The notes under the pieces: model-generated
Seen by the model: only the letters and a program-made list of their open reading frames with translations
Database searches by the model: none
What the model was told of the DNA's origin: nothing
Assembly: GCA_965178125.1 (NCBI GenBank)
Contig: OZ237756.1
Span: 558,001 to 622,000 of the forward strand
DNA: 64,000 nt
Direction: 5' to 3'
Source of the DNA: Bilabrum cf. latius
Lineage: Eukaryota
Shown here: positions 1 through 64,000 of the stretch, piece by piece
How positions within the stretch are numbered: the first letter of the stretch is position 1
Layout of the letters: the number at the start of each line of letters is the position of its first letter
Program-made: the position numbers and the translations under genes

Positions 1-741
1 CATCTATGCTGCCTTGTGATCTGCTCTATAGATCGCAAGTGCACTGGCGGCGATTTCATCTCCAGCTGCGATGAATGAGAGGATTTGTGCAAAGTTTTAC
101 GGCAACTTGATCGCAAAGTCAGTTTCAGTAGGAGCCAAACCATCAACGTAGCAATACACTTACATTGTGCTCGCACTGGTTCGTCCTCAGCCTCCAATGC
201 CGCACCAACAATCCTTTGGAAAGCTGCTGGATTCGGGTCAATGGCGGTATCTTCACCATCAGCTGAAATGAGGCTGAAGTATCCTGCTGGGTTCCATGCT
301 AGCCACGTTTTGCCTTGTTTGGCGACGTGGCGCGTCATTTCGCCAGCTGCTGCAAGGTCCAATTGGTGGCGCCGCTCACGCCGGGTGAACCTTGCCATTG
401 TATCGATTGATTGAACTTCAACCAACAGCATCCCGAGCACCAGCATGCTAGTCTGCGCGAGCATTGTGTCTGTAAGCTACCGAGAAAATGTCGCTTTCGA
501 TCGGTCCCGGCGGAAAACTCGAAATTGAAACTCTCTCTCCAGTGGTGGTGCCTCACGACCGAACCTTCCCAGCAAATCGGTGAACCCTCTCCACCGGTCG
601 AAGCAAATTGTCTTGGATCACGCAAACACACCAGACACTCTGACCGACACAGGCATGACTTCAAATGCATAGCAACTGTTAATGCGTGTCCTTGATGGTT
701 AGTTAGATTGCTCTGAACTGCAAACGCTGTTCAGCAAACCG

Positions 742-2060
742 ATGGGCAAGCTTGTGGCTACTACGGCAATTAATCGGTCATATATGAGGCCAGGGAAGCG
801 GTATCATGCCCACGGCGATCTATGGTGGGAATCTATGGGTAGTATGCCAGACAATAGGCCGAATCACGATTTTGCATCTTCGTACAAAGCATATGCTCTT
901 CCCGTGATGCTTGGTCGATGTTCGAGCAGCATCGTACATCGCGTGTTGAAGGCCGGTAGCCCTGCAGAATCCACGGATGCCCTGGATGTCCATGATTTTA
1001 TTGCAGCGAACGTACCGCTTGTAAGTTGAAGTTCCCGAAGGTCTGGACAATAGCCATGTTTTGCGAATAGCTGTCAAACTGCAACTATGCTAGCTATGTA
1101 TCACTTTTTCGGAATGCAGTACGAACAGCTTAAGTTTTTTAGGTGCACGATGGTACGATGCATTCGAGAATGCTTGCCAGATGAGCTGGAGCTACTTGTC
1201 TTCTTCGCCGCGGCAAGCCCGCGACGGCAATTCCTGACGAGCGTGAGTTCCACACAGCACTTCCTCTTTATACTACCTATCATGCGCTGTTCAATCACAT
1301 GGCTGCTACTCAAAGCTGCACGCAGCCCCTACGCTCCCGTAGGATCATTAGGACCTTTCAAGACTGGGAATTCGACTGGCGCGATCATCCTGGGCAGAGG
1401 TCTGTGGGCACCTTGGGATGGAGGAGACTTTGGAGACTTTGCATTGTGCCCCTGCTCCATGCCGGGATACCCATGCCTCCTGACTTTGACCATAAAACGG
1501 ATGGCTTATTCAAGGATGGAAGCTCTCTTTGGAGAGTCACGGGCGTCACGCTCGAAGATGAATACAATGGTCTAATGTTTGACCCAACTACGTGGCTCCG
1601 CACCTTGTTTCAGCGACTCACGCCCGAGTAGCTGAAAGGAGTGCAGTACTACAACCCATTCAGGAAGCCCATGCGTCACATGCTCCACTGGCGAAGGGCT
1701 GTGGAGGCCAGAAGAGACGCGGGCATGGTGTTCTAGGCAGCTGCAGAGGGCAGGCCCATGGAGCTGGCCAGGAGGCTGAGGCTAGGCAAGCTCAGGGGCG
1801 GGCACATCAGCCTGGGGCAGATTACCATTGGGGGTGCAGTGCAAGGAGGATACAATGCGCTGACGGCGGCATGCACTGGTGGGCACGGGGCCTGCGTGCG
1901 TGTGCTTGCCGACGGGCTGCTGGATGCAGACGAGTACCTGAAGGGTCGGGATGGTGGTGGGAGGGGCTGCTGGGAGGTGGCTGTGGGGGATGCGGTGGGT
2001 GTGCTGTAGGAGATTCGTGAGGATCCATGGATGCTATGCGGGGACTTACCAGAAGTGTAA
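742..2060 (+). CDS. Host multi-exon protein with a C-terminal ankyrin-like repeat (exon structure approximate)
   Basis: ORF 742-1020 is followed by a GTAAGT donor. The frame of 1299-2060 is open if three TAGs are read through, ending at TAA 2058-2060. It contains NALTAACTGGHGACVRVL (ankyrin-like). Middle exons are unresolved. Confidence 0.5.
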
Positions 2061-2196
2061 CGATAGTATGCCAGCCGGTCTTTGAACCAGGAAGGAAAGT
2101 TCTCGCTGAGACGAAGCTCTTGAAGAAGAAGACAAATCAACACCACCCAAGCACCACGTCGCACTACTAGTAGCATCATTCTTCGATTGCATTAGC

Positions 2197-3522
2197 ATGA
2201 ACGAGATCAAAAAGATTTTTCTTCGCTCAAAACTTGCTGCAGTAGCGCTTGTGGGCGCTGCTCTGGCTTCCTACCCGGTCCCGAAGATTACGATCGACCT
2301 CGATGAGCCTGAGCAGTCTTGGGCGAATGCCGTTCGAACGGTACTACACACGCACGGCTGGGAGCACTCATTCGGCCCTGTATTTGAAGCGCACAATGCA
2401 TCGCTATTCAATAAGCTGACAGGCGAGCAGTGGCAGCTGCTCGCCTCATCTATTCGGACGCATTGGCCCGACAATGCCAAGGACATTCAAGCAATATCTT
2501 CCGCGTTCCAAGCGGAAAAGAACAAAGGATTAATTCCAGCACATGCATCCGTGTCGTTCGAGTATCTGTCGGGGTGGGTCTGGTTTCACGAGCTGGCTCA
2601 CACCGACATGGCGGACTTTGGCGAGCACGCCTCCCCTCCCGGGTGCTGCGGGCTGGTCGCGAACCAAGCGGGCCCCTGGCGCACGAGCGAAGGGCTAGGC
2701 GATATCATTCACGTGCGAAACATGGACCAGTCGCCTGCGCCGCTGCGGAACATTTCCCTGCAGCTGGACTTCGTGCGCGGCGCCGAGCTCCAGTTCCGCT
2801 CCGTGGACTGGTACTGGATCGGATCAGGTGTCATGACCGCGGTCAGAAAGGGAGCGGCCTCCCTCGAGGAGAACTGGCGGTTCGCGAACGTCAGCGCCGA
2901 TGAGGTCTTCAGGGCGGCGGCCAACGGCACGGTGCCCCAGCTGTTCGTCTTCCGGAGGCTGCTGCAGGGCCTGCCGTTGCGCGGCGCCGGTGCCGGTTCC
3001 GCAAGATCGGAGCAGGGGACAGTCAGTGCAAGCACAGCGCCACCGAGCTCCTTTGTCGATGTGACGAGTGCGCTGGAGGGCCTCCGGGTGGCCTCTCCGA
3101 TGTACGTCATCGCGGGGGGGTCTCGCCCGGGCGAGGGTGCAGTGCTGGTGATCCAGACCATGAGGCCTCCGGAGTGCGTGCAGCGGATCGGGAACTGGTC
3201 CTGCGGGTCCGCGGCTCCGGGTCCTGTTGTGCACACACCCTACGATGCGTCCACCGAGGGCTGGATGGTGGCGCAGACAAACTACGACCCCTGGCAGGTG
3301 GATCCGCCTGCTGACGCGAGGAGGACGGCGGCGCTGCGGGTGCTTGCCGGGTCTGGCCAGGTTCTGGGCGGGTCACCACCTGGCTTGCTTGCTGCTGCAG
3401 GGACGTATCCCGTGCATAACCCCGACACTGCCTACACGGCCGTGATGCGAGCAGGGGATGGTTCGCTGGACGCGTGGGTGCGGGAGCAGCTGGTACCATA
3501 GGGTGAGAGTGAGAAGCAGTGA
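2197..3522 (+). CDS. Acid ceramidase / NAAA-like Ntn hydrolase with signal peptide
   Basis: Hydrophobic N-terminus. CCGLVA...HVRNMD resembles the CTSIVA...HGRNLD autocleavage region; also QTNYDPW and D-x-RR. TAG at 3499 is read through to TGA 3520-3522. Confidence 0.75.
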
Positions 3523-3596
3523 GCGAGGTATAGCATGATCAATTGGGCGTGTTCATTCATTGCATGCTATGTTTAACGTCGAGAAGTCTGTGTCAA

Positions 3597-5048
3597 TCAT
3601 GTGCCCGGTCCGGGTCCGGATGCTGCCCCTGCCCCAGCCGCAGCCCCTGCCCCAGCACTCCCCCCCATGTGCCCGAAATCAGGCCGTTTCCTGTGCATGG
3701 CATCCCCGAGCACACGCTCCAGGTCCACCTGCTCGCTTGCATTCGAGCTCTCGTCCGCACTCGTCACACCGCCACTGCCCCCACCCCGGGGAGGCCCCCC
3801 CGTGGCGCTAGAGGCGGGGGGAGACGGCCCCGAAGGCCCCGCCATGCTGGGGTACAGGTCTGATTCACCGCGGATCAGGTCGATCATGTACTCCTCTTCT
3901 TCGGAAGCCCACACGGGAGACCCGTCCCTTCCGGCTCCGGGTCCTGCGGGCAGCAGCACCAGCACGTCCTTCGGCTTGAGACGCCTGGGCACGGGGCCGT
4001 ACCTGCCTGGCTCGGGGGCTTTGGACGACGATCCGGAGCCGGAATCCTTCGATGAAGTGTCATCACCAGCACCCGCACCCGGCGCTGACGCCGGCGCCGC
4101 GGATTCGGAGCCGAATTCGGCCTCGTCCCAATCGTCTGCTGCCAGCCATGCAGAGGAGGACCCAGAACCTCCTCCTCCCCCTTCCTCTCCTTCTCCTTCT
4201 TCCCCGCCGCCGTAATCTAGGTCTAAGATGGCGTCGTATGTTCCCTGGGAAAGCGTCCCGCTCCCCTCGATTTCTCTCTTCATCAATTCGATAAAGTCGG
4301 CAGGCTCCTTGCCCTGCTTCTGCAGCTGAGATCCCCTCCACCTGGCGTGCTGTACGTCGGCTAGATACTAACCGTACTTGTTTCCAAATATGTTGTAGTA
4401 TCCACCGCTGCCAGATGCGCACCCCAAGCACCCGCAGTGCACGTCGACGACGATTTTATCGGGCGGGAGCTCGTGCTTGGGCACCCGGCAGATGCTTGAT
4501 GTCCCGAAATTGTAGTTGCGCGGGTTGATCACGTATGTTGAGCATAGCTTTTCGTATCCTGGTTTCTTCCACTTCGCAATGAGGCCCCCGTCGGCGATTT
4601 TCTCACGGATGCACCACTCGTAAAGGGCTCGGCTGATTTTCTCGTACGTGTAGTACATGTCGTAGATGTATCGCCTGCGATGGTATGGAGGATGCAGCGC
4701 ACCGATTCGAGGCATTCACGATGTGTTATTAAACCTACAATGAACCTCTTGACAGAGTTTTCAAACTCACGATCGCTGCCAGTTGATTTGCTGCACAGGC
4801 CACAGGGCCTCCACCCTTCGCTTGCCCTCGTGAGGCTCTGATGTCGCTGCGAGCCGAAAAAACAGTCCATGTGTTTATATTCAATACTACGATTTGACTC
4901 AATACTAGTATGCAACTCACAGCGAGAAAAAACGAAGAGAGATGGCAACGAGTGTGAACTTACCTTCTCGCATTTCTGCATCAAGGGCCAAGATGACCTC
5001 TTCGATTTCCCCAAAGCCTGCAGGCGCTCGTTTATACCGGTGCGCCAT
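3597..5048 (-). CDS. BUD31: BUD31/G10 splicing factor with acidic C-terminal extension; exons 5048-4964, 4846-4771, 4674-3597
   Basis: Spliced translation MAHRYKRAPAGF...EPHEGKRRVEALWP...RYIYDMYY...LIAKWKKPGYEKLC...ICRVPK...HCGCLGCASG, with canonical GT-AG introns. In-frame TAG at 4368-4370 (NKYG*YLA); stop TGA at 3597-3599. Confidence 0.9.
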
Positions 5049-5372
5049 CTGAAATAAATAATTCGTGCTTTGTTTGCCCTGCTATGCGAATTGCAAGTCC
5101 TCACAAACAGCCACGTTCGCTGAAGAACGTTCGAATCACCGTGATTCCTCGAGGCGGCCCTAAAGTCCCATATTTGGTGATCCAAATCACCATGGCGGTT
5201 CGATTTGCCGGCAGAGTATTCTTGCATGTAAGCTTTCACTGCCTTGCTCTTCCCATATGAACATGGCTGTACGCAGCAATGCACCATTGCAGTTGACTGT
5301 CGCAAGATATCCATCATTCTAGCTTCTTTGCACAACTTGCAGGCTGCTTTCGGCAGTGGTCTTGGGGCAATC

Positions 5373-8300
5373 ATGACCGCCATGAACGTTGGCGTCCATG
5401 GAGCGGCGCTCGGACCTGAAGGTATGAAACGGCTGGCGCTGCGGGACAACGACCCGTCCGTATTGCATCAAGAGGCCGGCGACACCAAGCATGCGGGGCC
5501 AGGCGTCGACACAGATACCAAGAAAATAATTGGATACATGAAGACCATCGCGCGAATCACCAATTCCCCCGAGGAGCAGGACACGATGATCGCTCGAATG
5601 CTCATCGCGTACCAGCACGGCTACCTGGTCGATGCGGCCACCACCGGCGTGATCTGCTCGGTGTGGTATCCCATGATGGACCGACTTGCGAGGTTAATCA
5701 CTGGGGCAACCAAGGGAAAGACGCTGCTCGATGTGGCGCGTGGAGCGGCGGGCGCTGGGGCCCGGGCCTCCCCTGCCCTGGCCGCCGCCGCACTCGTCGC
5801 ATGCATCGCGGCCGAAGGCTCCACTCTGGCGGTGCAGAAGATCGCGGAGGACCTGATGGGCGATCAGCTGGAATCCGAGGAGAACCTCGTCTCGATCGCC
5901 GGGATGGCGCTGTTCGGCACGTGGCAGCCGACCTCGGACGAAGGTTCCTTCAGGGTACAAGACATGCCGGCGGCACTGTCGCGGTGGATCGAGGGCAGCA
6001 GCCCGCGACTGCAGGCGATTCGGGCGTCTTCAGAGAGCTATTGGAGCTGGGTGGCTGCTGGGCTGCCCGTGGCTGCACTAGTGTACGGGGTTGTGCCTCC
6101 CCACCTGAGGCCTCTGTTCGGGCTGACTCAGTACGCCATGGTGCACCTGTGGAGGGAGGTGTAGTGCAATGCATTCGTGCTGAATCGGATCAGGAGGGAG
6201 GCGGAGGAGCAGGGGCTGGGTCCGGAGGACATGCTGCCGAGCGTGAGCCTGCACAGCGAGCAGCTGCTCAGGGCGCTATGGTCCGTGTGTTCCCTGCCCA
6301 TCGACGAAGATGAAGAAAAGCAACTGCTCCGTGATACCGGTCGCAACGGCCGGGGAAGACTGGCTCGCGCCTCGGGCGACTACCCCGAGTGCACGAGGTA
6401 CCGGCTGCCTGCCGCCACCGCCCCGAGCCGTGGAGGCACGGGACTCCAAACCGGAACTGCAGCCGGCCGGCCGGTTTCACCACCCCCGTCCTCCTTTACC
6501 TCTTCGACTGGGTTGCGACCGCTTCTGGGTTCCGCCGAGGCTGACGATCAGGCCATCGGGGAGGTGCTTCGGCTGGACGCGCGGCCGCTCGCCTACTACA
6601 GGCCAGAGGCAGCCGCGCACGACCTGCTTAACGGCTCCGAATCCGGGATCGTCACCATGGAGGACCTCGAGCAGGTCGGCAAGGGGTAGGACGACGACGA
6701 TTCGGAGCCGAATACGGACCGGGACTAGCCGCACGATCCGGAGTCGGAAACCGACCCCGGCGATGCCCATGGCACCACGTGGGGCTCCCACGAACATCCC
6801 ATCGCTGACCCGGCGGCGGCCTTTGGCGTATTCGAAGCGAGGATGGCGCAGGTGTCTCGAAAACTCAGAAAACAGGCTGAGGAGCAGGCGGCCAGGGAAC
6901 AACGGGCCAGCTGGGCAAAGCGGCGGAAGCGGAGGGCCAAGGTCATGCTCGAGGGAAACTCGAGGGGAGCAAGCAACGATTCCGATTCCGAGTCGGATAC
7001 CGGCATGGGTGGCCCCGCACATGCTGAGCGGAACCTTCGTCGGCTCGTTGTTCCCCCGATCGGCTGGTACCGCCCGAGCGACCACTCGGGGCCCCACAAC
7101 CCCGACCCTCTTCTGGCACCCGAATGGGTCCTGCCCGGCGTAGACGGCTGGCTGCACACTGAGGGGCGCGGCGCCGGTTCCGCAGCGGTGGCCCTGGAGT
7201 TAGCTCGAGAGAACACACTGGAGGTGGGTTACGGAACCTACGCCGCCGCTATTCTCCGAGCCAAGATCGCTGCATTTGCGGCACTTGCCCTGCTGCAAGG
7301 CAGTGGCAATGGGAATGGCGATGTCGATGGCGGTGACGATGGCAATGGCGATGACGAGACGAGTGGCGGTCGCAGCGGCGGAGAGATGGGACGGGGAGGG
7401 AACACGAGCGACGAGGACGGCATGTCGGCTGGCGCGAAAGGGCTCGACGACGAGTGCCGGCGCCGCGCATTGCGGAACCTCATCGCCGGTCTGCAGCTGG
7501 CACTCGCGGCCGCCTCCATGGCGGCTCAGCAGGAGGAGGGGGAGGGCCCTTACCTGTCGGGGAAACCAATGGAAGCGGGCGGGGGCATGTTCAGCTACGG
7601 GCCGCTGCATGGTCCCGTGAAGCAGATCAGGCAGGTGATGGCAAAGCGAGCGGCCAACGAGTAGGAGGCCGAGAAGGAGAGGAAACGGGAATTTGGCCCG
7701 CACTCGTCACACTCCGGCGTCCCGCTCCGAGGCCGCACAGTGCCCGGCTTGGGCTTCTTCGCGGGAATGCTCGATTTCCTGGTGCGGGAAGGTGTGACGA
7801 GTGGGGACATTCCCCGGAGCTGGGTGGATTCCAACCAACTGCTGTGGGGGGGATTAGCCGGTGCAGAAATTGGTCGTGGAAGCAGCCGGGAGCAAATCAG
7901 GGAACAAGGCAATGGCGATGCCGGGGGCCACGAAGACAGGGTGGGTCGGCTTGCTCGGTTGTTGCGCGCCAAAGGCATGCCCCCCGAGATGGCCAATGCG
8001 ACCGCGAGACGGGTCTTGCAGGGCGCGGTGAATCGAAGGCGAGCCGAATTGGCGCTGGCCCAGACACAGGGTAAGGGATAGGGATAGGGAGATGGATATG
8101 GAGATGGACAGGGATAGGGAGATGGACAGGGATAGAGATAGGGATAGGGATAGGGATAGGGAAAGGGAAAGGGACGAGGGCAAACAGAAGTTATGATCGA
8201 TGCGGCAAAGGAAGAGGAGGATGAGCTGGCCAGGATTGCAGCCGTGGAGGACACCCAGGCAGCCGCAAACGCCGTGAACTTCATCGCGAACGCACTCGTC

Positions 8301-10505
8301 ACACAGGCGATGGAGCTGGGGGAAGCCGCCGCCATTCTCGAAGATGAGGCCACGTGCACGGCGGTGCACATGAACTCCCGTTCCGGCGCCGCGCAAACGG
8401 AACCGGCTGCTGCGTTCCTGCGCGCCGTCGCAGCAGGGCGGATCGGGAGCGGAAACGCATCGACCACTCCATCTTCATCTGCATCTTCGTCCCAAGATTC
8501 TAATTTGGGCAAGCGAGGTATTTCCCGCGATGAAGCCGACCTGCGGGCTGGTGAGTGCATCGCATTGCAGTGCCTCTCCCGGTTTCCCTCCCAGGCGCAC
8601 GCGGCCCTGGACGGTATCCCCGCAGAGGAACAACTGGCCGCGGGAGAGGGCCCGGTTCCGCACTCGCAGCCGTGCGCGGCGCCGCCAAAGTACCTGAAGG
8701 AGATGGTCGTGGCGTCACCAGAGGGCATGCGTCTGCACGCGGGTAAGTTGCGTGCGTTTTTGGAGCACGCCGCCGCGATGGAGGACGCTGCCGCTGGGAC
8801 GGGAGAAGTGGCCTCTGCTGGACTGAGGGCCTGCGGGCGGGTTCGATCCCGGGAGTGGGGGATGAACACCCTCGTGGACCGGATGTCAAGTTCCGCAATC
8901 GGCGCGGCGCCGCTGCTGCACTGGGCGAACCGGGTGCGAGGGGCGCTCTCCCTCCGCGAGTCTGAGTGCGACCACGAGCGCACCACACCCGGTCGCAAGC
9001 AGGCTGATCCGATCCTCGAGGACCCGGATCGTGCGGACGAGGCGGCGGCGGGCTGGCGCGAGAGGCACGGGGCTAGTCTCCAAACCCCCGGGGGTCACTC
9101 TTTCCACGCCGTGGTGTCCACGGTGGCGCGCGGCGCCGCTTTGCGGAACCGGATGCTGCCTCTGGACTGGTCCTGGATCGTGACGAGCGACCCCACGGGC
9201 AAGCAGACCTGGGTGGATCTGCCTGCCAGCAACCCCGTCACTGAGCTCAAGCGGGAGACTTTGTCCCAGCTAGGAGTGAGCCGGGCCCCACTGGCGCCTG
9301 ATGATGTCGCCGCGCAGCAGCCGCCGGCCGGCAGCGGAACCAGCGGAACCATAGCGATGATGCGCGGCGCCGTTCGTAGCCCAGGGGAACAATCGGCGGC
9401 CGGACTCGGAATGGGAATTCGTGGCAGCACCACAAGGGATGGAGAAGGCCGGACGGCTGCAGACGACGGCTCCGGGGTCCGAACCCCGGACGAGCCATCC
9501 GCCGTGGACGCTGTGCGGGGGTTGGACGCCCAAGACAACGAATCGGAGCAAGACGACACCCATGCCAGGGAACAAGCCAGGGAGCAAATGGAGAGCGAGG
9601 AGCAGCAGGCCCAGGAATTCATGGCTCAGGTGATGGCACGGGCACTTTCCGGAGATCTAGACACGGATCAGGATCATGATCGGGATTAGGGAGACCCAAA
9701 GCAGTCGCAGCAGCAAAGGCGGGCTCTCCGTCGGCCCGGATTGGCCCCCGCGGCAGACCCCGCGCAAATCGCTGCAAACCAACTCGGCCTGATGCACATG
9801 CTCTCGCTAGCAATTAAGCAGTCGTCCAAAGAGCAGGGCGCGCACTCCACCGGGGCTTTCCTGAACCCCACGGTGCAGCGCATTGCGGCGCGTAAGGGAC
9901 TTCTACCCTCGGGTCTGATGCCGCTCGCGGCCATGTGCCACGGGGGGTACTACCAAGTCATAGGGAACAAATCAGATCCAGGGAACAATTCAGATCCAGG
10001 GAACAATGGAGGGTACCCTGCTCGAGGCCTGAGTCCCTTGGACGGCGCGATCGGGGGCGGGGTGAGGCGAGCCAGGGACCGACGCGCAGGTGTGACGAGT
10101 GAGGACGGGGAAGGTGGCGTTGAGGATCTGCCGGAGAGCCCGCAGGACTGGCTGCTAGGAAGTAGTGAGGACCGCGCGGCGGCAGAAGCGGCCATGCATA
10201 CCATCTTGCTGGCGTGGTAGGAGTGCTACTGGGGGGATCCGTTGGGGGCGCATGCCGTGGCGCGGCGGTGGGGGAAGGAGAGGGCGGGGCAGGGTGGCTT
10301 CCTGACCGTGGTCAGGGAACACGTAGGTGGTGGTGGTGGTGGGGGTAGTGGTGGTCCAAGTGGCGGTCATTCGGAGCCGGTGCTGCCGCACCCCGACAAG
10401 GGGACAGACGAGGAGGAGGAGGCGCTGGGAGGTCAAGAGGACGAGGACGTGGACACGATCGGGGGTGTGCTGGGGTACATGCCGACGGATGAGGGCAGAC
10501 AATAA
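5373..10505 (+). CDS. Very large host hypothetical protein (~1710 aa under TAG=Gln)
   Basis: Seven listed ORFs (5244, 6177, 6843, 7740, 8193, 9741, 10242) share one frame and are separated only by TAG. The first TAA is at 10503-10505. Start codon uncertain. Confidence 0.7.
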
Positions 10506-10698
10506 ATATATATGGATTCGTCTTGTATTGTATCCCTCCATGCCTTTTGGGTTGGCCGTTGCAGCGCATTTGGACTGCATTGAGCAAGTCTTGTTTTCAT
10601 AGGTGCACGCTACCATCCGTTGGGGCCGCGCCGACGATCAGGCGATCAGTGGCTCACTGCCGGATTTCTGGAGGTCTAGACCAGAATTCCAGCCAACC

Positions 10699-13600
10699 AT
10701 GACTATGTATGAATCAGATGAACCGTGCATCCGGACCACGTACCGGATTGGGTACTGGGCTGGCACGCTGATGAACGTTGCAGCCATTATCTGGGCACTG
10801 GTAGCGGGGTACCTTTGCTACGGCTCCTCTTGGACCCCCTGGGCCATCATGGCGCTAGCAATTGCTTAGTTAATTGTGCAGCAGTACGGAGATTGGGCCA
10901 TGAACCGGGATAGGTACAACCATACGTACGCTTTCCTCGTGATGCAGTTCTTTTCGCTTGTGGTCCTCGTCACCCTTGGCGCTTCTGCCATCATTGACAT
11001 CCCGAAGGTAAGCCTTGCAACATTGATTGTGTATGGTTTGATTGGCATCTAGGCTGCTGAGAGTGCGTTTCGACGAACCCAGCATGGCCATCGGAGACAA
11101 ATCTTTGGTTTGCGGGGAATCCTTGGCATCGTTTGCCGGTGCATTATACCTGTCAAGGAGTGCATGGAATGGGTTCCAAGATAGTTTGTATCACGCACAG
11201 CTCGAAAGCTTCTTCCGTGCCGCACTTTACAACATCTGCGCAGGCGAAGGAGTACCTGGACGACCACTGGATTTTCCTGCAGGTCAAGGTGATTCCGTTC
11301 ACAACCCTGATCGACGCAAAGCGGGAAACGGAACAGCTCCTTAGAAGCCTGGGAATCATGATTTTCTTCACTGAGGTGCCTGCATTCGTCCTGTTCCACC
11401 GCGCGTGGATGCATTTGGACGGGTTTGCGGGGCTCGCCAAGGGCCAGTTCACGCTGCTGCTCCCCCAAATCGCGGCGATATTTGTATTCGCTGCCACGGC
11501 CGCTTCGCTGTCCATCGCTGGCGTAGAGGTATCCACGTTTGCCACTCCAGTGCACGCGCCGACGCTCGTTGCGGTGTCTGTGCTGTCTTTCCTCGTTGTG
11601 CTCGCCTGCTTTGCCGCGATGATCGGGGCTCTGTTCTGGGGATCCCACCACAGCGCCAACGTGCTGGCGCTGATAATCGTGGCACCGCCAAGCATTTTCG
11701 CTCTGATCGCGGGAATCACGCTCATCGCCAGGGCGGGATAGGTGGAGGACTTTGTCACGCCGCGCTGGGACGACATCAAGAACTTCGTTCCGATCGATTA
11801 CCAGTCCCTCCCTGCTTCCACGTACGTCCTCGACAGCGCAACCCTCATGAAGCAGGCGGGACTTGCCGCGCTCGTGCAGGGCCTGCTGGGCGTCGTGTTT
11901 CTCGTGATCGAGATTCCAGCCATCCAGTGGCAGATCCAGCACACGCTGGGTAGGACCCCAGGCGCCGTGACGGTTGCAACCAACCGGAGGCTGCTGCAGC
12001 AGTACGGCCGCGGGAAAGCGCGCGGCGCCGGTGACGCGGGGGCCCTGGGTTCCGCTGACGGCGTGGTGCCGGGCCAGCAGGGCACGTCCACCGGTGGAGT
12101 GGGCAGCGGCGGCGATGGCGGCGAAGGGAAGGCCGACAGCGACGGCTCGGGTTCCGGCTCCGGATCCGATCGCAGGGGTTCGGAGGCGGTTCCGGGTCAG
12201 GGTGTCCAGCTGGTCAAGAGCTCCACTGGGGGCATCGGTTCCGCAGGGAACGGCGCCGCGGCGCCCTCGGCAGGCACGAACTTGCTGGACGATGACGGGG
12301 CCTCGTAGGGAGGCAACGACGAGGATGAGATCGGGGGACAGGGGGATTCGATGGAGAGCTACTACTCCACCGGTGGATCCAAGGCGGGGAGGGGCGGGGG
12401 CGGCGGCGGGGGAGGGTATGGCTCCTCTGCGGGGGCCGGCGGGATCGGATCAAGCTCTGCACTCGTCAGCGACGACGCGATCGACACGCACCCATCGATG
12501 CGTGTGAGCAGGCCTGCGCCGAAACGGATCATCGATGGGTCCATGACGCCGCTCTTGGAGTGCTTCAGGCCCGCCCTGGCAGACACGTTCCTGACGGTAA
12601 TAGAGTACTGGGCCTGCACTGCCACGGTGGCCGCACTCGTCATCATCGGGCTGGTGCTCATGTCCGTTGGGGTTGCCGTCGTGGAGCGGCAGGCACGGTG
12701 TGACCTGCTGGTGGCCGACGGGGTGCCCATGTCCGTGCACAACTTCACGTTCCCCACGCAGTTCCAGTCGCTGCTCACGTTCAAAAACCACTTCCCGAGG
12801 GGCCAGCTGATTGTGGAGCAGGTGCTCACGGATGAGAGTCCGTACGGGGGAGGCAACTTCGGGGTGCAGGTGCGGCAGTGGTCCGACGACTCCTCCCGGT
12901 TGTTCTCCAGGGAACAATTGCAGGACATGGTCAAGTACGAGGTGCTGATCGCCGACGATGACCCGTTCATGTTCGAGGAGGAGGAGGAGAGCAAATCGAC
13001 CAACGGCCCACCGGGCAGGCGGACGGCCCTGCGCCCTGTGTACAACGCCAACTTGACCGGCGTGTTCCCACCCGTGACCTCAGACAACAGCGAGGGGCTG
13101 AAGAGATGCGACGTGCTCGAGGTCAAGCTGGTGGTTCCCCTGATCAAGAACCCCTTCATCCTGAGCAAAATGAGAAGGGCCAGGGAACAATCGGCCGGGG
13201 AACAAGGAGGCGTCGAGGCGGGGTCGCCGGGCAGGAGGGTGCTGTCCGAGGCGGAGGCAGAGGCGCTTCTGGAGGAGGACCCCGCCACGTGGGGGGAATT
13301 CCCCCAGGGGTCCAGTAGCGGGGTCACCCCCGTGCTGGGGGAACATCAGGCGAGGGAGCTGTGGGCCGTCGCTCGGACCGGCGGGCCGGGGCGAGCGCCC
13401 ACCGCCACGAGTGCCCGCAAGCTGTCCGAGTCCAGGCTGGGGCACCCGGGACCGAACCCCGCTGCGCTGGCGCGGGCCCAGGCCGAGTCGCACGGGTTTC
13501 TATCGCTGGCGGCGCGCGCCATCTCGGGTCTGTTCCTCGGGAGTGAAGGTCCTTCCGAGGTTGCAACCGGCATGCAGGGCAGGCGCATGAGCGCGCAGGA

Positions 13601-14843
13601 GGTGCAGAGCCACGTGGGCCTGGGCGGCCGCGCCTGGGTGGGTGGCACGAGACCTGGCGACGGGGGCTTCTGGCTGGGCGACGGTCGCACTCGTCACACC
13701 TGGGAAGAGGACCCGACCCAGCCGCTGAGTGAGAGCCGAAAGACGCGCGCGTCGCGGCGCGCGCTGCTGAACCGACTCGGAGCCGACGGTGCCATCGAGT
13801 GCTATTACGTCCTGGAGTCGACGCATGCCTTCGTCGACGTGCGGGGAATGTTCTCCACGAACCTTCCCGGCTTCGAGATCCTGAATGTGACGACTAAGGA
13901 CGGCGGGATCCGGGCCTCCGAGATTATGGGGGCGGTGGAGGTGGACGACTACGAGGGCGAAACCACGATGAACGTTCGCTCGGAAACGGGTCGGATCTCG
14001 ATCCAGCGGGCGGTGCTACCCGGCATCGTCGTGAAGAGTGGGGGCCCTGTCAGCTGTTCCTCGTGCATTTCCGGTTCCGTGGATGCGACCAACACCGATG
14101 CTGCGCTGCCTGCGACCATCATGGGACACGTGCTTGTGGAGGGGACGGGCGACGGGGAGCGGGTCGTGGTTTCCCGCGCCCTCGCCGGCTTCAACATCGA
14201 GGTGAAGTCGGCTGGAGACCTTATCGTATCCAACAGCGCGGCTGGCCCTGCCCTGGGGCTGTCCTTGTCGTCGAGGGGCGACATGGTGCTTTCCAGCCTG
14301 CTCATGGCATCGGGAAATCAGACCGACCTGGACGTGCGGGGAAATAGTTTCTCCGCATCCGCCGTGTTCTCCAACCGCATCAAGCTCCACGCCGACAGCG
14401 CGAGCCTATCCATCGCTGAGGCCTTCATCGGCGTGGCCACCCCCACCGGCGAGCTGGCCGACAGCTTCAAGCCTAAGATCACGCCTACTGCGGGATTCAA
14501 CTACTCCTTGCCGGCCGTGGATCTCAAGACGAACAAGGGCAAGCTGAGTCTCATCGGACTGGGGGCAGCACCCGCTGACGCGGACCTGCACTTCGACGCC
14601 AACATGCAGGTGGACTTGGAGACGAACAAGGGGGCGCTCAAGGTGGAGGTGAACGGAGGGGGGTACACGGGAAATTACACGTGCTCCAGCTCGGGCCGCA
14701 TTACCGTTGAGATTGAGGAACAGGCTGCCCCCAGCAGTGGGGTCATCGGGGACCCCCCGAATGTCCCCACGGTGGGGCGGCTGAGGTTAGAGAGCACAAA
14801 GGGGGGGGCCATCGACCTCGCTGTGCTTGACCCCTCCTTCTGA
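10699..14843 (+). CDS. Large membrane protein: N-terminal multi-pass region plus C-terminal beta-rich adhesin-like region; join(10699..11007,11244..14843)
   Basis: Several hydrophobic helices. A phase-0 intron GTAAGC(11008)..CAG(11243) joins IPK|AKEYL. ORFs 11133, 11742 and 12351 are co-framed and separated by TAG; stop TGA at 14841-14843. Repetitive beta-strand motifs such as DLKTNKGKL and DLETNKGAL. Confidence 0.65.
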
Positions 14844-16009
14844 TCGGATCGGATCGGATCGTAACGGTGACGGTGACGGGATGGATGGTGGGAAGAATCG
14901 GACCCGGAATCGGAACTGGACCAGATTGGAGGATCGGATCATTGGCGGCAGTGGATGGGGCGCTGTCTTGTTGCAGGGACATCAGCAGCTGGGTTGTTGT
15001 GGTGGTGATGCCGAGTGTGTGGAGAGAAGCGAAACGAGGGGGTGAGGGAGAAAGGGGGGGTGCTGTTGCAGGTTGTTGCCTGCCTGCCACAGCTGTGGGG
15101 TGCTGCCCTAGGTCTATGTGTGCCTAGTGCTGTAGCGTGACGCTAGTGCACTGTGCCTTTGCCCCGAAGCCGCGGCAGGTGCTGGAGGGAGGGAGGGAGG
15201 CCACAGGTGCGGAGGGGCAGCTGTGTCCCGTGCCGTTGGGGCGATCGGCGATTTGGACGAGTATCCCAGTCGCGAGCTAGCTTGCAAATGGCTGGGCAGA
15301 TGAGGGCGGGAAGGAGGAGATGATTTTTTGGTGTGGTGAGCAGAGCACGAGGCCGTGCGTGAGACTCGAGGAGGAGGAGGAGGAGGTGTTTTTCTGTTGG
15401 GAGAGGTGCGCGGCATGCCGATTTGGGCGGATAGTCCCGACTCGGGGAGCGTGCGCCCCACTCTAGCTTGGTTTCATGCACTTCAAATTTTATGCGTTGT
15501 TTATTATTTAACTGTGGCCAGCATCCGGGTCATTTCGCTCCCGTTGGCAATCCAAGGCGGTTGCACTGGGCGCCGCGGGATCGCTGTGCTGCCAGCGGAA
15601 CCAACGGACCGCAATCGTCGCGCCCGTGCACTGTGCTGGCGGGGCGCGATAGAACCGATCCGTGATCGGGGATGTAGCACAGGTATCGGATTCCAAGCAG
15701 CAGCAGCAGCACGCTGCAGACCCAAGGAGCTGGCAAAGAGGCTGAGGCCGGGCAGGCTAGCTGGCGGGTTGGGGAGCGAGCACCACGTAGTCTAGTCGAT
15801 GGGACGGGACGGGAGGTAGCAAAGGGCCGCTGGAGGCAGCCAGGTTGGGGACTCAGTGTGCGTAACGCTGCGTTGCCAGCTATTCAACTTATAGGTGGCC
15901 TTGGATGGGGTATCACACCCATACATTTCGAAAGGCGCTCGGCGATCGCTTGAGGGAGCAGGGTTCCGGATTTGCCACCAGAACGAGCCATGCACGGGCA
16001 CTGCGAATC

Positions 16010-16876
16010 ATGCCGTGCAAGCTATGCGGGCAATCAGGCCACAACCGACGGTCATGCCCATCTTCTATCACAAGTACATCCACTCAAGTGATCGCAATCG
16101 ATGAAAATGCCCCCATCCTCAGCAAAGACGGCCTGCTGCTAGCATCAGCTGCAGCCAGCGAACCTGCCCCCGTCGCAGGGACGAAGCGCGCCCGCAAGCC
16201 GACCACGTGCTCCATATGCAATCAACAAGGCCACAACAAGCGACCATGTCCCCGGAAGCGAGACATTGAAAACGGAATGCTCCCAGATGCGGCCGATCCG
16301 CCAGACGCGCCAACTGCAACTAGTGGCGCGACAGAATCGCCAGCTATATCAGGCATTGGAGGCCCATTGATCGACCTGTCGAGTGATTCGGATGGATCTC
16401 CAGTGGCAAAGAAGGCGCGATCTGGTGCGCTGGCCGAGCATGCCGCGGAGAGCAAGGCTGTTGCCGCTTTTTCGAGCAAGCGAGCACCAACGGTCGGGGA
16501 GGCAAAATGCACGTCGTCATTATCCGGTGCCGCTGCAGGTATGGCTATCGGCCTTAATGTGTCTAAGAAGTCCAAGGTGTGGCCGCATCCCAAGAAAAGG
16601 AGCAAGAAGCCAGGCAAGAAGGCCGGCACAGCGACCGCAGCAGAGCTTGCGACCAAGACCACTGGCACCGGCAACCAGCCCTCTGGCAAGGCCAAGGCGA
16701 GCAGCGCAAGCACGGCCACGCCCAAAGTCAAAAAGGCGATACAACTGCCTTCATTTATGATTGAACGTCCGCCGCCCTCCCCCAAGCATAAGCCCAAGCC
16801 AAAGCCCAAGCCAAAGAAGAGTGGATCGACGATTGGAAACTGGCGAAGGGGCCCACCAAGCTGGTCCCGATGGTGA
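16010..16876 (+). CDS. CCHC zinc-knuckle protein, short paralog of 19598-23221
   Basis: Two CxxCxxxGHxxxxC motifs. The first ~490 nt are nearly identical to 19598 onward. Confidence 0.55.
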   Translation: MPCKLCGQSGHNRRSCPSSITSTSTQVIAIDENAPILSKDGLLLASAAASEPAPVAGTKRARKPTTCSICNQQGHNKRPCPRKRDIENGMLPDAADPPDAPTATSGATESPAISGIGGPLIDLSSDSDGSPVAKKARSGALAEHAAESKAVAAFSSKRAPTVGEAKCTSSLSGAAAGMAIGLNVSKKSKVWPHPKKRSKKPGKKAGTATAAELATKTTGTGNQPSGKAKASSASTATPKVKKAIQLPSFMIERPPPSPKHKPKPKPKPKKSGSTIGNWRRGPPSWSRW

Positions 16877-16988
16877 TGAGAAGCAGCTGCTCGCTGCCAC
16901 CGCAACACGGGATCTTCAATAGGATAGCCTGGTCTTCTCGTATTATCAACGATGACGCTTGTTCCATCGTATGGTCCAGAATGCTGGC

Positions 16989-17090
16989 GAGCGCAAGTCC
17001 TTGGATCGAGTTCAAGAAAAGAGCGCAAGTCCTTGGATCGAGTTCAAGAAAAGAGCGCAAGTCCTTGGATCGAGTTCAAGAAAAGAGCGC
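16989..17090. repeat. 32-bp tandem repeat, ~3 copies
   Basis: GAGCGCAAGTCCTTGGATCGAGTTCAAGAAAA at 16989, 17021 and 17053. Confidence 0.95.
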
Positions 17091-17217
17091 CGGTACTACT
17101 GCTATGCAGCTCTATGGACCTGCACGTGCTCCAGCTCAGGCCGTGTTGCCGTTGAGATGGGAGAACAGGCTGCCCCCAGCAATGGCGGTATCGGGGACCC
17201 CCGGATGTCCCCACAGT

Positions 17218-17855
17218 GGGGCAGCTGGGGCAGCCAGCGGAGAGCACACGTGGATGAGGGGCAGCTGGGGCAGCCAGCGGAGAGCACACGTGGATGAGGG
17301 GCAGCTGGGGCAGCCAGTGGAGAGCACACGTGGATGAGGGGCAGCTTGGGCAGCCAGTGGAGAGCACACGTGGATGAGGGGCAGCTGGGGCAGCCAGTGG
17401 AGAGCACACGTGGATGAGGGGCAGCTGGGGCAGCCAGTGGAGAGCACACGTGGATGAGGGGCAGCTGGGGCAGCCAGTGGAGAGCACACGTGGATGAGGG
17501 GCAGCTGGGGCAGCCAGCGGAGAGCACACGTGGATGAGGGGCAGCTGGGGCAGCCAGTGGAGAGCACACGTGGATGAGGGGCAGCTGGGGCAGCCAGTGG
17601 AGAGCACACGTGGATGAGGGGCAGCTGGGGCAGCCAGCGGAGAGCACACGTGGATGAGGGGCAGCTGGGGCAGCCAGTGGAGAGCACACGTGGATGAGGG
17701 GCAGCTGGGGCAGCCAGCGGAGAGCACACGTGGATGAGGGGCAGCTGGGGCAGCCAGTGGAGAGCACACGTGGATGAGGGGCAGCTGGGGCAGCCAGTGG
17801 AGAGCACACGTGGATGAGGGGCAGCTGGGGCAGCCAGTGGAGAGCACACGTGGAT
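17218..17855. repeat. 40-bp minisatellite array 1 (~16 copies)
   Basis: Unit GGGGCAGCTGGGGCAGCCAGYGGAGAGCACACGTGGATGA. Confidence 0.97.
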
Positions 17856-17858
17856 TGA

Positions 17859-18465
17859 ACCTAGACTACAGATCAGATTTGTTCCTTCAACCACACCCAT
17901 TGGCTCATCTTCACGGCTGCTGCAAACTCCACTGGTTGGCAGTTACCAAAAAGAAAAATTCCTGCCCCCGGTCCCGCGGACCCACTGGGCTTCACCCCGA
18001 ACGACTGGTTCTTCACCGGTCCACCAGAATGCGGTATTCATCTGACACTACGAATGTACACACCACTTTCCCCATGCACCCGACTGGCCTCGTCGCCACA
18101 TGGCTTCCTGTTCCTGTTCCCCGCCCTAGGGACCGTGTGCTTTGCTCCCAGCATCGCCACCTTGGCCCTATCCTTTCAGCTTGCACGCGCCGGTCCTGGC
18201 CGACCTGCCGTGCGCCCCATCTGTCCACCCACCTGTTGGCCTTCTGCGTGCTGCTGGCCATGCAGTCCGCTGCCACCCGCGTCTCCCTCGTGCCTTGCAC
18301 CTGGAGCCCCCATTCCTCCCGTTGTGTTCTCCCTGTTGACACCGCACTGTCGTCGCCTGTGCCGGTGTCCCCCTCTTCTTCTCCACCTCCTGTCCTCCCG
18401 CCTCGTCTTCCGTCTCACCTCTGCTCCCCGTTGCTTCAATCCTGATGTCCGAGTACATATAACAG
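17859..18465. repeat. Dispersed ~600-bp repeat, copy 1
   Basis: Colinear and similar to 26784-27522, from ACCTAGACTACAGATCAGATTTG to TACATATAACAG. Confidence 0.9.
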
Positions 18466-19391
18466 AGGGGCAGCTAGGGCAGCCAGTGGAGAGCACACGT
18501 GGATGAGGGGCAGCTGGGGCAGCCAGTGGAGAGCACACGTGGATGAGGGGCAGCTGGGGCAGCCAGTGGAGAGCACACGTGGATGAGGGGCAGCTGGGGC
18601 AGCCAGCGGAGAGCACACGTGGATGAGGGGCAGCTGGGGCAGCCAGTGGAGAGCACACGTGGATGAGGGGCAGCTGGGGCAGCCAGTGGAGAGCACACGT
18701 GGATGAGGGGCAGCTGGGGCAGCCAGTGGAGAGCACACGTGGATGAGGGGCAGCTGGGGCAGCCAGTGGAGAGCACACGTGGATGAGGGGCAGCTGGGGC
18801 AGCCAGCGGAGAGCACACGTGGATGAGGGGCAGCTGGGGCAGCCAGCGGAGAGCACACGTGGATGAGGGGCAGCTGGGGCAGCCAGTGGAGAGCACACGT
18901 GGATGAGGGGCAGCTGGGGCAGCCAGCGGAGAGCACACGTGGATGAGGGGCAGCTGGGGCAGCCAGTGGAGAGCACACGTGGATGAGGGGCAGCTGGGGC
19001 AGCCAGCGGAGAGCACACGTGGATGAGGGGCAGCTGGGGCAGCCAGCGGAGAGCACACGTGGATGAGGGGCAGCTGGGGCAGCCAGTGGAGAGCACACGT
19101 GGATGAGGGGCAGCTGGGGCAGCCAGTGGAGAGCATACGTGGATGAGGGGCAGCTGGGGCAGCCAGCGGAGAGCACACGTGGATGAGGGGCAGCTGGGGC
19201 AGCCAGTGGAGAGCACACGTGGATGAGGGGCAGCTGGGGCAGCCAGCGGAGAGCACACGTGGATGAGGGGCAGCTGGGGCAGCCAGCGGAGAGCACACGT
19301 GGAGGAGGGGCAGCTGGGGCAGCCAGCGGAGAGCACACGTGGATGAGGGGCAGCTGGGGCAGCCAGCGGAGAGCACACGTGGATGAGGGGC
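18466..19391. repeat. 40-bp minisatellite array 2 (~23 copies)
   Basis: Same unit as 17218-17855. Confidence 0.97.
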
Positions 19392-19597
19392 ATGCTCTTA
19401 CTGGCGACCACAGCATAGCTACTATTGCACGGAGTACACAATTGGTTCCCATTAGTAGTATAGGCGCGAATAGTGATTCAAGGATAGCCAGACAGAATCG
19501 CCATGTAGATCTATAGACTACTTAATCCGGTATTTCCGGATTTGCCACCCCAACTCAAGAAGCCTCTTTTGTCCAGTACTCCCCACTCCTGCTATCG

Positions 19598-22500
19598 ATG
19601 CCGTGCAAGCTGTGCGGACAATCAGGCCACAACCGACGGTCATGCCCATCCTCTAGCACAAGTACATCCACTCAAGTGATCGCAATCGATGAAAATGCCC
19701 CCATCCTCAGCAAAGATGGCCTGCTGCTAGCATCAGCTGCAGCCAGCGAACCTGCCCCCGTCGCAGGGACGAAGCGCGCCCGCAAGCCGACCACGTGCTC
19801 CATATGCAATCAACAAGGCCACAACAAGCGATCATGTCCCCGGAAGCGAGACATTGAAAACGGAATGCTCCCAGATGCGGCCGATCCGCCAGACGCGCCA
19901 ACTGCAACCAGTGGCGCGACAGAATCGCCAGCTATGTCAGGCATTGGAGGCCCATTGATCGACCTGTCGAGTGATTCGGATGGATCTCCAGTGGTAAAGA
20001 AGGCGCGATCTGGTGCGCTGGCCGAGCATGCCGCGGAGAGCAAGGCTGTTGCCTCTTTTTCGAGCAAGCGAGCACCAACGGTCGGGAAGGCAGATGCGTC
20101 CTCCGACGGCACTGCCGCGCGCAACAGCGGCTGCATCACAGCAGCATCCGCAGCAGATGGCTCAACAGTAACGAAAAAGTCCAAGGTATGGCCACATCCC
20201 AAGAAAAGGAGCAAGAAGCCAGGCAAGAAGGCCCGCACAGCGACCGCAGCAGAGCTTGCGACCAAGACCACTGGCAGCCAGCCCGAGGCGAGCACCACCA
20301 GCACTGACAGCACGGCTGCCGCGTCCAAAACGAACACATCGAACAAGAGCACGGCCCGCAAGTTTGCAATGCCGCTGTCGGCTCTGAGGCGGTGCGGCGC
20401 CGCAGCCTCCAAGACGACCCCGAGCAAGTCCAAGGCAACGAACACGAAGAAGAAGAACCAAAGGACCAAGGTCGATGCAGCTGCCAATGACAGCGATGAG
20501 GACGAGGCGGAGCCCCTTGCCGCCTCTGGTAAAGCTTTGGCTCGGCGTACTGGTCGCAAAGCACCCGCCTGTTCCTACTGCAAGCAGCCAGGCCACACGC
20601 GGCGCACATGCCCAACCCAGCTGGCTGACAAGCGCAGGGTCCGGGACCGAATCCGGCAGGAGGCCAAGGAGGCAGCCAAGTCGGACGATATCGAAAAAAT
20701 AAAAGCCATCGTGTCCTCCGGGAATGGATCCCCGGAGAGCATGGCGAGCCACGTGTACGAAGAGGAAATCGAAGAGAGCGTCAAGCCGCACGGCCCGTTC
20801 CGCAACCACTTCTGCACGTACACCTCGGGCTCTACAGGAACCGGCACGGAAGATCCTCGGCTGCACCCCCGGCTGGCATACATCGCGTTCCTGAACGACT
20901 CCGAGCAGGTGCTTCGGTGGGCACTAGAGGCCGAGGAAACGGAGAGTGGTGGTCGGTGCAGGTACTCGTCACAGTGCCAGGCAGGCGTGCTCCTGCAGTG
21001 GGCCGCGTATCTCGGTGACGAATCCAAGCTGGCCATGGTGCTTCGCGCCCTCCCTGGGGCCGGGGCAGATGCAGAGGCAGGGGCAGGGGCAGGGGCAGAT
21101 GCAGGGGCAGGGGCAGATGCAGAGCCAGAGGCAGGGGCAGATGCTGAGGATGGAGGCAGGGACATGGACGGCACTGGGTTGGTAGGCGCTGGGGCAGCCT
21201 CTGGTGCCGGGGAGTCCGTTGCTTGTTCCCTGAGGCACAAGGACGACCTGCAGTCCGCCCTGCTTGTTGCAGCCAGAGAACACATGAGTGAGGTGAGAGA
21301 CTCGGAGTGGAAACGCGTAGGCGAGCAGAGCGACGGAGACGAGGAGGAGGAGGACGAAGAGGAGCTTGACATTGACTCTGCAGATGGTGAAGATGAAGAG
21401 AGGGACAACGACAGCGTGGACTCCCGCAGCAACGGGCCGAGCCTCAGCCGAGCCTGCCGGCCTTCGCCACGGAGCCGGGAGCTGCCCTGGGGCGATTTTC
21501 CCGCGGTCATTCGGCTGCTGCTCAGGGCCGGCGCAAGGGCCGATTTCGACATTCTCAAGGCCGGCTGCCAGCAGCCCAGCGGGAGAGCCCTGGGATCCCT
21601 CCTGGATGTGTGCCGTGTTCCCCAGGAGCAGCTCAGGGCCTTGTGCCTGTGGGGCGGGGGCGAGGAGGAGCAGGGGGCCTGGGAGCGGGATGGCGAATGC
21701 CCGAGCAAGTACGATTCGTGGGAACACGACAATGACGACGAGGACGAGGATGACGATGACGACGAGGACGAGGATGACGAGGATGAGGAGATTGAAGGCA
21801 AGGGGAACAAGGGAAGTGGCGCTGCAGGGTGTGACGAGTGCGTCCGTTCCATACACCGCGCGCTGCCCACCATCGCGGCGGTATCGCGAGGCCCCCTCAA
21901 AGAACTGCTGGAAAAGTCGGGGCTCGTGACGAGTGAATCCAGCGCCGAAGCTCCGGTCAGTGCCTCGGGCATCATGGAGGGGGATGATGAAGAAGGTGAT
22001 ACGGCAGAGAAGAAGAGGAGGAGGAGGAGGCACCAGCTGGAGCTCACGCTCTACCTGGCAGCCAGTGCAGGAGACGCCATCGCCTGCAGGGAAATGCTCA
22101 AGTGTGGAGCCGCAGTGCCGTGCACCCAGGCGGGCAGGGAGGCACTCCTCCAGGCGATTCTCTGGAGCAAGCGCAGCACCGGTGCCCTGCTTGAGGTGCT
22201 GCTCCCTGCCCTGCTTGAGGCGGAGCGGGCTGGGGAACAAGCAGGGGTAGAGCGGGCTGGGGAACAAGCAGACGCAGCATCATCTCCATCTTCACCTTCA
22301 TCTCCAGCAATGCCAAGCAGCAACAGCTGCAGCAGCTCTGGTGGTGGCGGTGGTGAAGACGAGGACGAGGACGGTCCCCCCACGGGCCTGCGGGGGTGGA
22401 TGACCTGCAGGGGGAACAGGAGGCCATACCACGACAGCAGGCACAGCAACCCGAGGTACGAGGGATGCAGCGGATCACTACTGGTCGAAGACCACGGGTC

Positions 22501-23221
22501 TGCCGATCAGACGTATTGCACTGCGCTGCAGATCCTCGCGTACCGAGCGGAGAAGTACGAGAGCAGGCACGGCATGCAGTTTCTCCTGGACGCGGGTGCC
22601 GATCCCAACCTGAAGCTGCCCGACGGCTCCACGCTCCTGCACCTGCTAGGCACGAGCAGGCCTGAATACGCCGGGGAAACGTTCCACAGGGGCGGCTGGA
22701 GGCCTCGGCACTACCCGCACAGCGATCCTGCGGAGAAATACGCCGAGTCCGCGCGACTTGCGGAACTTCTTCTGGAGCGCGGCGCCAACGGACGGACCTA
22801 CAACGGCAAGCGGGTGGGTCCGTTGCTCCACGCTGCAAAGCACGGAGTGGTTCACGTGGTGGCATGTCTGCTCTTCCATGGTGTGGACCCGCGGGCGCAG
22901 GCGTGGGGCCCTCGCCGGCCTTTGTACACGGAAAAGCAGCTGGTGGGCATCTACGATGATCCGCCGCAGCGGCAGTACGACATGCAGCAAGCCATGCAGC
23001 TGGCTGACAAGGGCAAGAGCAACAGGGAGATTCTGAAGAAGCTCTTTGAAGTGAACGAGAGGAACTGGATGTGGGGCGCGGGGAGGTATCGGCCCAAGTA
23101 CTTGGCGGCAGGGGGCAAGAGGGCGAAGGGGAAGGGTGGAAGCAAGGTGGGAGCCGATGCCGGGACCAAGGGGAAGGGAAAGGCAGAGGGGAAGGGGGCT
23201 GCGAGGGGCGGTGCGGTGTGA
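19598..23221 (+). CDS. CCHC zinc-knuckle and ankyrin-repeat protein (1207 aa)
   Basis: Three CxxCxxxGHxxxxC motifs, acidic tracts, and ankyrin motifs (LLDAGADPN...GSTLLH, LLERGAN, PLLHAAKHG). Confidence 0.8.
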   Translation: MPCKLCGQSGHNRRSCPSSSTSTSTQVIAIDENAPILSKDGLLLASAAASEPAPVAGTKRARKPTTCSICNQQGHNKRSCPRKRDIENGMLPDAADPPDAPTATSGATESPAMSGIGGPLIDLSSDSDGSPVVKKARSGALAEHAAESKAVASFSSKRAPTVGKADASSDGTAARNSGCITAASAADGSTVTKKSKVWPHPKKRSKKPGKKARTATAAELATKTTGSQPEASTTSTDSTAAASKTNTSNKSTARKFAMPLSALRRCGAAASKTTPSKSKATNTKKKNQRTKVDAAANDSDEDEAEPLAASGKALARRTGRKAPACSYCKQPGHTRRTCPTQLADKRRVRDRIRQEAKEAAKSDDIEKIKAIVSSGNGSPESMASHVYEEEIEESVKPHGPFRNHFCTYTSGSTGTGTEDPRLHPRLAYIAFLNDSEQVLRWALEAEETESGGRCRYSSQCQAGVLLQWAAYLGDESKLAMVLRALPGAGADAEAGAGAGADAGAGADAEPEAGADAEDGGRDMDGTGLVGAGAASGAGESVACSLRHKDDLQSALLVAAREHMSEVRDSEWKRVGEQSDGDEEEEDEEELDIDSADGEDEERDNDSVDSRSNGPSLSRACRPSPRSRELPWGDFPAVIRLLLRAGARADFDILKAGCQQPSGRALGSLLDVCRVPQEQLRALCLWGGGEEEQGAWERDGECPSKYDSWEHDNDDEDEDDDDDEDEDDEDEEIEGKGNKGSGAAGCDECVRSIHRALPTIAAVSRGPLKELLEKSGLVTSESSAEAPVSASGIMEGDDEEGDTAEKKRRRRRHQLELTLYLAASAGDAIACREMLKCGAAVPCTQAGREALLQAILWSKRSTGALLEVLLPALLEAERAGEQAGVERAGEQADAASSPSSPSSPAMPSSNSCSSSGGGGGEDEDEDGPPTGLRGWMTCRGNRRPYHDSRHSNPRYEGCSGSLLVEDHGSADQTYCTALQILAYRAEKYESRHGMQFLLDAGADPNLKLPDGSTLLHLLGTSRPEYAGETFHRGGWRPRHYPHSDPAEKYAESARLAELLLERGANGRTYNGKRVGPLLHAAKHGVVHVVACLLFHGVDPRAQAWGPRRPLYTEKQLVGIYDDPPQRQYDMQQAMQLADKGKSNREILKKLFEVNERNWMWGAGRYRPKYLAAGGKRAKGKGGSKVGADAGTKGKGKAEGKGAARGGAV

Positions 23222-23455
23222 TGAGTGCGAGCGAATTCAGACTGCACTGCGCTGGAAGCCAGACCAGAGCGCCTGCTCGTGTGCTGCGCGCAGATTTCTG
23301 CGGGTGAAGATGCCACGCGTGAATCTATCGTTTTGATTTTATATACCTTGCTTTGCTGTTCTAAAATGCGATTCGTAAAACTCTTCATTCTTGCTTTGCA
23401 TACAGGCCACCGCCACGCTGCCACGGCAAACCCCTCACTCGTCACACCGCCAAGC

Positions 23456-24328
23456 TCAGAGCACCGACGCCCTCTCGGTGCGCGCCCCCACCACCCCATG
23501 ACCCCCTGCCCACATCGGTGCCCGCCTACCCGCCAAACCGGAACTCCACGCCGCCGGCACGGACAGAGCAGCGGCCCCGCCGGCCGATGATGCAGCTGCT
23601 GGTGCTGCTGCTGCGGCTGCGGCCCGGCTCCAAACCACCTGCCCGGCCCTTGAGTCCGCCGTGGAGGAGGAGGAGGAGGAGGAGGCGGAAGACAGCCAGG
23701 CCTGCCCCGAGATTGCGCCATTTCCGCTCCGAGTCGGCCTGCCGGGAGTGGCGGGCGCTGGAGCAAGCGCCCGCTGAGTGAACAGGCCAAACGAAGGCAA
23801 GACGCCGGCAGCAGACGCTGGCGCAGGCGCGGACAGGGACAGCGCTGCCGCGGACTATGAAACTGCAGACGTGTGGAATCCCTCTGCTCGCTCTCTTCTG
23901 ATTTTCTTTGGGATGTGCTGCACGGTGGACGGCCGGATGGGTGGCGGAGGTAGCAGGCCCGATCGCCAGAGCAGGGTTGCCACACTGTCGGAAGGCTCGG
24001 CACCGTTTCCCATCCAATATTTCAGGCGGTCCACCTTGAGTCGGATTTCTTTGTACCCGTCTCGCTTGCTAGGAATAGGGTCGTAGGTCCCCAGCTGCAA
24101 AAGTAAGAAGGAATCAGCATTGCTTGAGTCTAGAAGTGTGCGCCAACGAGCACCTGATTGAGCCTTTTTGTCACATAATATATGAATCAACTGCGAAGCG
24201 GCCCTGCAGACTCTCACGTATTCAAGTGGCTTGCCGTCGCGCTTGGAGTAGACATCGGTGGCGACGACTCTGTAGAATGGTCTGTGGCGGCAACCAAAAC
24301 GGGCGAGCCGAATGCGAACTCTTCCCAT
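23456..24328 (-). CDS. rps16: Organellar (probably mitochondrial) ribosomal protein S16; exons 24328-24218 and 24094-23456
   Basis: VRIRLARFGCRHRPFYRVVATD...RDGKPLEY|LGTYDP...YWMGNGAEPSDSVATLL. 123-nt GT-AG intron. TAG at 23855 is read through to TGA at 23456. Confidence 0.88.
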
Positions 24329-25003
24329 GATTCACAATCTAATTGTTGCTTGGAATTCGTATCCCCACCGGGCCTGAAACCGAGCAATAATGCAAGTTCG
24401 TGAAAATCGGATTAGGCGCCCAAACTTCACTGCACAATTCACAGGCCAATTCTGGGCCGGTTAAAAGCATTTTACAGTATTTATCGGGGCCCGAACTGCT
24501 TCTGCAGCATCTTAATGGGTACTTTATGACATGATACCCACATTTGTTGAATTGACGGGCCATGCAAGCTGTACGAGACTCACGAAAGATATGCTTCACG
24601 GTGTAATTGGCGCATCTGTGGAAGTGTCTGGCTCGTGCCATGGCCGGCACCGCTTCGATTACCACCGGCATTCATTTTGAATAGCTCGATGACCTTTGGT
24701 CCAGCGCCAGAACGCCGTTAATGTATGCAATACTCGCTTGTGTTGGGGCAAGCGCTTTCTGCCCCCGGCGGGCAGTATGCCGTCCTGCTTGTTTCTGGGA
24801 GACGGATGCCCGGCTATCATGTACAAGGCAACAACCCTGATACAATGCATGGCGTATTAGCCTGGCAGCCAGAGTGTGATTCCTGCATGCCGATGGTGGA
24901 CGCGCTGGTTGTCGCCATCCAAACATTCTGCTGCTGCATCCAGGAGCTGCCAGTGGCTCTGGACGGATTCAGCCCGCCCAGAGCAAGCGATAGGCAGGAT
25001 AAT

Positions 25004-25385
25004 CTGCGGGGGGCCGTGAGGAGGACAAACACAGCATTCATCTGCATGCGGGGGGCCGTGAGGAGGACAACCCCAGCACACCTCTGCATGCGGGGGGCCG
25101 TGAGGAGGACAAACACAGCATTCATCTGCATGCGGGGGGCCGTGAGGAGGACAACCCCAGCACACCTCTGCATGCGAGGGGTCGTGAGGAGGACAACCCC
25201 AGCACACCTCTGGATGCGGGGGGCCGTGAGGAGGACTAACCCAGCACACCTCTGCATGCGGGGGGCCGTGAGGAGGACTAACCCAGCACACCTCTGCATG
25301 CGGGGGGCCGTGAGGAGGACAACCCCAGCACACCTCTGCATGCGGGGGGCCGTGAGGAGGACAACCCCAGCACACCTCTGCATGC
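25004..25385. repeat. 39/42-bp tandem repeat, ~9 copies
   Basis: Unit CTGCATGCGGGGGGCCGTGAGGAGGACAACCCCAGCACACCT and a shorter variant. Confidence 0.93.
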
Positions 25386-26783
25386 TGGTGGCGGCATCAC
25401 TCTTGAACGGGCGTTCTGGCGCAAAGCAAAGGATGTGACCGATGAGTTCAGAGCTCTTGAATGCGGCGAGTCTACGTGCGGAAGGGAAGGGAAGGGAAGT
25501 TAACTCAGGTTTCAAGTTATCCGGAGTGCCGACAGTGCAGCAGAGGAGTGTCTCAGGAAATACGCGCCATTGCCCGTGGGTCTCCAGTCTAACCAGATAC
25601 CTGCGTGGGGTGCTGGTCGGGTGCAGTGCACTGTGGTGGGAGGCCGTGGCCACGTTGAGGGGCAAGGGTTCAGGAGCAGCAGCGGAAGGAGTGTTGCCGC
25701 AGTGATCAGGTGCAAGCTGGCGGTCAGGCTGCTGGGGATAGTCGAAGAGGAAATCAAAGTATGTTTCTTTGGGTCAGGGGGCTAGAAACGTGCACGGATA
25801 CAAGGATGGTGTTTTGGGTAGCTGGAAGGGACAGGCCCGGGGAGCTGGTGGAACGGCTGTGGGTGGGCTAGCTACATGGTTGTTGGGTACTCTCCGTGCG
25901 GGATGCTCCATTGCGAGAGCAGTAGAGGAGGTGACTACCCTCTGTAGGTAACCCGGATGTGGGGGGGGGGGGGGACGAAAGGGTACCACTGGAATGTAAG
26001 GGCAAGAATGCGGTGGCTCTGCGAGCTTTACTGTGGGGATACCACACTTTTTAATAGTAAATGCCGTTCAACATGGCAAATTGTACCAGCTGTAGCATAA
26101 CCGCCCGCACACTGAGGGTGTTGTGTGCTAAAGATCCAAGTTTGGGTGTGCGTCATGCAAATAAGTCGTGCCAACCTGAGGGCACGTGCTGCCATAGCCA
26201 GTGCGCGCATGGTGTAATGTGCGCCGCACTGTGCGGCTAACCGTGGATCCGGATGTCAATGCACTACTAGCCGTCTAAGCATCACACCAAAAAAAATAGT
26301 TCTCTTGTCTTTGTGCTCAAGTAACTAAGATGTCAGATGCCTAAAGGACGGACTGAATCCTCATCCTTGGATCAGTAGTCCTGCAGGTTTACTGTTGAAA
26401 TCCCCTTGGCCGTGTCCTCTTCTCGTTGACAGCCCTGGACCTGCACGCCCCCGAGCCCTACTGGCTGGCTCGGGCCTGTCAACGCCCCTTCGTCGTCTCC
26501 GCCACACGTCTGGTACCGCACTCAGGGCCCACTTCCCTCCCCTTGCATCCGTTCACGTTGGAATCCTACAGCCCCCCCGGGCCTATCCGCCGCGCTCGGT
26601 CTCAATCCTGCAACGCATCGCATCCCATCCACTTTAATTTCTCTGTCCACCGATATCGACTGTCCACCCCCCACTTGCCCGCTCAGTTTGGCCGCTCTGC
26701 CGTATTGCTATTGCTGCTGTTCTCCACCTGCTGGGCACCCGTCGGGGAGGCGGGGGGGCACCGAATGCAGAGTCTGCACTTGT

Positions 26784-27522
26784 ACCTAGACTACAGATCA
26801 GATTTGTTCCTTCAACCACACCCATTGGCTCCTCTTCACGGCTGCTGCAAACCCCACTGGTTGGCAGTCACCAAAAAGAAAGTTCCTGCCCCCGCTCCCG
26901 CACACTCACTGGGCTTCACCCCGAACGACTGGTTCTTCACCAGTCCACCTGAATGCGGTATTCATCTGACATTACGAATTAACACGCCACTTTCACAATG
27001 CACACGACTGGCCTCGTCGCTACATGGCTGCCTGTTCCTGTCCCCCGCCCTAGGGACCGTGTGCTTTGCTCCCTGCATTGCCACCTTGGCCATATCCTTT
27101 CAGGTTGCACGCGACGGTCCTGGTATCCCGAGGATTCAGGAGATAGAGTCTGATTCGTTGTTGACGTCAAATGAGATAATAAGCGTCTGTGCGATGAGGA
27201 TGGCTCTGCGAAGAAGCTTTCATGGAAGTCACGATGTCATAGCCGACCTGCCGTGCGTCCCATCTGTCCATCCATCTGTTGGCCCTCTGTGCGCTGTTGG
27301 CCATGCAGCCCGCCGCCACTCGCGTCTCCGTCGTGCCTTGCACCTGGAGCCCCATTCCTCCCGTTTTGTTCTCCCTGTTGACACCGCACTATCGTCGCCT
27401 GTGCCGGTGTCCCCCTCTTCTTCTCCACCTTCTGTCCTCCTGCGCCCACCTCGTCTTCCTGCTCACCTCTTGCACCTCTGCTCCCCGTCGTTTCAATCCT
27501 GATGTCCAAGTACATATAACAG
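26784..27522. repeat. Dispersed repeat, copy 2, with a ~120-bp extra segment (27123-27242)
   Basis: Similarity to 17859-18465. Confidence 0.88.
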
Positions 27523-28151
27523 CAAACCTCCTGTGCTCTGCTGCTGCACCCTTCCCCGGCGGAGCCCTCACTGCCGTCTCATAGACCGGGAGACGTCTTC
27601 CATCCCGTTAGGTGCAACAGTGCCAGTTTGGACTAGGCTGGCACCGAGTCATTCACCCGTCTACTCCAACCATTACAACACATGCCTGATGCATCTGAAG
27701 CTCCAAAATACTTTTTCTGCACATGTCGTTTACAGTTCAGTTGGCATGAGAGGGGAAAAGAGACCGAGTTTGGTGCTTCCACTGGCAGTATTCACTCTCG
27801 CCATGCGTACACCTGCATGTGCATGCTCCAGGTCAGATTCAGCTAAACTTCTCGGATACACAGCGAGAAGCACTGGATCATGCATCAAAATACTAGACTA
27901 TGGCTCGGGAACCATAGGATGCAGTGCATTCTTGCGAACCGTGAATCATTGCAGTGCGTGGTCAGCGACGCCGCCGGAACAATACACGAAGTTTAAATAT
28001 GACAAGAACTCACACTTACCTAAAATAATAAAATCAAACAGAATATTGATGAATATATCGACATCAATGCCTAATATTATAGTTGAAGTATAATAATTGA
28101 AATTGACAATTCTAAAAAAAAAGAAAAGGAAAACACACCTAGAATTAAAAA

Positions 28152-28232
28152 TGTCTGCTGAGGGGTTCGAACCCTCGCGGGCGAACCCAACCGTGCTTGA
28201 AACGGTCACCTTAACCACTCGGTCAAACAGAC
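28152..28232 (-). tRNA. tRNA-Leu(CAA)
   Basis: GTCTGTT TGACCGAGTGGTTAAGGTG ACCGT-TTCAAGC-ACGGT, long variable arm, GAGGG-TTCGAAC-CCCTC, AGCAGAC-A: a full cloverleaf followed by a T-run. Confidence 0.93.
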
Positions 28233-31200
28233 TTCTACTCCGGGGGCGGATCACAGGTATACAGACAAGAGGAGTTGTCCATTTATGGCCAGTCCTCACC
28301 ACGGAAAGAAGCATGCATCAGCCCAATTCACGCAAAGTTGGGTCAAAATGGGCACTTAAACAATGTTGTGCTGGAGTTTGCATGGGAAAATGGTAAAGGC
28401 GGCGAAAAACCTGTCAGTGCGTGTGGCACAGGCATGGCCAGCCCGGCCGCCGTGTGCACTAGAACTTCTTTTTGAACGGTAGTCATCCGATCCAGATCCA
28501 CCGGACGAACTATTTGCGTTAGTAGTCCACCATTGAATGGATCCCCCCCCTTGGTAAGGCCAGATGCTCTGCGCATCAATCTGCCTTTAGTCATAGCCCG
28601 TTTTGCACAGGCACTTGCGGCATGGCTGCGGCTGGGCACAATCCAAGGAGGATCAAGCGAGCTGCTGACATGCGCGCGGCAGAAGGACCAACTGAAGACG
28701 TGTATGTCTAGGTACGGTGTGAATTGGGGCATGGGCTGGAGTGGACTGCAGGGGTGGGCAAATGCAGGGATGGGCAAATGCAGTGGTATTGCTTGCGATA
28801 CAATTGCAACAGAATCGGATAGATATGGACAGTCATATGTATGCTTGACCCTCTAAGCAACCACGCAGCATTTTTCCCCTAACGCGGTCTCTCCCACTGC
28901 CCGTGTCCCCCAGCTCTGCCCAGAGCCCCTGCAGCACCATCACGCAGTCTGTCTCTCCCACTGCTCGTGTCCCGCAGCTCTGCCCAGAGCCCCTGCAGCA
29001 CCATCACGCAGTCTGTCTCTCCCACTGCCCGTGTCCCCCAGCTCTGCCCAGAGCCCCTGCAGCACCATCACGCAGTCTGTCTCTCCCACTGCTCGTGTCC
29101 CCCAGCTCTGCCCAGAGCCCCTGGAGCACCATCACGCAGTCTGTCTCTCCCACTGCTCGTGTCCCCCAGCTCTGCCCAGAGCCCCTGCAGCACCATCACG
29201 CAGTCTGTCTCTCCCACTGCTCGTGTCCCCCAGCTCTGCCCAGAGCCCCTGCAGCACCATCACGCAGTCTGTCTCTCCCACTGCTCGTGTCCCCCAGCTC
29301 TGCCCCGAGCCCCTGCAGCACCATCACGCAGTCTGTCTCTCCCACTGCTCGTGTCCCCCAGCTCTGCCCCGAGCCCCTGCAGCACCATCACGCAGTCTGT
29401 CTCTCCCACTGCTCGTGTCCCCCAGCTCTGCCCCGAGCCCCTGCAGCACCATCACGCAGTCTGTCTCTCCCACTGCCCGTGTCCCCCAGCTCTGCCCAGA
29501 GCCCCTGCAGCACCATCACGCAGTCTGTCTCTCCCACTGCTCGTGTCCCCCAGCTCTGCCCAGAGCCCCTGCAGCACCATCACGCAGTCTGTCTCTCCCA
29601 CTGCTCGTGTCCCCCAGCTCTGCCCAGAGCCCCTGGAGCACCATCACGCAGTCTGTCTCTCCCACTGCTCGTGTCCCCCAGCTCTGCCCCGAGCCCCTGC
29701 AGCACCATCACGCAGTCTGTCTCTCCCACTGCCCGTGTCCCCCAGCTCTGCCCCGAGCCCCTGCAGCACCATCACGCAGTCTGTCTCTCCCACTGCCCGT
29801 GTCCCCCAGCTCTGCCCCGAGCCCCTGCAGCACCATCACGCAGTCTGTCTCTCCCACTGCTCGTGTCCCCCAGCTCTGCCCAGAGCCCCTGCAGCACCAT
29901 CACGCAGTCTGTCTCTCCCACTGCTCGTGTCCCCCAGCTCTGCCCCGAGCCCCTGCAGCACCATCACGCAGTCTGTCTCTCCCACTGCTCGTGTCCCCCA
30001 GCTCTGCCCCGAGCCCCTGCAGCACCATCACGCAGTCTGTCTCTCCCACTGCCCGTGTCCCCCAGCTCTGCCCAGAGTCCGTGGAGCACCATCAAGTGAT
30101 CATTCCCCTCCCATGTCCCCCAGCTCTGCCCAGAGCCCCTGCAGCACCATCACGCAGTCTGTCTCTCCCACTGCCCGTGTCCCCCAGCTCTGCCCCGAGC
30201 CCCTGCAGCACCATCACGCAGTCTGTCTCTCCCACTGCTCGTGTCCCCCAGCTCTGCCACGAGCCCCTGCAGCACCATCACGCAGTCTGTCTCTCCCACT
30301 GCTCGTGTCCCCCAGCTCTGCCCAGAGCCCCTGCAGCACCATCACGCAGTCTGTCTCTCCCACTGCTCGTGTCCCCCAGCTCTGCCCAGAGCCCCTGCAG
30401 CACCATCACGCAGTCTGTCTCTCCCACTGCTCGTGTCCCCCAGCTCTGCCCCGAGCCCCTGCAGCACCATCACGCAGTCTGTCTCTCCCACTGCTCGTGT
30501 CCCCCAGCTCTGCCCCAAGCCCCTGCAGCACCATCACGCAGTCTGTCTCTCCCACTGCCCGTGTCCCCCAGCTCTGCCCAGAGCCCCTGCAGCACCATCA
30601 CGCAGTCTGTCTCTCCCACTGCTCGTGTCCCCCAGCTCTGCCCCGAGCCCCTGCAGCACCATCACGCAGTCTGTCTCTCCCACTGCTCGTGTCCCCCAGC
30701 TCTGCCCCGAGCCCCTGCAGCACCATCACGCAGTCTGTCTCTCCCACTGCTCGTGTCCCCCAGCTCTGCCCCGAGCCCCTGCAGCACCATCACGCAGTCT
30801 GTCTCTCCCACTGCCCGTGTCCCCCAGCTCTGCCCCGAGCCCCTGCAGCACCATCACGCAGTCTGTCTCTCCCACTGCTCGTGTTCCCCAGCTCTGCCCC
30901 GAGCCCCTGCAGCACCATCACGCAGTCTGTCTCTCCCACTGCTCGTGTCCCCCAGCTCTGCCCCGAGCCCCTGCAGCACCATCACGCAGTCTGTCTCTCC
31001 CACTGCTCGTGTCCCCCAGCTCTGCCCCGAGCCCCTGCAGCACCATCACGCAGTCTGTCTCTCCCACTGCCCGTGTCCCCCAGCTCTGCCCCGAGCCCCT
31101 GCAGCACCATCACGCAGTCTGTCTCTCCCACTGCCCGTGTCCCCCAGCTCTGCCCAGAGCCCCTGGAGCACCATCACGCAGTCTGTCTCTCCCACTGCCC

Positions 31201-32811
31201 GTGTCCCCCAGCTCTGCCCCGAGCCCCTGCAGCACCATCACGCAGTCTGTCTCTCCCACTGCTCGTGTCCCCCAGCTCTGCCCAGAGCCCCTGCAGCACC
31301 ATCACGCAGTCTGTCTCTCCCACTGCTCGTGTCCCCCAGCTCTGCCCAGAGCCCCTGCAGCACCATCACGCAGTCTGTCTCTCCCACTGCTCGTGTCCCC
31401 CAGCTCTGCCCCGAGCCCCTGCAGCACCATCACGCAGTCTGTCTCTCCCACTGCTCGTGTCCCCCAGCTCTGCCCCGAGCCCCTGCAGCACCATCACGCA
31501 GTCTGTCTCTCCCACTGCTCGTGTCCCCCAGCTCTGCCCCGAGCCCCTGCAGCACCATCACGCAGTCTGTCTCTCCCACTGCTCGTGTCCCCCAGCTCTG
31601 CCCCGAGCCCCTGCAGCACCATCACGCAGTCTGTCTCTCCCACTGCCCGTGTTCCCCAGCTCTGCCCAGAGCCCCTGCAGCACCATCACGCAGTCTGTCT
31701 CTCCCACTGCTCGTGTCCCCCAGCTCTGCCCCGAGCCCCTGCAGCACCATCACGCAGTCTGTCTCTCCCACTGCCCGTGTCCCCCAGCTCTGCCCCGAGC
31801 CCCTGCAGCACCATCACGCAGTCTGTCTGGGCAGAGCTGGGGGACACGAGCAGTGGGAGAGACAGACTGCGTGATGGTGCTGCAGGGGCTCGGGGCAGAG
31901 CTGGGGGACACGAGCAGTGGGAGAGACAGACTGCGTGATGGTGCTGCAGGGGCTCTGGGCAGAGCTGGGGGACACGAGCAGTGGGAGAGACAGACTGCGT
32001 GATGGTGCTCCAGGGGCTCTGGGCAGAGCTGGGGGACACGAGCAGTGGGAGAGACAGACTGCGTGATGGTGCTGCAGGGGCTCTGGGCAGAGCTGGGGGA
32101 CACGAGCAGTGGGAGAGACCGCGTTAGGGGAAAAATGCTGCGTGGTTGCTTAGAGGGTCAAGCATACATATGACTGTCCATATCTATCCGATTCTGTTGC
32201 AATTGTATCGCAAGCAATACCACTGCATTTGCCCATCCCTGCATTTGCTCACCCCTGCAGCCCACTCCAGCCCATGCCCCAATTCACACCGTACCTAGAC
32301 ATTCACGTTTTCACTTTAAGTTGGTCCTTCTGCCGCGCGCATGTCAGCAGCTCGCTTGATCCTCCTTGGATTGTGCCCAGCCGCAGCCATGCCGCAAGTG
32401 CCTGTGCAAAACGGGCTATGACTAAAGGCTGATTGATGCGCTGAGCATCTGGCCTTACCAAGGGGGGGGATCCATTCAATGGTGGACTACTAACGCAAAT
32501 AGTTCGTCCGGTGGATCTGGATCGGATGACTACCGTTCAAAAAGAAGTTCTAGTGCACACGGCGGCCGGGCTGGCCATGCCTGTGCCACACGCACTGACA
32601 GGTTTTTCGCCGCCTTTACCATTTTCCCATGCAAACTCCAGCACAACATTGTTTAAGTGCCCATTTTGACCCAACTTTGCGTGAATTGGGCTGATGCATG
32701 CTTCTTTCCGTGGTGAGGACTGGCCATAAATGGACAACTCCTCTTGTCTGTATACCTGTGATCCGCCCCCGGAGTAGAAGTCTGTTTGACCGAGTGGTTA
32801 AGGTGACCGTT
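28201..32811. repeat. Large foldback: ~690-bp unique inverted arms enclosing head-to-head 64-bp satellite arrays
   Basis: 28201-28890 is the reverse complement of ~32115-32811 with a few substitutions and indels. The 64-bp unit runs forward 28885-31827 (~46 copies) and reverse 31828-32119 (~4.5 copies). Confidence 0.93.
32780..32811 (+). pseudogene. 5' fragment of tRNA-Leu, ending in the anticodon loop
   Basis: GTCTGTTTGACCGAGTGGTTAAGGTGACCGTT is identical to the 5' part of the tRNA at 28152-28232. Confidence 0.85.
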
Positions 32812-34020
32812 GCCCCGATTTGAAACGCACTCTACCCTACTTTTCTAGTTGTAGGTGAAACTACAGCCAAGTACTACGGTCACGAAAGCAAGCCGAGCTC
32901 GAACGGCAACTCGCCGAAGGCACCCCTACTAGGCGCTAATACAGGTAGCTTTGCATGCCCAATACTTAATACTAAGGTGGTTGCCGATTGTGTTATCCAG
33001 GTCTCAAGTCATGTAAATAACTTGAAGATGATGTTAAAGCGTATCCGATCCGATTGCTCCTCGTTGAAATTGCTCGTATTGACTACGAGATTCCTTATTT
33101 CTGCATGCACAACAGACCGCATTGTGTACGGAGCTATTAACCTAGACGTATACTCGTAGTAAGGTTTGGTTGCTGCACGTGTGATTCTGCTCGCTTATTG
33201 GCTTCGCACCGGCGGCCATCTGCATTGATTCAGTTGGCCTGGTCTATCCTGCATCACGCACGCATGTGGTTTTGAGAGTTCATGATGAAATTTCATGATC
33301 ATAAGAGCGCGTGACACCATGCCGTGAATCCGCGATATGGACCCGAACCAGCCGCCTCGAGTTTGAATAGAAATCAAGCCGCAAAAAGGGTGTGTGGAGG
33401 CAGCCGCGGGCCATGGGGAGCCCTGCCTCGGCAACGCTGTTACCCGTTGCGAGGTGGCTCGAATCAACGCCGCCCGATGCGTGCCCGCCTCTTCTGATCT
33501 CACCCGCCGAACTGCCCCAACCGCCACCGGACCGAGCAGCACCCAAAGACGATACCCGAAAGCCTCCGTAAAAGATAGACGCTCCTCCTGCTTCTTCTTT
33601 TTCTTTAAAATAGGCATCGTCTAGGAATGATACAGGTCCAGCGGCGGCATGTGGAGTCAGCCGGCACACGTCGGGCGCAGACAGAGGAGAAGCGCAGGCA
33701 CGCAGCAGGAGGCACGAGAGTTGCGCTGGCACGGCAGCCGAAGCAGCCAGTGCCCCAAGGGTGGGAAGCAGGGGGCAAGACCACCGAGCGCAGCTGTTGG
33801 CGAAATGCAATAACGCCTAGTCCGGTTAGGGTGTTCGGGCAGGCAAGCCGCCCGAATCGCAATGCAGACGTGGACATCAACAACTGTGGCGGTTTGAATT
33901 CAAACGGAATCGGAAGTGTACGACTGGTTGCAAGCGTTTTCGCGCATTCGCATGCCACGTCAATTACAATCGTCACACACATCATCCACCCCACAGCCTC
34001 AATATCCGTTAGTTGAGCCT

Positions 34021-34960
34021 TCACTTTTCCTCACCCAATTCTTCCTTTCCCTCTCCTGGCGCCGCCCCGCCCTCCACCTCCACCTCCCCCCACCGCCGCC
34101 GATTCGCGGCGACCAAGGCCGCCCGCTGCTCCGAGGTTGCAACCGGTACCAGGCTGCCGAGGGAGCCGTCCATCCCTGCCCAGCCCGGCGAAAAGTTTCC
34201 CCGGGTGACGTCAGTCCACGCCCAGTAGTACTAGTAGTAGGCCCAATACGGGCCGAGCCCCACCCCGGCGGCGTCGGCAAGCGCCTGTGCGGCGGCCGCG
34301 CGCCCAGGGACCGTTTTCGGCTCCGAAGTATCCGCGGGCCGTTTGGCCCCGCTGCTGCCCCAGATGGCCGACGCCGGCAGCGGCGCCGCGCAATCCCCAG
34401 CGGTTCCGCTGAAGCAGAGGGGCGCGCAGTCGCTCGCAAGCGAGTAGGACGCGTAGAAGACTGTCCTGTCCCTGTCGCTGCCGTTGGGATCTGACCTGTG
34501 AGGGGTCCGCCCGGTGAACACGTACACGTCCCCAGGGCCCGTCTCCAGGTGCTCGTACCTCAACCCGGAATCAAAATCCTCGGGGAGCTCGCTCTCGGTG
34601 CCCCTGGCCTCGTCGGCCACCAGCTCGGGTCCCGTGTGCGCCCCCCTGGCCACCTGAATGGCGCTGTTCTCGACGTCCGACGCGTCAAAGCTGATCGCGA
34701 CGTTCACCACGCGGCTCGCAAACCTGTGCCACCCGTAGGTCAAATCGACGTGGGGGGTGAACCCTGGCCCGCCCGGGAGCTTGAGGACGAGCTTGTCCTT
34801 GAGCAGGCAGACCCTCTCGTGCTCGTCCATCGAGGGGGCTGCAGCGGCTGCATCGGCGTCGACTCTCCCGTTTTGCTCGCTTATTCGGATGGCCTACAGC
34901 GCCTGTCGTGCGATAGAGACGCACCGCCTGTCGAGCGCGAGGCGAAACAGGCGGCCGTAG
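34021..34960 (-). CDS. Phytanoyl-CoA dioxygenase (PhyH)-family gene, 3' part; 5' part displaced by the virophage insertion
   Basis: KDKLVLKLPGGPGFTPHVD (HxD), AISFDASDVENSAIQV, PGDVYVF...PHRSDPN...R. The frame is open (two TAGs) from the viral junction to TGA 34021-34023. Confidence 0.8.
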
Positions 34961-35061
34961 TGTTATCCGCCAAAATGTGTGTAGTTTTTATATAAGTAAA
35001 CTCTATTTCTACTATATAGTAGAAATAGAGTTATCATAACTTCACATTTTGGCGGATAACA
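34961..35061. repeat. Terminal 101-bp imperfect palindrome
   Basis: TGTTATCCGCCAAAATGTG (34961-34979) pairs with CACATTTTGGCGGATAACA (35043-35061). Inner perfect 34-bp palindrome at 34999-35032. Confidence 0.92.
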
Positions 35062-36633
35062 TATGAGGTCAATAATAACCACTTTACAACATCTTAAGCC
35101 GTAGTCCTTCATTATGTCCTTCACTTGAATATAATAATTTAATCGCTATTTATTCATATATCTACCTAATTTAATACCTTCGCGCCGTTAATGTCTATCT
35201 GTTAGACCTTCATTTGACTTAATCTGTTGAGTAAATCTCTAGCCTAAGTCTTAGGATATGCCCGCCCGAAATTGCGGAAATATATAGTCATTTAAGAATA
35301 TATGTTCGCAATTCTGGGCGCGTAGGTGTATTGAGTTTTATATTATGATTTGGTTTTAAGTATCAATTGACATTTACCACTTTAGAAAATAACTAAATAA
35401 ATACTTAAAGAGATTGACAGAAGTATTAAAGTCTTTTTAATACTTCCAATGAAAAATTTAAATTAATAAATAAAACTAAACTAATATCAACTTAATTTAT
35501 CTCTTTTTTTATTACTTGTCAATCTATACTTAAATAATTGAATATTTAAATATAACTAGAAGGAGATATTAATCACTTTATAAAGTCTTTTATATGTCAT
35601 CTCTTCAAAACTTCAAATATAAGGGTATCCCCTTAAAAATACATCCTTTAATCTATCGCCCGAAATTGCGGTAATATTATAGCTATTCAAGATATATTTC
35701 TGCAATTCTGGGCGCGTAGGTGTATTGATTTTTATTTTTCATAATTCTTTAAATATGTTTAAGTCCTTTGTTTGAGTATATGATATAAAGGAATACAAAA
35801 CGGGATAACTTAAAAATGACTCAATGAACTGGTTTATGTCAAGTGTATTACTTTGAAATGATTAATCACTAGATTAAATGGAAAATATAGGATAATTAAA
35901 TATGGTATAGTATAATACTAGCGCCCGAAATTGCGGTAATATATTAGGATATTAAGATATATTGTCGCAATTCTGGGCGCGTAGGTGTATTGAGTTTTAT
36001 ATTTTGTTAATTTTGACATAGTTATCTTATAGAGGTGTAATTTTGTAATAAAGATATTTCTAGTATGTGCTATATTAAATGTCCAGAAATGACGGCCCGA
36101 AATTGCGGAAATATATAAGTATTCTAGAAATTATGTCCGCAATTCTGGGCGCTTAGGTGTCTTCAATAATTAATAATCAACTACTTCTTTATTTTGATTA
36201 ATTTTTTTGACTTACCGTTCATTTTATTGACCACTTAACGGGATATCACAAAAAGACTTAACCACTTGACGAGATATTTTAAAATAACTAATAATAAATA
36301 TGACCGCCCCAAATTGTATCTCCAGATATGACCGCCCCAAATTGCGGAAATATATAAGTATCAAGAAAATTATGTTTGCAATTCTGGGCGCTCACCCGTA
36401 TTCAATTTTACATATTCACTAAGTCATACCACTTGAAGTGGTCCATTTGATCTTGTGTTCATATTTAGAATGTCCTTTAACTTGTATCAATGTATTGAGT
36501 ACTTCTTCTAACTAGTCCTTAACAAATGATTTTGTCTTATGATATGTCTTGGTAGTCTTCACCTATTTAATAACTAATTTACAAGTCTTACCGACAATAT
36601 ACTAAGTTAATAAATCTTGTATCATAATATATT

Positions 36634-37041
36634 ATGTATGAGATAATTATTGATGGATTCAAATATAAACCCTCTACTCGTAGAAATAAGAAATATGATG
36701 TATTCAAAAATGGTAAGTATATCACTAGCTTTGGTGATGCACGATATGCTCAATACTTTGATTTGATTGGTAAGTATGGAGATAATAACCATATTGACCC
36801 TAAAAGACGACGCCTATACTACCGAAGACACGGGAAGACTACCGATACTAATAGCTCAAAATATCACAGTCATAAAATCTTATGGGGAAGTGATAATGCT
36901 ATTAAGGACTACTTAACAAAACTAGCCAATGGAGTATTAGATGTAAAAAGGTATGTTAAAGGGGATACTTTGGAAAAATGGTTAGATGACTATAGGTCTA
37001 AAGTGGACGCAAGACTGAAACAATTAAAAATATTAAATTAA
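36634..37041 (+). CDS. Small basic viral protein of a family common in NCLDVs and virophages (DUF5754-like)
   Basis: PSTRRNKKYDV...SFGD.RY.QY...D.KRR..Y..RH motif, recognised from memory. Confidence 0.6.
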   Translation: MYEIIIDGFKYKPSTRRNKKYDVFKNGKYITSFGDARYAQYFDLIGKYGDNNHIDPKRRRLYYRRHGKTTDTNSSKYHSHKILWGSDNAIKDYLTKLANGVLDVKRYVKGDTLEKWLDDYRSKVDARLKQLKILN

Positions 37042-37198
37042 AAAGTCAATACGCCTACGCGCCCAGAATTGCGAAAATATATCTTGAATAGCTATAATAT
37101 TACCGCAATTTCGGGCGCCCAAATTTGAATCGAGCTTAAGACATCTCGTTTAATTAGACTTAAAAATAATATATTATTATAGTATATACTATATTATA

Positions 37199-37732
37199 AT
37201 GTGCTATAAATGTCGTAACTTCATAATCAATAAGCTAAAGATTAATGACTGGAATAAGATAGCCCCTCTATTAATACCAGCTGGAGAGACTAGAGAAGAA
37301 GACGGAAAGTGTATCTGTGATCACCAAATTAAGGAAGTTCATTTCGTTGAGTATCCCCCAACTGGTGATATATTTAAATTAGGTTCTGAATGTATTAATA
37401 ACACATTCGAAAAGGATCATGATGTGTATAAGGCTTGTATGTATAAGACTTGTGATGTATGCTCTTGTGTTGTTAAACGTAGTAGCTGGAAAAGTCATAT
37501 TAAATCCATTAAACACGAATTAAATAAAGACATATTAAAAGATAAGAGTAGATGCACTGATTGCGATGAGTTCATTGAAAAACATAAATATAAAAAGACT
37601 TGTCTTAGTTGTTATAATAAAAAGAGGAAATACTCACAATGTAAGAAATGTGAAAAGTATCTTATTAAACCAGGAGCCACTTTCTGGTTTTGTTATGACT
37701 GTAACTAGAAGAGAAAGAAATATAAGAAATAA
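37199..37732 (+). CDS. Cys-rich zinc-finger protein
   Basis: Multiple CxxC pairs and a C2H2-like CDVC...H.KSIKH. TAG at 37706 is read through to TAA. Confidence 0.7.
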
Positions 37733-37772
37733 TGTTTAATTTACGCCAACATATTATATCGTCTTTATATAT

Positions 37773-38006
37773 ATGTACGACTTGAAAATTATAATGTCTC
37801 CCAAGTTTTTAAAAGCTTGTAAAAATAATAAAGTTATTGAAAAGGCTATAAAAGCTATTGAAGACAATTTAAAAGATGAAATTAAATTATGTTTTGATGG
37901 CAATGAGTGGGATATGTCAAATGGATCATAGACTCTTTTTTATAATCTTCAAAGTAAAGAAGAACGAGAAGAAATATTAAAGAAAAATGGAACAATTACA
38001 ACATAA
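37773..38006 (+). CDS. Hypothetical protein (77 aa)
   Basis: Preceded by the CGCCA...TATATAT motif; one internal TAG; TAA stop. Confidence 0.5.
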
Positions 38007-38092
38007 ACAACTAGAAGAAATAACAGAAGACAATATGTTATAAAATCGTTTAATTAACGCCAAAATTTATATCTACTATATATATAGTAAAT

Positions 38093-39748
38093 ATGACTAA
38101 TAAAGGCAAGACATACACTAGAGGTAAAATATCTTACACGTATGGTGATGAACCGACAAAAAATCAAAAAGATAGTGATAATTTAGAAGCCACTATTAAG
38201 GGACTACTTGATAAAGGGTTTAATGAGATACCAATCACTAAAGAAAGTATTAAAAAGATTCCTTTATACTCTTACGTTTCGTACATCTCAAATATCAAAG
38301 GAAAGCCACTATTTAGAAGAGGTGGGGTAATTAACTCAATATAGAAGGATGGAGACTATTTCACTTTATATAACTTAGTGAGTCGTGTTCATTTTAGCGT
38401 TCAATAGTCTAACCTAGTTCGTCTTTTTTATAAGATGACTAAAGCTTAGACGAAAAAACTTAATAAACCAACCGGTAAATTAATTGAAGTAGAAGATGAG
38501 GACGACAAAGACAAATTTAATTATAAACCAATATTAAAGAAACTATATTATGAAGAAGGTAATGTAGTCAGTCGTGATGCGTTATATGACCTAGCTAGAC
38601 AAAAAGATAAACGTATTAAAAGACGACAAGTAGAAAAGTGGTTAAATAACTAGATGCTCCACCAATTGACCAAAAAACGACCTAAACAGTCAGCAGTAAG
38701 TTCTTTTGTACCTACTAAGCCTTTCTCAATTTACGCATTGGACTTAATAGACATGCAAAAGTATTCAGACACTAATGACGGCTATAATTGGATATTAAAT
38801 ATAATGGATATATTCACAAAATACCTATGGAGTATTTCATTAAAAGATAAGACATTAGTTAATATAATTCGTGAGATGAAGAAACTATTTAAGAAACCTA
38901 ATTGGAGAAAACCGACTGTTATGTTAAGTGATAATGAGTTTAATAAAGAGGCATATATTAAATTTATGAATGACAATGACATAAAACCACTATTCACCAT
39001 CGCAGGAAATCCATAGTCTAATGGTGCAGTTGAAAGACTTAATAGGACTATAAAAGAATAGATTAGAAAAGACTTTGCTATTAAGAATGACAGTGATGGT
39101 GTTTGGCATACGTCATTATAGAGACTAGTAAGAGCTTATAATAAGAGAAAACACAACACTATAGGAATGTCTCCAATAGAAGCAATGAAACCTGAAAATT
39201 TAGAAGTAGTTAGATCTAGAATTGAAAATAAGAAATTATCAAATAATTTTGACGGGAATGATAAAGATCTTAATGTAGGGGATAGAGTTAGAGTATTACT
39301 TGAGAAGAACAAGTTTAAAGGGAATTTATTCAATTGGTCTAGAGAAGTCTTCACTGTTAGATAGAAGACCAAACCAAGAAATCCTAAGTAGAGGATTAAA
39401 TATAAAGTAATGGACAAAGAGGGAGAACCTCTTACTGGATTCTTTAATGCTTCACAGTTATAGAAGATAGACAATGTAGAACACGAAGATAAGGTAAATG
39501 ATGACATAGACAAGGAAAGTGAAGAGCCTGAAATTGATAATGTTGAAGGTTTAGAAGTAGAACCAGACACAATAGAGAAGTTTTTAGATAAAAGACAAAA
39601 TAAAGATAGACTTATTGAATATTTAGTCAAATATAAGGGATATTCTAATAAGTTTAATGAATGGATTACCCGTAAGAAATTAGAATAGGATTATGGGAAA
39701 GACCAAATACGACCACTTGCGAAAGACTATTCTGATAGATAGAGATAA
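38093..39748 (+). CDS. Retroviral-type (rve, DDE) integrase with C-terminal chromodomain, 551 aa
   Basis: One frame with about 12 TAGs: LYY...RDALY...WLNN*M, DLID, SDNE, P*SNGAVERLNRTIK, YN...H.TIGMSP, and chromodomain EYLVKYKGY...NEWI. Confidence 0.93.
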
Positions 39749-39978
39749 TTAATCTAGTAATATACTTTATGGCATAATACCAGCGCCCCAAATTGCGATA
39801 ATATATTAGGATATTAAGATATATTTCCGCAATTCTGGGCGCGTAGGTGTATTGATTTTTATAATTATGTCATTTTATGTTAGCCAGTGTTTAGATACGA
39901 CTTTTAAAATAATAATTTTTTCTAGTATTTACCATATTAATATAAAACAAAGTCAAAGAAATTATTTATAATAAGTAT

Positions 39979-40659
39979 ATGGAATTGTTAAATATAACAA
40001 GATACAAAAATAAAGACCTTCTAAAAAGAGTAGTCAAGTTAAGTGAAAAGTACAAGTGGTCTCGTGATGACTTAAAAATGTTATGGATTAACAAGCATTA
40101 TTCAAGTTTATAGGGTGAAATAGATGATGAAGGGGACGAGATAGCAACTATAAATTTAGTGAGACAACCGTCTAAAATAGAACCTATCTAGTTAAAACCT
40201 CCACAATTAGAACGACAATAGGCTATATTGGAAGATGTTGAATTAGATAGCGAAGACATAGAGGATAATAAAGAGGAAGACTATTTGAATGATACATATA
40301 GTGATACAAGTAGTGAAGTAGTGAGTGAAGTCATTGAAGAGAAACCAATTAAAGAGAAACCAAAACCAAAAATCAATATTAGTGATCTTACAGTGAGTGA
40401 TAAACCTGAATATGTTTATTGTGTAGAGATTAATGATACAAAGGTATATTTTAACAAAAAGAATACATAGACTTATCCTGATGCTTTAAGAAGAGGTAAA
40501 TCACACGCTGATAAAATGAGAAAGCGAGTATTAGGACATCTTCATTTTGATGAGACCGATATGTATGACAGCAACTTATGGTATGCTAAAGTGTGCTGGG
40601 GTGATAGTGATAAAATTCATGATAACTTTACAAAGTTTAAAAATATCTTATTAAAATGA
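39979..40659 (+). CDS. Hypothetical viral protein (226 aa)
   Basis: ATG to TGA in one frame with four TAGs; acidic middle region. Confidence 0.65.
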
Positions 40660-40678
40660 CCACTATATATATAGGTAA

Positions 40679-41185
40679 ATGAAAAACACAATTTGGAAGT
40701 TTTTAAATGAATACTTTGATGTCTTTAGTTTAATACTTAAAATACGAGACGAAAACCCTAGTGATGTCATAAGTACTATAATAGCAATGTATGAAGAGAG
40801 CGAAATAGAAGACCCAAAAGAGATCCATAAACATATGAGTGAAATACGTCATAACTTGGAACTTAGATTTAAAACAAAGTATGTTGAAGTCCTAAGCACC
40901 GATCACGATGACAAAGCAGAAAGCTATCTCCATCTTAATAATATATTATGTAATATTGAAGGAGAGCAATATGTGGAGGATAGCAAAATCAAGATGTCCG
41001 AGAAAAAACAAGTATTTATAAAGACTTACGGTGATGTGGATAAATTCAACGAGACTGTCCAAGAGATGGAACAAGAAGACGAAAAGACTAAAACAGGAGT
41101 AGAAAAAGAAATAGATCAAAAGTTAAGTCTATTATGTAATACTTCTAAACAACCAGACAATATTTGTCTAGATTATAAATTGTAA
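40679..41185 (+). CDS. Hypothetical acidic viral protein
   Basis: 168-aa ORF preceded by CCACTATATATATAG. Confidence 0.7.
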   Translation: MKNTIWKFLNEYFDVFSLILKIRDENPSDVISTIIAMYEESEIEDPKEIHKHMSEIRHNLELRFKTKYVEVLSTDHDDKAESYLHLNNILCNIEGEQYVEDSKIKMSEKKQVFIKTYGDVDKFNETVQEMEQEDEKTKTGVEKEIDQKLSLLCNTSKQPDNICLDYKL

Positions 41186-41297
41186 TATCAGTATGTATTT
41201 TAATTATAAAAATACAAATTGACAGGTTAGATACGACCGCCCCAAATTGCGGATATATTATAGCTATTCAAGATATATTTCCGCAATTCTGGGCGTC

Positions 41298-41612
41298 TCA
41301 CCGTGTTGATTTTTCCACACGTTTTAACTCATTCATAATTTCTAAATCAAGTAAGCCATTAATAATACGAAAATCTTTGTAATCTTGCGCCATCTAAAAC
41401 ATTCCTTCATATTTAGGCAACATAGCCATTTTAAGACCTAGGATAGACTTAATATCTTCGTAGGTAATAATCTAGTCTTTTTCTACTTCTTTTAGCTCTT
41501 CAACTTCACAAATACGAAGGTCCTTTCCATCAAAAAATTGATCAAAAGCTGTCTTTACCTTTTTTAATATATTGTTCAAACTTTTTATGTTATAAATATT
41601 ATTAAAGTTCAT
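41298..41612 (-). CDS. Hypothetical protein (104 aa) flanked by two hairpin repeats
   Basis: Promoter motif upstream on the minus strand; two TAGs; the TGA stop lies inside the repeat tail. Confidence 0.6.
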
Positions 41613-41768
41613 TTCTATATATATATAGTAAATATTTTTTGGCGGAATAATTAAACTTAGGATCTAACCGCCCGAAATTGCGGAAATATTATAGCTATTC
41701 AAGATATATTTGTGCAATTCTGGGCGCGTAGGCGTATTGACTTTTGTATTATTTTGTATTTATTTGTA

Positions 41769-42407
41769 TTATATTTGGTACCCTAACTAGAGGCAATTCC
41801 TCAATTTATCGTGAAGCTATTCGTAAGTATTATAAATGTAATAGCTAGAAGGGTTCAACTCTTTGATATAAGAGTTACGGTCTTCTAACATAGACTTCTA
41901 TTTATCTACTTTCTAATTCTTTAAAGTCTTCTAGAATAGTGAATTAGATGGAAGACATACAACTATACTTTCTTTTTTAAATAACTCATTAGCTAGACTT
42001 AACTCTTTAGTAAAGAATATTACTCTCTTCTCGCTACCTTCATTCAACCAGTTATCTTTTACCCATTGAAGGGCTTCTTTACTGGCTTTTCTATTAAGTA
42101 TATTATAATTACCCCAATCACTTTTTAACTTACATTCGTCTAGTTTCATAAGTAATTCGGGCTCCTAGACATATACTCCTAGAGTACTATCTAAATCAAC
42201 AAGTAAACAGTCTTTAGAACTAGACCGTAATATTTGACAAGCGGTAGACTTACCACTACCTTCAGGCACACAGATACATATTTTTTTACGTTTATGTAAA
42301 GGTTTATCCCATAACCACTACCAACAAGACATACCACCAGAGTATGCTAGAGGTAGTAAGACACTTAAACCTCCTACAACGACACTGCTTGAACTGATTC
42401 CATCCAT
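41769..42407 (-). CDS. Small P-loop NTPase/kinase-like protein with hydrophobic N-terminus (212 aa)
   Basis: ICICVPEGSGKST (Walker A-like) followed by LLVDLD; several TAGs; TAA stop. Confidence 0.65.
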
Positions 42408-42450
42408 TTTATTATATTAATAAAAAAGATATTTCTATAATTAAACTCAA

Positions 42451-43173
42451 TTATCCTGTTAAGAAAATACAAGGTACGACTTTATACTCTACTCCATTAG
42501 CATCAGTAGAAGTACCACTTGAAAAGTCTTCATCTACTAGAGCTTTTGCTACAATAGTCTAATCAACAGAGACTGGTTGAGGATTAGGCGCATAGACATA
42601 TCCACTATCAGAGCTATTAATTAAGTAATCACCCGCACTTACATCTCCTCCATTTTTATTTACTTTCACAGCTCCATCACCTAAAGATGCCACAAGTACT
42701 TTACCATCATCATGGTGTTCTCCTACATATACTCCAAAAGGTGGTGAATGTTGAGATGCTTGACTTACGACATATTCATTAGTTGTTGGTCCTTTATTAA
42801 CTACACTATCAAGAGTAACCACTGACCCAATACCAGCTGGTAAACTAGAAGCAACATCACTACAAGATGCAACATGTGTACCGGTAAATGATAAGAAGTT
42901 GGTTGCTGTCATAGTACTGGTTTGAGTGCCATCACCTGCGACATTGATTGAGATAGATGCACCTGCTGATGCTGAGTTTTTACCTATTCTCCATGTGAAA
43001 GACTTAGCATCTTCATTAGTACCACTCATAATATATGGTAGTGATTGACCATTGAAGTTAAGTCCAAAGTTAGCGGCTCCATCAAAGCCTTCTGCTTTAA
43101 TTGATTCTACTTCAATAGACTTACTCTTTAATTCATATTCATTTTTGTTTAAGAGATTGTATATTCCTGCCAT
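42451..43173 (-). CDS. Putative fibre/spike protein with intramolecular-chaperone-like C-terminal domain (240 aa)
   Basis: SFTGTH...VASLGDGAVKV...GDVSAGDYLINS..SGY resembles the FTGQH-type C-terminal domain of viral fibre proteins. One TAG. Confidence 0.55.
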
Positions 43174-43416
43174 TACTTATATTATATTAGCTAGACTAGA
43201 TATTTTTTTTTTAAATTACGAGATTTTAAAAAGTTAGTAGTATAAGATATAGTATAATACTAGCGCCCCAAATTGCGATAATATATTAGGATATTAAGAT
43301 ATATTTCCGCAATTCTGGGCGCGTAGGCGTATTGATTTTTATAATTTAGTCATTTTTAATATAGCCACCTCTTACAATGTAATATTTTTAAATTAAAATA
43401 TTATAGTATATACCAT

Positions 43417-44859
43417 TTAAAGACTTCTTAATCTTGAATCTAACCAAGATATTAGAGTATCAAGTCTCTTATTAAGACCTGAACCTTCACCAGTCTTACT
43501 TTCACTTGCTCCACTAGATGATTGACCTTGTGCTTCTTGTTCTTGTTCTTCCCGTTCTTGTGCTGCTCGTGCTGCTCTTGTTCTTGCTTCTTGACCTTTA
43601 CCAAGATCTTCACCTGCATCGCTTGCTACAAATTCTCCATCTGGTTGTCTTTCTAATAGTGTCCCTTCTGTCTCATCATCTAAAGGTTCATTACCTCTTG
43701 CTATCTATTCAGCAGCTTCATTCATTACATCACTTAATGCGGCTTCTCTTCGTAAGTCTGGATCTTTTTCCTTAGCTCGTCTAAGTCTTTCTTTAAGTGG
43801 AGTTCCTGACGGTTCTGCACGACTAAATGGGTTTGGTTGTCTTTTTCTTAGTGATAATTGTCTTTCAATATCTTTCTTTGCGTCATCAAACTTGATTCTA
43901 TTTAAATTTACAAATCTAGTTTTACTGTCAAGTCCCGATTGTCTTCCAGTCTTAATATCTTGAAATAAGCTCTATAAATCATAATACTACATATCATCTA
44001 TTGGCACACCATCATATTCATCACCTAATAGTGCTTTAAGTCTATCTTTTAGTACTGGTGCTTTAGATGTGGCTTTTGTTTTATAAATATCATTTATTGC
44101 TTCCATTCTTTTATTAAGTACATCTCTTTTTAGTTTAACTCGATCAGTTTGGCTTCGTAATCGTTCCAAAGCATAGCCTTTTGACTTTTTATCTCCTAAT
44201 CTTTCTAATAGAGGTACTATTTGTGTTCCTTTTGCTCTTTGTCTAACTTTTACAAGTCTTGATGCCATTGAATTAAGTTGAGCCTTAGAGAGACCATTTA
44301 AAGTTGAATCACTTACACCTCTCTCTTTAAGAAACTTCTTCAACTAGTCTACTGTTAAGTCATTCTCTAAGTCTTTGACATCTTTAGGTAAATTGTCTAT
44401 CTCTTCTGCTTCAATAAATAAGTTATTTAATGCGTCGTTAAGTTTTGACTCAGCTTTACCTTTTTGAAATAGAGTATTAGATGAGTTCATATATGGAATA
44501 TTCTATATCATCTTAGCAATAGCTTCAGCATCTTCATCAAGTAGTTCATTATCTTTAGCTAGTCTTACAACTTGATCTATATCTGCTACTTTATACTTTT
44601 TACCTTTCTTACTGTTATCTTTAACTCTTTTTAAAGTCCTTTTCATAAGATTTGCTATTCTTTTTAATTTTCTCTTTTCTTCTAATGGCATAAAGTCCTC
44701 TTCTAATTGAATCTTTTGTTTTCGTTTAGCTTCTCCTATAGCTGCTCTTATGGCTCTCTCTTCGTTTCTTACCTTTCGTCTTGCTTGACTTGTAGGGGCT
44801 CTACTTTCCACAAGTCCATCGAGTAAGTCTTCCAATACTGCTGTTCTTTTTTTAGACAT
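43417..44859 (-). CDS. Lys/Arg-rich helical protein (480 aa), possible virion core protein
   Basis: ORFs 44503 and 43987 and the downstream sequence are co-framed via TAGs; TAA at 43417-43419. Confidence 0.65.
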
Positions 44860-44898
44860 CGTATAATTATATTATGATAATAGATAATATTATTAAAT

Positions 44899-45342
44899 TT
44901 ACATACCATTTTCTTTTAATATTTTACTTGCTTCTCCTAGACTTACGCCATACTTCTTCATTACCGCACTCACTAATTTACCTCTTGCTTTAGCTTTTGG
45001 ATTAGGTTTCCTCTTACGCTTAGCCTTTCCAAGTCCTACAGTCTTAAGTGCAGCATCAAGAGGGACACCAACTTCAGGGGCTACAAACTTAAGACCTGTT
45101 CGTATTGCCTTTCCTACATTACTTTTAATACCTTTTTTAATTGTTCGCCCTACTTTCTTGAATTTACGACCTACTTTTTTAAAAAAGCGTCCAACTTTTG
45201 AACCACCTTGAACACCATTCATTTGATAGTCTTCAAATAATTCAAGTAGTTTTTGCTTAAATTCGTCTTTTAAATTGTTGACTTTGGCATTAGAGGGTGA
45301 TTTACCTAGTTGCTATAGTCTTTGTCTTATGAAATCGTCCAT
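44899..45342 (-). CDS. Basic virophage core-like protein (147 aa)
   Basis: GG dipeptide followed by the amphipathic basic segment FFKKVGRKFKKVG, and C-terminal RGKLVSAVMKKYGVSLGEASK. One TAG. Confidence 0.65.
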
Positions 45343-45627
45343 TATAATAAAGAACTATAATATTTCTTATTAATATATGGTTAAATTAACAAAGTAGTAG
45401 CTAAAGTATTATTCACGATTTGATGATCCTAACGCCGGATGGGGTTCGGTGTTGATGCCAGAGTGGGAGCGCGTGAACGTCTCGTTGGGTTCCGATGGCG
45501 GTTGCGACCGGGAAGGTGCGACCAAGCCAACGGATTGCTTGCGATGACGCGCATACCCTCTCTGTGTTCAGGAGAGGGGCGGAGATTGGGTAATTTTTGA
45601 AGAAAGTTCCTGCTCCGTTCATTTAAC

Positions 45628-48600
45628 ATGAACGGCGCCGGTAGCCATCGGATCGACCCGGCGGCGCGGGCACCTGGAAGCGCCAGGGTGATCGCCGCAG
45701 CTGCAGTGTTCGCTCGCGCGGTAGGCCAACCTGCGGTCACGTTGGCCGATTTAGCTACTCGATATGGTATGAATGATGCTGTGTTCTCGGATTTCATTGC
45801 TCGTCTCAACGTGCAGCGCGACACCATGGCGCCTCGAGATCTTGATCTTCAACGTGCACACGATGCGGGGTTCCTGTGCTATTTGCTCGACAGGTACTCA
45901 TCAAAGCAGTCCTTCACGGCATCACGGTCCATTAATGCTGTCAAGAGCACCGCTCTCGCCAAGTTCGTGTCAAATGGGACGCTAACGACTCTCGGTGCAC
46001 GGCTGCTTCTGCCGGCATCGCCGAGCTCCCCTCGACGGCAACAGCCTGAGCGACTCGCAGGACAAGTACGTCTTCATCATGTTCAGCAATCTCCAGAGGC
46101 TCCTTCTTCAATCGAGTCTCCATGGTCCCTGAGTTCACTACCGACGGGCCGGCGGACAGCTCCTCTTAGCGGACGGCATCGGCCACCAGGACGCCTCGAC
46201 TTCGGCGCCGCCATCCATGCTTCACCTGGACGCGACCGAACGGCGTAGAGTGCCACCAGGACAGGCCGCGGAATTTCGCCCTTGCGGGCGCGGCCAGGCT
46301 CTTCGACGACGCGGCAGGCCCCGCTCGCGCGCGGCGGGCGGGCCCACCTGCACGAGTCCCCGAACCGCGGGCCCCCGGGGACAGCAGCAGATACCCAGCG
46401 CAGCGCCCAGCCCAACTTCTCAACGTCTTCACCCCCGCGGCACCAACCTCCACCTGCCTCGAGCATGATCCCCGGTAGACCAGGCACTCGGGACTTCGGC
46501 GATCCGACAGTGCTCGCGGAGGCGCTCAGCAGTGCAGCATCACGGTCAACGGGCCCGGCAGGCCCTCAGCTTCTTCTTCCTCGTGTGTCTCCGGCTTACG
46601 ACTCCCCCGGCGTGACTCCGGGCACCAGCCGCTAGCTTGACGCGGTCTGGGGCCGCCTTCCTGGGGATCTCCAACGGGCAGTGTTGCACTCCACGACGCT
46701 GCGGGGAACGGCCGACCCAGCGACAATTCTGCATCTACGCCTGTTTGCGCTGTGGCACAGCATTCCGACTCTGCGCCAGGAAGAGCTGCTGTCGCGCCTC
46801 TCCGCCCACGTGGAATTACAATGGTACTTCTCGCACCGACTGGCAGCCTCGATGCACTCATCCCCGCCACCGGTCGACGCTACACCCGCTCATCAGCCAC
46901 CCCGTGAACCTCCTGTGTCATCTTCTGCCTCACCGCAGCCTGCGTCTTCAATTGACCCAGTTTCACCGGGCGCAGGCACGGCAGTGGACTCCGCGGCCGT
47001 TCGCTCGCAACCAGTGGAGATTTTGTAGCGTGAGGCCTCTGCACCTTCAATCGCTGCAATTCGAATGCAGAATTGGTTTTCTGATGATTTCTTGGCAACG
47101 TTGACCTCGATCTTTCGCCAATCCGCGTTCATGCCGCGGTTTTGCTAGGCTGACGCGCTTCATTTGGACGCTAGCGGCCGCGATTTCGCTGCAGAACTGG
47201 CCCGTGCTCTGTTTGGTCAGGCCGTGACGAGAGCCAAGATTGAATCGGCTATTTTCTCGTTCACGAGCCGGCTTCATGCAGCTCTGCCGATGAGCAATGC
47301 TAGTTTTGGGAAGTTCGATGCGTCCAACTCGGAGTCGTCTGCTGCAGGCGGACGAGAAAAGTAGGTGCCATCTAGCGAGTTACTATGCACTATTTACTCG
47401 GCTATTTCCTTTGCTTTAGGCTGTGTGCTCGTGCGCGCTGCTTGCGTGCATTCGGCGGCGTCCTTGCCGTCCTGGTTGCCGCAGGGCAGCAGCTCGTGGT
47501 CGTGTCCAGCATCACTAGTGCCCGATTGGAAAACCCTGGGGCAGGTTCGCAATGATTTTCTTCGTTTGGTTAGTGCTTCCGGGGCATCATCTGCATCGGC
47601 GTCCCGACTAGAGGTGGTGTTTGCCGCTGTGTGTGTGATACCACGCGGAAGTTCAGCCTTTGAGATGCTCTCCTCCCATGCTTGGCGCCATACAGGCGAA
47701 CGCTGTGACGTTGAGATTCGTGACCTTGTTGGGAATGAGATTCCTTCGTGCTCTTCTGGCGACTGCATGCGTCTCCTACAATTGCTGCATCCGTGGGCCA
47801 CTGAGGCATGCAGATCAGGCGAACCTGGCCTCGTGCGCGGACTGCTACAGGGAGTCCAGGCTGACATGCAGGCGCCGTCCCGTCGAGCAGCACTGTCCCG
47901 TCACTTCGACCCCCGCGGGGGCAGTGGAGGCCGGGGCAGTGGAGGCGGGGGCAGTGGAGGCTCCAGGCGCAGTGGGGGCGACAGCGACCAGCCCAGTACC
48001 GATCGTGGCGGAGGTCGACACCGTCGAGGCCGTGGACGTGGCGGTGCAGGCCAGCAAGGTGGCCAGCACCAGCGTGCGGACCGGCAGGACGGGGGTTCCA
48101 CCAGGAAGTCCAAGGAGCCTTCACCTGACCCTCCCCCACGAGGTACGTCACGTCAGAGCCAGCCCAGCACTCCAACACCAACACTGCCGCAGGGGCGTAC
48201 GCAGACTACCACCACATCGGACGCGTGTGCTGCTTCCACACCACCTGTCACGTCAACGCCCGCGCTTCACCCAGTCCTGGTGGCCCTAGCGCGCCCTAAG
48301 CGACCGCAGCGGCCGCCCACGGCGTCATCCACGAGGCTGCCAGGTAGGACGGACATCTCTCCAGCATTCGTTGACTGGGCATATCCAGCTCCGGATCCAA
48401 GCCATGAGTGGGCAGGGACGACAGCACCCTCCGTAGAGGACTTCATCCAGCGAAAGGACGATCACCAGCGTACCAGAGACTGTCCCGGCGAATTCGTGGA
48501 GGCTCCAGCTGCGACGTGGGACCGTGAGCGGATCCACCTGAAGGTTCACGAAGACCCGCTGGCATTCACGCCACGCAAGTACTTCGACAAGGTGCCTCGC

Positions 48601-51387
48601 TAGACTGCAACCCTGCGGACTCGGCGGGAGGTTCTGTTTGGCGGCCGCACACCGAGGAAGGCCCCGTCCCTTGCCGAGTTCAAAGCCCTCCCACGAGTCG
48701 AGCGTGTACTGGCAGCACTGAACTATGGTTGCCCCCTAGCCATCGTGGACGAGGTGCCCAAAGAGCACGATCTAGACTACAAGGACCGTAAGCTGTCTCC
48801 GGAAGAAAAGTGGGAGATCGCCTGCGAGATCGGGCGCTCCATGCGGGCTGGCGAGCGTGACTTCGTGTCACCCAAAGATTTCGACACAGCCCGGGCCCGG
48901 CCGCTGGTGATCCCCAAGAAGGACTCGACAAAGCTACGGTTCCTTCAGGACTCCTCACTCAAGGTGAACGGCCAGCGTACCGGTCTGAACAAGGCCATCG
49001 ACTACAGTGCAGCCACGCCTGTGCAGCAGACGAGCAGCATGGACGTGCTGCGCTCGGCAGCCGCAGCAGTTCGATCCTGCCCCAAGCGTGCCAGCGGATA
49101 CGTCGTCGACATTTCCTCGTACTTTCGGGTCCTGCCGGTGGCAGTGGAGGATCTCCAATACAACCTGATCAAGCTGCCCGACGGGCGCATCGTGCAAGAC
49201 TTCAGGCTCTCTATGGGCAGCTCATCATCTCCCGCGTTCGCAACTACGATCAGTTCGGCTTTGGCCCAAGCCCTCGAGGAGCAGTCCATTGGCAGGGCCA
49301 TGCGACCCGGACGGAGACACAAGCAGAAGCAACGACGCCGGCAGCAGCAGCACGCCAACGCCCAATCCAGCACGACGGACCAGGCGCCCCAGGCGAACTC
49401 GTCAGCAACGTCCACCCCGCCTGCCGCTAGCACGACAACGGGACAGGTCAAGACGGCCCAAGACTAGTCCCGCCATTGGTAGGTCGAAAATGAGGTGTTT
49501 GTAGATGACTTTGCCTGCCTCGGCGGAGATCACGAAGTCGATGCATGGGCAATTCGAGCCATGGGGCAGCTGGACTCCACAAACTTCCCCGTCAGCATCT
49601 CGAAAGCATTGAAGCAAGGGGCCCCAGCCCCGGTGTTCGAGTACTTGGGCCTCACCTACGACTTGATCAAACACGAGGTGCGGTGCCCTAAGGACAAGGC
49701 CACCGACGTCCTGCGCAGACTGCACGAGGCACTCACGACGAAGGGGATGCTGCTGTCTAGCTTTGAGACCTTGGTCGGCAAGTTGTCCTTCCTGTCGGGC
49801 GCACTTTATGGTATGCGCGGTGCTCTACGTCCCCTGTATGACGCCAAGGGCTGGGCCCTTCACAAGTAGGCCAGCCGGTCACGACCAGGTGAGGTGTGGG
49901 TCCCCACCTCCTTCGTGTCCAAGGGTGGCTTCACAGTTGGGGAAATCCTCGAGGGATTCCAGGTGGCTATCCAGCGCAAAGGCGGGCGCAGTTTTCCGAT
50001 GCGGGGCACCATTGACTGTCCCATCATTCGCACTGATGCGTCGGTGACAGGCTACGGCGCCGAGCTACTTCTCCACGACACGGACGGAAACATCACATCG
50101 CACACCGGCATCCACGGCACTTGGCCGCATCGCCTAGAGGCGAAGGATGTAGCGGCGGCAGAACTTGCAACATGTTTGTTGGCACTGGCGCATTGGCGAC
50201 AGCACCTGCGTGGACGTGTGGTGCGTTTGTGGTGTGATAATGATGCTTCCGTGTAGCTGATACGCTACGGCAGACCCAAGAGCCACATCATGGCAGCCTT
50301 ACTTCGCCCTATCTTCGTACTGCAGACAACGCAAGATGTGCAGATTCACGTGAAACACATTCCTGGCGAGGACAACATCGTTGCGGACGCTTTGAGCCGC
50401 GGCTCACAGGAGGCATACACGCACCTGGACGCGGTGTATCAGGTCGACTGTCCCACGCCGATCTGGAGGACCTTGTACAAGCACGACCATTTCACGCTGG
50501 TGGCCACTCTGGACTCAGTGGGTTGCGCACGGCGTGGGGGCACTTCGACAACTTCCTCACGTGGTACGACATCGACCGCAGCTTCATGGACGGGCATCTT
50601 CCAGCAGCTCGCAGACTCTTCGCGTTCAGGCTCAATGCAGCGCTCTCGAGATTTGCAGTCTTCTTAGGGGAATGTTCGCCTCTCAGTGGCGGCACCATCG
50701 CTACATACACCAGAAATGCCTAGCGAGTCGTCATCGAGTCCACAGGAGCGTGCGGCGTCCCACGGTCAAGCTAGCTCGACAGCATCCTCCGGTACTACCA
50801 CAAAGCATCGCCATCGGCGCACCCGTGGCGTCGATCTTCAGCCCCACTCCGCGCAATCCGACGGTGTTTCTCGACAGCCGGTTGCAGCACAACAGAGTAG
50901 GCTGCTCGGGCAGCTGTCTGTCTCTGCTTCTGTGGGGGCCTCCGGCTGGGAGAGCTCGTCGGTGCGTCCAGACGACAAGCCGGCCTCCAATGGCAGCAAG
51001 TGCAGTTCATCACGCGAGACGGACGCATCCATGGTGTTGCCATCCGCCTGGGCCTCCACAAAGCCGACGGTCCAGCCAAGTTCTCCATCCAAGCCGCAGA
51101 GCCCATCGCAGTCCATTGCAGAGCCGGACGATGGGCAGTCACAGGCAGCAGGTTCTGCGGCGTGCGAGCCTTCGTGGCGTGGGCAGCAGCGAGCCACGCC
51201 CCAACTGCAGGCGCAGACGAAGACTACGCCCGGTAGCTGGCGCTCAGCTGCCCCACGTCAGGGCCAGTCTTCGTGGCGAACACGAAGCCGATCGTCAAGG
51301 CGCAGGTCGTACGGGCGCTCCGCAGCTTCTGCTCACGAGAAGTTGCAGGAGCGGTGCACGGACATTCCATCCGCATCGCGGCAGTGA
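45628..51387 (+). CDS. Ngaro gag-like/RT/RNase H polyprotein (1919 aa under TAG=Gln)
   Basis: One frame broken only by 11 TAGs. RT motifs IPKKDSTKLRFLQD, DISSYF, LSMGSSSSP, FVDD, YLG. RNase H motifs TDAS, AEL, CDN, HIPGEDNIVADALSR. Confidence 0.88.
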
Positions 51388-51581
51388 TGTGTTTGGACCG
51401 TGCTGGGGTCGCCTTCGAGGTCATTAGGCGATTCGGCAGATGGAAGTCGGCATCTGCATGCGAGGTGTACTTGCGGGGCGTCAGGGAAGGCTTGCCTCCT
51501 CTGGAGCTCGGCGGCAGGAGCCTCGATTTGAACAGGCCAGTGTGGGTGCTGGCCAGCGCGCTGCGGCTGAACTTGGAGTGA
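50523..51581 (+). CDS. Ngaro tyrosine recombinase, overlapping the polyprotein in another frame; start unresolved
   Basis: LRLGEL, HKAD, GHSIRIAA, GRWKS...Y (R-K-HxxR-W-Y set). Four TAGs; TGA stop. Confidence 0.88.
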
Positions 51582-53049
51582 GCCACACAGCCGCAGCGTA
51601 CAAGACATGGCGGTAAGATTTGGCGGAGTAGTGCACGTGCTCTTCCCAGCCCCGGTCAGTCCGGTCAAGGGTAGCGCACAGGCACAGCTTTGTCAGGTCT
51701 TGCCATGTCTGATTGTTAACGAGACTAGGTTGCGCGTACACTCTGGCATCATGATCCTAACGCCGGATGGGGTTCGGTGTTGATGCCAGAGTGGGAGCGC
51801 GTGAACGTCTCGTTGGGTTCCGATGGCGGTTGCGACCGGGAAGGTGCGACCAAGCCAACGGATTGCTTGCGATGACGCGCATACCCTCTCTGTGTTCAGG
51901 AGAGGGGCGGAGATTGGGTAATTTTTGCCCACCCTCCCAACCCCCTCCTCCTCGGCGGAGTAGTGCACGTGCTCTTCCCAGCCCCGGTCAGTCCGGTCAA
52001 GGGTAGCGCACAGGCACAGCTTTGTCAGGTCTTGCCATGTCTGATTGTTAACGAGACTAGGTTGCGCGTACACTCTGGCATCATAATAAGATATTCAAGT
52101 CTTTTAAAATAAATAGAAGTGATATTTATTTAAATGGTTCATATTCATTTACTCATAATATGCTTTCACTTTGGGCTGGAGACATAGACCTATACTCTCC
52201 CGTTAAATTGTCTGATGTCAATAGTGTTATAAATGAATTAAAGACCTTAAGAGGTAGTAGATTAATACATATTTATAACGTTGAATATGATGATAATGGC
52301 GTCTCTTTAGATACATTTCTTGATACTAATAGACCTAAAATATTAAAATCTTTAAAATAGTAGAATAATCCTATGATATTCGTTGAAAGTTGGGTCTATA
52401 CTGGATATATTGAAGAGGTTAGTATATTATATGATATTGGAGGTAAGATATTGAAAATGAAGCCTAAACAAGTAGCAGATAGGATGATAGATGACATAAA
52501 AGACTTACAAAAAGAACGAAAATATTTCAAGATATTAAAAAGACTAGATGTTATATATGACGAATTAGGGCAAAAGAAGAAACAGGAAGAGATTGAACAA
52601 CTTATAAAGAATCCCGATGTAGGCTTTCTTTACTTGACTATTACAAGATTAAAAAGTTTATTACTTCCAACAGTTCCATTTAAATTAAAAAATAGAGTTA
52701 TTGATAGACTTAAGAATGATGTACGTAAATTAGGACTTATTAAACCAGTATATCAATACTTTAATACGTTCAATAGTAAAGATGTAAGTATTATAATTAA
52801 ATATTTAGAAGACTAGCTCAATAAAAGGGTCGTTAAATTAGTTTCACATAATTGAATACACCTAAACGCCCAGAATTGCAGACATAATTTTCTTGATACT
52901 TATATATTTCCGCAATTTGGGGCGCCCTATATTGTGAGATTTTCATTAGATTGACCCGAAAATGTAAAACCTCTAACAGCCTACGCGCCCAGAATTGCAC
53001 AAATATATCTTAAATAGCTATAATATTACCGCAATTTGGGGCGGTCGTC

Positions 53050-53571
53050 TCACCAGTCACTATAAAATAGCTCGTCAATGTCTTCTTCGTTAAGTTTATT
53101 AACTTTTTCTGTCGGATGGAGGGGATTATCTGGTCGTATGTCATGTAAATAGCACTTAAGTCTGAAAAATTTTAGATATTCATAAATTAACTACATTTGA
53201 AAAAAGTCTTTTTTAAATAACCTTTCCCACTCAACGGATTGTTTAAATTGTTCTATACATTCATTTATTTTCATTGAATTAGCATAGTCAAAGTTGAATG
53301 TTTTTAAGTGATCAAAAGAAGACGATACATATCCGTTATCATTTAACGTAAAATCCATATCATAATAGTACTTTTTACTGCAATTGATAATACATTCTCT
53401 ATACTTACGAGCAATTAGAAGACAAGTTATATAATTAGTATAGCAATCTACTCTATCAGTTGTCATCATATTACGCTACTCTTCTGCTTTCTTATAGTAC
53501 TAATTAACTTTACATGAGTACTTATAAAATGATTTAATATATCTTTTTGAAATTAGAAGTTTGTGATCCAT
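53050..53571 (-). CDS. Hypothetical viral protein (173 aa)
   Basis: ATG to TGA with three TAGs. Confidence 0.6.
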
Positions 53572-53716
53572 AATTCTATATATTTATATGATATTTTAAT
53601 CATATTCTTAAGACTGTGCACTCTAAAATGAATATTTGAAATGGCTACTTCTCACAATATACCTTTTGAACCCACTAATTATTAGAAAAATAATAAATAT
53701 TAACATATAGTATATA

Positions 53717-54784
53717 ATGTCATTATCATACGATGAAATACCAAATAGTCATTTAGTTGCTTTAAGAGAATACAAGCACAAGAAGAGGAACAAAAGCGTC
53801 TTTTTTAGTGAAGATGTAGGGGAAAAAGTCATAACTCCAGAAGATATAAGTGATGATTTACTTGAAGAGTATTATGGAAAGAGAGCAATTAAATATGAGA
53901 AGAATAAAAAAGCATTACGTGAAGAGATGTGTAAGCTAGTGAATGGAAATAAAAAACTAGTTAGAAAGACTAACGAGTTAAGAATAGATGATAAGAGTTA
54001 GTTTGAAATAGTCCCATTCTTTGATGATGAGACCAAAAGACAAATACACTATTTAAGTGGTTAGGCTGGTGCTGGTAAGTCTTATATTGCTAAGTCTTTA
54101 CTCAAGTATTATCATATGTTCATTCCAAAGAAGAGGGTTTTAGTCATTACACCAGTACAGGAAACAAATCCAACTTATTTAAAATATGGTAATTTTATTG
54201 ATATTGATAAATTAGTAGCAGTAGATAGAAACGATAGTTATGATGACTTAATGAGGAAATACAAAGAAGAAAAGATATTCTTTAGGTAGGAAAAGAAGTC
54301 ATTAGAACCTCATGAATTAATTAAAAGAGAGATAGAGATAGAAAGAATGAAACCAACAAGTAAAGACAAGACAAAGGCATCATTTACCACTACTCCATTG
54401 TATGAAGAATGGGCAAAATAGGGTCCTTCTGTGGTGGTATTTGATGATTATGAAGCCTTAAACGGTGATAAAAAGTAGAGAGCGTTATTCTTAATTAAGC
54501 GTATAGGTGAAGTTGGAAGACATAGCTCAACAAATATGATAGTTATAAGTCATTTAACGAATGATTATGCGAATACTAGGTCAATAGTCATGGAAAGTCA
54601 TAATATTATTTTATTTAAGAGAAATCTATGGAAATTTAGCAAATATTTAATGAAAGCATATTTAGGATTTGATGCAAGTCTTATAAATCGTGTTTATAAA
54701 TTGTTTGGAGAAGGTAATAGATGGCTATGTATTAATAAGACTTATAATTTTATCACTTGTCCTAAATAGATGTTCGTATATTAA
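53717..54784 (+). CDS. FtsK-HerA/A32-like DNA packaging ATPase (355 aa)
   Basis: Walker A SG*AGAGKS, Walker B VVVFDD, GRH...IVISH, TRSIVMESH. Confidence 0.92.
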
Positions 54785-54803
54785 TTTTCTTAGTATTAAG
54801 TAT

Positions 54804-55352
54804 ATGGATATAACCACTGCATTAAGTCCTGAAGAGGTACAAAGACTATACTTTACATTTACAAAGTAGCATATACCAGTTATAATGTATGAAGAAATAA
54901 GTGATACTAATAACATCAGACAATTTCTAGATGAAAATCCTTTATTTGTCCTTTATTATCCTAACTTAGTAGAAGGAGCAACAATGAGCGGTCATTATAC
55001 TGCGGTCATATTTAACAAATCAAAGAATACTCTTTATTTTTGGGATAGTTATGGTCAATTACCTGATACTCATATTCCAGTTGTAGGTGGAGTCATAGAC
55101 CCATAGAAGCTATATGATAGAAGTAGTCTTCTAATAGATCACGTATTAGATGCTGGTATTAATGTTGACTATTCAAATCAAAAGAATCAATTAATATCAA
55201 ATAACTCTGCCACATGCGGGAGGTGGTGTGTGCTCAGGATATTATTCCATCACTTGACGAATGATTAGTTTAATAGTCAATTAAAGAAGGCTTTTAAAAA
55301 GTATGGAGGAGGACTAGATAATGATGAACTTATTACTTTGATAATTAGTTAA
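54804..55352 (+). CDS. Virophage maturation cysteine protease (adenain/Ulp1-like, 182 aa)
   Basis: GHYTAV, YFWDSYG and Q...ATCGRWC supply the catalytic H-D-Q-C residues. Confidence 0.92.
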
Positions 55353-55709
55353 TATGACATATACCATAAATTTTTAGATATTGAAAATTGATATCTATAA
55401 GGTGGCCAAATTAAAAAGACTAAAATATAAAAATGAATACGGGTAAGCGCCCAGAATTGCGGAAATATATCTTAATATCCTAATATATTATCGCAATTTG
55501 GGGCGCTGGTATTATACTATATCTTAAGATACTAAATTTTTAAAATTTCGGAATATTGGATTTTTTCAATGAGTCAAATAATTAATAAAAACTTTTTTAA
55601 AAAGTCAATACGGGTACGCGCCCAGAATTGCGGAAATATATCTTAAATAGCTATAATATTACCGCAATTTGGGGCATTAGACAAGACTTTTCTTGATAAA
55701 TGTTATAGA

Positions 55710-56636
55710 ATGGTAGAGATTCAAGAACCAGATATCTTTTATATTAACTCATAGGATACTATAACATCTATTAATACTAATAGACCAGTATCAATACATG
55801 AACAGCGTCAAGGTAATATCTTGACAAATTCACAAAACTACTTATTATCACTTGACCGATGGACTCTTAAATGTCGTATTCCTTTATTTGTAGCAAGTAA
55901 AGAAGTAAAGAATAGCGATAATTAGTCAATTTATAAGATGTCGTTTGTGAAGAAGAGTGATGGAACTACTTACACTCGTAATATTGTCTTAACTAAGCCG
56001 TTATATTATAGTCTTAAGACCCTATCTAATGAATTTAATAATACTCTTAGTGATTTATGTGGAGATGCTAGTATTCCAACTGATAGTATAGTATTTGAAT
56101 ATCACGGTAAGACTAAAACATTTAGTTTCACCCGTTTAGCCGCTTTTACAAGTGCGTGGACTTTAAGTTTTAACTTTCCTTTATTCTCTATCTTTGAGAC
56201 ATTTGAATATGACGATGAAGGTAAAGACATCAAGAGTGATACTTATATAAATCTATTAGATGGATATAATGAATAGAGTGCTTCTACCTTAGATTAGTTT
56301 CCTACTATGGAGTATATTCAAATTATTAGTCCATCACTTCCAATACTTCCAGAATTTACGCCATCATATAAAAGTACATCTAGTACAGAGATACAAAGTG
56401 AAAATATCTTAAGTGATTTCAAGATAGACAATACAACAGGAACGAGTTTTATTAAAATAAACTTTAGTAGTGGAGGAAATCATAGATGGCAATAGTTCTA
56501 TAGATCAGCATTTAATAGTTATAGTATAGTACCGTATTTTAGAGATACTTTTGGAAACTTATACGAAATACCCTTTACTTTTGGACAAGGACTTAATATA
56601 AAAGCTCTATTTAAAAGTAAAAAGTTAATAACTTAA
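55710..56636 (+). CDS. Minor capsid (penton) protein (308 aa)
   Basis: Located between protease and MCP. N-terminal IFY...R...IL.N...Y..S..R...IPLF pattern; beta-rich; several TAGs. Confidence 0.78.
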
Positions 56637-56678
56637 AGTAAAAAATAAATAAATATCTTTAGTCTTAATATATTTATA

Positions 56679-58565
56679 ATGTCTGATATGGATAATGTAC
56701 CTGTAGCAGCACAAAGCAAAGTCGTAGATGACGTCTCAGAACTACCAGTAACTCAAATAGCTGACGAAAAACTCAACTTTGTGGGTGATAGTCAAGCTAT
56801 TACTCTAGGAACTACCCTTGGATACTCTTCCAAGTTTCAAAATCACTACGAACCAGATGGTGGTAACTCTAGCGCAACTAATGCATTTAGAAGTAATTAT
56901 ACTTTCGTAGTGCCATCAAATCAAGGAATGACTGACAGTAATCCCCGTCTAAGAGTTTCATTTGACGTATACATCTATGATAGTTAGAACAATGGAGCAG
57001 TAGCTCAAACTGATATCGTCAATAAGGTAGCCCCTTCTACATTTATGGTAAATTCAATGATCACAAGTTCCACAGTTAAAATGGGAGACTTATCTCGTAG
57101 TTCATCACCTTATCAATTAGTCAATTTAATAGCTAGAAGTCTTGACCGTGCCACTCTAGCACAAATAAGTCCTGTCTTTTAGGCTGATAACACTTGGGAA
57201 TTTAATACTGCCGCAAATGGTCTTGCTAAGTCTGTCCTTCAATGGGGTGTAAATGATGATAGTATTATGGAAGCTCGCGGTCCTGGTAAGAATTACCGCG
57301 CAACACTTGAAAAAGTGGATGCTAATACTCCAATACCTAATAATAATGTAACACCAACTCAAGACTATGTCAAATTACATATTGAAATCTCTGAAGCACT
57401 TCTTGCACGTCCTTTCCAATATATGATGGGTGGTAATGCTAGACCTTTTGTTGATCATCCACAATGAAATGTTAATTTACAAATGAGAAATAACTTAATT
57501 GATAAGATGTTTAATACTTCAAGTGATTGGAATGGAGACTATGCTTTTGCTTTATCCGATTGCTAGATCCATTTTGATGTCTTTACTTATAATACTCATC
57601 TTAACTTCTTGAAGAAAGTACCTAAACAAATATTCTACAACTCTGTTGACTTTGAACTACATGAAGAGCCTAAACTTGATAATCCTATCACTACTAAAGG
57701 TGTCCATACTTTTAATAATTATCAACTTTAGACTTGCCCTTCTTGGTTTGCTGTGTGCTTAGTTGATTCTCAATATGGAGAAGCTAGTGGTACACCTCAT
57801 AGAACACTTGCCATTAACAATATTAAAGTACAACTTAGGTCTTAGGGTTCTATTTTAGGAGAACTTACACAAGACGATATCTTTAGACTTAGTGAAAGAA
57901 ATGGATCAAATAGTGAGTATGCTTCTTTTACTAACTTAGATGTAACTGTAGGAGGTGCTTCTAAAGTATACGGATCTAATGGCTGGCTCTTATTTAGACT
58001 TAGTGATTTAAATACTCCTGAAACTATTCAAAGCAACAGTGCTGACCCTATTAGTATTCGTGTTCAAGTAGCCAATGACGAACCCCCAACCGCTGCTATG
58101 TCTCAAGGATATAAAGCTCAATTATTCTGTGCCTATGACAAGATTATCGTGAATACTAGAGGTGCCGCTATTGAATGGCGTGAAGATAGTGCTTCTGTTG
58201 ACCCTGAGAAAGTGGCTAAACCTTCTAATTATACATTTTCTAATATGAACTACTCTAAGAACGTATTAGGTGGAAGACGTCGTAAAGTGATGCAATTCTT
58301 TAAGAGAGCCTTTAACAAAGCTAAAGACTTAGGACGTAAAGTGGTAGACTTTGGAAAGAAAGCTAAAGCTAAATTTGATAAAGTGAAACCAGCTCTTCGT
58401 AAAGCAAGACAAGCAGTAAGTGAATACTTACCCGATGAAGTGAATGACTTAGCTGAACGTGTTGGAGCAGGTCTTTTAACTAGTGGTGGAAGTCTTTTGA
58501 CCAGTGGAGGTAAGAAATTAACTAAGGCTCAACTTATGAAACTTAGAAAGTAGCTCAATATGTGA
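56679..58565 (+). CDS. Major capsid protein (629 codons) with one internal TGA at 57465-57467
   Basis: Long beta-rich frame after the penton gene. C-terminal LGG|RRRK basic tail with repeated TSGG, as in processed virophage MCPs. Confidence 0.82.
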
Positions 58566-58752
58566 GTCGTAAATTATTAATTAATATTTAAAAGTTATAA
58601 ATATTGACTAAATTTAAAAACTCAATACGGGTACGCGCCCAGAATTGCGAAAATATATCTTGAATAGCTATAATATTACCGCAATTTCGGGCGTTCATAT
58701 CTTAAGACTAGTTTAAATATTACGCCATTAAATATCCACTATATATATAGTT

Positions 58753-59175
58753 ATGGCAGCAGTATCACCGTGTGAAGACTTACTTTATATGGAGTATTCA
58801 TTCTTATTCTTACCACATAGAGAAGACCCAACACTTAAATCTCAAAAGGTTTACTTAGATGATGAACTTGAAGGAGATCCTGAAGACATTGTAATAGATA
58901 AAGATTAGATACAAGTAAATAATAGAGGTCATATAAAGACATATGTAAGTGAAGGAGGCTTTACAAAGTTAAAGGTAGGATAGATAATTGAAGAGATGGA
59001 GCAAGAGGTGCGTAATTAGAATGGTATTCATTATGATTGTATTTTTTATCATAAAGTTGAACACGACACGAGCACAGATATTTATAAAGTAGTATGGGGG
59101 TGGTATCCAGCAGACTTTCCAACAAATGGATGCGACCCTGCTATCTTGTATAAGAAACCCCCTAATATGGATTAA
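58753..59175 (+). CDS. Hypothetical protein (140 aa), single-gene unit between hairpin repeats
   Basis: Promoter motif, four TAGs, TAA stop. Confidence 0.65.
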
Positions 59176-59286
59176 TTATTAAAAACTCAATACGGGTACG
59201 CGCCCAGAATTGCGGAAATATATCTTAAATAGCTATAATATTACCGCAATTTCGGGCGGTCATATCTTAAGACTAGTTTATTACTT

Positions 59287-59317
59287 TCGCCAAAAAATAT
59301 CCACTATATATATAGTA
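59287..59317 (+). promoter_or_regulatory. Representative copy of the conserved viral promoter-like motif
   Basis: CGCCAWWW-N5-8-YCYACTATATATATAG lies immediately before the ATG here and at 38093, 58753, 60255 and 41612(-), with partial copies before 37773 and 40679. Confidence 0.75.
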
Positions 59318-59707
59318 ATGTCAGATAAAGTAGATTTAAAAATATCGTTTTCTCAAAGTCTTGTATCAAGTGTAAACCTTGATTGGGATGGAATAGGTAA
59401 GATGTTATGTGGAAAAATCACAAGTAAGATAGAAGGAAATGAGATAGTGTTAAGACAAATAGGTCAACCGACTCCAAAAGATGGAATGATGGAGTTCTCA
59501 TACACGACCGACTATAAAGCAAATCAAGTTTTTGAATTACTTAAAGACTTAACTGATGAAAGACAAGACGCGATTATGGGATACGTTCATTGTAAGTTAA
59601 GTGATAGCAACAGGAAAAGAAGACCATTAACTGAAGAAGATCACAGACAAATGATTCTGGATGCTATGGATAGGAGTGTTAAAGAATATAAAAAACATAT
59701 GTCATAA
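59318..59707 (+). CDS. Hypothetical protein (129 aa)
   Basis: ATG directly after the promoter motif; TAA stop. Confidence 0.7.
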   Translation: MSDKVDLKISFSQSLVSSVNLDWDGIGKMLCGKITSKIEGNEIVLRQIGQPTPKDGMMEFSYTTDYKANQVFELLKDLTDERQDAIMGYVHCKLSDSNRKRRPLTEEDHRQMILDAMDRSVKEYKKHMS

Positions 59708-59769
59708 TTAAGTCTTAATAATAAAGTCTTAATATTAAAGTTATTAATATTAAGTCATATCTATGTAAT

Positions 59770-60085
59770 AAAAAAAAATTTCTTTGAGCTAGTAATTATA
59801 CCGATGGTTTGACTACTTGGCGAAGTCATTCGTAAGTCATTGTTGTAGCGGAGATGCGAATGTCAACCATGGACCGCTATCCCTATTAAGTCTTACGACT
59901 AAGTCTGCTACAACCACTTACGACTACTTCTACAGTATCCAAACTCCCTTCAAAGACTTGCAAGACGTGTGCTTTGTCATGAAAATGACTTACAGAACGA
60001 CTCACGGCGATGTCAGTGGTGGGAATCGAACCCACGACCTTGACTTTGTGAAACAATCACGATATCACTAGACCAAGACCACAAC
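59770..60085 (-). ncRNA. Candidate tRNA-headed, Pol III-type structured RNA
   Basis: A-box TGGTCTAGTG (60075-60066), B-box and T-arm GTGGG-TTCGATT-CCCAC, downstream long stems, and a T9 terminator at 59778-59770. Confidence 0.5.
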
Positions 60086-60254
60086 GCACCAAGAGGTTAA
60101 AAAAAAAATATTCAAATAAATTTTAAAATTCAATACGCCTAAACGCCCAGAATTGCAGAAATATATCTTAAATAGCTATAATATTACCGCAATTTCGGGC
60201 GGTCATATCCTAAGTTTGATTATTCCGCCAAAAATATCTACTATATATATAGTA

Positions 60255-62096
60255 ATGTCAGATAATTTAGACTTCCATTTAATTAAACAAGTTGATGATA
60301 TATGTTTCACTGGTGTTGAATTCTATTAGGGATATCGAATAACTCAAGGTGAACAGCTTAAACAACTTAATTACTTATTCGTAGATAACAAAAAGGATAT
60401 TGATAAGTTTGTATCTATTTCATTTGTAAAAGAAGCAGATAAGGATGAGTTTGAGCTATTACTGGTTAATGAAAATGGAAAATTAGAAGACGACACAGAT
60501 ATATTAATGCTAACGCCGAATGGGGTTCGGGGTTGATGTGGCGATGCGTTCGAGACTCGAACACAGGCTCCGGTCTACCAACGCGAGGTTGCAACCGCCA
60601 GTGCGACCAGCAGCTTGCGAGGCATTCCCTCGTCTCCTTCCTTAGGGAAGGGGGCGGGGCAGCGCGGCAGTGGCCGTTCCGGCTCATGCCGTTGTTTTGT
60701 TTAGTATTTATGTTCGGTTTGGTGCTCACACGGGTAGTGCTTAACGCCGTGTCAACTATCGCGCGTGTCCATGTGGGTCCGTTCGGCCTACATCGTGCAT
60801 CCATCCTCGGCCTACTTGGCGCTCCAGTGGATCCGAACCAATATTTACTTCGATGTGATCCATCTTTCTCGGCACATCGATGGGACTTCGGTCCGTTGGG
60901 CTCGGCTGCTGCTTGCGCCACGGTCTCCCGGGTGTGTGCTCGCCGATGGCATTTTCGCGCGATCTCTGCGTCCCTCCCTTTCGTACTTGTTCCTACGCAC
61001 GGCCATGCATGTAGAAACATATTCAAATGGTTCGATCTTACGGTTTTCCGACGACCCAGCCTTTCCGTTGGCGAGGCGCGCTCCGCTTTTCCGGTCGCAC
61101 CTCGAAAGCAACCACTTTCGGCCAGATCAGCCATCGTACCAGGATACAGCACGATTTGCACCTATCGAGTGACTGATCATTTGAATTGTGCAGGGTGGGC
61201 ACGTAGTCAGCTTGGACTCCATCGTCCTCTGGCTGCCGACGACAGCAGGCTCGGTGAGCCTTCGTCATCGTCCAGACAACCCTGCAGCTCGCACCAGGCG
61301 TGCGTGCAGGAGGTCGAAGCGAGCAGCGCGGTGTGGCGCAGCTCGTAGACGGAGGCCGGCCTGGAGCCTGGTCGGTTGACGCAGCATCAGTGGTGGGCTG
61401 GTGCTGTGTCTTGCGCGGGTGCCGGAGCTTGGCCACGGTGGCCTGCTGCTCCCTGCGCCCCACGCGCAGTTCCTCCCGCTCCGGCGGATGAGTCAGCAGT
61501 GGCACGTTGCCACCGGCTGACGACGACAGCAGGCTCGGTGAGCCTTCGTCATCGTCCAGAAAACCCTGCAGCTCGCACCAGGCGTGCGTGCAGGAGGTCG
61601 AAGCGAGCAGCGCGGTGTGGCGCAGCTCGTAGACGGAGGCCGGCCTGGAGCCTGGTCGGTTGACGCAGCATCAGTGGTGGGCTGGTGCTGTGTCTTTGCG
61701 CGGGTGCCGGAGCTTGGCCACGATGGCCTGCTGCTCCCTGCGCCCCACGCGCAGTTCCTCCCGCTCCGGCGGATGAGTCAGCAGTGGCACGTTGCCACCG
61801 GCTGACGACGACAGCAGGCTCGGTGAGCCTTCGTCATCGTCCAGAAAACCCTGCAGCTCGCACCAGGCGTGCGTGCAGGAGGTCGAAACATCATTAAAAC
61901 AGAGAGAGACCTTATTAAGTACTTGAAAGAAATAGATTTAAACAAAAAAGACTATTCAAATGATGATGTTATGTTGTCAACATTTCCAATTATAATGATG
62001 AGCATACGAGATCTAGTAATCAATAGCAATATTGGTTCAATTGAGAGTATCAAAAAAGGTGATACAGATCAATTTGACCACTTGAAAGATAACTAA
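60255..62096 (+). pseudogene. Hypothetical viral gene (150 aa) interrupted by a GC-rich insert; join(60255..60503,61893..62096)
   Basis: Removing the insert gives in-frame ...EDDTDI|IKTERDLIKY... Confidence 0.7.
60504..61892 (+). mobile_element. Non-autonomous Ngaro-related element with ~2.3 internal 284-bp tandem repeats (61238-61888)
   Basis: Starts TTAATGCTAACGCCGAATGGGGTTCGG, compared with ATGATCCTAACGCCGGATGGGGTTCGG in the Ngaro A repeat. Ends in CATC like Ngaro B2. No RT or YR. Confidence 0.78.
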
Positions 62097-62241
62097 ATAA
62101 ATTCAATACACGTACGCGCCCAGAATTGCGGAAATATATCTTAAATAGCTATAATATTACCGCAATTTCGGGCGGTCGTATCTTAAAAGATTTTAATACA
62201 TACGATATCACTTATTAAGTTTTTTATTAATAAGTCATAAT

Positions 62242-64000
62242 TTAATTTTGTTGTTCTAGTGGATCATTATCCTCATCAACAAATAAAGCGGGGTCTAAGT
62301 CAACCTCTATCTCTTCATCGGGTAATTGAACCTCTTCATCATCAACAAATATATCTACTTCACGAGTCTTTTTCTTGTTAGACCAGATATATTCCATCTC
62401 ATCGATAATATCCTAGTTAAATTCTACATCGTAATTAATTTTCTTTTTCTTACAAGTCATAAATATGTCTTTCCCAAACATTGATTTATATACTTTAAGT
62501 ATTTCGTAATAAAGACCTTTATCAGTGGATAAGTCAACTTTACTTCTTCTTTGGCAGTCATACACTGTCCTATATTCATCTGTTAAGTCTTGGTCTAATA
62601 CTTTCTTTTTGATATTATAATCAAGATTAGTTCTTTTAAGACCTAAAGTATCAATCATCTTATTAAGTAAGACTAATTTTCTAGAACTAGACTTAGCATT
62701 GATAATATCAAACTCGCCTTTATTAATTGCTTTCACAAGTAAGTGTTTATCATCTTGTCTAAAGAATTTATTGAAATTAAATAAATTAGATAACTTACCT
62801 TTATTAATAAAGTACTCTTTGTATTTGTCAATATCACCTTCATCTAAGTCTAAATATTTATTAATCTTCTTGACATTAAGACAATTAATATCAAAATTTT
62901 CAAGTTGTTTTTCTTTAATGGTATCTTTGATTTCTTTATCCTTACATCTGGTGATCTTAACAGATAAATCATAAGACACGTCATAACCGGTATCAATTAA
63001 CTACTTGATCATATGTAATTTAGGGTTTGTCTTATAACAATCTACCTTGTAAAGATAATTACGATATAGTTTCTTGAATATGATTTTAACTTTGCTCATT
63101 TCTTCTTCTACTTTGTCTTCTACTTCTACCTCGTTGAAGTCGGGATATGTATCACTGACAAATTTAACTAATTCTTCGTAGTCTTTTAAAGAGGTAGCCA
63201 TAAAAGATTTAACTTGTGAAAGACTTTCATATGTGCTAGATCGTCCTTTCTAGTAATCAAAAAATATAGTGATATGTGATGGGTTTCTACATCTGTTAAG
63301 CTATTGAACCATTTGGGGAGGTGTGATAGTATGACCTTTGAAATAACCAAAGACTGGTCTAGTCATAGTGCTATCTATCCCGTAAATGACTTTAGGTGAG
63401 AAGATAATGATATCAAACATATCCATATCATAGTCTTTGTCTTCGCTTTCTGCTGTAAGTATTAAGATTTTATTTAATTTCTTATCTTTCTCGTTATCTA
63501 TAATTTTAAGACTAATTAACTCATTGATTATATCAGCTTTTGTCTTACTATCACTAGCAAGCATAAATTTCTTGTGTTTCATTAACTCATCTCTAAAAGT
63601 CTGTTCGTCATTAACAAATACAGTTTTGGTGCCCTTGAACCTGTTTCTGTCATTCCTAATATATTGATAATCTAATTTTAATAATTCTAAGAAATATAGA
63701 GCATCTTGAGATAAGTCAGCATCTGCTACTATGAACTACTTACAAGTGGTAAGAGCACGAATAAGAGTAATGAAACTCATTGGTCGCCTACCATATAAAG
63801 TCGTAGAACTTAAACAGTGTTCTAAGATACTATTAAACTCATCTAAAAAGACAATATAATCCTTAAAGTTATAATTGCTAAGACTAACAATACTTTCAGG
63901 AGTAATAACAATACTATCACCCTATTTGTATTTATGGTCTTGATAGAATTTAGTTGATTTTGGAAGACTACGCATCTATTGCTTACCTAATAAAATACGA
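62242..64000 (-). CDS. SF2 helicase of the herpesvirus UL9/origin-binding-protein type, 3' part
   Basis: ITPESI, VFLDEFNSILEH...S.T, IVADADL, IFSPKVIYGIDS, QMVQ*LNRCR. One frame via TAGs; TAA at 62242-62244. Confidence 0.8.

Follow-up and report, generated by a model that had tools for sequence, protein, structure and literature searches.

The window analyzed in this study, meaning the whole 64-kb stretch of DNA, most probably (roughly 85%) belongs to the nuclear genome of a protist in which UAG encodes glutamine and only UAA and UGA act as stops, with an integrated virophage and a Ngaro retrotransposon sharing this code. We take UAG as glutamine with UAA and UGA as stops to correspond to NCBI table 15. 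Host nuclear DNA (positions 1 to 34950; ~61% GC in the GC profile) carries spliced genes, minisatellites, and one tRNA-Leu(CAA), and BUD31, Ribosomal_S16, and PhyH domains were found in it with Pfam. A drop in GC from 0.58 to 0.31 between positions 34800 and 35200 marks the left edge of the virophage at ~34950, and its right end lies beyond the window. The left part of the virophage (34950 to 45422, ~31% GC) is followed by the inserted Ngaro element (45423 to 52087, plus strand, 6.7 kb, ~60% GC) and by the middle part of the virophage (52088 to 60506, plus strand).

Reading frames and the remaining stop codons

A first-pass annotation had proposed that host, virophage, and retrotransposon alike use TAG as a sense codon, and this was borne out by long frames, coding signal, transcripts, and 94 in-frame TAG codons across 23 open reading frames (ORFs; 11,997 codons) of all three origins. 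All 22 ORF ends inside the window are TAA (11) or TGA (11), while a helicase-like virophage ORF on the minus strand (62242 to 63999, seven TAG, with no Pfam family at an E value of ≤0.01) extends beyond the window end and yet includes its terminal TAA. Reading TAG as sense increased the number of ORFs of at least 200 aa from 50 to 72 and created frames of 1919 aa (45628 to 51387, 11 TAG), 551 aa (38093 to 39748, 12 TAG), and 585 aa (the helicase-like ORF). In the low-GC part, stop-to-stop frames of at least 150 aa held 1503 residues under the standard code, 5320 with TAG as sense, and 2067 with TGA as sense.

The 15 virophage ORFs (4510 codons, 30% GC) contain 63 in-frame TAG, and their off-frames hold 517 TAA and 349 TGA in 9020 codons (866/9020, or 9.6% per codon). 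For host ORFs the off-frame rate of TAA plus TGA is 1.9% (207 of 11,136 codons), and one host frame of 1754 codons contains 14 TAG and neither TAA nor TGA, with 59 TGA in its off-frames. Given these off-frame rates, chance does not explain the open frames of 551 and 1754 codons. Overall, the interruptions comprised 94 TAG, one TGA, and no TAA, even in DNA of 30% GC. The earlier description of nearly every long gene as split only by TAG is to be qualified by the one TGA, located in the capsid gene at 57465 to 57467, and by two of the 23 ORFs (40679 to 41185 and 19598 to 23221) that lack TAG altogether. The recoded span, placed from position 4368 onward in the first pass, holds downstream and begins earlier, as TAG-bearing ORFs also occur upstream (1185 to 2060, with three TAG, and the gene with a TAG at 3499 to 3501). 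The retention of TAA and TGA as stops was confirmed by the ORF ends, by the coding score described below, and by the match of penton and integrase lengths to those of homologues.

Host genes and their transcripts

Host coding signal was measured as a codon-usage score per reading frame in stretches directly after a TAG or a terminal stop. The score in the gene frame was positive after nine of nine tested TAGs (+0.10 to +0.33, with an overlap between one of these stretches and the training set) and collapsed to negative values after seven of seven terminal TAA or TGA. Moreover, GT..AG joints were present in contigs X5, X6, and X7 and missing from DNA run X1; judging from these joints, we regard X5 to X7 as RNA, X5 itself being marked "probably DNA". 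Ten host TAGs (at 3499, 4368, 6162, 6687, 6726, 7662, 9687, 10218, 11739, and 12306) occur in these contigs with no other letter and no joint. The comparison covered host genes, with eight microsatellite TAGs outside it, and contigs are blind to low-level editing; at contig level, the host TAGs are kept in spliced mRNA, unedited and unspliced, which answers the earlier concern that transcripts might show them edited or spliced out. Long frames, continued coding signal, and spliced transcripts together show that TAG is a sense codon in the host nuclear genes.

The clearest case is the gene with 14 TAGs (5343 to 10505, plus strand, ending in TAA, with an intron at 5228 to 5342 upstream), whose open frame from 5244 to 10505 yields 1753 aa with TAG as sense. 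The X5 contig record 10 spans 5343 to 8060 and 8185 to 10244 with no other letter and no joints, and the coding score is positive after all four TAGs tested, while a homologue search of a 5.8-billion-protein collection found no counterpart near the length of this protein. Eight of its TAGs lie in an in-frame (GGATAG)n microsatellite (8074 to 8174, plus strand), and across the region from 8061 to 8184 the RNA contig agrees with the window in length (124 letters). The first-pass annotation had read this array as a Gly-Gln repeat; the in-frame array is indeed there, but its second codons are TAG (eight), CAG (two), GAT (three), AAG (three), and TAT (one), showing that in-frame TAG is tolerated and giving no pointer to glutamine specifically. 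In addition, a membrane/adhesin-like gene (main exon 11242 to 14843, plus strand, ending in TGA) carries TAGs at 11739 to 11741 and 12306 to 12308, downstream of an intron (11006 to 11241) whose joint 11005/11242 was seen in X5, X6, and X7, and contigs cover both TAGs with no other letter.

Four other host genes have TAG nearer the 3' end, and the Pfam-matched domains of the host genes contain no TAG. The last exon of the BUD31 splicing-factor gene (3597 to 4673, minus strand; Pfam BUD31, 125.6 bits; introns 4674 to 4769 and 4847 to 4963, with joints seen in X5, X6, and X7) has its sole TAG at 4368 to 4370, 15 codons past the end of the domain. In the genes for ribosomal protein S16 (23456 to 24328, minus strand, 72.3 bits; TAG 23855 to 23857) and a PhyH-family dioxygenase (34021 to 34830, minus strand, 51.6 bits; TAG 34231 to 34233), the sole TAG likewise follows the conserved domain. 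A gene without a Pfam family (2197 to 3522, plus strand) has its TAG at 3499 to 3501, seven codons before TGA, where it may be sense or stop, and is covered without other letters by contigs of X5 (2167 to 3542) and X6 (2164 to 3570). The placement of TAG in these four genes would equally be expected of a TAG stop.

Dual-meaning stop codons have been reported from some ciliates and from Blastocrithidia, in the latter for UAA. A similar arrangement here, with UAG read as glutamine inside genes and as a context-dependent stop near the 3' end, would account for the TAG placement in these four genes and for the low-complexity tail of S16, where the score after TAG is the weakest case (+0.134 in frame). 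However, the score is positive after the BUD31, S16, and PhyH TAGs (+0.217 and +0.231 per codon in frame for BUD31 and PhyH, compared with −0.174 and −0.292 in the BUD31 off-frames) and negative after every TAA or TGA tested. Moreover, past its TAG the BUD31 frame has another 256 open codons before TGA, while its off-frames hold five and four TAA/TGA, and none of the 22 ORF ends needs a TAG stop. A dual meaning of UAG is therefore improbable, although it fares best among the alternatives to UAG as a plain glutamine codon.

Virophage, Ngaro element, and the residue at TAG

On the evidence of its capsid, penton, and rve integrase matches, the low-GC element is an integrated mavirus-like virophage. 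The major capsid gene (56679 to 58565) matched the mavirus capsid structure in PDB (6g45, E value of 1.2e-14) and Pfam MCP_V20_C (31.7 bits; cut-off, 27), and the penton gene (55710 to 56636) encodes 308 aa, compared with 307 aa in the mavirus penton chain, with matches to mavirus (6g41, 1.9e-12) and Sputnik (3j26_N, 4.5e-5). The integrase (38093 to 39748, plus strand, 12 TAG, ending in TAA) combines an rve core (32.8 bits; cut-off, 32.6) with a chromodomain (Chromo, 30.3 bits; cut-off, 25.1), and its 551 aa compare with 554 and 548 aa in relatives. A putative ATPase gene (53717 to 54784) has a visible Walker A motif, with AAA_10 (25.2 bits) and AAA_22 (25.9 bits) both under the cut-off, and a protease-like ORF (54804 to 55352) reached 16.3 bits for Peptidase_C57 (cut-off, 24.5) and had no PDB match. 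The mavirus alignment continues across the in-frame TGA of the capsid gene, and this TGA, being real, means that the virophage copy is not perfect. No close relative was found in IMG/VR or the JGI metagenomes. The TAGs singled out in the first pass were all in place, at integrase residues 308 (position 39014, P-TAG-SNGAVER) and 187 (38651, WLNN-TAG), at ATPase residue 116 (54062, G-TAG-AGAGKS), and in the helicase-like ORF (QMVQ-TAG-LNRCR).

Ngaro elements are tyrosine-recombinase retrotransposons of the DIRS order, with a tyrosine recombinase in place of a DDE integrase and with split direct repeats arranged as A1-[ORFs]-B1-A2-B2. The same arrangement is found here on the plus strand, with A1 (45423 to 45599), B1 (51622 to 51755), A2 (51751 to 51927), and B2 (51954 to 52087). 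A long frame (45628 to 51387, plus strand, 1919 codons, 11 TAG) includes a gag-like part, a putative reverse transcriptase with a visible FVDD motif (RVT_1 only at an E value of 0.25), and an RNase H (RVT_3, 24.3 to 29.0 bits; cut-off, 21.6). Its tail overlaps the frame of a putative tyrosine recombinase (50586 to 51581, plus strand, four TAG) with visible R...HxxR...Y residues and a Phage_integrase match below the cut-off (E value of 5.8e-5; 23.4 bits versus 27.1). The 134-bp B repeats are 99.3% identical and the 177-bp A repeats 100% identical; given the identity of the A repeats, the insertion appears to be recent and the 15 Ngaro TAGs do not reflect decay. Thus, TAG is also a sense codon in Ngaro, where a frame of 1919 codons with 11 TAG stands in a recently inserted and apparently still active element.

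Recoding might in principle be confined to viral genes, with a standard-code host in which a suppressor tRNA from a giant virus or from the element itself reads TAG. Phages do so (PMC10879173), and TAG is four times commoner among the glutamine codons of the virophage (36%; 63 TAG, 107 CAA, and 6 CAG) than among those of the host ORFs (10%). However, intron-bearing host genes keep in-frame TAG in their mRNA, with frames and coding signal passing through; the tRNA scan of the 64-kb window returned only tRNA-Leu(CAA), with none within the virophage; and the GC-rich Ngaro has the TAG share of the host (11/107 glutamine codons). We consider this explanation very unlikely and retain a code common to host and elements.

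The residue was addressed by aligning the integrase, with X at TAG, to 149 distant homologues of 29 to 42% identity. Summed log-odds at the TAG columns were +11.0 for glutamine, followed by −3.3 for arginine, −5.2 for lysine, and −7.2 for glutamate, and none of 100,000 random column sets attained the observed glutamine share. The mean share of glutamine was 0.295 at TAG columns, compared with 0.232 at CAA/CAG columns and 0.038 in the background. Glutamine was the commonest residue at three of the nine well-filled TAG columns (86%, 59%, and 65%), compared with 7 of 427 other non-glutamine columns and two of eight CAA/CAG columns; the other six had L, P, K, S, E, and N as commonest residues, and three sparse columns (25 to 27 sequences) had N, Y, and K. 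The close relatives P0001 to P0003 have Q at most TAG positions, but these are not independent evidence, since TAG may already have been translated as Q when they were called. The alignment thus directly identifies TAG as glutamine in the virophage integrase, in agreement with the first-pass annotation.

Weaker tests, in which TAG was replaced by each of nine residues, ranked glutamine first in both above-threshold Pfam matches, namely MCP_V20_C (Q, 31.7; K, 31.1; N, 31.0 bits) and RVT_3 of the Ngaro RNase H (Q, 29.0; E, K, and R, 28.2 bits), while in the below-threshold RT_RNaseH match to the same RNase H tryptophan (21.9) and tyrosine (21.6) scored above glutamine (19.6). In pairwise alignment with the mavirus capsid proteins, glutamine stood at one of eight aligned TAGs (D, K, N, and D in the major capsid protein; R, Q, F, and N in the penton). 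A different residue (Glu, Lys, Tyr, Leu, or Ser), at least in host genes, would fit the GAT, AAG, and TAT codons mixed with TAG and CAG in the microsatellite, and codes with UAG as Leu, Ser, or Glu exist (PMC11687900). Such a residue is nevertheless hardly to be expected, considering the integrase log-odds, the first rank of Q in both above-threshold tests, and the decoding of host, virophage, and Ngaro by one cytoplasm. From this shared translation machinery, we infer that TAG is glutamine in the host and Ngaro as well. The standard code, with TAGs as stops in decayed pseudogenes or as assembly or editing artefacts, is the least credible reading: the capsid TGA and the false stops known in endogenous virophage assemblies (PMC8547959; PMC10120064) speak for it, and against it stand 94 TAG versus one TGA and no TAA in DNA down to 30% GC, independent DNA and RNA contigs matching the window without differences over host TAGs, the glutamine match at the integrase TAG columns, and the identical Ngaro repeats.

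With UAG as glutamine in all three, cytoplasmic translation would decode UAG as glutamine and terminate at UAA and UGA, and the virophage and Ngaro would carry the host code because they are translated by the same ribosomes. The mechanism would presumably be a tRNA-Gln with anticodon CUA and an eRF1 blind to UAG, by analogy with other UAG=Gln eukaryotes in which it is established (PMC5304391). The AT-rich virophage would be furthest along, since 36% of its glutamine codons are TAG and some TAGs fall at glutamine positions conserved family-wide, suggesting that it has long evolved under this code; it would be unable to express its genes in a cell using the standard code.

Known systems and implications

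The code itself is known. UAG as glutamine with UAA and UGA as stops is the nuclear code of the fornicate Iotanema spirale (PMC5304391) and of Protocruzia tuzeti and two phyllopharyngean ciliate lineages (PMC11687900), the same as proposed here. Reassignment of UAG without UAA is indeed rare, as initially stated; it extends beyond Iotanema to Protocruzia, the two phyllopharyngean lineages, a rhizarian (Leu), and Scotinosphaera (Ser) (PMC11687900). Each such case is informative about the separate evolution, for UAA and UAG, of suppressor tRNAs and of release-factor specificity. Unlike in those organisms, the present evidence comes from one 64-kb window rather than being transcriptome-wide, and the genome is of 61% GC with short GT-AG introns, so that it is not a ciliate macronucleus. 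In the first pass, the host was guessed to resemble a heterotrophic stramenopile.

Endogenous viruses following a recoded host are known as well. Endogenous viral elements of Streblomastix strix use the UAA/UAG=Gln table of their host, and this sharing has been interpreted as pointing to a long-standing association (Bellas et al. 2023, PMC10120064). As in the present case, integrated virus genes carry the code of the recoded host; those, however, encode capsids of polinton-like viruses, and their oxymonad host has reassigned both UAR codons, whereas here a mavirus-like virophage uses UAG only, with TAG largely in place of CAG (63 versus 6). The view that no recoded virophage-host-Ngaro system had been described thus stands insofar as no recoded virophage was found in the literature searched, but it needs the Streblomastix precedent beside it. 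Code-15 bacteriophages (crAss-like and others), in which TAG is glutamine (PMC9523058), likewise have genomes full of in-frame TAG decoded as glutamine; those phages leave the host code via their own suppressor tRNA, whereas here the code is common to the element and the host genes, and the tRNA scan found no suppressor in the element.

The chances appear evenly balanced that this host represents an undescribed non-ciliate protist lineage with UAG as glutamine, that its virophage is the first known to depend on a nonstandard code, and that together they form the first host-anchored giant virus/virophage/retrotransposon system on an alternative code. Virophage expression takes place in the giant-virus-infected cell, and it is for this reason that such a system, if true, would include the giant virus. 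A giant virus with TAG as glutamine would then be predicted for this host, and whether a code change is a barrier to virus host range would become testable. TAG=Gln hosts would be the ones to which the virophage is tied, as would, by extension, its giant virus, and a virophage with a third of its glutamine codons as TAG and a Ngaro inside shows mobile elements tracking a change in host code. According to a 2026 catalogue, every confirmed giant virus isolate was obtained from a host with the standard code, while alternative codes improve the annotation of some metagenomic giant virus genomes (PMC13524828). Given a host with such a code that can be cultured or has been sequenced, the question of giant virus codes could be tested. 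Annotation with the standard code shatters the TAG-bearing genes.

A parallel in architecture is provided by the Ngaro-interrupted endogenous mavirus-like elements (EMALEs) of Cafeteria burkhardae (Hackl et al. 2021, PMC8547959), in which low-GC virophages with rve integrases likewise lie in a GC-rich flagellate genome and are interrupted by GC-rich Ngaro elements. We take the EMALEs to be standard-code, since the terms "genetic code", "TAG", and "amber" are absent from the main text of that article (PMC8547959). The capsid found here is, in comparison, only distantly related to that of mavirus (1.2e-14). The virophage ORF at 60255 to 60536 is cut by a second GC-rich insert (60507 to 62000), in which 32 bp match the beginning of the Ngaro A repeat and which contains a tandem repeat of ~285 bp.

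Host, virophage, and retrotransposon compartments

The window was a mosaic in GC content, with 61% GC from 1 to ∼34950, 29 to 32% GC in three low-GC stretches (∼34950-45422, 52088-60506, and 62000-64000), and ∼60% GC again at 45423-52087 and ∼60507-62000. The left GC-rich part is eukaryotic nuclear DNA, in which a Pfam search recovered the splicing factor BUD31 (3597-4673, minus strand; 125.6 bits), ribosomal protein S16 (23456-24328, minus strand; 72.3 bits), a PhyH dioxygenase (34021-34830, minus strand; 51.6 bits), and a zinc-knuckle/ankyrin protein, together with several family-less proteins. A tRNA-Leu(CAA) was identified there by both tRNA scanning and Rfam, and the Rfam search of the window found tRNA alone. 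Moreover, four GT..AG-bounded stretches were skipped by contigs from three sequencing runs (X5, X6, and X7) and retained in the DNA run (X1).

Large GC-rich minisatellites comprised a 40-bp unit repeated 16 and 23 times (17218-17855 and 18465-19392), a 42-bp unit repeated 9 times (25005-25392), and, within 28887-32119, a 64-bp unit repeated 46 times and followed by 4.6 more 64-bp units of a different consensus, apparently in opposite orientation (31826-32119); spurious long open reading frames (ORFs) arise from these arrays in several frames. Two near-identical N-terminal copies of a zinc-knuckle protein gene (15905-16876 and 19598-20500) lie on either side of the 40-bp arrays, and the longer copy (19598-23221, 1,207 aa) contains no TAG. 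In addition, the segment 3623-3658, between BUD31 and the convergent gene 2197-3522 (plus strand), recurs on several other contigs of the DNA run and is probably a dispersed repeat; transcript contigs break there, and the mRNA 3′ ends of both genes are therefore unreadable.

The low-GC stretches belong to a mavirus-like virophage, whose capsid protein matched the mavirus major capsid protein structure 6g45 in the PDB (E = 1.2e-14). The penton matched mavirus 6g41 (E = 1.9e-12) as well as Sputnik 3j26_N (E = 4.5e-5). The Pfam models MCP_V20_C, rve, and Chromo scored above their cutoffs, the ATPase and a protease-like ORF scored below theirs, and the protease had no match in the PDB. Close relatives of the integrase (38093-39748, 12 TAGs) were recorded in a protein collection, namely a 551-aa protein of 99% identity on another, 48.6-kb contig and proteins of 80% and 77% identity on two short contigs. 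Neither the integrase nor the ATPase had relatives in IMG/VR, and the ATPase had no tblastn match in a phage collection. The integrase hit three distant loci in JGI metagenomes (29 to 34% identity), and a smaller alignment used as query (A3) hit four IMG/VR loci; when 16 virophage proteins of the window were compared with all seven loci by tblastn, the integrase alone matched, with 0 of the 15 others.

The first GC-rich insert, at 45423-52087, carries direct repeats split in the manner of a Ngaro retrotransposon, in the order A1-ORFs-B1-A2-B2, with 100% identity between A1 and A2 (177 bp) and 99.3% between B1 and B2 (134 bp); the identical A repeats indicate a young copy. Its RNase H domain scored above the cutoff, the reverse transcriptase (RT) match was weak, the tyrosine-recombinase frame reached E = 5.8e-5, and a homologue search with the RT-RNase H region among proteins of 0.55 to 1.75 times the query length found nothing. 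The same architecture is described in PMC8547959 for Cafeteria burkhardae EMALEs carrying Ngaro insertions. A second GC-rich insert (60507-62000) interrupts the virophage ORF 60255-60536. Over 32 bp it matches the beginning of the Ngaro A repeat (90.6%), and it harbors a ∼285-bp internal tandem repeat (61231-61602 versus 61515-61887, 98.9%). A protein domain search of this insert recognized none; it may be a nonautonomous or remnant retroelement.

TAG as a sense codon

Nuclear, viral, and retroelement mRNAs share one cytoplasm in which UAG is a sense codon; in the virophage it is read as Gln. The four TAGs quoted in the first-pass annotation, which had proposed TAG = Gln in all three compartments, were all found where it had placed them. 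Altogether, 94 in-frame TAGs occurred in 23 ORFs (11,997 codons); because these ORFs were defined with TAG as sense, they lack in-frame TAA and TGA by construction, and it is their length that constitutes the evidence. Reading TAG as sense raised the number of ORFs of at least 200 aa in the window from 50 (translation table 11) to 72, including frames of 1,919, 1,753, 585, and 551 aa that hold 11, 14, 7, and 12 TAGs, respectively. The off-frame frequencies of TAA and TGA, 9.6% of codons in the virophage (866/9,020) and 1.9% in the host (207/11,136), exclude chance for open frames of 551 and 1,754 codons. In the low-GC part, where TAA is the most frequent triplet, residues in frames of at least 150 aa rose from 1,503 to 5,320 with TAG as sense, compared with 2,067 for TGA and 3,776 for TAA. 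Alignments to the mavirus capsid, the mavirus penton, and 149 integrases all cross TAGs, confirming by homology that these frames are read through.

In the Ngaro element, sense decoding of TAG was borne out by a main frame of 1,919 open codons with 11 TAGs (off-frames, 55 TGA and 6 TAA), and four further TAGs lie in the recombinase frame. It is not credible that a young copy should have acquired 15 nonsense mutations, every one of them TAG.

The host was the weak point of the proposal, and three lines of evidence indicate that TAG is sense there too. The first is the gene 5343-10505 (plus strand), with 14 TAGs and neither TAA nor TGA in 1,754 codons (off-frames, 59 TGA and 8 TAA) and a GC content at second codon positions below that at first and third positions in 27 of 29 60-codon windows (exceptions at codons 361 and 661). 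A homologue search with 5343-10502 among proteins of 0.55 to 1.75 times the query length found nothing. The single TAGs of BUD31, S16, and PhyH lie past the conserved domain, and that of 2197-3522 lies 7 codons upstream of a TGA, positions that would look the same if TAG were a stop; no host TAG fell inside a Pfam-matched domain. Second, a codon-usage score was trained on host coding stretches without TAG. Directly after TAG, this score was positive in the gene frame in nine of nine cases (one overlapping the training set), for example +0.217 for BUD31 (256 codons), +0.231 for PhyH, and +0.134 for S16, and in the two off-frames it was negative or close to zero. In all seven stretches past a terminal TAA or TGA and in all four introns, the score was negative. 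With TAG as sense, BUD31 has a C-terminal extension of ∼256 aa (3597-4367, minus strand) that is acidic, Gly/Ser-rich, and absent from the Pfam family model, an unusual feature in so small and conserved a splicing factor.

Third, transcript contigs were compared over the host stretch 2000-15000. The joints 4673/4770, 4846/4964, and 11005/11242 were present in X5, X6, and X7, and 5227/5343 was present in X5; since these joints are bounded by GT..AG on the gene strand and absent from the DNA run, the contigs read as spliced transcripts, the RNA status of the three runs being deduced from the joints and otherwise guessed. From the exon boundary 5343, one X5 contig extends to 10244 with 0 differences, eight microsatellite TAGs being skipped in the comparison, and other transcript contigs cover the TAGs at 3499, 4368, 11739, and 12306, also with 0 differences. 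Neither splicing nor visible editing thus removes the host TAGs, at the resolution of contigs, which mask rare variants.

The amino acid at TAG and the remaining stops

A full HMMER run against 1.84 billion representatives with the integrase as query yielded 150 homologues among the matches listed, of which 149 (29 to 42% identity) were aligned with X at the 12 TAG positions, giving nine TAG columns with at least 30 sequences. Among these listed homologues, Gln was the commonest residue in three of the nine columns (86%, 59%, and 65%), including the P-Q-S-N-G position adjoining the catalytic Glu, compared with 7 of 427 other non-Gln columns and 2 of 8 CAA/CAG columns. The mean Gln share was 0.295 in TAG columns, 0.232 in CAA/CAG columns, and 0.038 elsewhere, and the observed share was not reached by any of 100,000 random nine-column sets. 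Summed log-odds at TAG were +11.0 for Gln and negative for all other residues (R −3.3, K −5.2, N −5.7, S −6.4, and E −7.2). The remaining six columns, with L, P, K, S, E, and N commonest, and the three sparse ones, with N, Y, and K, are variable positions like most CAA/CAG columns. The TAG columns of the integrase thus resemble its ordinary Gln columns, upholding the Gln assignment in the virophage. The protein-collection relatives also carry Q at most TAG positions, but the gene caller evidently took TAG as sense, so that these residues carry no independent weight.

Individual pairwise alignments with mavirus capsid proteins give no information on the residue, with Gln at one of eight aligned TAG positions. 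Rescoring of Pfam matches with TAG as each of nine residues placed Gln first for MCP_V20_C (31.7; K 31.1, N 31.0), by a small margin. For the Ngaro TAGs we infer Gln, aided by one weak test of the same kind with similarly small margins (RVT_3; Q 29.0, E/K/R 28.2); the subthreshold RT_RNaseH model favors W or Y. The host (GGATAG)n microsatellite had been offered as Gly-Gln support, with CAG and TAG interchanging; it was rejected as Gln evidence, because TAG varies there with GAT, AAG, and TAT besides CAG.

The proposal that TAA and TGA still terminate held with one exception. All 22 ORF ends in the window were at TAA (11) or TGA (11), and lengths fitted those of relatives for the penton (308 versus 307 aa in mavirus) and the integrase (551 versus 554 and 548 aa). 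The exception is one in-frame TGA in the middle of the capsid gene (57465-57467), where the mavirus alignment crosses it opposite Phe. As five virophage ORFs end at TGA, we attribute it to a nonsense change in this copy or to an assembly error rather than to a second reassignment; programmed read-through could be a further option.

Decoding, known recoded lineages, and codon usage

Decoding would involve a tRNA-Gln(CUA) and an eRF1 without UAG recognition, by analogy with Iotanema, for which both changes are discussed in PMC5304391. A suppressor supplied by the virus is unlikely, since host genes follow the same code and a tRNA search of the element found none. The UAG = Gln code is described in PMC11687900 for Iotanema spirale, Protocruzia tuzeti, and two phyllopharyngean lineages, and Bilabrum cf. 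latius would be a further, probably independent one. Among viruses, PMC10120064 describes endogenous viruses of Streblomastix strix that follow the code of their recoded host, and an ochre-suppressor tRNA carried by a virophage was seen as hinting at recoded hosts (PMC6905037). A 2026 catalogue (PMC13524828) describes giant-virus MAGs better annotated under alternative codes and states that every confirmed isolate comes from a standard-code host. Our literature search turned up neither a recoded virophage nor a UAG = Gln flagellate sharing these features; the supplementary tables of PMC10120064, PMC8547959, and PMC12220804 (per-genome Codetta results) may list more recoded hosts.

What stands out is the deep dependence of the virophage on the TAG code. 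Counts of TAG/CAA/CAG were 63/107/6 in the virophage (35251-45500, 52251-60500, and 62001-64000), 20/43/143 in host ORFs, and 11/24/72 in the Ngaro frame. In the AT-rich virophage, CAG has in effect been replaced by TAG, the outcome to be expected of synonymous C-to-T changes at CAG, and this points to long evolution under this code. By gene, TAG made up 12 of 22 Gln codons in the integrase, 6 of 8 in the ATPase, and 6 of 30 in the capsid gene.

Follow-up and report, generated by a model that had tools for sequence, protein, structure and literature searches.

A probable endogenous mavirus-like virophage reading TAG as glutamine in a GC-rich eukaryotic chromosome

Structure of the locus

The 64,000-nucleotide stretch of DNA analysed here (the window) contains, between position 34961 and its end, approximately 21 kb of DNA of 30% GC within a eukaryotic chromosome of 60% GC. 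This AT-rich DNA occupies 34961-45424, 52085-60515 and 61888-64000; the initial annotation had given the whole of 34961-64000 to a virophage, which holds for the AT-rich portions but not for approximately 8 kb of GC-rich retroelement. At the left boundary, GC content falls from 0.67-0.70 to 0.22-0.32 over 34800-35400, and the translated reading frame of a host PhyH-family dioxygenase (34024-34962, minus strand; Pfam PhyH, 2e-13) stays open as far as the insertion, covering profile positions 66-212 of 213 only. The left terminus of the element is a 100-nt palindrome (34961-35061) with a predicted DNA fold of -32.3 kcal/mol (z -11.9), equalled by none of 200 shuffled sequences, and is followed by a non-coding left arm (35264-36389) in which repeat searches located five copies of a hairpin repeat. 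The right end lies beyond 64000, outside the window.

The stretch was found in six sequencing runs belonging to two studies, with no RNA run among those listed. In run X1, two contigs with different flanks stop precisely at 34960, and a contig at host depth spans 33500-34989 with no differences. This contig enters the element by 29 letters, two below the length at which a contig was counted as bridging, an overlap close to what would be expected from a 31-mer graph at the edge of a repeat. Read depth on the element greatly exceeds that on the flank, the flank is almost missing in organism B, and two loose-end strings of assembled short-read contigs had no match within the window.

Reading frames and gene content

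With TAG read as sense, 22 ORFs open in the element (the major capsid gene counted as two), none of them frameshifted, and these terminate at TAA (15) or TGA (7). Their approximately 5330 codons include 70 in-frame TAG triplets, no TAA and one TGA, whereas the two other frames hold 183 and 437 TAA and 75 and 333 TGA. At least one TAG occurs in 19 of the 22, and the longest frames reach 564, 385 and 585 amino acids, against 205, 235 and 195 under the standard code. TAG makes up about a third of the element's glutamine codons (70 TAG, 128 CAA, 7 CAG) and is present in each core gene.

The major capsid protein (MCP; 56679-58565, plus strand; 628 codons, six of them TAG) matches the mavirus MCP structure 6g45 (E 3e-7) and Pfam MCP_V20_C (1.2e-7, above cut-off) in its C-terminal half, and 6g43 (4.6e-5) in its N-terminal half. 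The penton, or minor capsid, protein (55710-56636, plus; 308 amino acids, five TAG) matches mavirus 6g41 (7.2e-13) and Sputnik 3j26_N (4.7e-5). At E <0.01 the solved structures matched by these two proteins are those of mavirus and Sputnik only, and the only Pfam capsid match is the Sputnik V20 domain; by sequence comparison both proteins appear to be of virophage type (mavirus/Sputnik). An integrase of 551 amino acids (38093-39748, plus) contains exactly 12 TAG codons, as had been estimated, and carries an rve domain (Pfam 8.9e-8, 32.8 bits, cut-off 32.6) and a C-terminal chromodomain (Chromo, 4e-7). An alignment of its homologues (A1) is invariant at D217, D280 and E314, and P0001 is among its 12844 library matches, at 99% identity. 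The C-terminal 585 amino acids of a PrimPol-helicase (62242-64000, minus) precede the point at which the gene leaves the window; this fragment is 100% identical to P0154 (932 amino acids, PF09250), matches NCBIfam CyRepA1 (3.8e-25) and has 38 homologues, which bear a PrimPol domain. Retranslation with TAG read through, followed by family searches, was the check proposed at the outset, and it returned virophage homology for MCP and penton; capsid proteins matching mavirus and Sputnik structures, together with an rve and chromodomain integrase, uphold the claim of an endogenous virophage and support the integration of a virophage-type element into a eukaryotic chromosome.

The proposed module stands for integrase, penton, MCP and helicase, and two further members are candidates through weak matches, motifs and gene order. 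A putative packaging ATPase (53717-54784, plus; 355 amino acids, six TAG), located upstream of protease, penton and MCP, has a Walker A motif (GQAGAGKS), a Walker B motif (VVVFDD) and family matches below cut-off (AAA_10, 1e-5, 25.2 bits against 27.5; AAA_22, 1.3e-5). In a putative cysteine protease (54804-55352, plus; 182 amino acids, three TAG), a Peptidase_C57 match (0.0043) below the family threshold is confined to the His-Asp motif, His64, Asp81 and Cys138 were picked out by eye, and the AF2 model (pLDDT 43.8) is unusable. A P-loop protein (41769-42407, minus; 212 amino acids, seven TAG) gives weak matches to AAA_18 (0.0042) and RecQ1 (0.026). Three ORFs at 42451-45342 (minus; 240, 480 and 147 amino acids, the latter two Lys/Arg-rich) had been labelled core proteins, a label left without supporting homology by family searches that returned nothing at threshold. 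A PDB search at E <0.01 found no match for the ATPase, protease, helicase, 240-residue or 212-residue proteins. Of two small ORFs, one (36634-37041, plus; 135 amino acids) weakly resembles DUF5754 (Pfam 5.9e-6, 26.7 bits against a cut-off of 27.4), and the other is represented by its 5' part (60255-60515, plus), where a second insertion cuts it; by our reading of the boundary sequence its frame resumes past 61887.

Between genes, a cassette is repeated in which a hairpin with a 15-bp stem precedes a conserved AT-rich motif immediately upstream of the ATG. By analogy with mavirus, a helper giant virus may read such cassettes as combined 3'-end and promoter signals; giant-virus sequence is absent from the window itself. 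The hairpin repeat had no matches in IMG/VR or JGI metagenomes, and a gapped scan of IMG/VR for the promoter motif returned nine contigs with one match each, none with several and none offering a lead.

Proteins from other copies (P0001, P0152 and P0154) are best explained if the genome contains several copies, that in the window among them. The suggested metagenome search for relatives was unsuccessful: neither MCP nor MCP alignment A3 found one in IMG/VR or the JGI metagenomes, with patterns whose Q positions could miss TAG-coded sequences. In the literature, where supplements may bear on the point, our searches turned up neither a TAG-recoded virophage nor nuclear UAG reassignment in bicosoecids or stramenopiles.

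TAG as glutamine and the code of the host

Columns of the integrase and helicase alignments were scored as well conserved where one residue reached at least 59%, and six of the seven TAG codons in such columns coincide with glutamine in homologues. At the TAG columns of integrase alignment A1, glutamine is found in 38, 26 and 31 of 39 homologues; in the helicase alignment it is found in 28, 24 and 29 of 30. TAG columns with another residue hold tyrosine (13 of 22, slightly below 60%) and lysine (19 of 30; helicase alignment). The proposal that TAG encodes glutamine is thereby borne out, with TAA and TGA kept as terminators.

Host-type sequence follows a similar pattern. A GC-rich ORF of 1757 codons (5232-10502) contains 14 in-frame TAG and no TGA or TAA, with 33 and 26 TGA in its other frames, and the RT-RNH and recombinase frames of a Ngaro-like retrotransposon inserted in the element contain five and four TAG. 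Glutamine codons in three host ORFs number 16 TAG, 40 CAA and 113 CAG, so that TAG takes a share of glutamine codons three to four times higher in the element; for these host frames the evidence is the presence of in-frame TAG, the coincidence with conserved glutamines being a property of element genes. Because host-type frames and the inserted retrotransposon also hold in-frame TAG, the sequence supports a variant code that belongs to the host. The host BUD31 gene has a single TAG 15 codons past the end of its conserved domain, which we take to be about where BUD31 proteins end, so TAG could still terminate some host genes. The sole tRNA gene in the window is Leu(CAA), and the search of the window found no tRNA gene, suppressor or otherwise, inside the element.

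If virus and host both read TAG as glutamine, the virophage genes would appear broken to ordinary annotation. The prediction that a standard annotation would call the element decayed is correct in that the standard code fragments every core gene, and incomplete in that this copy is also truly damaged.

Insertions and lesions

Between two divergent virophage genes, and thus intergenically, sits a Ngaro-like tyrosine-recombinase retrotransposon of 6.66 kb and 60% GC (45425-52084, plus; boundary ambiguous by 2 nt). Its split direct repeats have the Ngaro layout A1-[ORFs]-B1A2B2, with A1 (45423-45599) and A2 (51751-51927) 100% identical and B1 (51622-51755) and B2 (51954-52087) 99% identical. RVT_3 is matched above cut-off (8.3e-6, 26.2 bits) and Phage_integrase, in 50523-51581, below it (8.6e-5, 22.8 bits against 27.1); the RVT_1 family gave no match within it, and an FVDDF motif was seen by eye. 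Composition, repeats and boundaries identify a second GC-rich insertion of 1.37 kb (60516-61887, plus) as a Ngaro-like remnant, the start of which resembles the Ngaro A repeat; copies of 284 nt lie in tandem at 61231-61887, and it lacks any long ORF assignable to a known family.

The contig sequence further places an in-frame TGA in the MCP gene (57465-57467), at a site where the near-identical P0152 has leucine and P0151 and P0153 have methionine. With this codon, two insertions, and a helicase and right end that leave the window, the module cannot be called complete, as the initial annotation had it; the best explanation is that this virophage copy is dead or dying.

In all four of four runs, short reads join 36390 to 45424 on opposite strands. 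A right terminal inverted repeat (TIR) after 45424 was considered and rejected, the shorter side of the joint (38-45 letters) being a copy of the hairpin repeat. The 827 extra letters of the joint contigs end precisely at 52911, the position of the hairpin repeat beyond the Ngaro-like element, and the joint would fit Ngaro-free copies that link 45424 to 52085.

Alternative explanations

Very probably, the locus holds an integrated mavirus-like virophage in a host that reads UAG as glutamine and UAA and UGA as stops, in a copy that is dead or dying. A mavirus-like genome would have been put into nuclear DNA by its own rve-chromodomain integrase, in a GC-rich unicellular eukaryote whose ribosomes decode UAG as glutamine and stop at UAA and UGA; the virus would have been long adapted to that code, and this copy would then have been degraded by a host Ngaro-like retrotransposon, by a further Ngaro-like remnant that interrupts a gene, and by a premature stop in the capsid gene. 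One must consider, nevertheless, that fragmentation of every core gene under translation table 11, in a copy with real lesions, is also what a standard-code virophage decayed by random nonsense mutation would present. Such decay is a negligible prospect: it would have to produce 70 in-frame TAG with no TAA and one TGA, though the latter two are common out of frame, to place TAG on conserved glutamine columns, and to leave 22 ORFs without frameshifts. We regard as quite unlikely a code private to the virus, of the kind seen in TAG-recoded phages, in a standard-code host: the BUD31 TAG directly past its conserved domain and the three- to fourfold greater share of TAG among glutamine codons in the element speak for it, yet 14 TAG stand in a GC-rich host frame of 1757 codons that has neither TGA nor TAA, nine are found in the RT-RNH and recombinase frames of the Ngaro-like element, and the virophage element lacks a suppressor tRNA.

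An assembly chimera, in which free or contaminant virophage DNA has been fused to a host contig, would account for element depth far exceeding that of a flank almost absent in organism B, and the short-read contig does fall two letters short of bridging the joint. Against this, the PhyH frame stops at the boundary, other flanks stop at the same base, the X1 contig agrees with both sides without a difference, and two host-type GC-rich retroelements, sharing the code, lie inside the element; we consider a chimera very unlikely. Finally, an rve integrase, ATPase, protease and two jelly-roll capsid proteins are common to virophages, polinton-like viruses and Mavericks, and the element could in principle be one of the latter two. 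The structure matches of MCP and penton at E <0.01, which are to mavirus and Sputnik only, and the Sputnik V20 domain as sole Pfam capsid match point instead to a virophage and make this assignment highly improbable.

Comparison with known systems

The closest parallels to an endogenous virophage of this kind come from Cafeteria burkhardae, where endogenous mavirus-like elements (EMALEs) bear Ngaro insertions (PMC8547959, in the portion available). Like EMALEs as described there, the present element is AT-rich in a GC-rich host, has an rve integrase, the order ATPase-protease-penton-MCP (ATPase and protease putative here) and repeated promoter-like motifs, and is interrupted by a GC-rich retrotransposon of approximately 6 kb with the A1-[ORFs]-B1A2B2 layout, RT/RNase H and tyrosine recombinase (the last two putative here). 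Unlike them, it has a PrimPol-helicase as its replication gene and an MCP only distantly mavirus-like (E 3e-7), and TAG is sense in virus, retrotransposon and host frames; the term "genetic code" is absent from the available text of PMC8547959. A virus using its host's variant code has a precedent in polinton-like elements: according to the accessible part of PMC10120064, those of Streblomastix strix use the host's code, in which TAA and TAG both encode glutamine. These too are integrated capsid-encoding DNA viruses in a host stop-codon reassignment, with an MCP of the Metamonada polinton-like group, whereas here TAG alone is reassigned and the capsid appears virophage-type. The nuclear code of Iotanema spirale (UAG as glutamine, UAA and UGA as stops) is, as far as can be judged from the window, identical; nothing links the present host to fornicates, and no virus is described in the available portion of that report (PMC5304391). 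Some giant-virus metagenomic genomes are best called with alternative codes (PMC13524828, as gene-calling predictions), suggesting that giant viruses of variant-code hosts, as needed by the present virophage, may exist; the available text does not mention a virophage, and none of its genomes is linked to this element.

Implications

That a variant genetic code can act as a barrier against viruses and gene transfer is a long-standing proposal, for which, to our knowledge, few tractable eukaryotic cases exist. With TAG in 19 of 22 ORFs, it is reasonable to suppose, as initially suggested, that the code limits the host range of the virophage; by analogy with known virophages, the element would depend on a giant virus, and it is equally reasonable to expect that this partner must tolerate UAG readthrough too. 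We tentatively put forward, as a possibility falling short of a probable one, that the virophage lineage co-evolved with a UAG-glutamine protist, with host, virophage and giant virus forming one closed variant-code system; if so, the code would bar standard-code viruses and keep variant-code viruses in.

This organism offers a direct test, since 19 of the 22 virophage genes contain TAG and the element has intact sister copies (P0001, P0152 and P0154). A helper giant virus would be expected to reactivate intact virophage copies, raising the questions of whether the element can be reactivated, by which giant virus, and whether the latter avoids TAG stops. More broadly, standard pipelines would miss endogenous viruses of variant-code protists or label them pseudogenes, and the association of virophages with Ngaro elements known from Cafeteria may extend past one genus.

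Reading frames and the sense of TAG

The virophage element begins at 34961, where host DNA of about 60% GC (up to 34960) gives way to 22–35% GC; its three AT-rich blocks (34961–45424, 52085–60515 and 61888–64000) sum to about 21 kb, with two GC-rich inserts between them. Under translation table 11 these blocks hold short frames only (maxima 205, 235 and 195 aa), and with TAG as sense the maxima become 564, 385 and 585 aa. If TAA is taken as sense instead, frames in the AT-rich DNA grow longer too, but the maxima are shorter and the frames lack homology. Across 22 chosen element frames (the major capsid protein, MCP, counted as two) there are 70 in-frame TAG codons, spread over 19 of the frames, with no TAA and a single TGA, and the frames terminate in TAA (15) or TGA (7); the two alternative frames of the same genes contain 183 and 437 TAA and 75 and 333 TGA. 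The initial annotation had put the integrase TAG codons at about 12, and 12 were counted in frame.

Glutamine occupies three integrase TAG columns in 38, 26 and 31 of 39 homologues, and three helicase TAG columns in 28, 24 and 29 of 30. Elsewhere, one TAG column holds Lys in 19 of 30 and another Tyr in 13 of 22, the remaining codons lying in variable columns. Glutamine is the best reading of TAG by far. No tRNA genes were found in the part of the element inside the window.

Gene content and repeated candidate signals

The 551-aa integrase comprises an rve core and a chromodomain, each above cut-off, with 12844 library relatives (E up to 0.001), and its D217, D280 and E314 fall in columns invariant among 39 aligned homologues. 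Each MCP half has a solved-structure match in the mavirus major capsid protein (6g45, 3e-7; 6g43, 4.6e-5), and the C-terminal half also matches the Pfam Sputnik V20 C-terminal domain above cut-off (1.2e-7). For the preceding gene the matches are the mavirus penton (6g41, 7.2e-13) and, at 4.7e-5, the minor virion protein of Sputnik. Of the last element gene, which encodes a PrimPol-helicase of 932 aa, the window includes the C-terminal 585 aa, 100% identical across the fragment to the library protein P0154, which carries PF09250, a domain present in 35 of the 38 proteins listed as helicase matches; the fragment matches NCBIfam CyRepA1 at 3.8e-25, below that model's cut-off. The putative ATPase has Walker motifs, with all P-loop matches sub-threshold, and the sole match of the putative protease is vaccinia I7 peptidase (0.0043, confined to the His-Asp motif), its single-sequence structure model being of useless quality. 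Both stand within the order ATPase-protease-penton-MCP, which is that of mavirus. The 'core proteins' of the initial annotation are Lys-rich proteins for which that name found no support.

A repeated hairpin, whose arms GCCCVRAATTGC are spaced 44 nt apart, occurs in 18 copies (35264–62173) in AT-rich DNA only, giving 36 arm matches against 0.11 expected; most copies lie directly after stop codons, and five that were folded gave z of -3.7 to -4.8. The repeat had no matches in IMG/VR and JGI metagenomes. The motif ACTATATATATAG lies 3–6 nt upstream of five ATGs (38075, 40662, 58738, 59303 and 60240), with a variant upstream of a sixth start codon, and is itself often preceded by GTTTAATTA and CGCCAAAA. 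We infer that the hairpin acts as a terminator and ACTATATATATAG as a promoter, a candidate for use by a helper virus.

Insertions, integration and read depth

A 6.66 kb insert (45425–52084) separates two divergent virophage genes and carries RNase H, an RT-like motif, a weak tyrosine-recombinase match and paired repeats (A1, 45423–45599, equal to A2, 51751–51927; B1 equal to B2). Such a structure is described in PMC8547959 for Ngaro retrotransposons, inserted in about a quarter of Cafeteria virophages. Contigs from all four runs exit the window at 45424, and their length would put the far end at 52911, consistent with copies that lack the Ngaro. The second insert (60516–61887, 1.37 kb) cuts an ORF starting at 60255; its start resembles the Ngaro A repeat, 284-nt tandem copies occupy 61231–61887, and the insert is possibly what recombination has left of a related element. 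The assembled MCP gene contains an in-frame TGA (57465–57467), where the near-identical relative P0152 (on a 48.6 kb contig) has Leu and P0151 and P0153 have Met.

At the left boundary a host PhyH-family dioxygenase frame (34024–34962, minus strand) covers profile positions 66–212 of 213 and is open to 34962, with positions 1–65 missing; because it is incomplete and ends at the boundary, the host gene seems to have been cut by the insertion, although an intron may instead account for it. One contig of run X1, at flank depth, spans 33500–34989 with 0 differences, its 29 letters inside the element falling under the bridging limit of 31. Two further X1 contigs with other flanks both stop at 34960, which places the element terminus at 34961.

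Six runs from two studies contain the stretch. In Logan contigs of four, flank depth is 8.7 (X1), 76–82 (X2) and about 0 (X5 and X6), and element depth in bins 37124–44975 is 255–767, 240–1094, 13–38 and 3–10, respectively; these depths are not copy numbers, and so are taken as a hint of many copies. Over 33500–51600, the element/flank depth ratio is unequal between two samples of organism A; in organism B the element and Ngaro are present and this flank is almost absent (X1, X2, X5 and X6).

Further left, the translations of frames 15866–16876 and 19526–23221 begin with almost the same zinc-knuckle N-terminal region, probably a segmental duplication. A tandem repeat at 24722–25773 has a 14–15 residue unit recurring in translations of both strands. 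At 28849–32002, probably a long low-complexity repeat, GC skew drops as low as -0.36, and each of the three plus frames stays open for 400–1000 codons.

A code shared with the host

The element works like the endogenous mavirus-like elements (EMALEs) of Cafeteria. A variant code common to host and integrated polinton-like virus has been published for Streblomastix strix (PMC10120064), Iotanema reads UAG as Gln and keeps UAA as stop (PMC5304391), and gene calling predicts variant codes for some giant-virus genomes (PMC13524828). Literature searches covering main texts turned up no case of stop-codon reassignment in a virophage.

The TAG-sense code is the host's own, since a GC-rich host frame and retrotransposon frames also contain in-frame TAG: the former (5232–10502, 1757 codons) has 14 TAG, no TGA and no TAA, with 33 and 26 TGA in its alternative frames, and the latter have 5 (RT-RNase H) and 4 (recombinase). 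That host is a eukaryote, as the window includes a BUD31 splicing-factor gene (3597–4715, minus strand; 1.6e-36). Its single TAG lies 15 codons beyond the conserved-domain end and, taken as Gln, adds a 257-aa low-complexity tail; given this position, TAG may yet serve as a stop in some genes. Among Gln codons, TAG accounts for 70 of 205 in the element against 16 of 169 in three frames of the host, a higher share that we take to mean that an AT-rich genome has long been adapting to the code.

Follow-up and report, generated by a model that had tools for sequence, protein, structure and literature searches.

An integrated mavirus-type virophage carries 18 copies of a directional hairpin repeat, most of which lie at gene 3'-ends. 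We consider it about an even chance (probability roughly 0.5) that this repeat is a sequence-specific, directional transcript-end hairpin, a variant of the terminator hairpin of giant viruses and virophages. This reading is based on the placement at gene 3'-ends and on the adjacency of the repeat tail to stop codons. For the same reasons, hairpin polyadenylation signals are the best supported of the three functions proposed in the first-pass annotation, although the repeat differs from the mimivirus signals in that its sequence is conserved.

A family of directional hairpin repeats in an integrated virophage

The window, i.e. the whole stretch of 64,000 nt that was analyzed, contains 18 full copies and one 20-nt fragment of the repeat, which together span positions 35,245 to 62,192. 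Three detection routes, an nhmmer profile, an exact two-box pattern and a covariance model, agreed on the same 18 copies, which confirms the number claimed earlier. The exact pattern matched 18 times in the window versus 0 times in 100 shuffles, and the 18 hits of the covariance model scored 81–112 bits. None of the three routes found the repeat in the host flank (1–34,960), in the Ngaro element (45,423–52,087) or past 62,193. When the window was scanned with Rfam at gathering scores, the sole hit was a host tRNA, and no family was retrieved for the repeat.

The unit is about 77–100 nt long, its length is strictly fixed across the family, and it begins with a 5' tail (AAAAnTCAATACnnnTA), followed by two inverted 13-nt boxes that enclose an AT-rich spacer of 32 nt. 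Box L (CGCCCAGAATTGC) is identical in 18 of 18 copies, and box R (CGCAATTT[C/G]GGGC) is invariant apart from one variable position. The spacer, measured between the GC...GC box ends, is 32 nt long in every copy and occurs in three to four subtypes. Boxes of 14 bp and a tail of 14 nt had been described; instead, 13 nt of the boxes are invariant and up to 16 nt are paired, and the tail comprises about 17 nt. The boxes also carry a conserved non-complementary position, i.e. a fixed internal mismatch. Hairpins are predicted on either strand (-19 to -33 kcal/mol, z from -2.4 to -4.7), and the nhmmer scores of 68–104 bits for the sense strand versus 18–29 bits for the antisense strand show that the polarity is real. 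The spacing is irregular, from 117 to about 3,000 nt, with 18 sites in about 22 kb.

The element continues beyond the window, which does not include its right terminus. Both the virophage and its host read TAG as glutamine, and the gene boundaries around the repeats can be read only with TAG as a sense codon. The copies are as follows:

R01, 35245..35344, minus strand: subtype d; non-coding left terminal region; 96.6 bits
R02, 35639..35738, minus strand: subtype a; terminal region; 102.7 bits
R03, 35904..36003, minus strand: subtype b; terminal region; 105.6 bits
R04, 36076..36175, minus strand: subtype c; terminal region; 85.1 bits
20-nt fragment, 36297..36316, minus strand: box R and 3' flank, duplicated next to R05; apparently a slippage product
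R05, 36315..36414, minus strand: subtype c; tail adjoins the stop codon of a doubtful 69-aa ORF (36416-36625, minus)
R06, 37036..37135, plus strand: subtype a; tail contains the stop codon TAA of the DUF5754 gene (36634-37041, plus)
R07, 39766..39865, minus strand: subtype b; between the integrase gene (plus) and g226 (plus)
R08, 41220..41319, minus strand: convergent junction g168 (plus)/g104 (minus); tail holds the final 5 codons and the stop codon of g104
R09, 41651..41750, minus strand: after g212 (minus), followed by the promoter-like module of g104
R10, 43246..43345, minus strand: subtype b; after g480 (minus)
R11, 52843..52943, plus strand: subtype c; convergent junction; tail contains the stop codon TGA of g231 (plus)
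R12, 52962..53061, plus strand: tandem with R11; stop codon of g173 (minus) 6 nt from box R, on the antisense side
R13, 55424..55523, plus strand: subtype b; after the protease gene (plus)
R14, 55595..55694, plus strand: tandem with R13; upstream of the penton gene
R15, 58612..58711, plus strand: after the major capsid gene (plus), followed by a promoter-like module and g140
R16, 59177..59276, plus strand: directly past the stop codon of g140 (plus), followed by a promoter-like module and g129
R17, 60120..60219, plus strand: 413 nt past g129 (plus), followed by a promoter-like module and g93
R18, 62093..62192, plus strand: convergent junction; stop codon TAA of g93 (plus) at the tail; end of the primase-helicase gene (minus) 50 nt beyond

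Left of the Ngaro element, 9 of the 10 copies face one way (the exception is R06 at 37,036-37,135), and right of it 8 of 8 face the opposite way, exactly as had been stated before.

The repeats lie at the 3'-ends of genes

All 11 junctions that include a gene 3'-end and have a gap of more than 100 nt contain a repeat, among them 3 of 3 convergent junctions. None of the 3 divergent junctions has one; in two of them the gap measures about 145–150 nt. Comparison of the 11/11 with the 0/2 divergent junctions yielded p=0.013 (Fisher's test); for all junctions, irrespective of the gap (11 of 18 with a 3'-end versus 0 of 3 divergent), p was only 0.09. The seven repeat-free junctions with a 3'-end have gaps of just 19–86 nt to the next co-oriented gene. 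At 14 gene ends, the hairpin-forming palindrome is found 2–95 nt past the stop codon, with 413 nt for g129.

In 11 of the 12 copies that have a gene as their tail-side neighbour, the tail faces or adjoins the stop codon of a co-oriented gene, and the stop codons of g104, g231 and the DUF5754 gene fall within the repeat unit. The g93 frame picks up again past a short Ngaro-like insert before it ends at the tail of R18. R07 is the only copy that is antisense to both neighbouring genes. The earlier statement that all copies are at gene boundaries holds for most of them, but R01–R04 are located in a terminal region of 1.45 kb that contains no convincing ORF. At six genes, a distinct promoter-like module is present between the repeat and the next ATG, so that the intergenic layout is stop codon, repeat, promoter, ATG.

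The placement suggests the following course of events. Transcription of a single gene, or of a few successive genes on the same strand, would presumably depend on a helper giant virus and its machinery. The RNA would then pass the conserved tail and the two inverted boxes, which could form a 12–20-bp hairpin with the fixed internal mismatch. This hairpin, read sequence-specifically, possibly by a factor of the helper virus, would end and/or process the transcript, by termination or polyadenylation, like the 'terminator hairpin' of mimivirus and virophages. Because the hairpin is nearly palindromic, a single copy could also serve the opposing gene at convergent junctions. The five copies in a row in the non-coding terminus, where nothing needs termination, speak against a terminator role.

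Conserved boxes and exchange between copies

Varying columns numbered 0 of 24 in the boxes versus 23 of 32 in the spacer (p=9e-9), and thus purifying selection acts on the boxes. The spacers of different subtypes are just 52–73% identical. Compensatory changes were observed in 0 of 20 stem pairs; 14 pairs are constant, and changes in the inner stem simply disrupt it. Because covariation was not observed, pairing is not demonstrated as a selected property. The invariant half-sites and the conserved mismatch resemble protein-binding DNA at least as much.

Identical spacers were found on both arms, in inverted orientation (R07, R10 and R13; R14, R16 and R18; R06 and R15), and the R10 and R13 regions are 91% identical, inverted, over 142 nt. 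The shared subtypes on the two arms, the tandem pairs R11–R12 and R13–R14 and the duplicated fragment point to spread and exchange of copies inside the genome, probably via local duplication and recombination. Target-site duplications were searched for with k=3–8 at all boundary offsets from 0 to 45, and the counts were never above the permutation null.

The repeat is private to one element

The exact two-box pattern had 0 matches in IMG/VR and 0 in the JGI metagenome contigs, and no copy was detected in 42 related virophage loci. In the related run X7, which lacks the element, 0 of 4 placed records touched the repeat. Collapsed repeat words in runs X1 and X2 reached only about 4–16 times the single-copy depth. 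The repeat is therefore confined to this one element. A general 3'-end hairpin rule was not visible in 39 related loci by a crude structure test: among their 212 junctions, structures with z<-2 were found at 29% of the convergent, 27% of the tandem and 26% of the divergent ones.

The first-pass annotation had named three outcomes that would speak against its proposals: a lack of covariation, a lack of conservation in related elements, and a distribution throughout the host like that of an ordinary MITE. The first two were indeed found, but the third was not. The boxes could serve as the terminal inverted repeats of a MITE, but target-site duplications were not found, and neither were host-dispersed copies in 35 kb of host flank, 6.7 kb of Ngaro and the run X7 records.

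Comparison with known systems

The genome shares with the hairpin rule of Mimiviridae, virophages and transpovirons a high AT content, a palindrome in the 3'-flank and a separate promoter motif. In the helper giant virus, the hairpin-rule signal involves an RNase III-like enzyme and a viral poly(A) polymerase. PMC4402537 describes polyadenylation in Mimiviridae at hairpin-forming palindromes that are individually unique and not conserved in sequence. PMC7031253 describes virophage and transpoviron genes flanked by a helper-virus-like 'terminator hairpin and late promoter', and the two sources together indicate a signal common to helper virus and virophage. In contrast, the repeats studied here all belong to one sequence family: both 13-nt boxes are invariant, the spacer is always 32 nt long, the internal mismatch is conserved and the 5' tail gives the unit a direction.

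Bacterial REP/BIME elements are short imperfect extragenic palindromes with an asymmetric end, which are found after genes or between convergent genes, are often paired and have one sequence shared by many copies; there are hundreds per chromosome, and they are linked to RAYT (HUH) transposases. The virophage repeats are likewise polar imperfect palindromes after genes, and paired, but they number 18 in one 22-kb viral genome, and no RAYT/HUH protein was found among 13 unannotated proteins at E<=10. Baculovirus hrs are protein-bound, intergenic imperfect palindromes for which roles in enhancing transcription, as replication origins and in recombination have been proposed. They are similar as dispersed, conserved intergenic palindromes of a viral genome; however, the units of hrs are arrayed in tandem clusters at a few loci and are not known to be associated with gene 3'-ends, whereas the virophage repeats are tied to them. 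Herpesvirus oriS also has two inverted, non-identical boxes around an AT-rich spacer and can adopt a hairpin form. It differs from the virophage situation, which has no UL9-family protein, 18 copies instead of 1–3, a 32-nt spacer and sites at gene ends.

The only similar hairpin family among the 42 related loci was a three-copy family in the metagenomic virophage L035, a complete IMG/VR genome of 26,977 bp. It has inverted boxes of 16–17 bp with a conserved two-base asymmetry and a fixed, AT-rich spacer of 43 nt, and its copies are intergenic, adjoin gene 3'-ends and occur in both orientations. However, its sequence is unrelated, there are just three copies, and their orientation relative to the genes is 2:1.

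Alternative explanations

A REP- or MITE-like selfish repeat that multiplies in the virophage genome by recombination, slippage or a hypothetical recombinase is a possible but rather unlikely alternative. Survival downstream of genes would then reflect least harm, the boxes would be kept for the repeat's own propagation, and termination, if any, would be only a side effect, as in bacterial REP elements. The inverted boxes around a variable core would fit, as would the tandem pairs, the five-copy terminal cluster, the fragment beside R05, the inverted sharing of spacers between the arms, the three gene ends that extend into the unit and the absence of compensatory evolution. However, no boundary combination revealed a target-site duplication, copies outside the element were found neither in the window nor in run X7, and the unit has a strictly fixed length and a tight association with 3'-end junctions. 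In addition, no transposase and no HUH/Rep-like family was found among 13 unannotated proteins at E<=10, a search that could miss remote homologues and that covered the part of the element inside the window. Recombination sites for cassette exchange or inversion between virophage genomes, the third earlier proposal, are very unlikely. Intergenic cassettes of 140–190 nt around the repeat do recur on both arms, inverted and with 78–91% identity, R07 is an inverted cassette, and a single large gene of L035 lies between two of its three analogous copies, which are inverted relative to each other. But neither recombinant junctions nor gene exchange were demonstrated, the sides of the 'joints' in run X2 are short (34–43 nt) and these joints can be cross-mapping of other copies, and an rve integrase was the only site-specific recombinase seen in the window. 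Moreover, homologous exchange needs no selection on both boxes with a fixed spacer. A promoter or 5'-leader element of the downstream gene is the least credible explanation: at tandem junctions the repeat also precedes the following gene, and in four cassettes the distance is constant at about 130 nt, but repeats occur at all convergent junctions, where no promoter is needed, and at no divergent junction, where two are. Furthermore, a separate promoter-like module lies between repeat and ATG, and there is no enrichment of the mimivirus early octamer AAAATTGA, with 3 matches versus 2.5 expected.

Origins bound by a UL9-like protein had also been proposed, and this premise failed. The 'UL9-like helicase' is a Prim-Pol/SF2 fusion, the full-length form and relatives of which carry Prim-Pol (PF09250), PriCT_2 and ResIII domains; at E<=10 it had no match to UL9/Herpes_ori_bp, to another helicase family or to a solved helicase, and the few weak matches were unrelated. 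Eighteen origins tied to gene ends are implausible. DNA-level protein-binding sites for replication, origin-like or priming signals read by the primase-polymerase/helicase on unwound DNA, are nevertheless conceivable, albeit unlikely. Invariant half-sites, exact spacing, the shared non-complementary position and the lack of covariation are in accord with them, as are the Prim-Pol/helicase encoded by the element and the five-copy array in the left non-coding terminus, which adjoins a terminal palindrome. Terminal palindromes are linked with non-pPolB replication genes in a Halocafeteria preprint. The orientations of 17 of the 18 copies are mirror images on the two sides of the genome centre, and thus forks from both ends would expose the same strand version on the displaced strand. 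The mirror and the terminal array also keep alive a related reading, which we consider quite doubtful: while a linear genome with hairpin ends is replicated, the repeats would act on single-stranded DNA as signals that depend on orientation, for example as priming or loading sites of the Prim-Pol/helicase, the origin region would include the terminal array, and the position at gene ends would be secondary. However, irregular spacing, the ties to gene 3'-ends and absence from divergent junctions are not predicted by replication. Because the symmetry centre coincides with a divergent gene junction, gene strand accounts equally well for the mirror; polarity following gene strand has one exception (R07), polarity following genome half also has one (R06), and the two are confounded.

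Implications

If the repeat is a transcript-end signal, nearly all transcription units of a virophage would share one sequence-specific, directional terminator. The hairpins of mimivirus are structure-only, unlike this candidate signal, and sequence specificity would imply a factor by which the signal is recognized. Which giant virus is the activator is an open question for most endogenous virophage types, according to PMC8547959 and PMC10945749; the invariant boxes together with the promoter-like module provide a search key that could identify it for this virophage lineage. The boxes are also a compact cis-element with which transcription and replication in virus factories could be studied, and the use of TAG for glutamine by both element and host matters for the annotation of such elements.

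Eighteen directional hairpin repeats

The first-pass annotation had proposed that 18 directional hairpin repeats punctuate the virophage genome, and this was borne out by three independent scans of the window. An nhmmer profile, an exact two-box pattern, and a covariance model (R1) recovered the identical 18 copies (R01-R18) and no others. The exact two-box pattern matched 18 times in the window, versus 0 matches in 100 shuffles, and the covariance model scores of the 18 copies were 81-112 bits. Directionality was evident from the nhmmer scores, which were 68-104 bits in the sense orientation versus 18-29 bits in the antisense orientation. The proposed polarity split at the Ngaro retrotransposon held as well: 9 of the 10 copies to its left face one way, and all 8 copies to its right face the opposite way. 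A 20-nt repeat fragment was found once, beside R05.

Elements of the repeat unit
5' tail: AAAAnTCAATACnnnTA, 68% mean pairwise identity
Box L: CGCCCAGAATTGC
Spacer: 32 nt, AT-rich, 75% identity, 3-4 subtypes
Box R: CGCAATTT[C/G]GGGC

Outside the repeat unit, identity drops to about 35%. Hairpins were predicted for either strand, with energies of -19 to -33 kcal/mol and z values of -2.4 to -4.7. Covariation between the boxes was not detected among the 18 copies: compensatory changes were found in 0 of 20 stem pairs, 14 pairs were invariant, and the varying inner pairs break. All 18 copies retain one A-C/A-G mismatch and one G-T wobble. None of the 24 box columns varied, versus 23 of the 32 columns of the intervening spacer (Fisher p=9e-9), and spacer identity between subtypes was only 52-73%. 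Because gene conversion cannot homogenise two boxes and yet skip the spacer between them, the boxes are under purifying selection, which excludes neutral junk. The invariance of the boxes is compatible with their being read as RNA, single-stranded DNA, or duplex DNA alike. No Rfam family matches the repeat.

The virophage element and its genetic code

Host DNA with a GC content of about 53-67% extends from the window start to about 34,960 and is followed, up to the window end, by an AT-rich element of about 30% GC. In the host part, an array of 64-bp tandem units (97-99% identical) spans 28,759 to about 32,000, adjoined by a tRNA-Leu(CAA) gene at 28,152-28,232; the site where the virophage is inserted is about 3 kb away. 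Judged by its Pfam matches to an rve+chromo integrase, a packaging ATPase, a cysteine protease, and a V20-type capsid domain, the element is a mavirus-type virophage integrant. It is interrupted by a GC-rich block at 45.4-52.1 kb, which is a Ngaro-type retrotransposon by its split direct repeats (45423-45599 = 51751-51927, 100%; 51622-51755 = 51954-52087, 99%).

The left end of the element, at about 34,962, carries nested terminal palindromes. These are perfect, span 34,963-35,063, and contain CGCCAAAA and ACTATATAGT, motifs also present in the promoter-like module described below. They resemble the terminal palindromes known from Halocafeteria virophages whose replication genes are of a non-pPolB type; the available text of the Halocafeteria preprint discusses palindromes only at termini.

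With the standard code, only short ORFs were found in the AT-rich element, while reading TAG as sense resulted in tiled genes. In 20 virophage genes (35,000-64,000), 70 in-frame TAG, no TAA, and one TGA were counted, and these genes end with TAA (15), TGA (5), and never with TAG. At three TAG codons of the primase-helicase gene, 13/13, 11/13, and 13/13 distant homologues have glutamine, which was also the best-scoring residue over 13 TAG columns. Thus, TAG is most likely a glutamine codon in the virophage element. With TAG as sense, the Ngaro ORF (45,628-51,387) is a single frame of 1,919 codons with 11 TAG and no TAA or TGA, and a host-flank frame (5,232-10,502) comprises 1,757 codons, with 14 TAG and likewise no TAA or TGA. 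Because TAG-containing open frames occur in virophage genes, Ngaro, and host flank, the host nuclear code also seems to read TAG as glutamine.

The major capsid gene (56,679-58,565) is split in the window by one in-frame TGA (57,465-57,467). It is intact in the data of two sequencing runs that contain the element, X1 and X2, because their contigs read TTA at this codon (G>T at 57,466); the window TGA is an assembly error or a private mutation. The word depth of the element (52,100-60,300) was about 1,250x in X2, which is labelled as another organism from another study, versus about 5-6x in X1; the high X2 depth may reflect either a replicating virophage or deep sequencing. The virophage gene g93 is interrupted by a second, short GC-rich insert (60,507-61,890). 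The insert starts with 32 nt that match the Ngaro terminal repeat at 91% identity and contains a 284-bp unit repeated in tandem about 2.3 times; it is probably a relative of Ngaro that is truncated or non-autonomous.

Repeats are located at gene 3' ends

The occurrence of repeats was scored for 21 gene junctions on the recoded gene map; the gene ends used therefore rest on TAG being read as glutamine. Repeats were present at 3/3 convergent, 8/15 tandem, and 0/3 divergent junctions. All 11 junctions that combine a gene 3' end with a gap of more than 100 nt carry a repeat, whereas the two divergent junctions whose gaps measure about 145-150 nt lack one (11/11 vs 0/2, p=0.013). The contrast over all junctions was weaker (11/18 with a 3' end vs 0/3 divergent, p=0.09). 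In the seven repeat-free junctions with a 3' end, just 19-86 nt separate the gene from the next co-oriented gene, the pattern expected of co-transcribed genes.

The tail faces the stop codon of a co-oriented gene in 11 of the 12 copies with a gene on the tail side, with R07 as the exception (one-sided binomial, 13/4096 or about 0.003; 0.006 for 10/11 and 0.011 for 9/10). R18 is informative because g93 is split by the Ngaro-related insert, and its frame resumes after the insert and stops at the R18 tail. The stop codons of DUF5754, g104, and g231 even fall within the repeat unit. Two rules describe the polarity. A flip at Ngaro fits 17 of 18 copies (exception R06), and agreement with the gene strand fits the 11 of 12 informative copies, the remaining six (R01-R04, R12, R14) being explained as local tandem duplicates. 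Because Ngaro lies in the divergent junction where the leftward genes meet the rightward ones, both rules make largely the same statement, and with one genome they are inseparable.

Six genes are preceded by a promoter-like module (CGCCAAAA ... ACTATATATATAG), which separates their ATG from the repeat and gives an intergenic layout of stop, repeat, promoter, and ATG. Its form is GTTTAA...CGCCAAAA...AT[C/T][C/T]ACTATATATATAG, and it ends 2-4 nt before the ATG.

Promoter-like modules
38,048-38,092
40,634-40,678
41,613-41,660 (minus strand)
58,711-58,752
59,276-59,317
60,213-60,254

The module differs from the TCTA motif that PMC8547959 describes for CroV and mavirus. The mimivirus early promoter octamer was not enriched.

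An analogous family in a distantly related virophage

The virophage lineage is isolated in sequence comparisons. The nearest full-length ATPase relatives are 35-38% identical, and an ATPase word search matched only the protein itself and one 198-aa fragment. Close relatives of the major capsid protein were not found in IMG/VR with half of the protein as query, nor were close relatives of the primase-helicase found in JGI metagenome or viral (IMG/VR) contigs. Closely related elements do exist, because two proteins on short contigs (about 4 kb) of a protein collection, P0153 and P0154, are 88% and 84% identical to the primase-helicase.

The exact two-box pattern had 0 matches in IMG/VR and 0 in JGI metagenome contigs. 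The first-pass annotation had asked for covariation and for conservation in related elements, and neither was found: the 20 stem pairs show no compensatory change, and the covariance model had no significant match among 42 related virophage loci (best E=0.22). A scan for recurrent hairpin families, which allowed 2 mismatches and recovered 17 of the 18 window copies as a control, revealed one analogous family among the 42 loci. It is found in L035, a complete 27-kb genome of a distantly related metagenomic virophage, and has three copies with 16-17-bp boxes, conserved asymmetry, a fixed 43-nt spacer, and a conserved extension of about 50 nt on one side.

Hairpin copies in L035, all intergenic and abutting gene 3' ends
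3,130-3,206
9,058-9,134
12,312-12,386

The family thus resembles the window repeats in its asymmetric inverted boxes, fixed spacer, and location at gene ends. A general rule of 3'-end hairpins was not seen in 212 junctions of 39 related loci, where 29% of convergent, 27% of tandem, and 26% of divergent junctions were strongly structured. This equal distribution counts against a role at transcript ends.

Possible functions of the repeat

Among the functions proposed initially, a hairpin transcript-end or polyadenylation signal fits the placement, the polarity, and the known systems best. Judged from sequence, the repeat would most likely be a sequence-specific, directional transcript-end hairpin, with a probability of about 0.5. 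A role as a promoter element is highly improbable.

Replication or priming sites are an unlikely alternative, even though the invariant half-sites, the mirrored polarity, the terminal repeat array, and the primase-helicase encoded by the element speak for them. The proposed oriS analogy has lost its premise because the supposed UL9-like helicase had no UL9/Herpes_ori_bp, helicase-family, or solved-helicase match at E<=10 (helicase fragment), and the complete protein of 932 aa, like its relatives, has Prim-Pol, PriCT_2, and ResIII domains. TAATATTAC occurs next to box R at the end of the majority spacer subtype in 8 of 18 copies (R02, R06, R12, R14-R18) and nowhere else in the window. It equals the nonanucleotide nicked by Rep proteins at geminivirus-type hairpin origins. 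The HUH/Rep reading that it prompted gained no support, as no Rep-like protein was found among 13 unannotated proteins at E<=10; the motif is probably a coincidence in AT-rich DNA.

The repeat does not behave as an ordinary host MITE with target-site duplications: neither the 35 kb of host flank nor Ngaro contains a copy, and no repeat boundary shows a duplication. The X1 and X2 contigs break at the same repeats, and the collapsed repeat words reach only about 4-16x single-copy depth. In X7, a run without the element whose organism and study labels are those of X1, 0 of 4 contig records touch a repeat. A REP-like selfish repeat seems a rather doubtful explanation. Recombination sites are very unlikely, although identical spacers and 140-190-nt cassettes are found on both arms in inverted orientation. 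Repeat-to-repeat joints in X2 were set aside as signs of recombination, on account of short sides and possible cross-mapping.

No such intergenic hairpin family has been described for any virophage in the literature searched, supplements excluded. Neither 'hairpin' nor 'palindrom' occurs in the main text of PMC8547959 or of PMC10945749, although part of the unit might be depicted in the figure supplements of PMC8547959 that deal with promoter motifs. A 2026 Sissivirus preprint reports, in its available text, hairpin repeat families in the giant virus and not in its virophage. For the transcript-end signal, there are precedents in two papers. Virophage and transpoviron genes carry a helper-like 'terminator hairpin and late promoter' (PMC7031253), and Mimiviridae polyadenylate at palindromic hairpins cut by an RNase III-like enzyme (PMC4402537). 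The Mimiviridae hairpins are, according to the same source, not conserved in sequence, whereas the boxes of the window repeats are invariant; the window repeats would therefore be a variant of the Mimiviridae signal.

Follow-up and report, generated by a model that had tools for sequence, protein, structure and literature searches.

A probable Ngaro-type retrotransposon with in-frame TAG codons nested in an endogenous mavirus-like virophage of Bilabrum cf. latius

A 6.66-kb element (45423-52082, 61% GC) inserted in an endogenous virophage of Bilabrum cf. latius is very probably a Ngaro-type retrotransposon (DIRS order) that is intact, has moved recently and belongs to a small and divergent family. 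Coordinates refer to the window, the whole stretch of 64,000 nt that was analysed (GCA_965178125.1 OZ237756.1:558001-622000). The intact Ngaro architecture proposed by a first-pass annotation was recovered: split direct repeats, a region in the gag position, reverse transcriptase (RT) and RNase H followed by a tyrosine recombinase (YR), and no methyltransferase. RT, RNase H and YR each have a full set of catalytic motifs. TAG is read as an amino acid in the host, in the virophage and in the element alike. The features are as follows.

35000-64000, no strand assigned: endogenous mavirus-like virophage, 31% GC, running off the end of the window
44899-45342, minus strand: virophage ORF left of the insertion
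45423-45599, plus strand: A1, the 5' split direct repeat, identical to A2
45628-51387, plus strand: 1919-codon ORF with 11 in-frame TAG (gag-positioned region, RT, RNase H, Ser-rich tail)
45628-48600, plus strand: gag-positioned N-terminal region, about 990 codons, with Gly/Arg-rich boxes at 47917-48051
48898-49791, plus strand: RT core (YVVDISSYF, MGSSSSPA, VFVDDFA), placed by alignment with relatives that carry RVT_1
50023-50400, plus strand: RNase H (TDAS, AAAELAT, CDN, DNIVADALSR; Pfam RVT_3)
50448-51581, plus strand: YR ORF, shifted by -1 against the long frame, containing 4 TAG and closed by TGA; start set at CTG 50448
50521-51387, plus strand: Ser-rich tail of the long frame, about 290 residues after RNase H, lying over the YR gene
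51622-51752, plus strand: B1 repeat, identical to B2
51718-51814, no strand assigned: imperfect palindrome over the B1/A2 junction, 34-nt arms and 29-nt spacer (inverted-repeat search)
51751-51927, plus strand: A2 repeat
51954-52084, plus strand: B2 repeat, 3' end, whose terminal AT is the crossover dinucleotide
52160-52855, plus strand: virophage ORF right of the insertion (ORF calling)
60507-61894, plus strand: second insert of high GC content (1386 nt and the shared AT), whose initial 32 nt match the start of the A repeat at 90.6% identity

The insertion and its virophage site

GC content is 58-66% at 46-52 kb, against 28-36% in the surrounding block, which extends from about 35 kb to the end of the window. 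The nesting of the element in a virophage was borne out by the flanking genes, which include the major capsid protein (MCP) and integrase of a mavirus-like virophage, together with ATPase, protease, penton and helicase-like ORFs. The morphogenesis module has the order ATPase, protease, penton-position ORF, MCP. An in-frame TGA divides the MCP gene, whose product scored 31.7 bits with Pfam MCP_V20_C (cutoff 27) and matched PDB 6g45_A and 6g43_A, both entered as "putative major capsid protein" and which we take to be mavirus proteins (E = 3e-7 for the C half, 5e-5 for the N half). The integrase carries rve (32.8 bits, cutoff 32.6) and Chromo (30.3 bits, cutoff 25.1) domains. Matches of the ATPase to AAA_10/AAA_22 were sub-threshold, and that of the protease to Peptidase_C57 was weak.

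The repeats of the element are arranged as A1-[ORFs]-B1-A2-linker-B2, with a C-rich linker of 26 nt (51928-51953). Both repeat pairs are identical, as the first-pass annotation had suggested (177/177 nt for A, 131/131 nt for B); the B value combines a BLAST alignment of 129/129 nt up to 52082 with the next two letters, AT, read directly, and the 134-nt pair at 99% given by the repeat finder includes 3 nt of flank. An AT at 51751-2 both closes B1 and opens A2, and the outer ends are both AT: 45423-4, the first letters of A1, and 52083-4. The palindrome over the B1/A2 junction folds as single-stranded DNA at -33.1 kcal/mol (z = -7.1) and is a candidate recombination site.

Contigs from four public runs were compared with the window, and the statements made here about the runs rest on the contigs listed for them. 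One contig in each of two runs, X4 (1634 nt) and X5 (1844 nt), runs from 45422 straight on to 52083 and omits exactly 6660 nt, with two letters (AT) that fit either side. Since the flanks are joined exactly in these two runs, the insertion is polymorphic, was made without target duplication and has its crossover at AT. The noted absence of a target duplication and the identity of the target AT with that of the B1/A2 junction are thus both verified, and identical repeats together with an exact empty site agree with the recent insertion that had been proposed. The element lies in an intergenic spacer, 80 nt upstream of the ATG of the left virophage ORF. Loose ends of contigs revealed other copies with unlike flanks in all four runs; those seen on single contigs suggest that such copies begin 1-3 nt off the AT, the overlap not being strictly AT. 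Two runs contain the element and have zero coverage of the flanks of this virophage, and the occupied form of this site was absent from the listed contigs of the four runs.

The second insert (1.39 kb) ends in CATC-AT, contains a tandem repeat of about 284 nt, and is non-coding, without RT or YR. It was inserted into a virophage ORF, at an AT, and when it was excised in silico the ORF starting at 60255 read on in frame to a TAA at 62095-7. Most likely it does not transpose by itself and is mobilised, as a passenger, by the recombinase of the larger element.

Coding frames and the reading of TAG

The long frame runs from ATG 45628 to TGA 51385-7 with 11 TAG, no TAA and no internal TGA. Over 1639 codons, the two other forward frames contain 23 and 39 TGA plus TAA codons and the long frame none; given these counts, the probability of finding none is 1e-10 or less, so that the openness of the frame is not due to chance. 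The TAG/TGA counts are 10/0 in frame versus 22/55 out of frame (Fisher p = 1.6e-5).

The claim of a single gag-RT-RNase H frame therefore stands as to the one 1919-codon frame; the gag part of it is a name given by position alone, without a domain match. According to the frame statistics, the approximately 990 codons that precede RT are clearly coding. Two relatives, P0004 and P0015, conserve the last 250 codons or so of this region, Gly/Arg-rich box included, and have them in the same frame as RT. Neither a Pfam match nor a CCHC knuckle was found in the region, and its AlphaFold model was unusable (pLDDT 38.5). The RT carries a low-complexity insert of about 70 residues between motifs B and C. 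Pfam RVT_1 was not detected on the element's own RT, which is identified by its homologs and motifs: relatives that have RVT_1 and RT_RNaseH share, in the alignment, the D of motif A, FVDD and the RNase H motifs. RNase H was detected by Pfam RVT_3 (E = 3.3e-5, 24.2 bits, cutoff 21.6). No other Pfam family, methyltransferases included, matched the whole 1928-residue frame at E <= 0.01, and Pfam detected neither rve nor a protease family within the element.

In-frame TAG codons are present well beyond the element. Twenty virophage ORFs hold 69 internal TAG and no internal TAA, TAA being found at ORF ends only; the 19 virophage stop codons counted are 14 TAA and 5 TGA (not counting the one that interrupts the MCP gene). 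Virophage genes use 69 TAG versus 6 CAG. The two Ngaro frames (long frame and YR) contain 14-15 in-frame TAG and no TAA, the one TGA counted in them being terminal, and a host open frame (5232-10502) has 14 TAG in 1757 codons. The different genetic code announced by the first-pass annotation is thus real for TAG and limited to it, as TAA and TGA still stop. The amino acid assigned to TAG is most likely Gln, as judged from alignments. TAG 48601 is opposite Gln in all three relatives that cover it (P0004, P0012, P0015), the TAG of the YR motif SSQLD is opposite Gln in 2/2 relatives, and that of the virophage integrase motif NPqSNG is opposite the Gln of NPQS in PDB 4pa1_A. TAG 49867 faces Gln in one of four relatives and the TAG at the RQLAL position of YR in one of three; at four other TAG positions, the residue in relatives is Ala, Pro, Phe, Leu or Glu, not Gln. 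The differences listed for the four runs include no variant at a TAG codon. No tRNA with anticodon CUA was found within the window.

Two other explanations of this copy were considered. The nesting would be an assembly artefact if a repeated GC-rich element had been misplaced into a virophage copy that is actually empty; the contigs that cover the site in the runs compared all have the empty form, and none of those listed bridges flank and element. However, the boundaries are the exact ends of a complete split-repeat element and share the AT of its internal junction, a different element with the same termini lies 8 kb away, at an AT, and its removal restores an ORF; moreover, the window may derive from a source outside the runs compared. 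We consider an artefact very unlikely. Even less credible, to the point of being nearly negligible, is a dead copy in which the TAGs are nonsense mutations of a decaying element. The standard code would cut the element into pieces of at most 412 codons, and gene calls in public databases do split near-identical copies (P0005, P0006, P0007) at TAGs, but there are 10 TAG without any TGA or TAA in frame, compared with 55 TGA in the off frames. Further points against decay are the identity of the repeats and the polymorphism of the insertion; the copies listed for the four runs agree at every TAG, TAG occurs opposite conserved Gln, and in-frame TAG is also found in virophage genes and in long host open frames.

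The YR gene and its expression

The YR residues R, HK, HxxR, W and Y are invariant in the four sequences aligned. Phage_integrase was the sole Pfam match on YR, at 21.8 bits, below the cutoff of 27.1. The YR frame is open from 50244 and ends at TGA 51579-81, in agreement with the C-terminus of the homolog P0010. As had been noted from the sequence, it lacks an upstream ATG: the first one (50586) is past the conserved N-terminal part, and there is none for a full-length YR. At position 50827 all four runs have T in place of G, which makes Leu of the Trp of the window copy; Leu is also present in the homologs P0008 and P0009, and the window copy may therefore have a private YR change.

The run of about 860 nt over the YR gene is a true overlap, as claimed; it is unspecific, since all three forward frames are free of TGA and TAA there. 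A stretch of 991 nt (50394-51384) that encloses the Ser-rich tail is free of TGA in every frame. Over the overlap, GC3 is 0.62 in the tail versus 0.69 in the YR frame, the highest value, and the tail is poorly conserved and of low complexity (SPGRAT 0.62-0.67).

Rather than by canonical -1 frameshifting, YR would most likely arise as a product of its own, initiated near CTG 50448 or ATG 50586. If it were instead the C-terminal part of the long polyprotein, reached through -1 ribosomal frameshifting or a splice within 50244-50450, the missing ATG would be accounted for: YR is in the -1 frame, which is open for 204 nt upstream of its conserved part, no ATG precedes the conserved N-terminus, and 19 GT..AG pairs could join the long frame and the YR frame. 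We nevertheless regard such a fusion as unlikely. No canonical slippery heptamer X_XXY_YYZ is present in 50200-50700 (the two in the whole ORF are both far upstream), the relatives' YR starts with an ATG, and the Met of P0008 aligns with CTG 50448. As for splicing, candidate introns that end before 50451 would delete RNase H motifs, and contigs of all four runs, none of them known to derive from RNA, cross 50200-50600 unjoined. The 991-nt stretch raised a further alternative, that of genuine multiple coding, with the Ser-rich tail or the third frame functional and overprinted. In first-order Markov simulations, the longest TGA-free gap averaged 378 nt (sd 94) and reached 864 nt or more in 0.2% of 500 runs, and Ser-rich extensions follow RNase H in the relatives P0011 and P0028 too. 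However, this test was post hoc, the tail is of low complexity, GC3 is highest in the YR frame, and a host tandem repeat contains another TGA-free run, of 1.8 kb; the likeness of the tail to those of the relatives may be a by-product of YR conservation. Overprinting is accordingly given a low probability, below that of a fused YR.

Transposition probably proceeds as follows. A full-length RNA would be translated into one gag-position/RT/RNase H protein, and reverse transcription via the split repeats would yield circular DNA, or an equivalent, with one B/A junction that bears the strong palindrome. YR would then cross this junction with the target at a very short overlap, which is AT in both insertions of the window; an overlap this short would leave no target duplication after integration. 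The AT dinucleotide has a frequency of 0.1145 in the virophage versus 0.0419 in the host, that is, virophage DNA has about 2.7 times as many AT sites per base.

Classification and comparison with known elements

Seven of the 2699 matches to the element had E <= 1e-30, and three of these seven (P0005, P0006, P0007) are near-identical (99-100%) fragments of the same element. This isolation of the family, and the fact that Pfam barely detects the element's RT and YR, could mean that it is a YR retrotransposon with split repeats of a PAT-like, VIPER-like or unnamed clade rather than of the Ngaro clade. PAT-like elements have a methyltransferase, and in VIPER the YR precedes the RT. Here, in contrast, there is neither a methyltransferase domain nor room for one, and the gene order is RT/RNase H then YR; what follows RNase H in the long frame is only the Ser-rich tail, which overlaps YR. 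Split repeats as such are known in PAT-like and VIPER-like elements (PMC6681497). Membership of a non-Ngaro clade appears improbable to us, and assignment to the Ngaro type is preferred.

The members of a split-repeat pair should not yet differ when an element inserts (PMC6681497), and the absence of a methyltransferase sets Ngaro apart from DIRS1-like and PAT-like elements (PMC3783388 and, in part, general knowledge). The element resembles Ngaro-like elements generally in its split direct repeats, the lack of methyltransferase and protease, a YR in place of a DDE integrase, and a YR ORF of the kind that often overlaps the RT/RNase H ORF or is frameshifted; it differs from them by its very divergent proteins, the RT insert of about 70 residues, and an N-terminal region of about 990 codons with Gly/Arg-rich boxes (PMC6681497, PMC3783388).

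Mobile elements nested in endogenous virophages of protists have also been described in Halocafeteria seosinensis, where MULE and LINE elements lie inside virophages/PLVs and, as the authors state, Ngaro is absent (bioRxiv 10.64898/2026.07.28.741278); the nested element here is of Ngaro type. As for the code, UAG is sense and UAA still a stop in the UAG-only nuclear codes of Iotanema spirale, Rhizaria sp. exLh and phyllopharyngean ciliates (PMC5304391, PMC11687900), as in the present case. The EVEs of Streblomastix strix follow the host code, in which TAA/TAG are Gln (Bellas et al., 2023, PMC10120064). Here too an integrated virus-like element uses the reassigned stop of its host, whereas TAG alone is reassigned, with the virophage strongly preferring it to CAG, and a nested retrotransposon follows the same code.

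The closest parallel is Cafeteria burkhardae, in which Ngaro retrotransposons are nested in EMALEs, endogenous mavirus-like elements (Hackl et al., 2021, PMC8547959). In both cases the host is GC-rich and its AT-rich endogenous virophage is broken by a GC-rich element of about 6 kb, with repeats arranged as A1-[ORFs]-B1A2B2 and with RT, RNase H and a YR that has HxxR and Tyr; the site is intergenic here, as in 9 of 20 Cafeteria Ngaro sites (PMC8547959). The two differ in that the region in gag position shares one frame with RT/RNase H here and Cafeteria has three ORFs, in the YR gene, which here overlaps the long frame without an upstream ATG, and in the 26-nt linker between A2 and B2 (PMC8547959). 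The likeness to Cafeteria Ngaros is one of description, and the excerpts on them mention no variant code (PMC8547959); the element described here has 15 in-frame TAG codons because its host reads TAG as sense. The suggestion that the association of Ngaro elements with virophages recurs in a lineage with another code rests on one insertion and one related small element. If the element did belong to a non-Ngaro clade, its likeness to the Cafeteria Ngaros would be a convergence of habit alone.

Architecture of the Ngaro-type element and its insertion site

GC content was about 61% at 1-35 kb and 28-36% in a block running from about 35 kb to the end of the window, which is broken by two GC-rich islands (45.4-52.1 kb and 60.5-61.9 kb). 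The AT-rich block contains integrase, ATPase and capsid genes, and this gene content supports its assignment to a virophage, bearing out the nesting proposed in the first-pass annotation. The capsid protein matched Pfam MCP_V20_C over the cutoff, as well as PDB 6g45 and 6g43 ('putative major capsid protein'), which we take to be mavirus entries.

Features of the Ngaro element, the second GC-rich insert and the AT-rich block (window coordinates)
45423-45599: A1 repeat, identical to A2 (177/177 nt)
45628 (ATG) to 51385-51387 (TGA): long frame, 1919 codons, with 11 TAG (read through), 0 TAA and 0 internal TGA
50244 (frame open from here) to 51579-51581 (TGA stop): tyrosine recombinase (YR) frame, -1 relative to the long frame, with 4 TAG
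51622-51752: B1 repeat, identical to B2
51751-51927: A2 repeat, identical to A1 (177/177 nt)
51928-51953: linker, 26 nt, C-rich, separating A2 from B2
51954-52084: B2 repeat, identical to B1; BLAST alignment 129/129 to 52082, the next two letters (AT) being also common to both
60507-61894: second GC-rich insert, 1386 nt, at an AT in a virophage ORF
AT-rich block: genes for an rve integrase with a chromodomain, an FtsK-like ATPase, a cysteine protease (weak match), an ORF in the penton position and the major capsid protein (MCP)

These coordinates agree with the layout A1-[ORFs]-B1-A2-(linker)-B2 and with the identity of the repeat pairs, both of which had been read from the sequence. Automated repeat detection gave the B pair as 134 nt at 99%, as the match extends into the flank. 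The AT at 51751-51752 is the overlap of B1 and A2, and the same AT is found at both outer ends of the element. The 26-nt linker, which has no counterpart after A1, is polypurine on the minus strand and could be a priming tract. The B1|A2 junction forms an imperfect palindrome (34-nt arms, 29-nt spacer); folded as single-stranded DNA it reached -33.1 kcal/mol (z = -7.1), and this strong predicted fold makes the junction a plausible candidate recombination site.

The element lies in a divergent intergenic spacer: the ORF on its left (44899-45342) points leftward and starts 80 nt away, and the one on its right (52160-52855) points rightward and starts after 75 nt. Logan contigs of four public sequencing runs from four studies (X1, X2, X4 and X5) were compared with the window over 44600-52900. 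One contig each in X4 and X5 joins 45422 to 52083, skipping 6660 nt, with two letters that fit either side. This exact empty site confirms the boundaries, the AT overlap and the previously claimed absence of a target duplication with AT at the target. Together with the identical repeat pairs, it upholds the proposal of a recent insertion; identity of the pairs at the time of insertion is predicted by the published model of reverse transcription (PMC6681497).

The element is present in X1 and X2, at 0.97 and 0.95 of the words sampled, respectively, and the virophage flanks are without cover there; the Ngaro element is therefore independent of this particular virophage. Copies with other flanks were observed in all four runs, and no filled window junction was found among the contigs listed for them. 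All four runs differ from the window at 48612 (A versus C in the window, synonymous) and at 50827, where T (Leu) replaces the G (Trp) of the window and where the two aligned homologs (proteins P0008 and P0009) also have Leu. Loose ends of single contigs suggest a shift of 1-3 nt in where other copies begin, so that the crossover overlap may be looser than AT. Virophage sequence has 2.7 times the AT dinucleotide density of the host part, which offers a simple, partial explanation for insertion there.

The long frame and the overlapping recombinase gene

Over 45601-50520, the two other forward frames contain 23 and 39 TGA plus TAA per 1639 codons, and an open frame of such length is not expected by chance (P <= 1e-10). 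In the same interval, TAG occurs 10 times in the long frame versus 12 and 10 times in the other frames, and TGA is absent from the long frame versus 55 occurrences out of frame (Fisher p = 1.6e-5). This pattern fits TAG being a sense codon, and not decay. The single gag-RT-RNase H frame of 1919 codons claimed at first inspection is thus present provided that TAG is read as sense, 'gag' being a positional label: the first approximately 990 codons contained no domain recognisable by Pfam and no CCHC knuckle, and an AlphaFold model of this region from the single sequence was unusable (mean pLDDT 38.5). The last approximately 250 codons of the gag-positioned region hold Gly/Arg-rich boxes, which are conserved in frame with RT in two database relatives (P0004 and P0015); the single-frame arrangement of this region with RT is therefore a family trait.

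The only Pfam domain detected in the long frame was RNase H (RVT_3, over the cutoff). An exhaustive HMMER search with the RT-RNase H region returned 2699 proteins at E <= 1e-3, just seven of them at E <= 1e-30, and RVT_1 and RT_RNaseH were carried by the more distant matches. In the RT-RNase H alignment, the motifs of RT (the D of motif A, MG..SP and FVDD) and of RNase H (TDAS, E, CDN and NxxADxLSR) are complete, and a low-complexity insert of about 70 residues separates RT motifs B and C.

The -1 frame gave a sub-threshold Pfam match to Phage_integrase, and a PDB sequence search with YR returned nothing under E = 0.18. Three relatives were aligned (49-64% identity), in which the R, HK, HxxR, W and Y residues are invariant. 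Conservation reaches upstream to about 50448, where a CTG aligns with the initiator Met of P0008, and the first ATG of the frame (50586) lies past the conserved N-terminal segment, in agreement with the earlier remark that YR has no upstream ATG. Between about 50448 and 50520 both frames are conserved, so that this segment is truly dual-coding.

Past RNase H, the long frame continues as a Ser-rich tail of about 860 nt over the YR gene. This run, to which attention had been drawn at first inspection, is present but unspecific, as there is no TGA or TAA in any of the three forward frames over 50521-51384. GC3 in the overlap is highest in the YR frame (0.69 versus 0.62 and 0.58). In a stretch of 991 nt (50394-51384) that spans most of the YR gene, all forward frames lack TGA; in Markov simulations the longest TGA-free gap averaged 378 nt and reached at least 864 nt in 0.2% of 500 runs, and the stretch is thus unusual. 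An antisense frame of 310 codons (50492-51424) is open too when TAG is read through.

YR and RT/RNase H ORFs of such elements often overlap or are frameshifted (PMC6681497; PMC3783388). No canonical slippery heptamer was found in 50200-50700. Nineteen GT..AG pairs could join the frames, and none is backed by a contig joint in the four runs; contigs of all four, which are not shown to be RNA, cross that interval without a joint.

TAG as a sense codon in the element and the virophage, and in-frame TAG in host open frames

Translation with table 6 (TAA and TAG = Gln) was rejected: TAA occurs only between genes or at gene ends, and ORFs overran into intergenic repeats. TAG is scattered through virophage gene bodies, and when only TAG is changed, about 20 compact ORFs emerge in the AT-rich block. 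Virophage ORFs (36634-63999) contain 69 TAG, 125 CAA and 6 CAG; the 19 stops counted comprise 14 TAA and 5 TGA, leaving out a TGA that splits the MCP gene. In the AT-rich virophage, CAG is almost replaced by the reassigned TAG, a clear case of a virus adapting to the host code. TAG stands opposite Gln in the NPQS motif of the virophage integrase (compared with PDB 4pa1_A), at Ngaro codon 48601 (3/3 relatives) and in the SSQLD motif of YR (2/2 relatives); at several other TAG sites relatives have residues other than Gln.

Long open frames with in-frame TAG are also present in the GC-rich left part, which in addition carries ordinary eukaryotic genes (BUD31, PhyH, ankyrin/zinc-knuckle proteins). 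One such host frame (5232-10502) has 1757 codons with 14 in-frame TAG and 0 TAA/TGA, and gave only a weak TrAA12-like match. In conclusion, the Ngaro element shares with the virophage the use of TAG as a sense codon, and TAG also occurs in frame in open frames of the host. The different genetic code suggested initially is limited to TAG, TAA being still a stop. A tRNA and Rfam scan of the 64-kb window detected tRNA-Leu(CAA) only and no suppressor tRNA.

The MCP gene (56679-58565) consists of two ORFs in the same frame (262 and 360 codons) parted by a single in-frame TGA (57465-57467), and one PDB capsid chain is matched by both, over its residues 52-214 and 318-521, respectively. The TGA may be a premature stop in a capsid-defective copy, a sequencing or assembly error, or a site of readthrough. 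The virophage also contains a repeat, CGCCCAGAATTGCGGAAATAT, with 31 matches at 35263-62174 when at most 3 mismatches are allowed, where chance would give 0. They lie between genes, most of them in inverted pairs with a spacing of about 37 nt, and nine are packed in 35263-36353; the repeat may be a common promoter/terminator hairpin or terminal repeat material.

Two features of the host part were observed in addition. A tandem array of about 3 kb (28847-32000), has a strong C-over-G skew and no TGA, TAG or TAA; in its translation a Cys/Pro/Ser-rich unit of about 62 residues recurs about 16 times. ORFs 15866-16873 and 19526-23218 are nearly identical in their N-terminal part, which contains CCHC zinc knuckles. 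The longer ORF then runs on into ankyrin repeats, and the pair represents a local partial duplication.

A possible partner element and virophage nesting beyond Cafeteria

Over its first 32 nt, the second insert (1.39 kb) shares 90.6% identity with the beginning of the A repeat; its end is CATC-AT. It contains no RT or YR and has a tandem repeat of about 284 nt (2.3 copies). When it was excised in silico, the ORF starting at 60255 joined the downstream coding sequence in frame, to the TAA at 62095-62097. Judged from these ends and contents, it looks like a non-autonomous partner using the Ngaro recombinase.

Scans of viral contigs found no relatives with the YR alignment (0 in 185 pattern matches) or with the C half of MCP, and a tblastn search of phage sequences with RT-RNase H gave no match. 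A scan of metagenome contigs yielded 10 loci, all distant (24-39% identity), in just one of which the RNase H match adjoins YR. In the Protein Atlas, the YR homolog P0008 belongs to unnamed clusters only.

In Cafeteria, about 1/4 of the endogenous virophages (EMALEs) carry GC-rich Ngaros of about 6 kb, organized as A1-[ORFs]-B1A2B2, with an intergenic bias (Hackl et al., PMC8547959). Compared with this published description, the window element agrees in architecture and habit. It departs from it in the fusion of the gag-positioned region to RT/RNase H, in a YR without ATG that overlaps the long frame, in very divergent proteins and in the use of TAG as a sense codon. Endogenous viral elements of Streblomastix are described as following the variant code of their host, and other transposable elements are nested there in virophages or PLVs (PMC10120064). 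Other transposable elements in virophages or PLVs are also reported in Halocafeteria, a related bicosoecid, for which the account states that Ngaro is absent (bioRxiv 10.64898/2026.07.28.741278). No virophage-nested case in hosts other than Cafeteria burkhardae was found by literature searches on Ngaro, and no Ngaro in a recoded virophage by searches on Ngaro and virophages, virophages with altered codes or bicosoecid UAG.

The window element is thus of a kind already known, a virophage-nested Ngaro-type retrotransposon, with some instructive anatomy. A wider reading, which we consider tentative and rather doubtful as a whole, is that such nesting is a recurrent three-level parasitism that occurs beyond Cafeteria and extends to a host whose nuclear code reassigns TAG. 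In this scenario, a recombinase whose crossover is of a minimal AT type would act on the palindromic B|A junction and, with the Gly/Arg-rich Gag fused to RT, would direct the element into the AT-rich DNA of the virophage. It would also move the 1.39-kb non-autonomous passenger, a fourth level, and the virophage could act as the vehicle of the retrotransposon.

As a second case, in a TAG-recoded host, the element would indicate that the virophage-nesting habit is not a one-species accident. In-frame TAG is a natural marker of residence, and its presence at all three levels (retrotransposon, virophage and long open frames of the host) argues that none came recently from a host with the standard code. 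The locus offers a tractable system for studying target choice by a eukaryotic tyrosine-recombinase retrotransposon: its site is polymorphic (filled or empty), the crossover is an exact 2 nt, the junction is palindromic and a candidate non-autonomous partner lies nearby.
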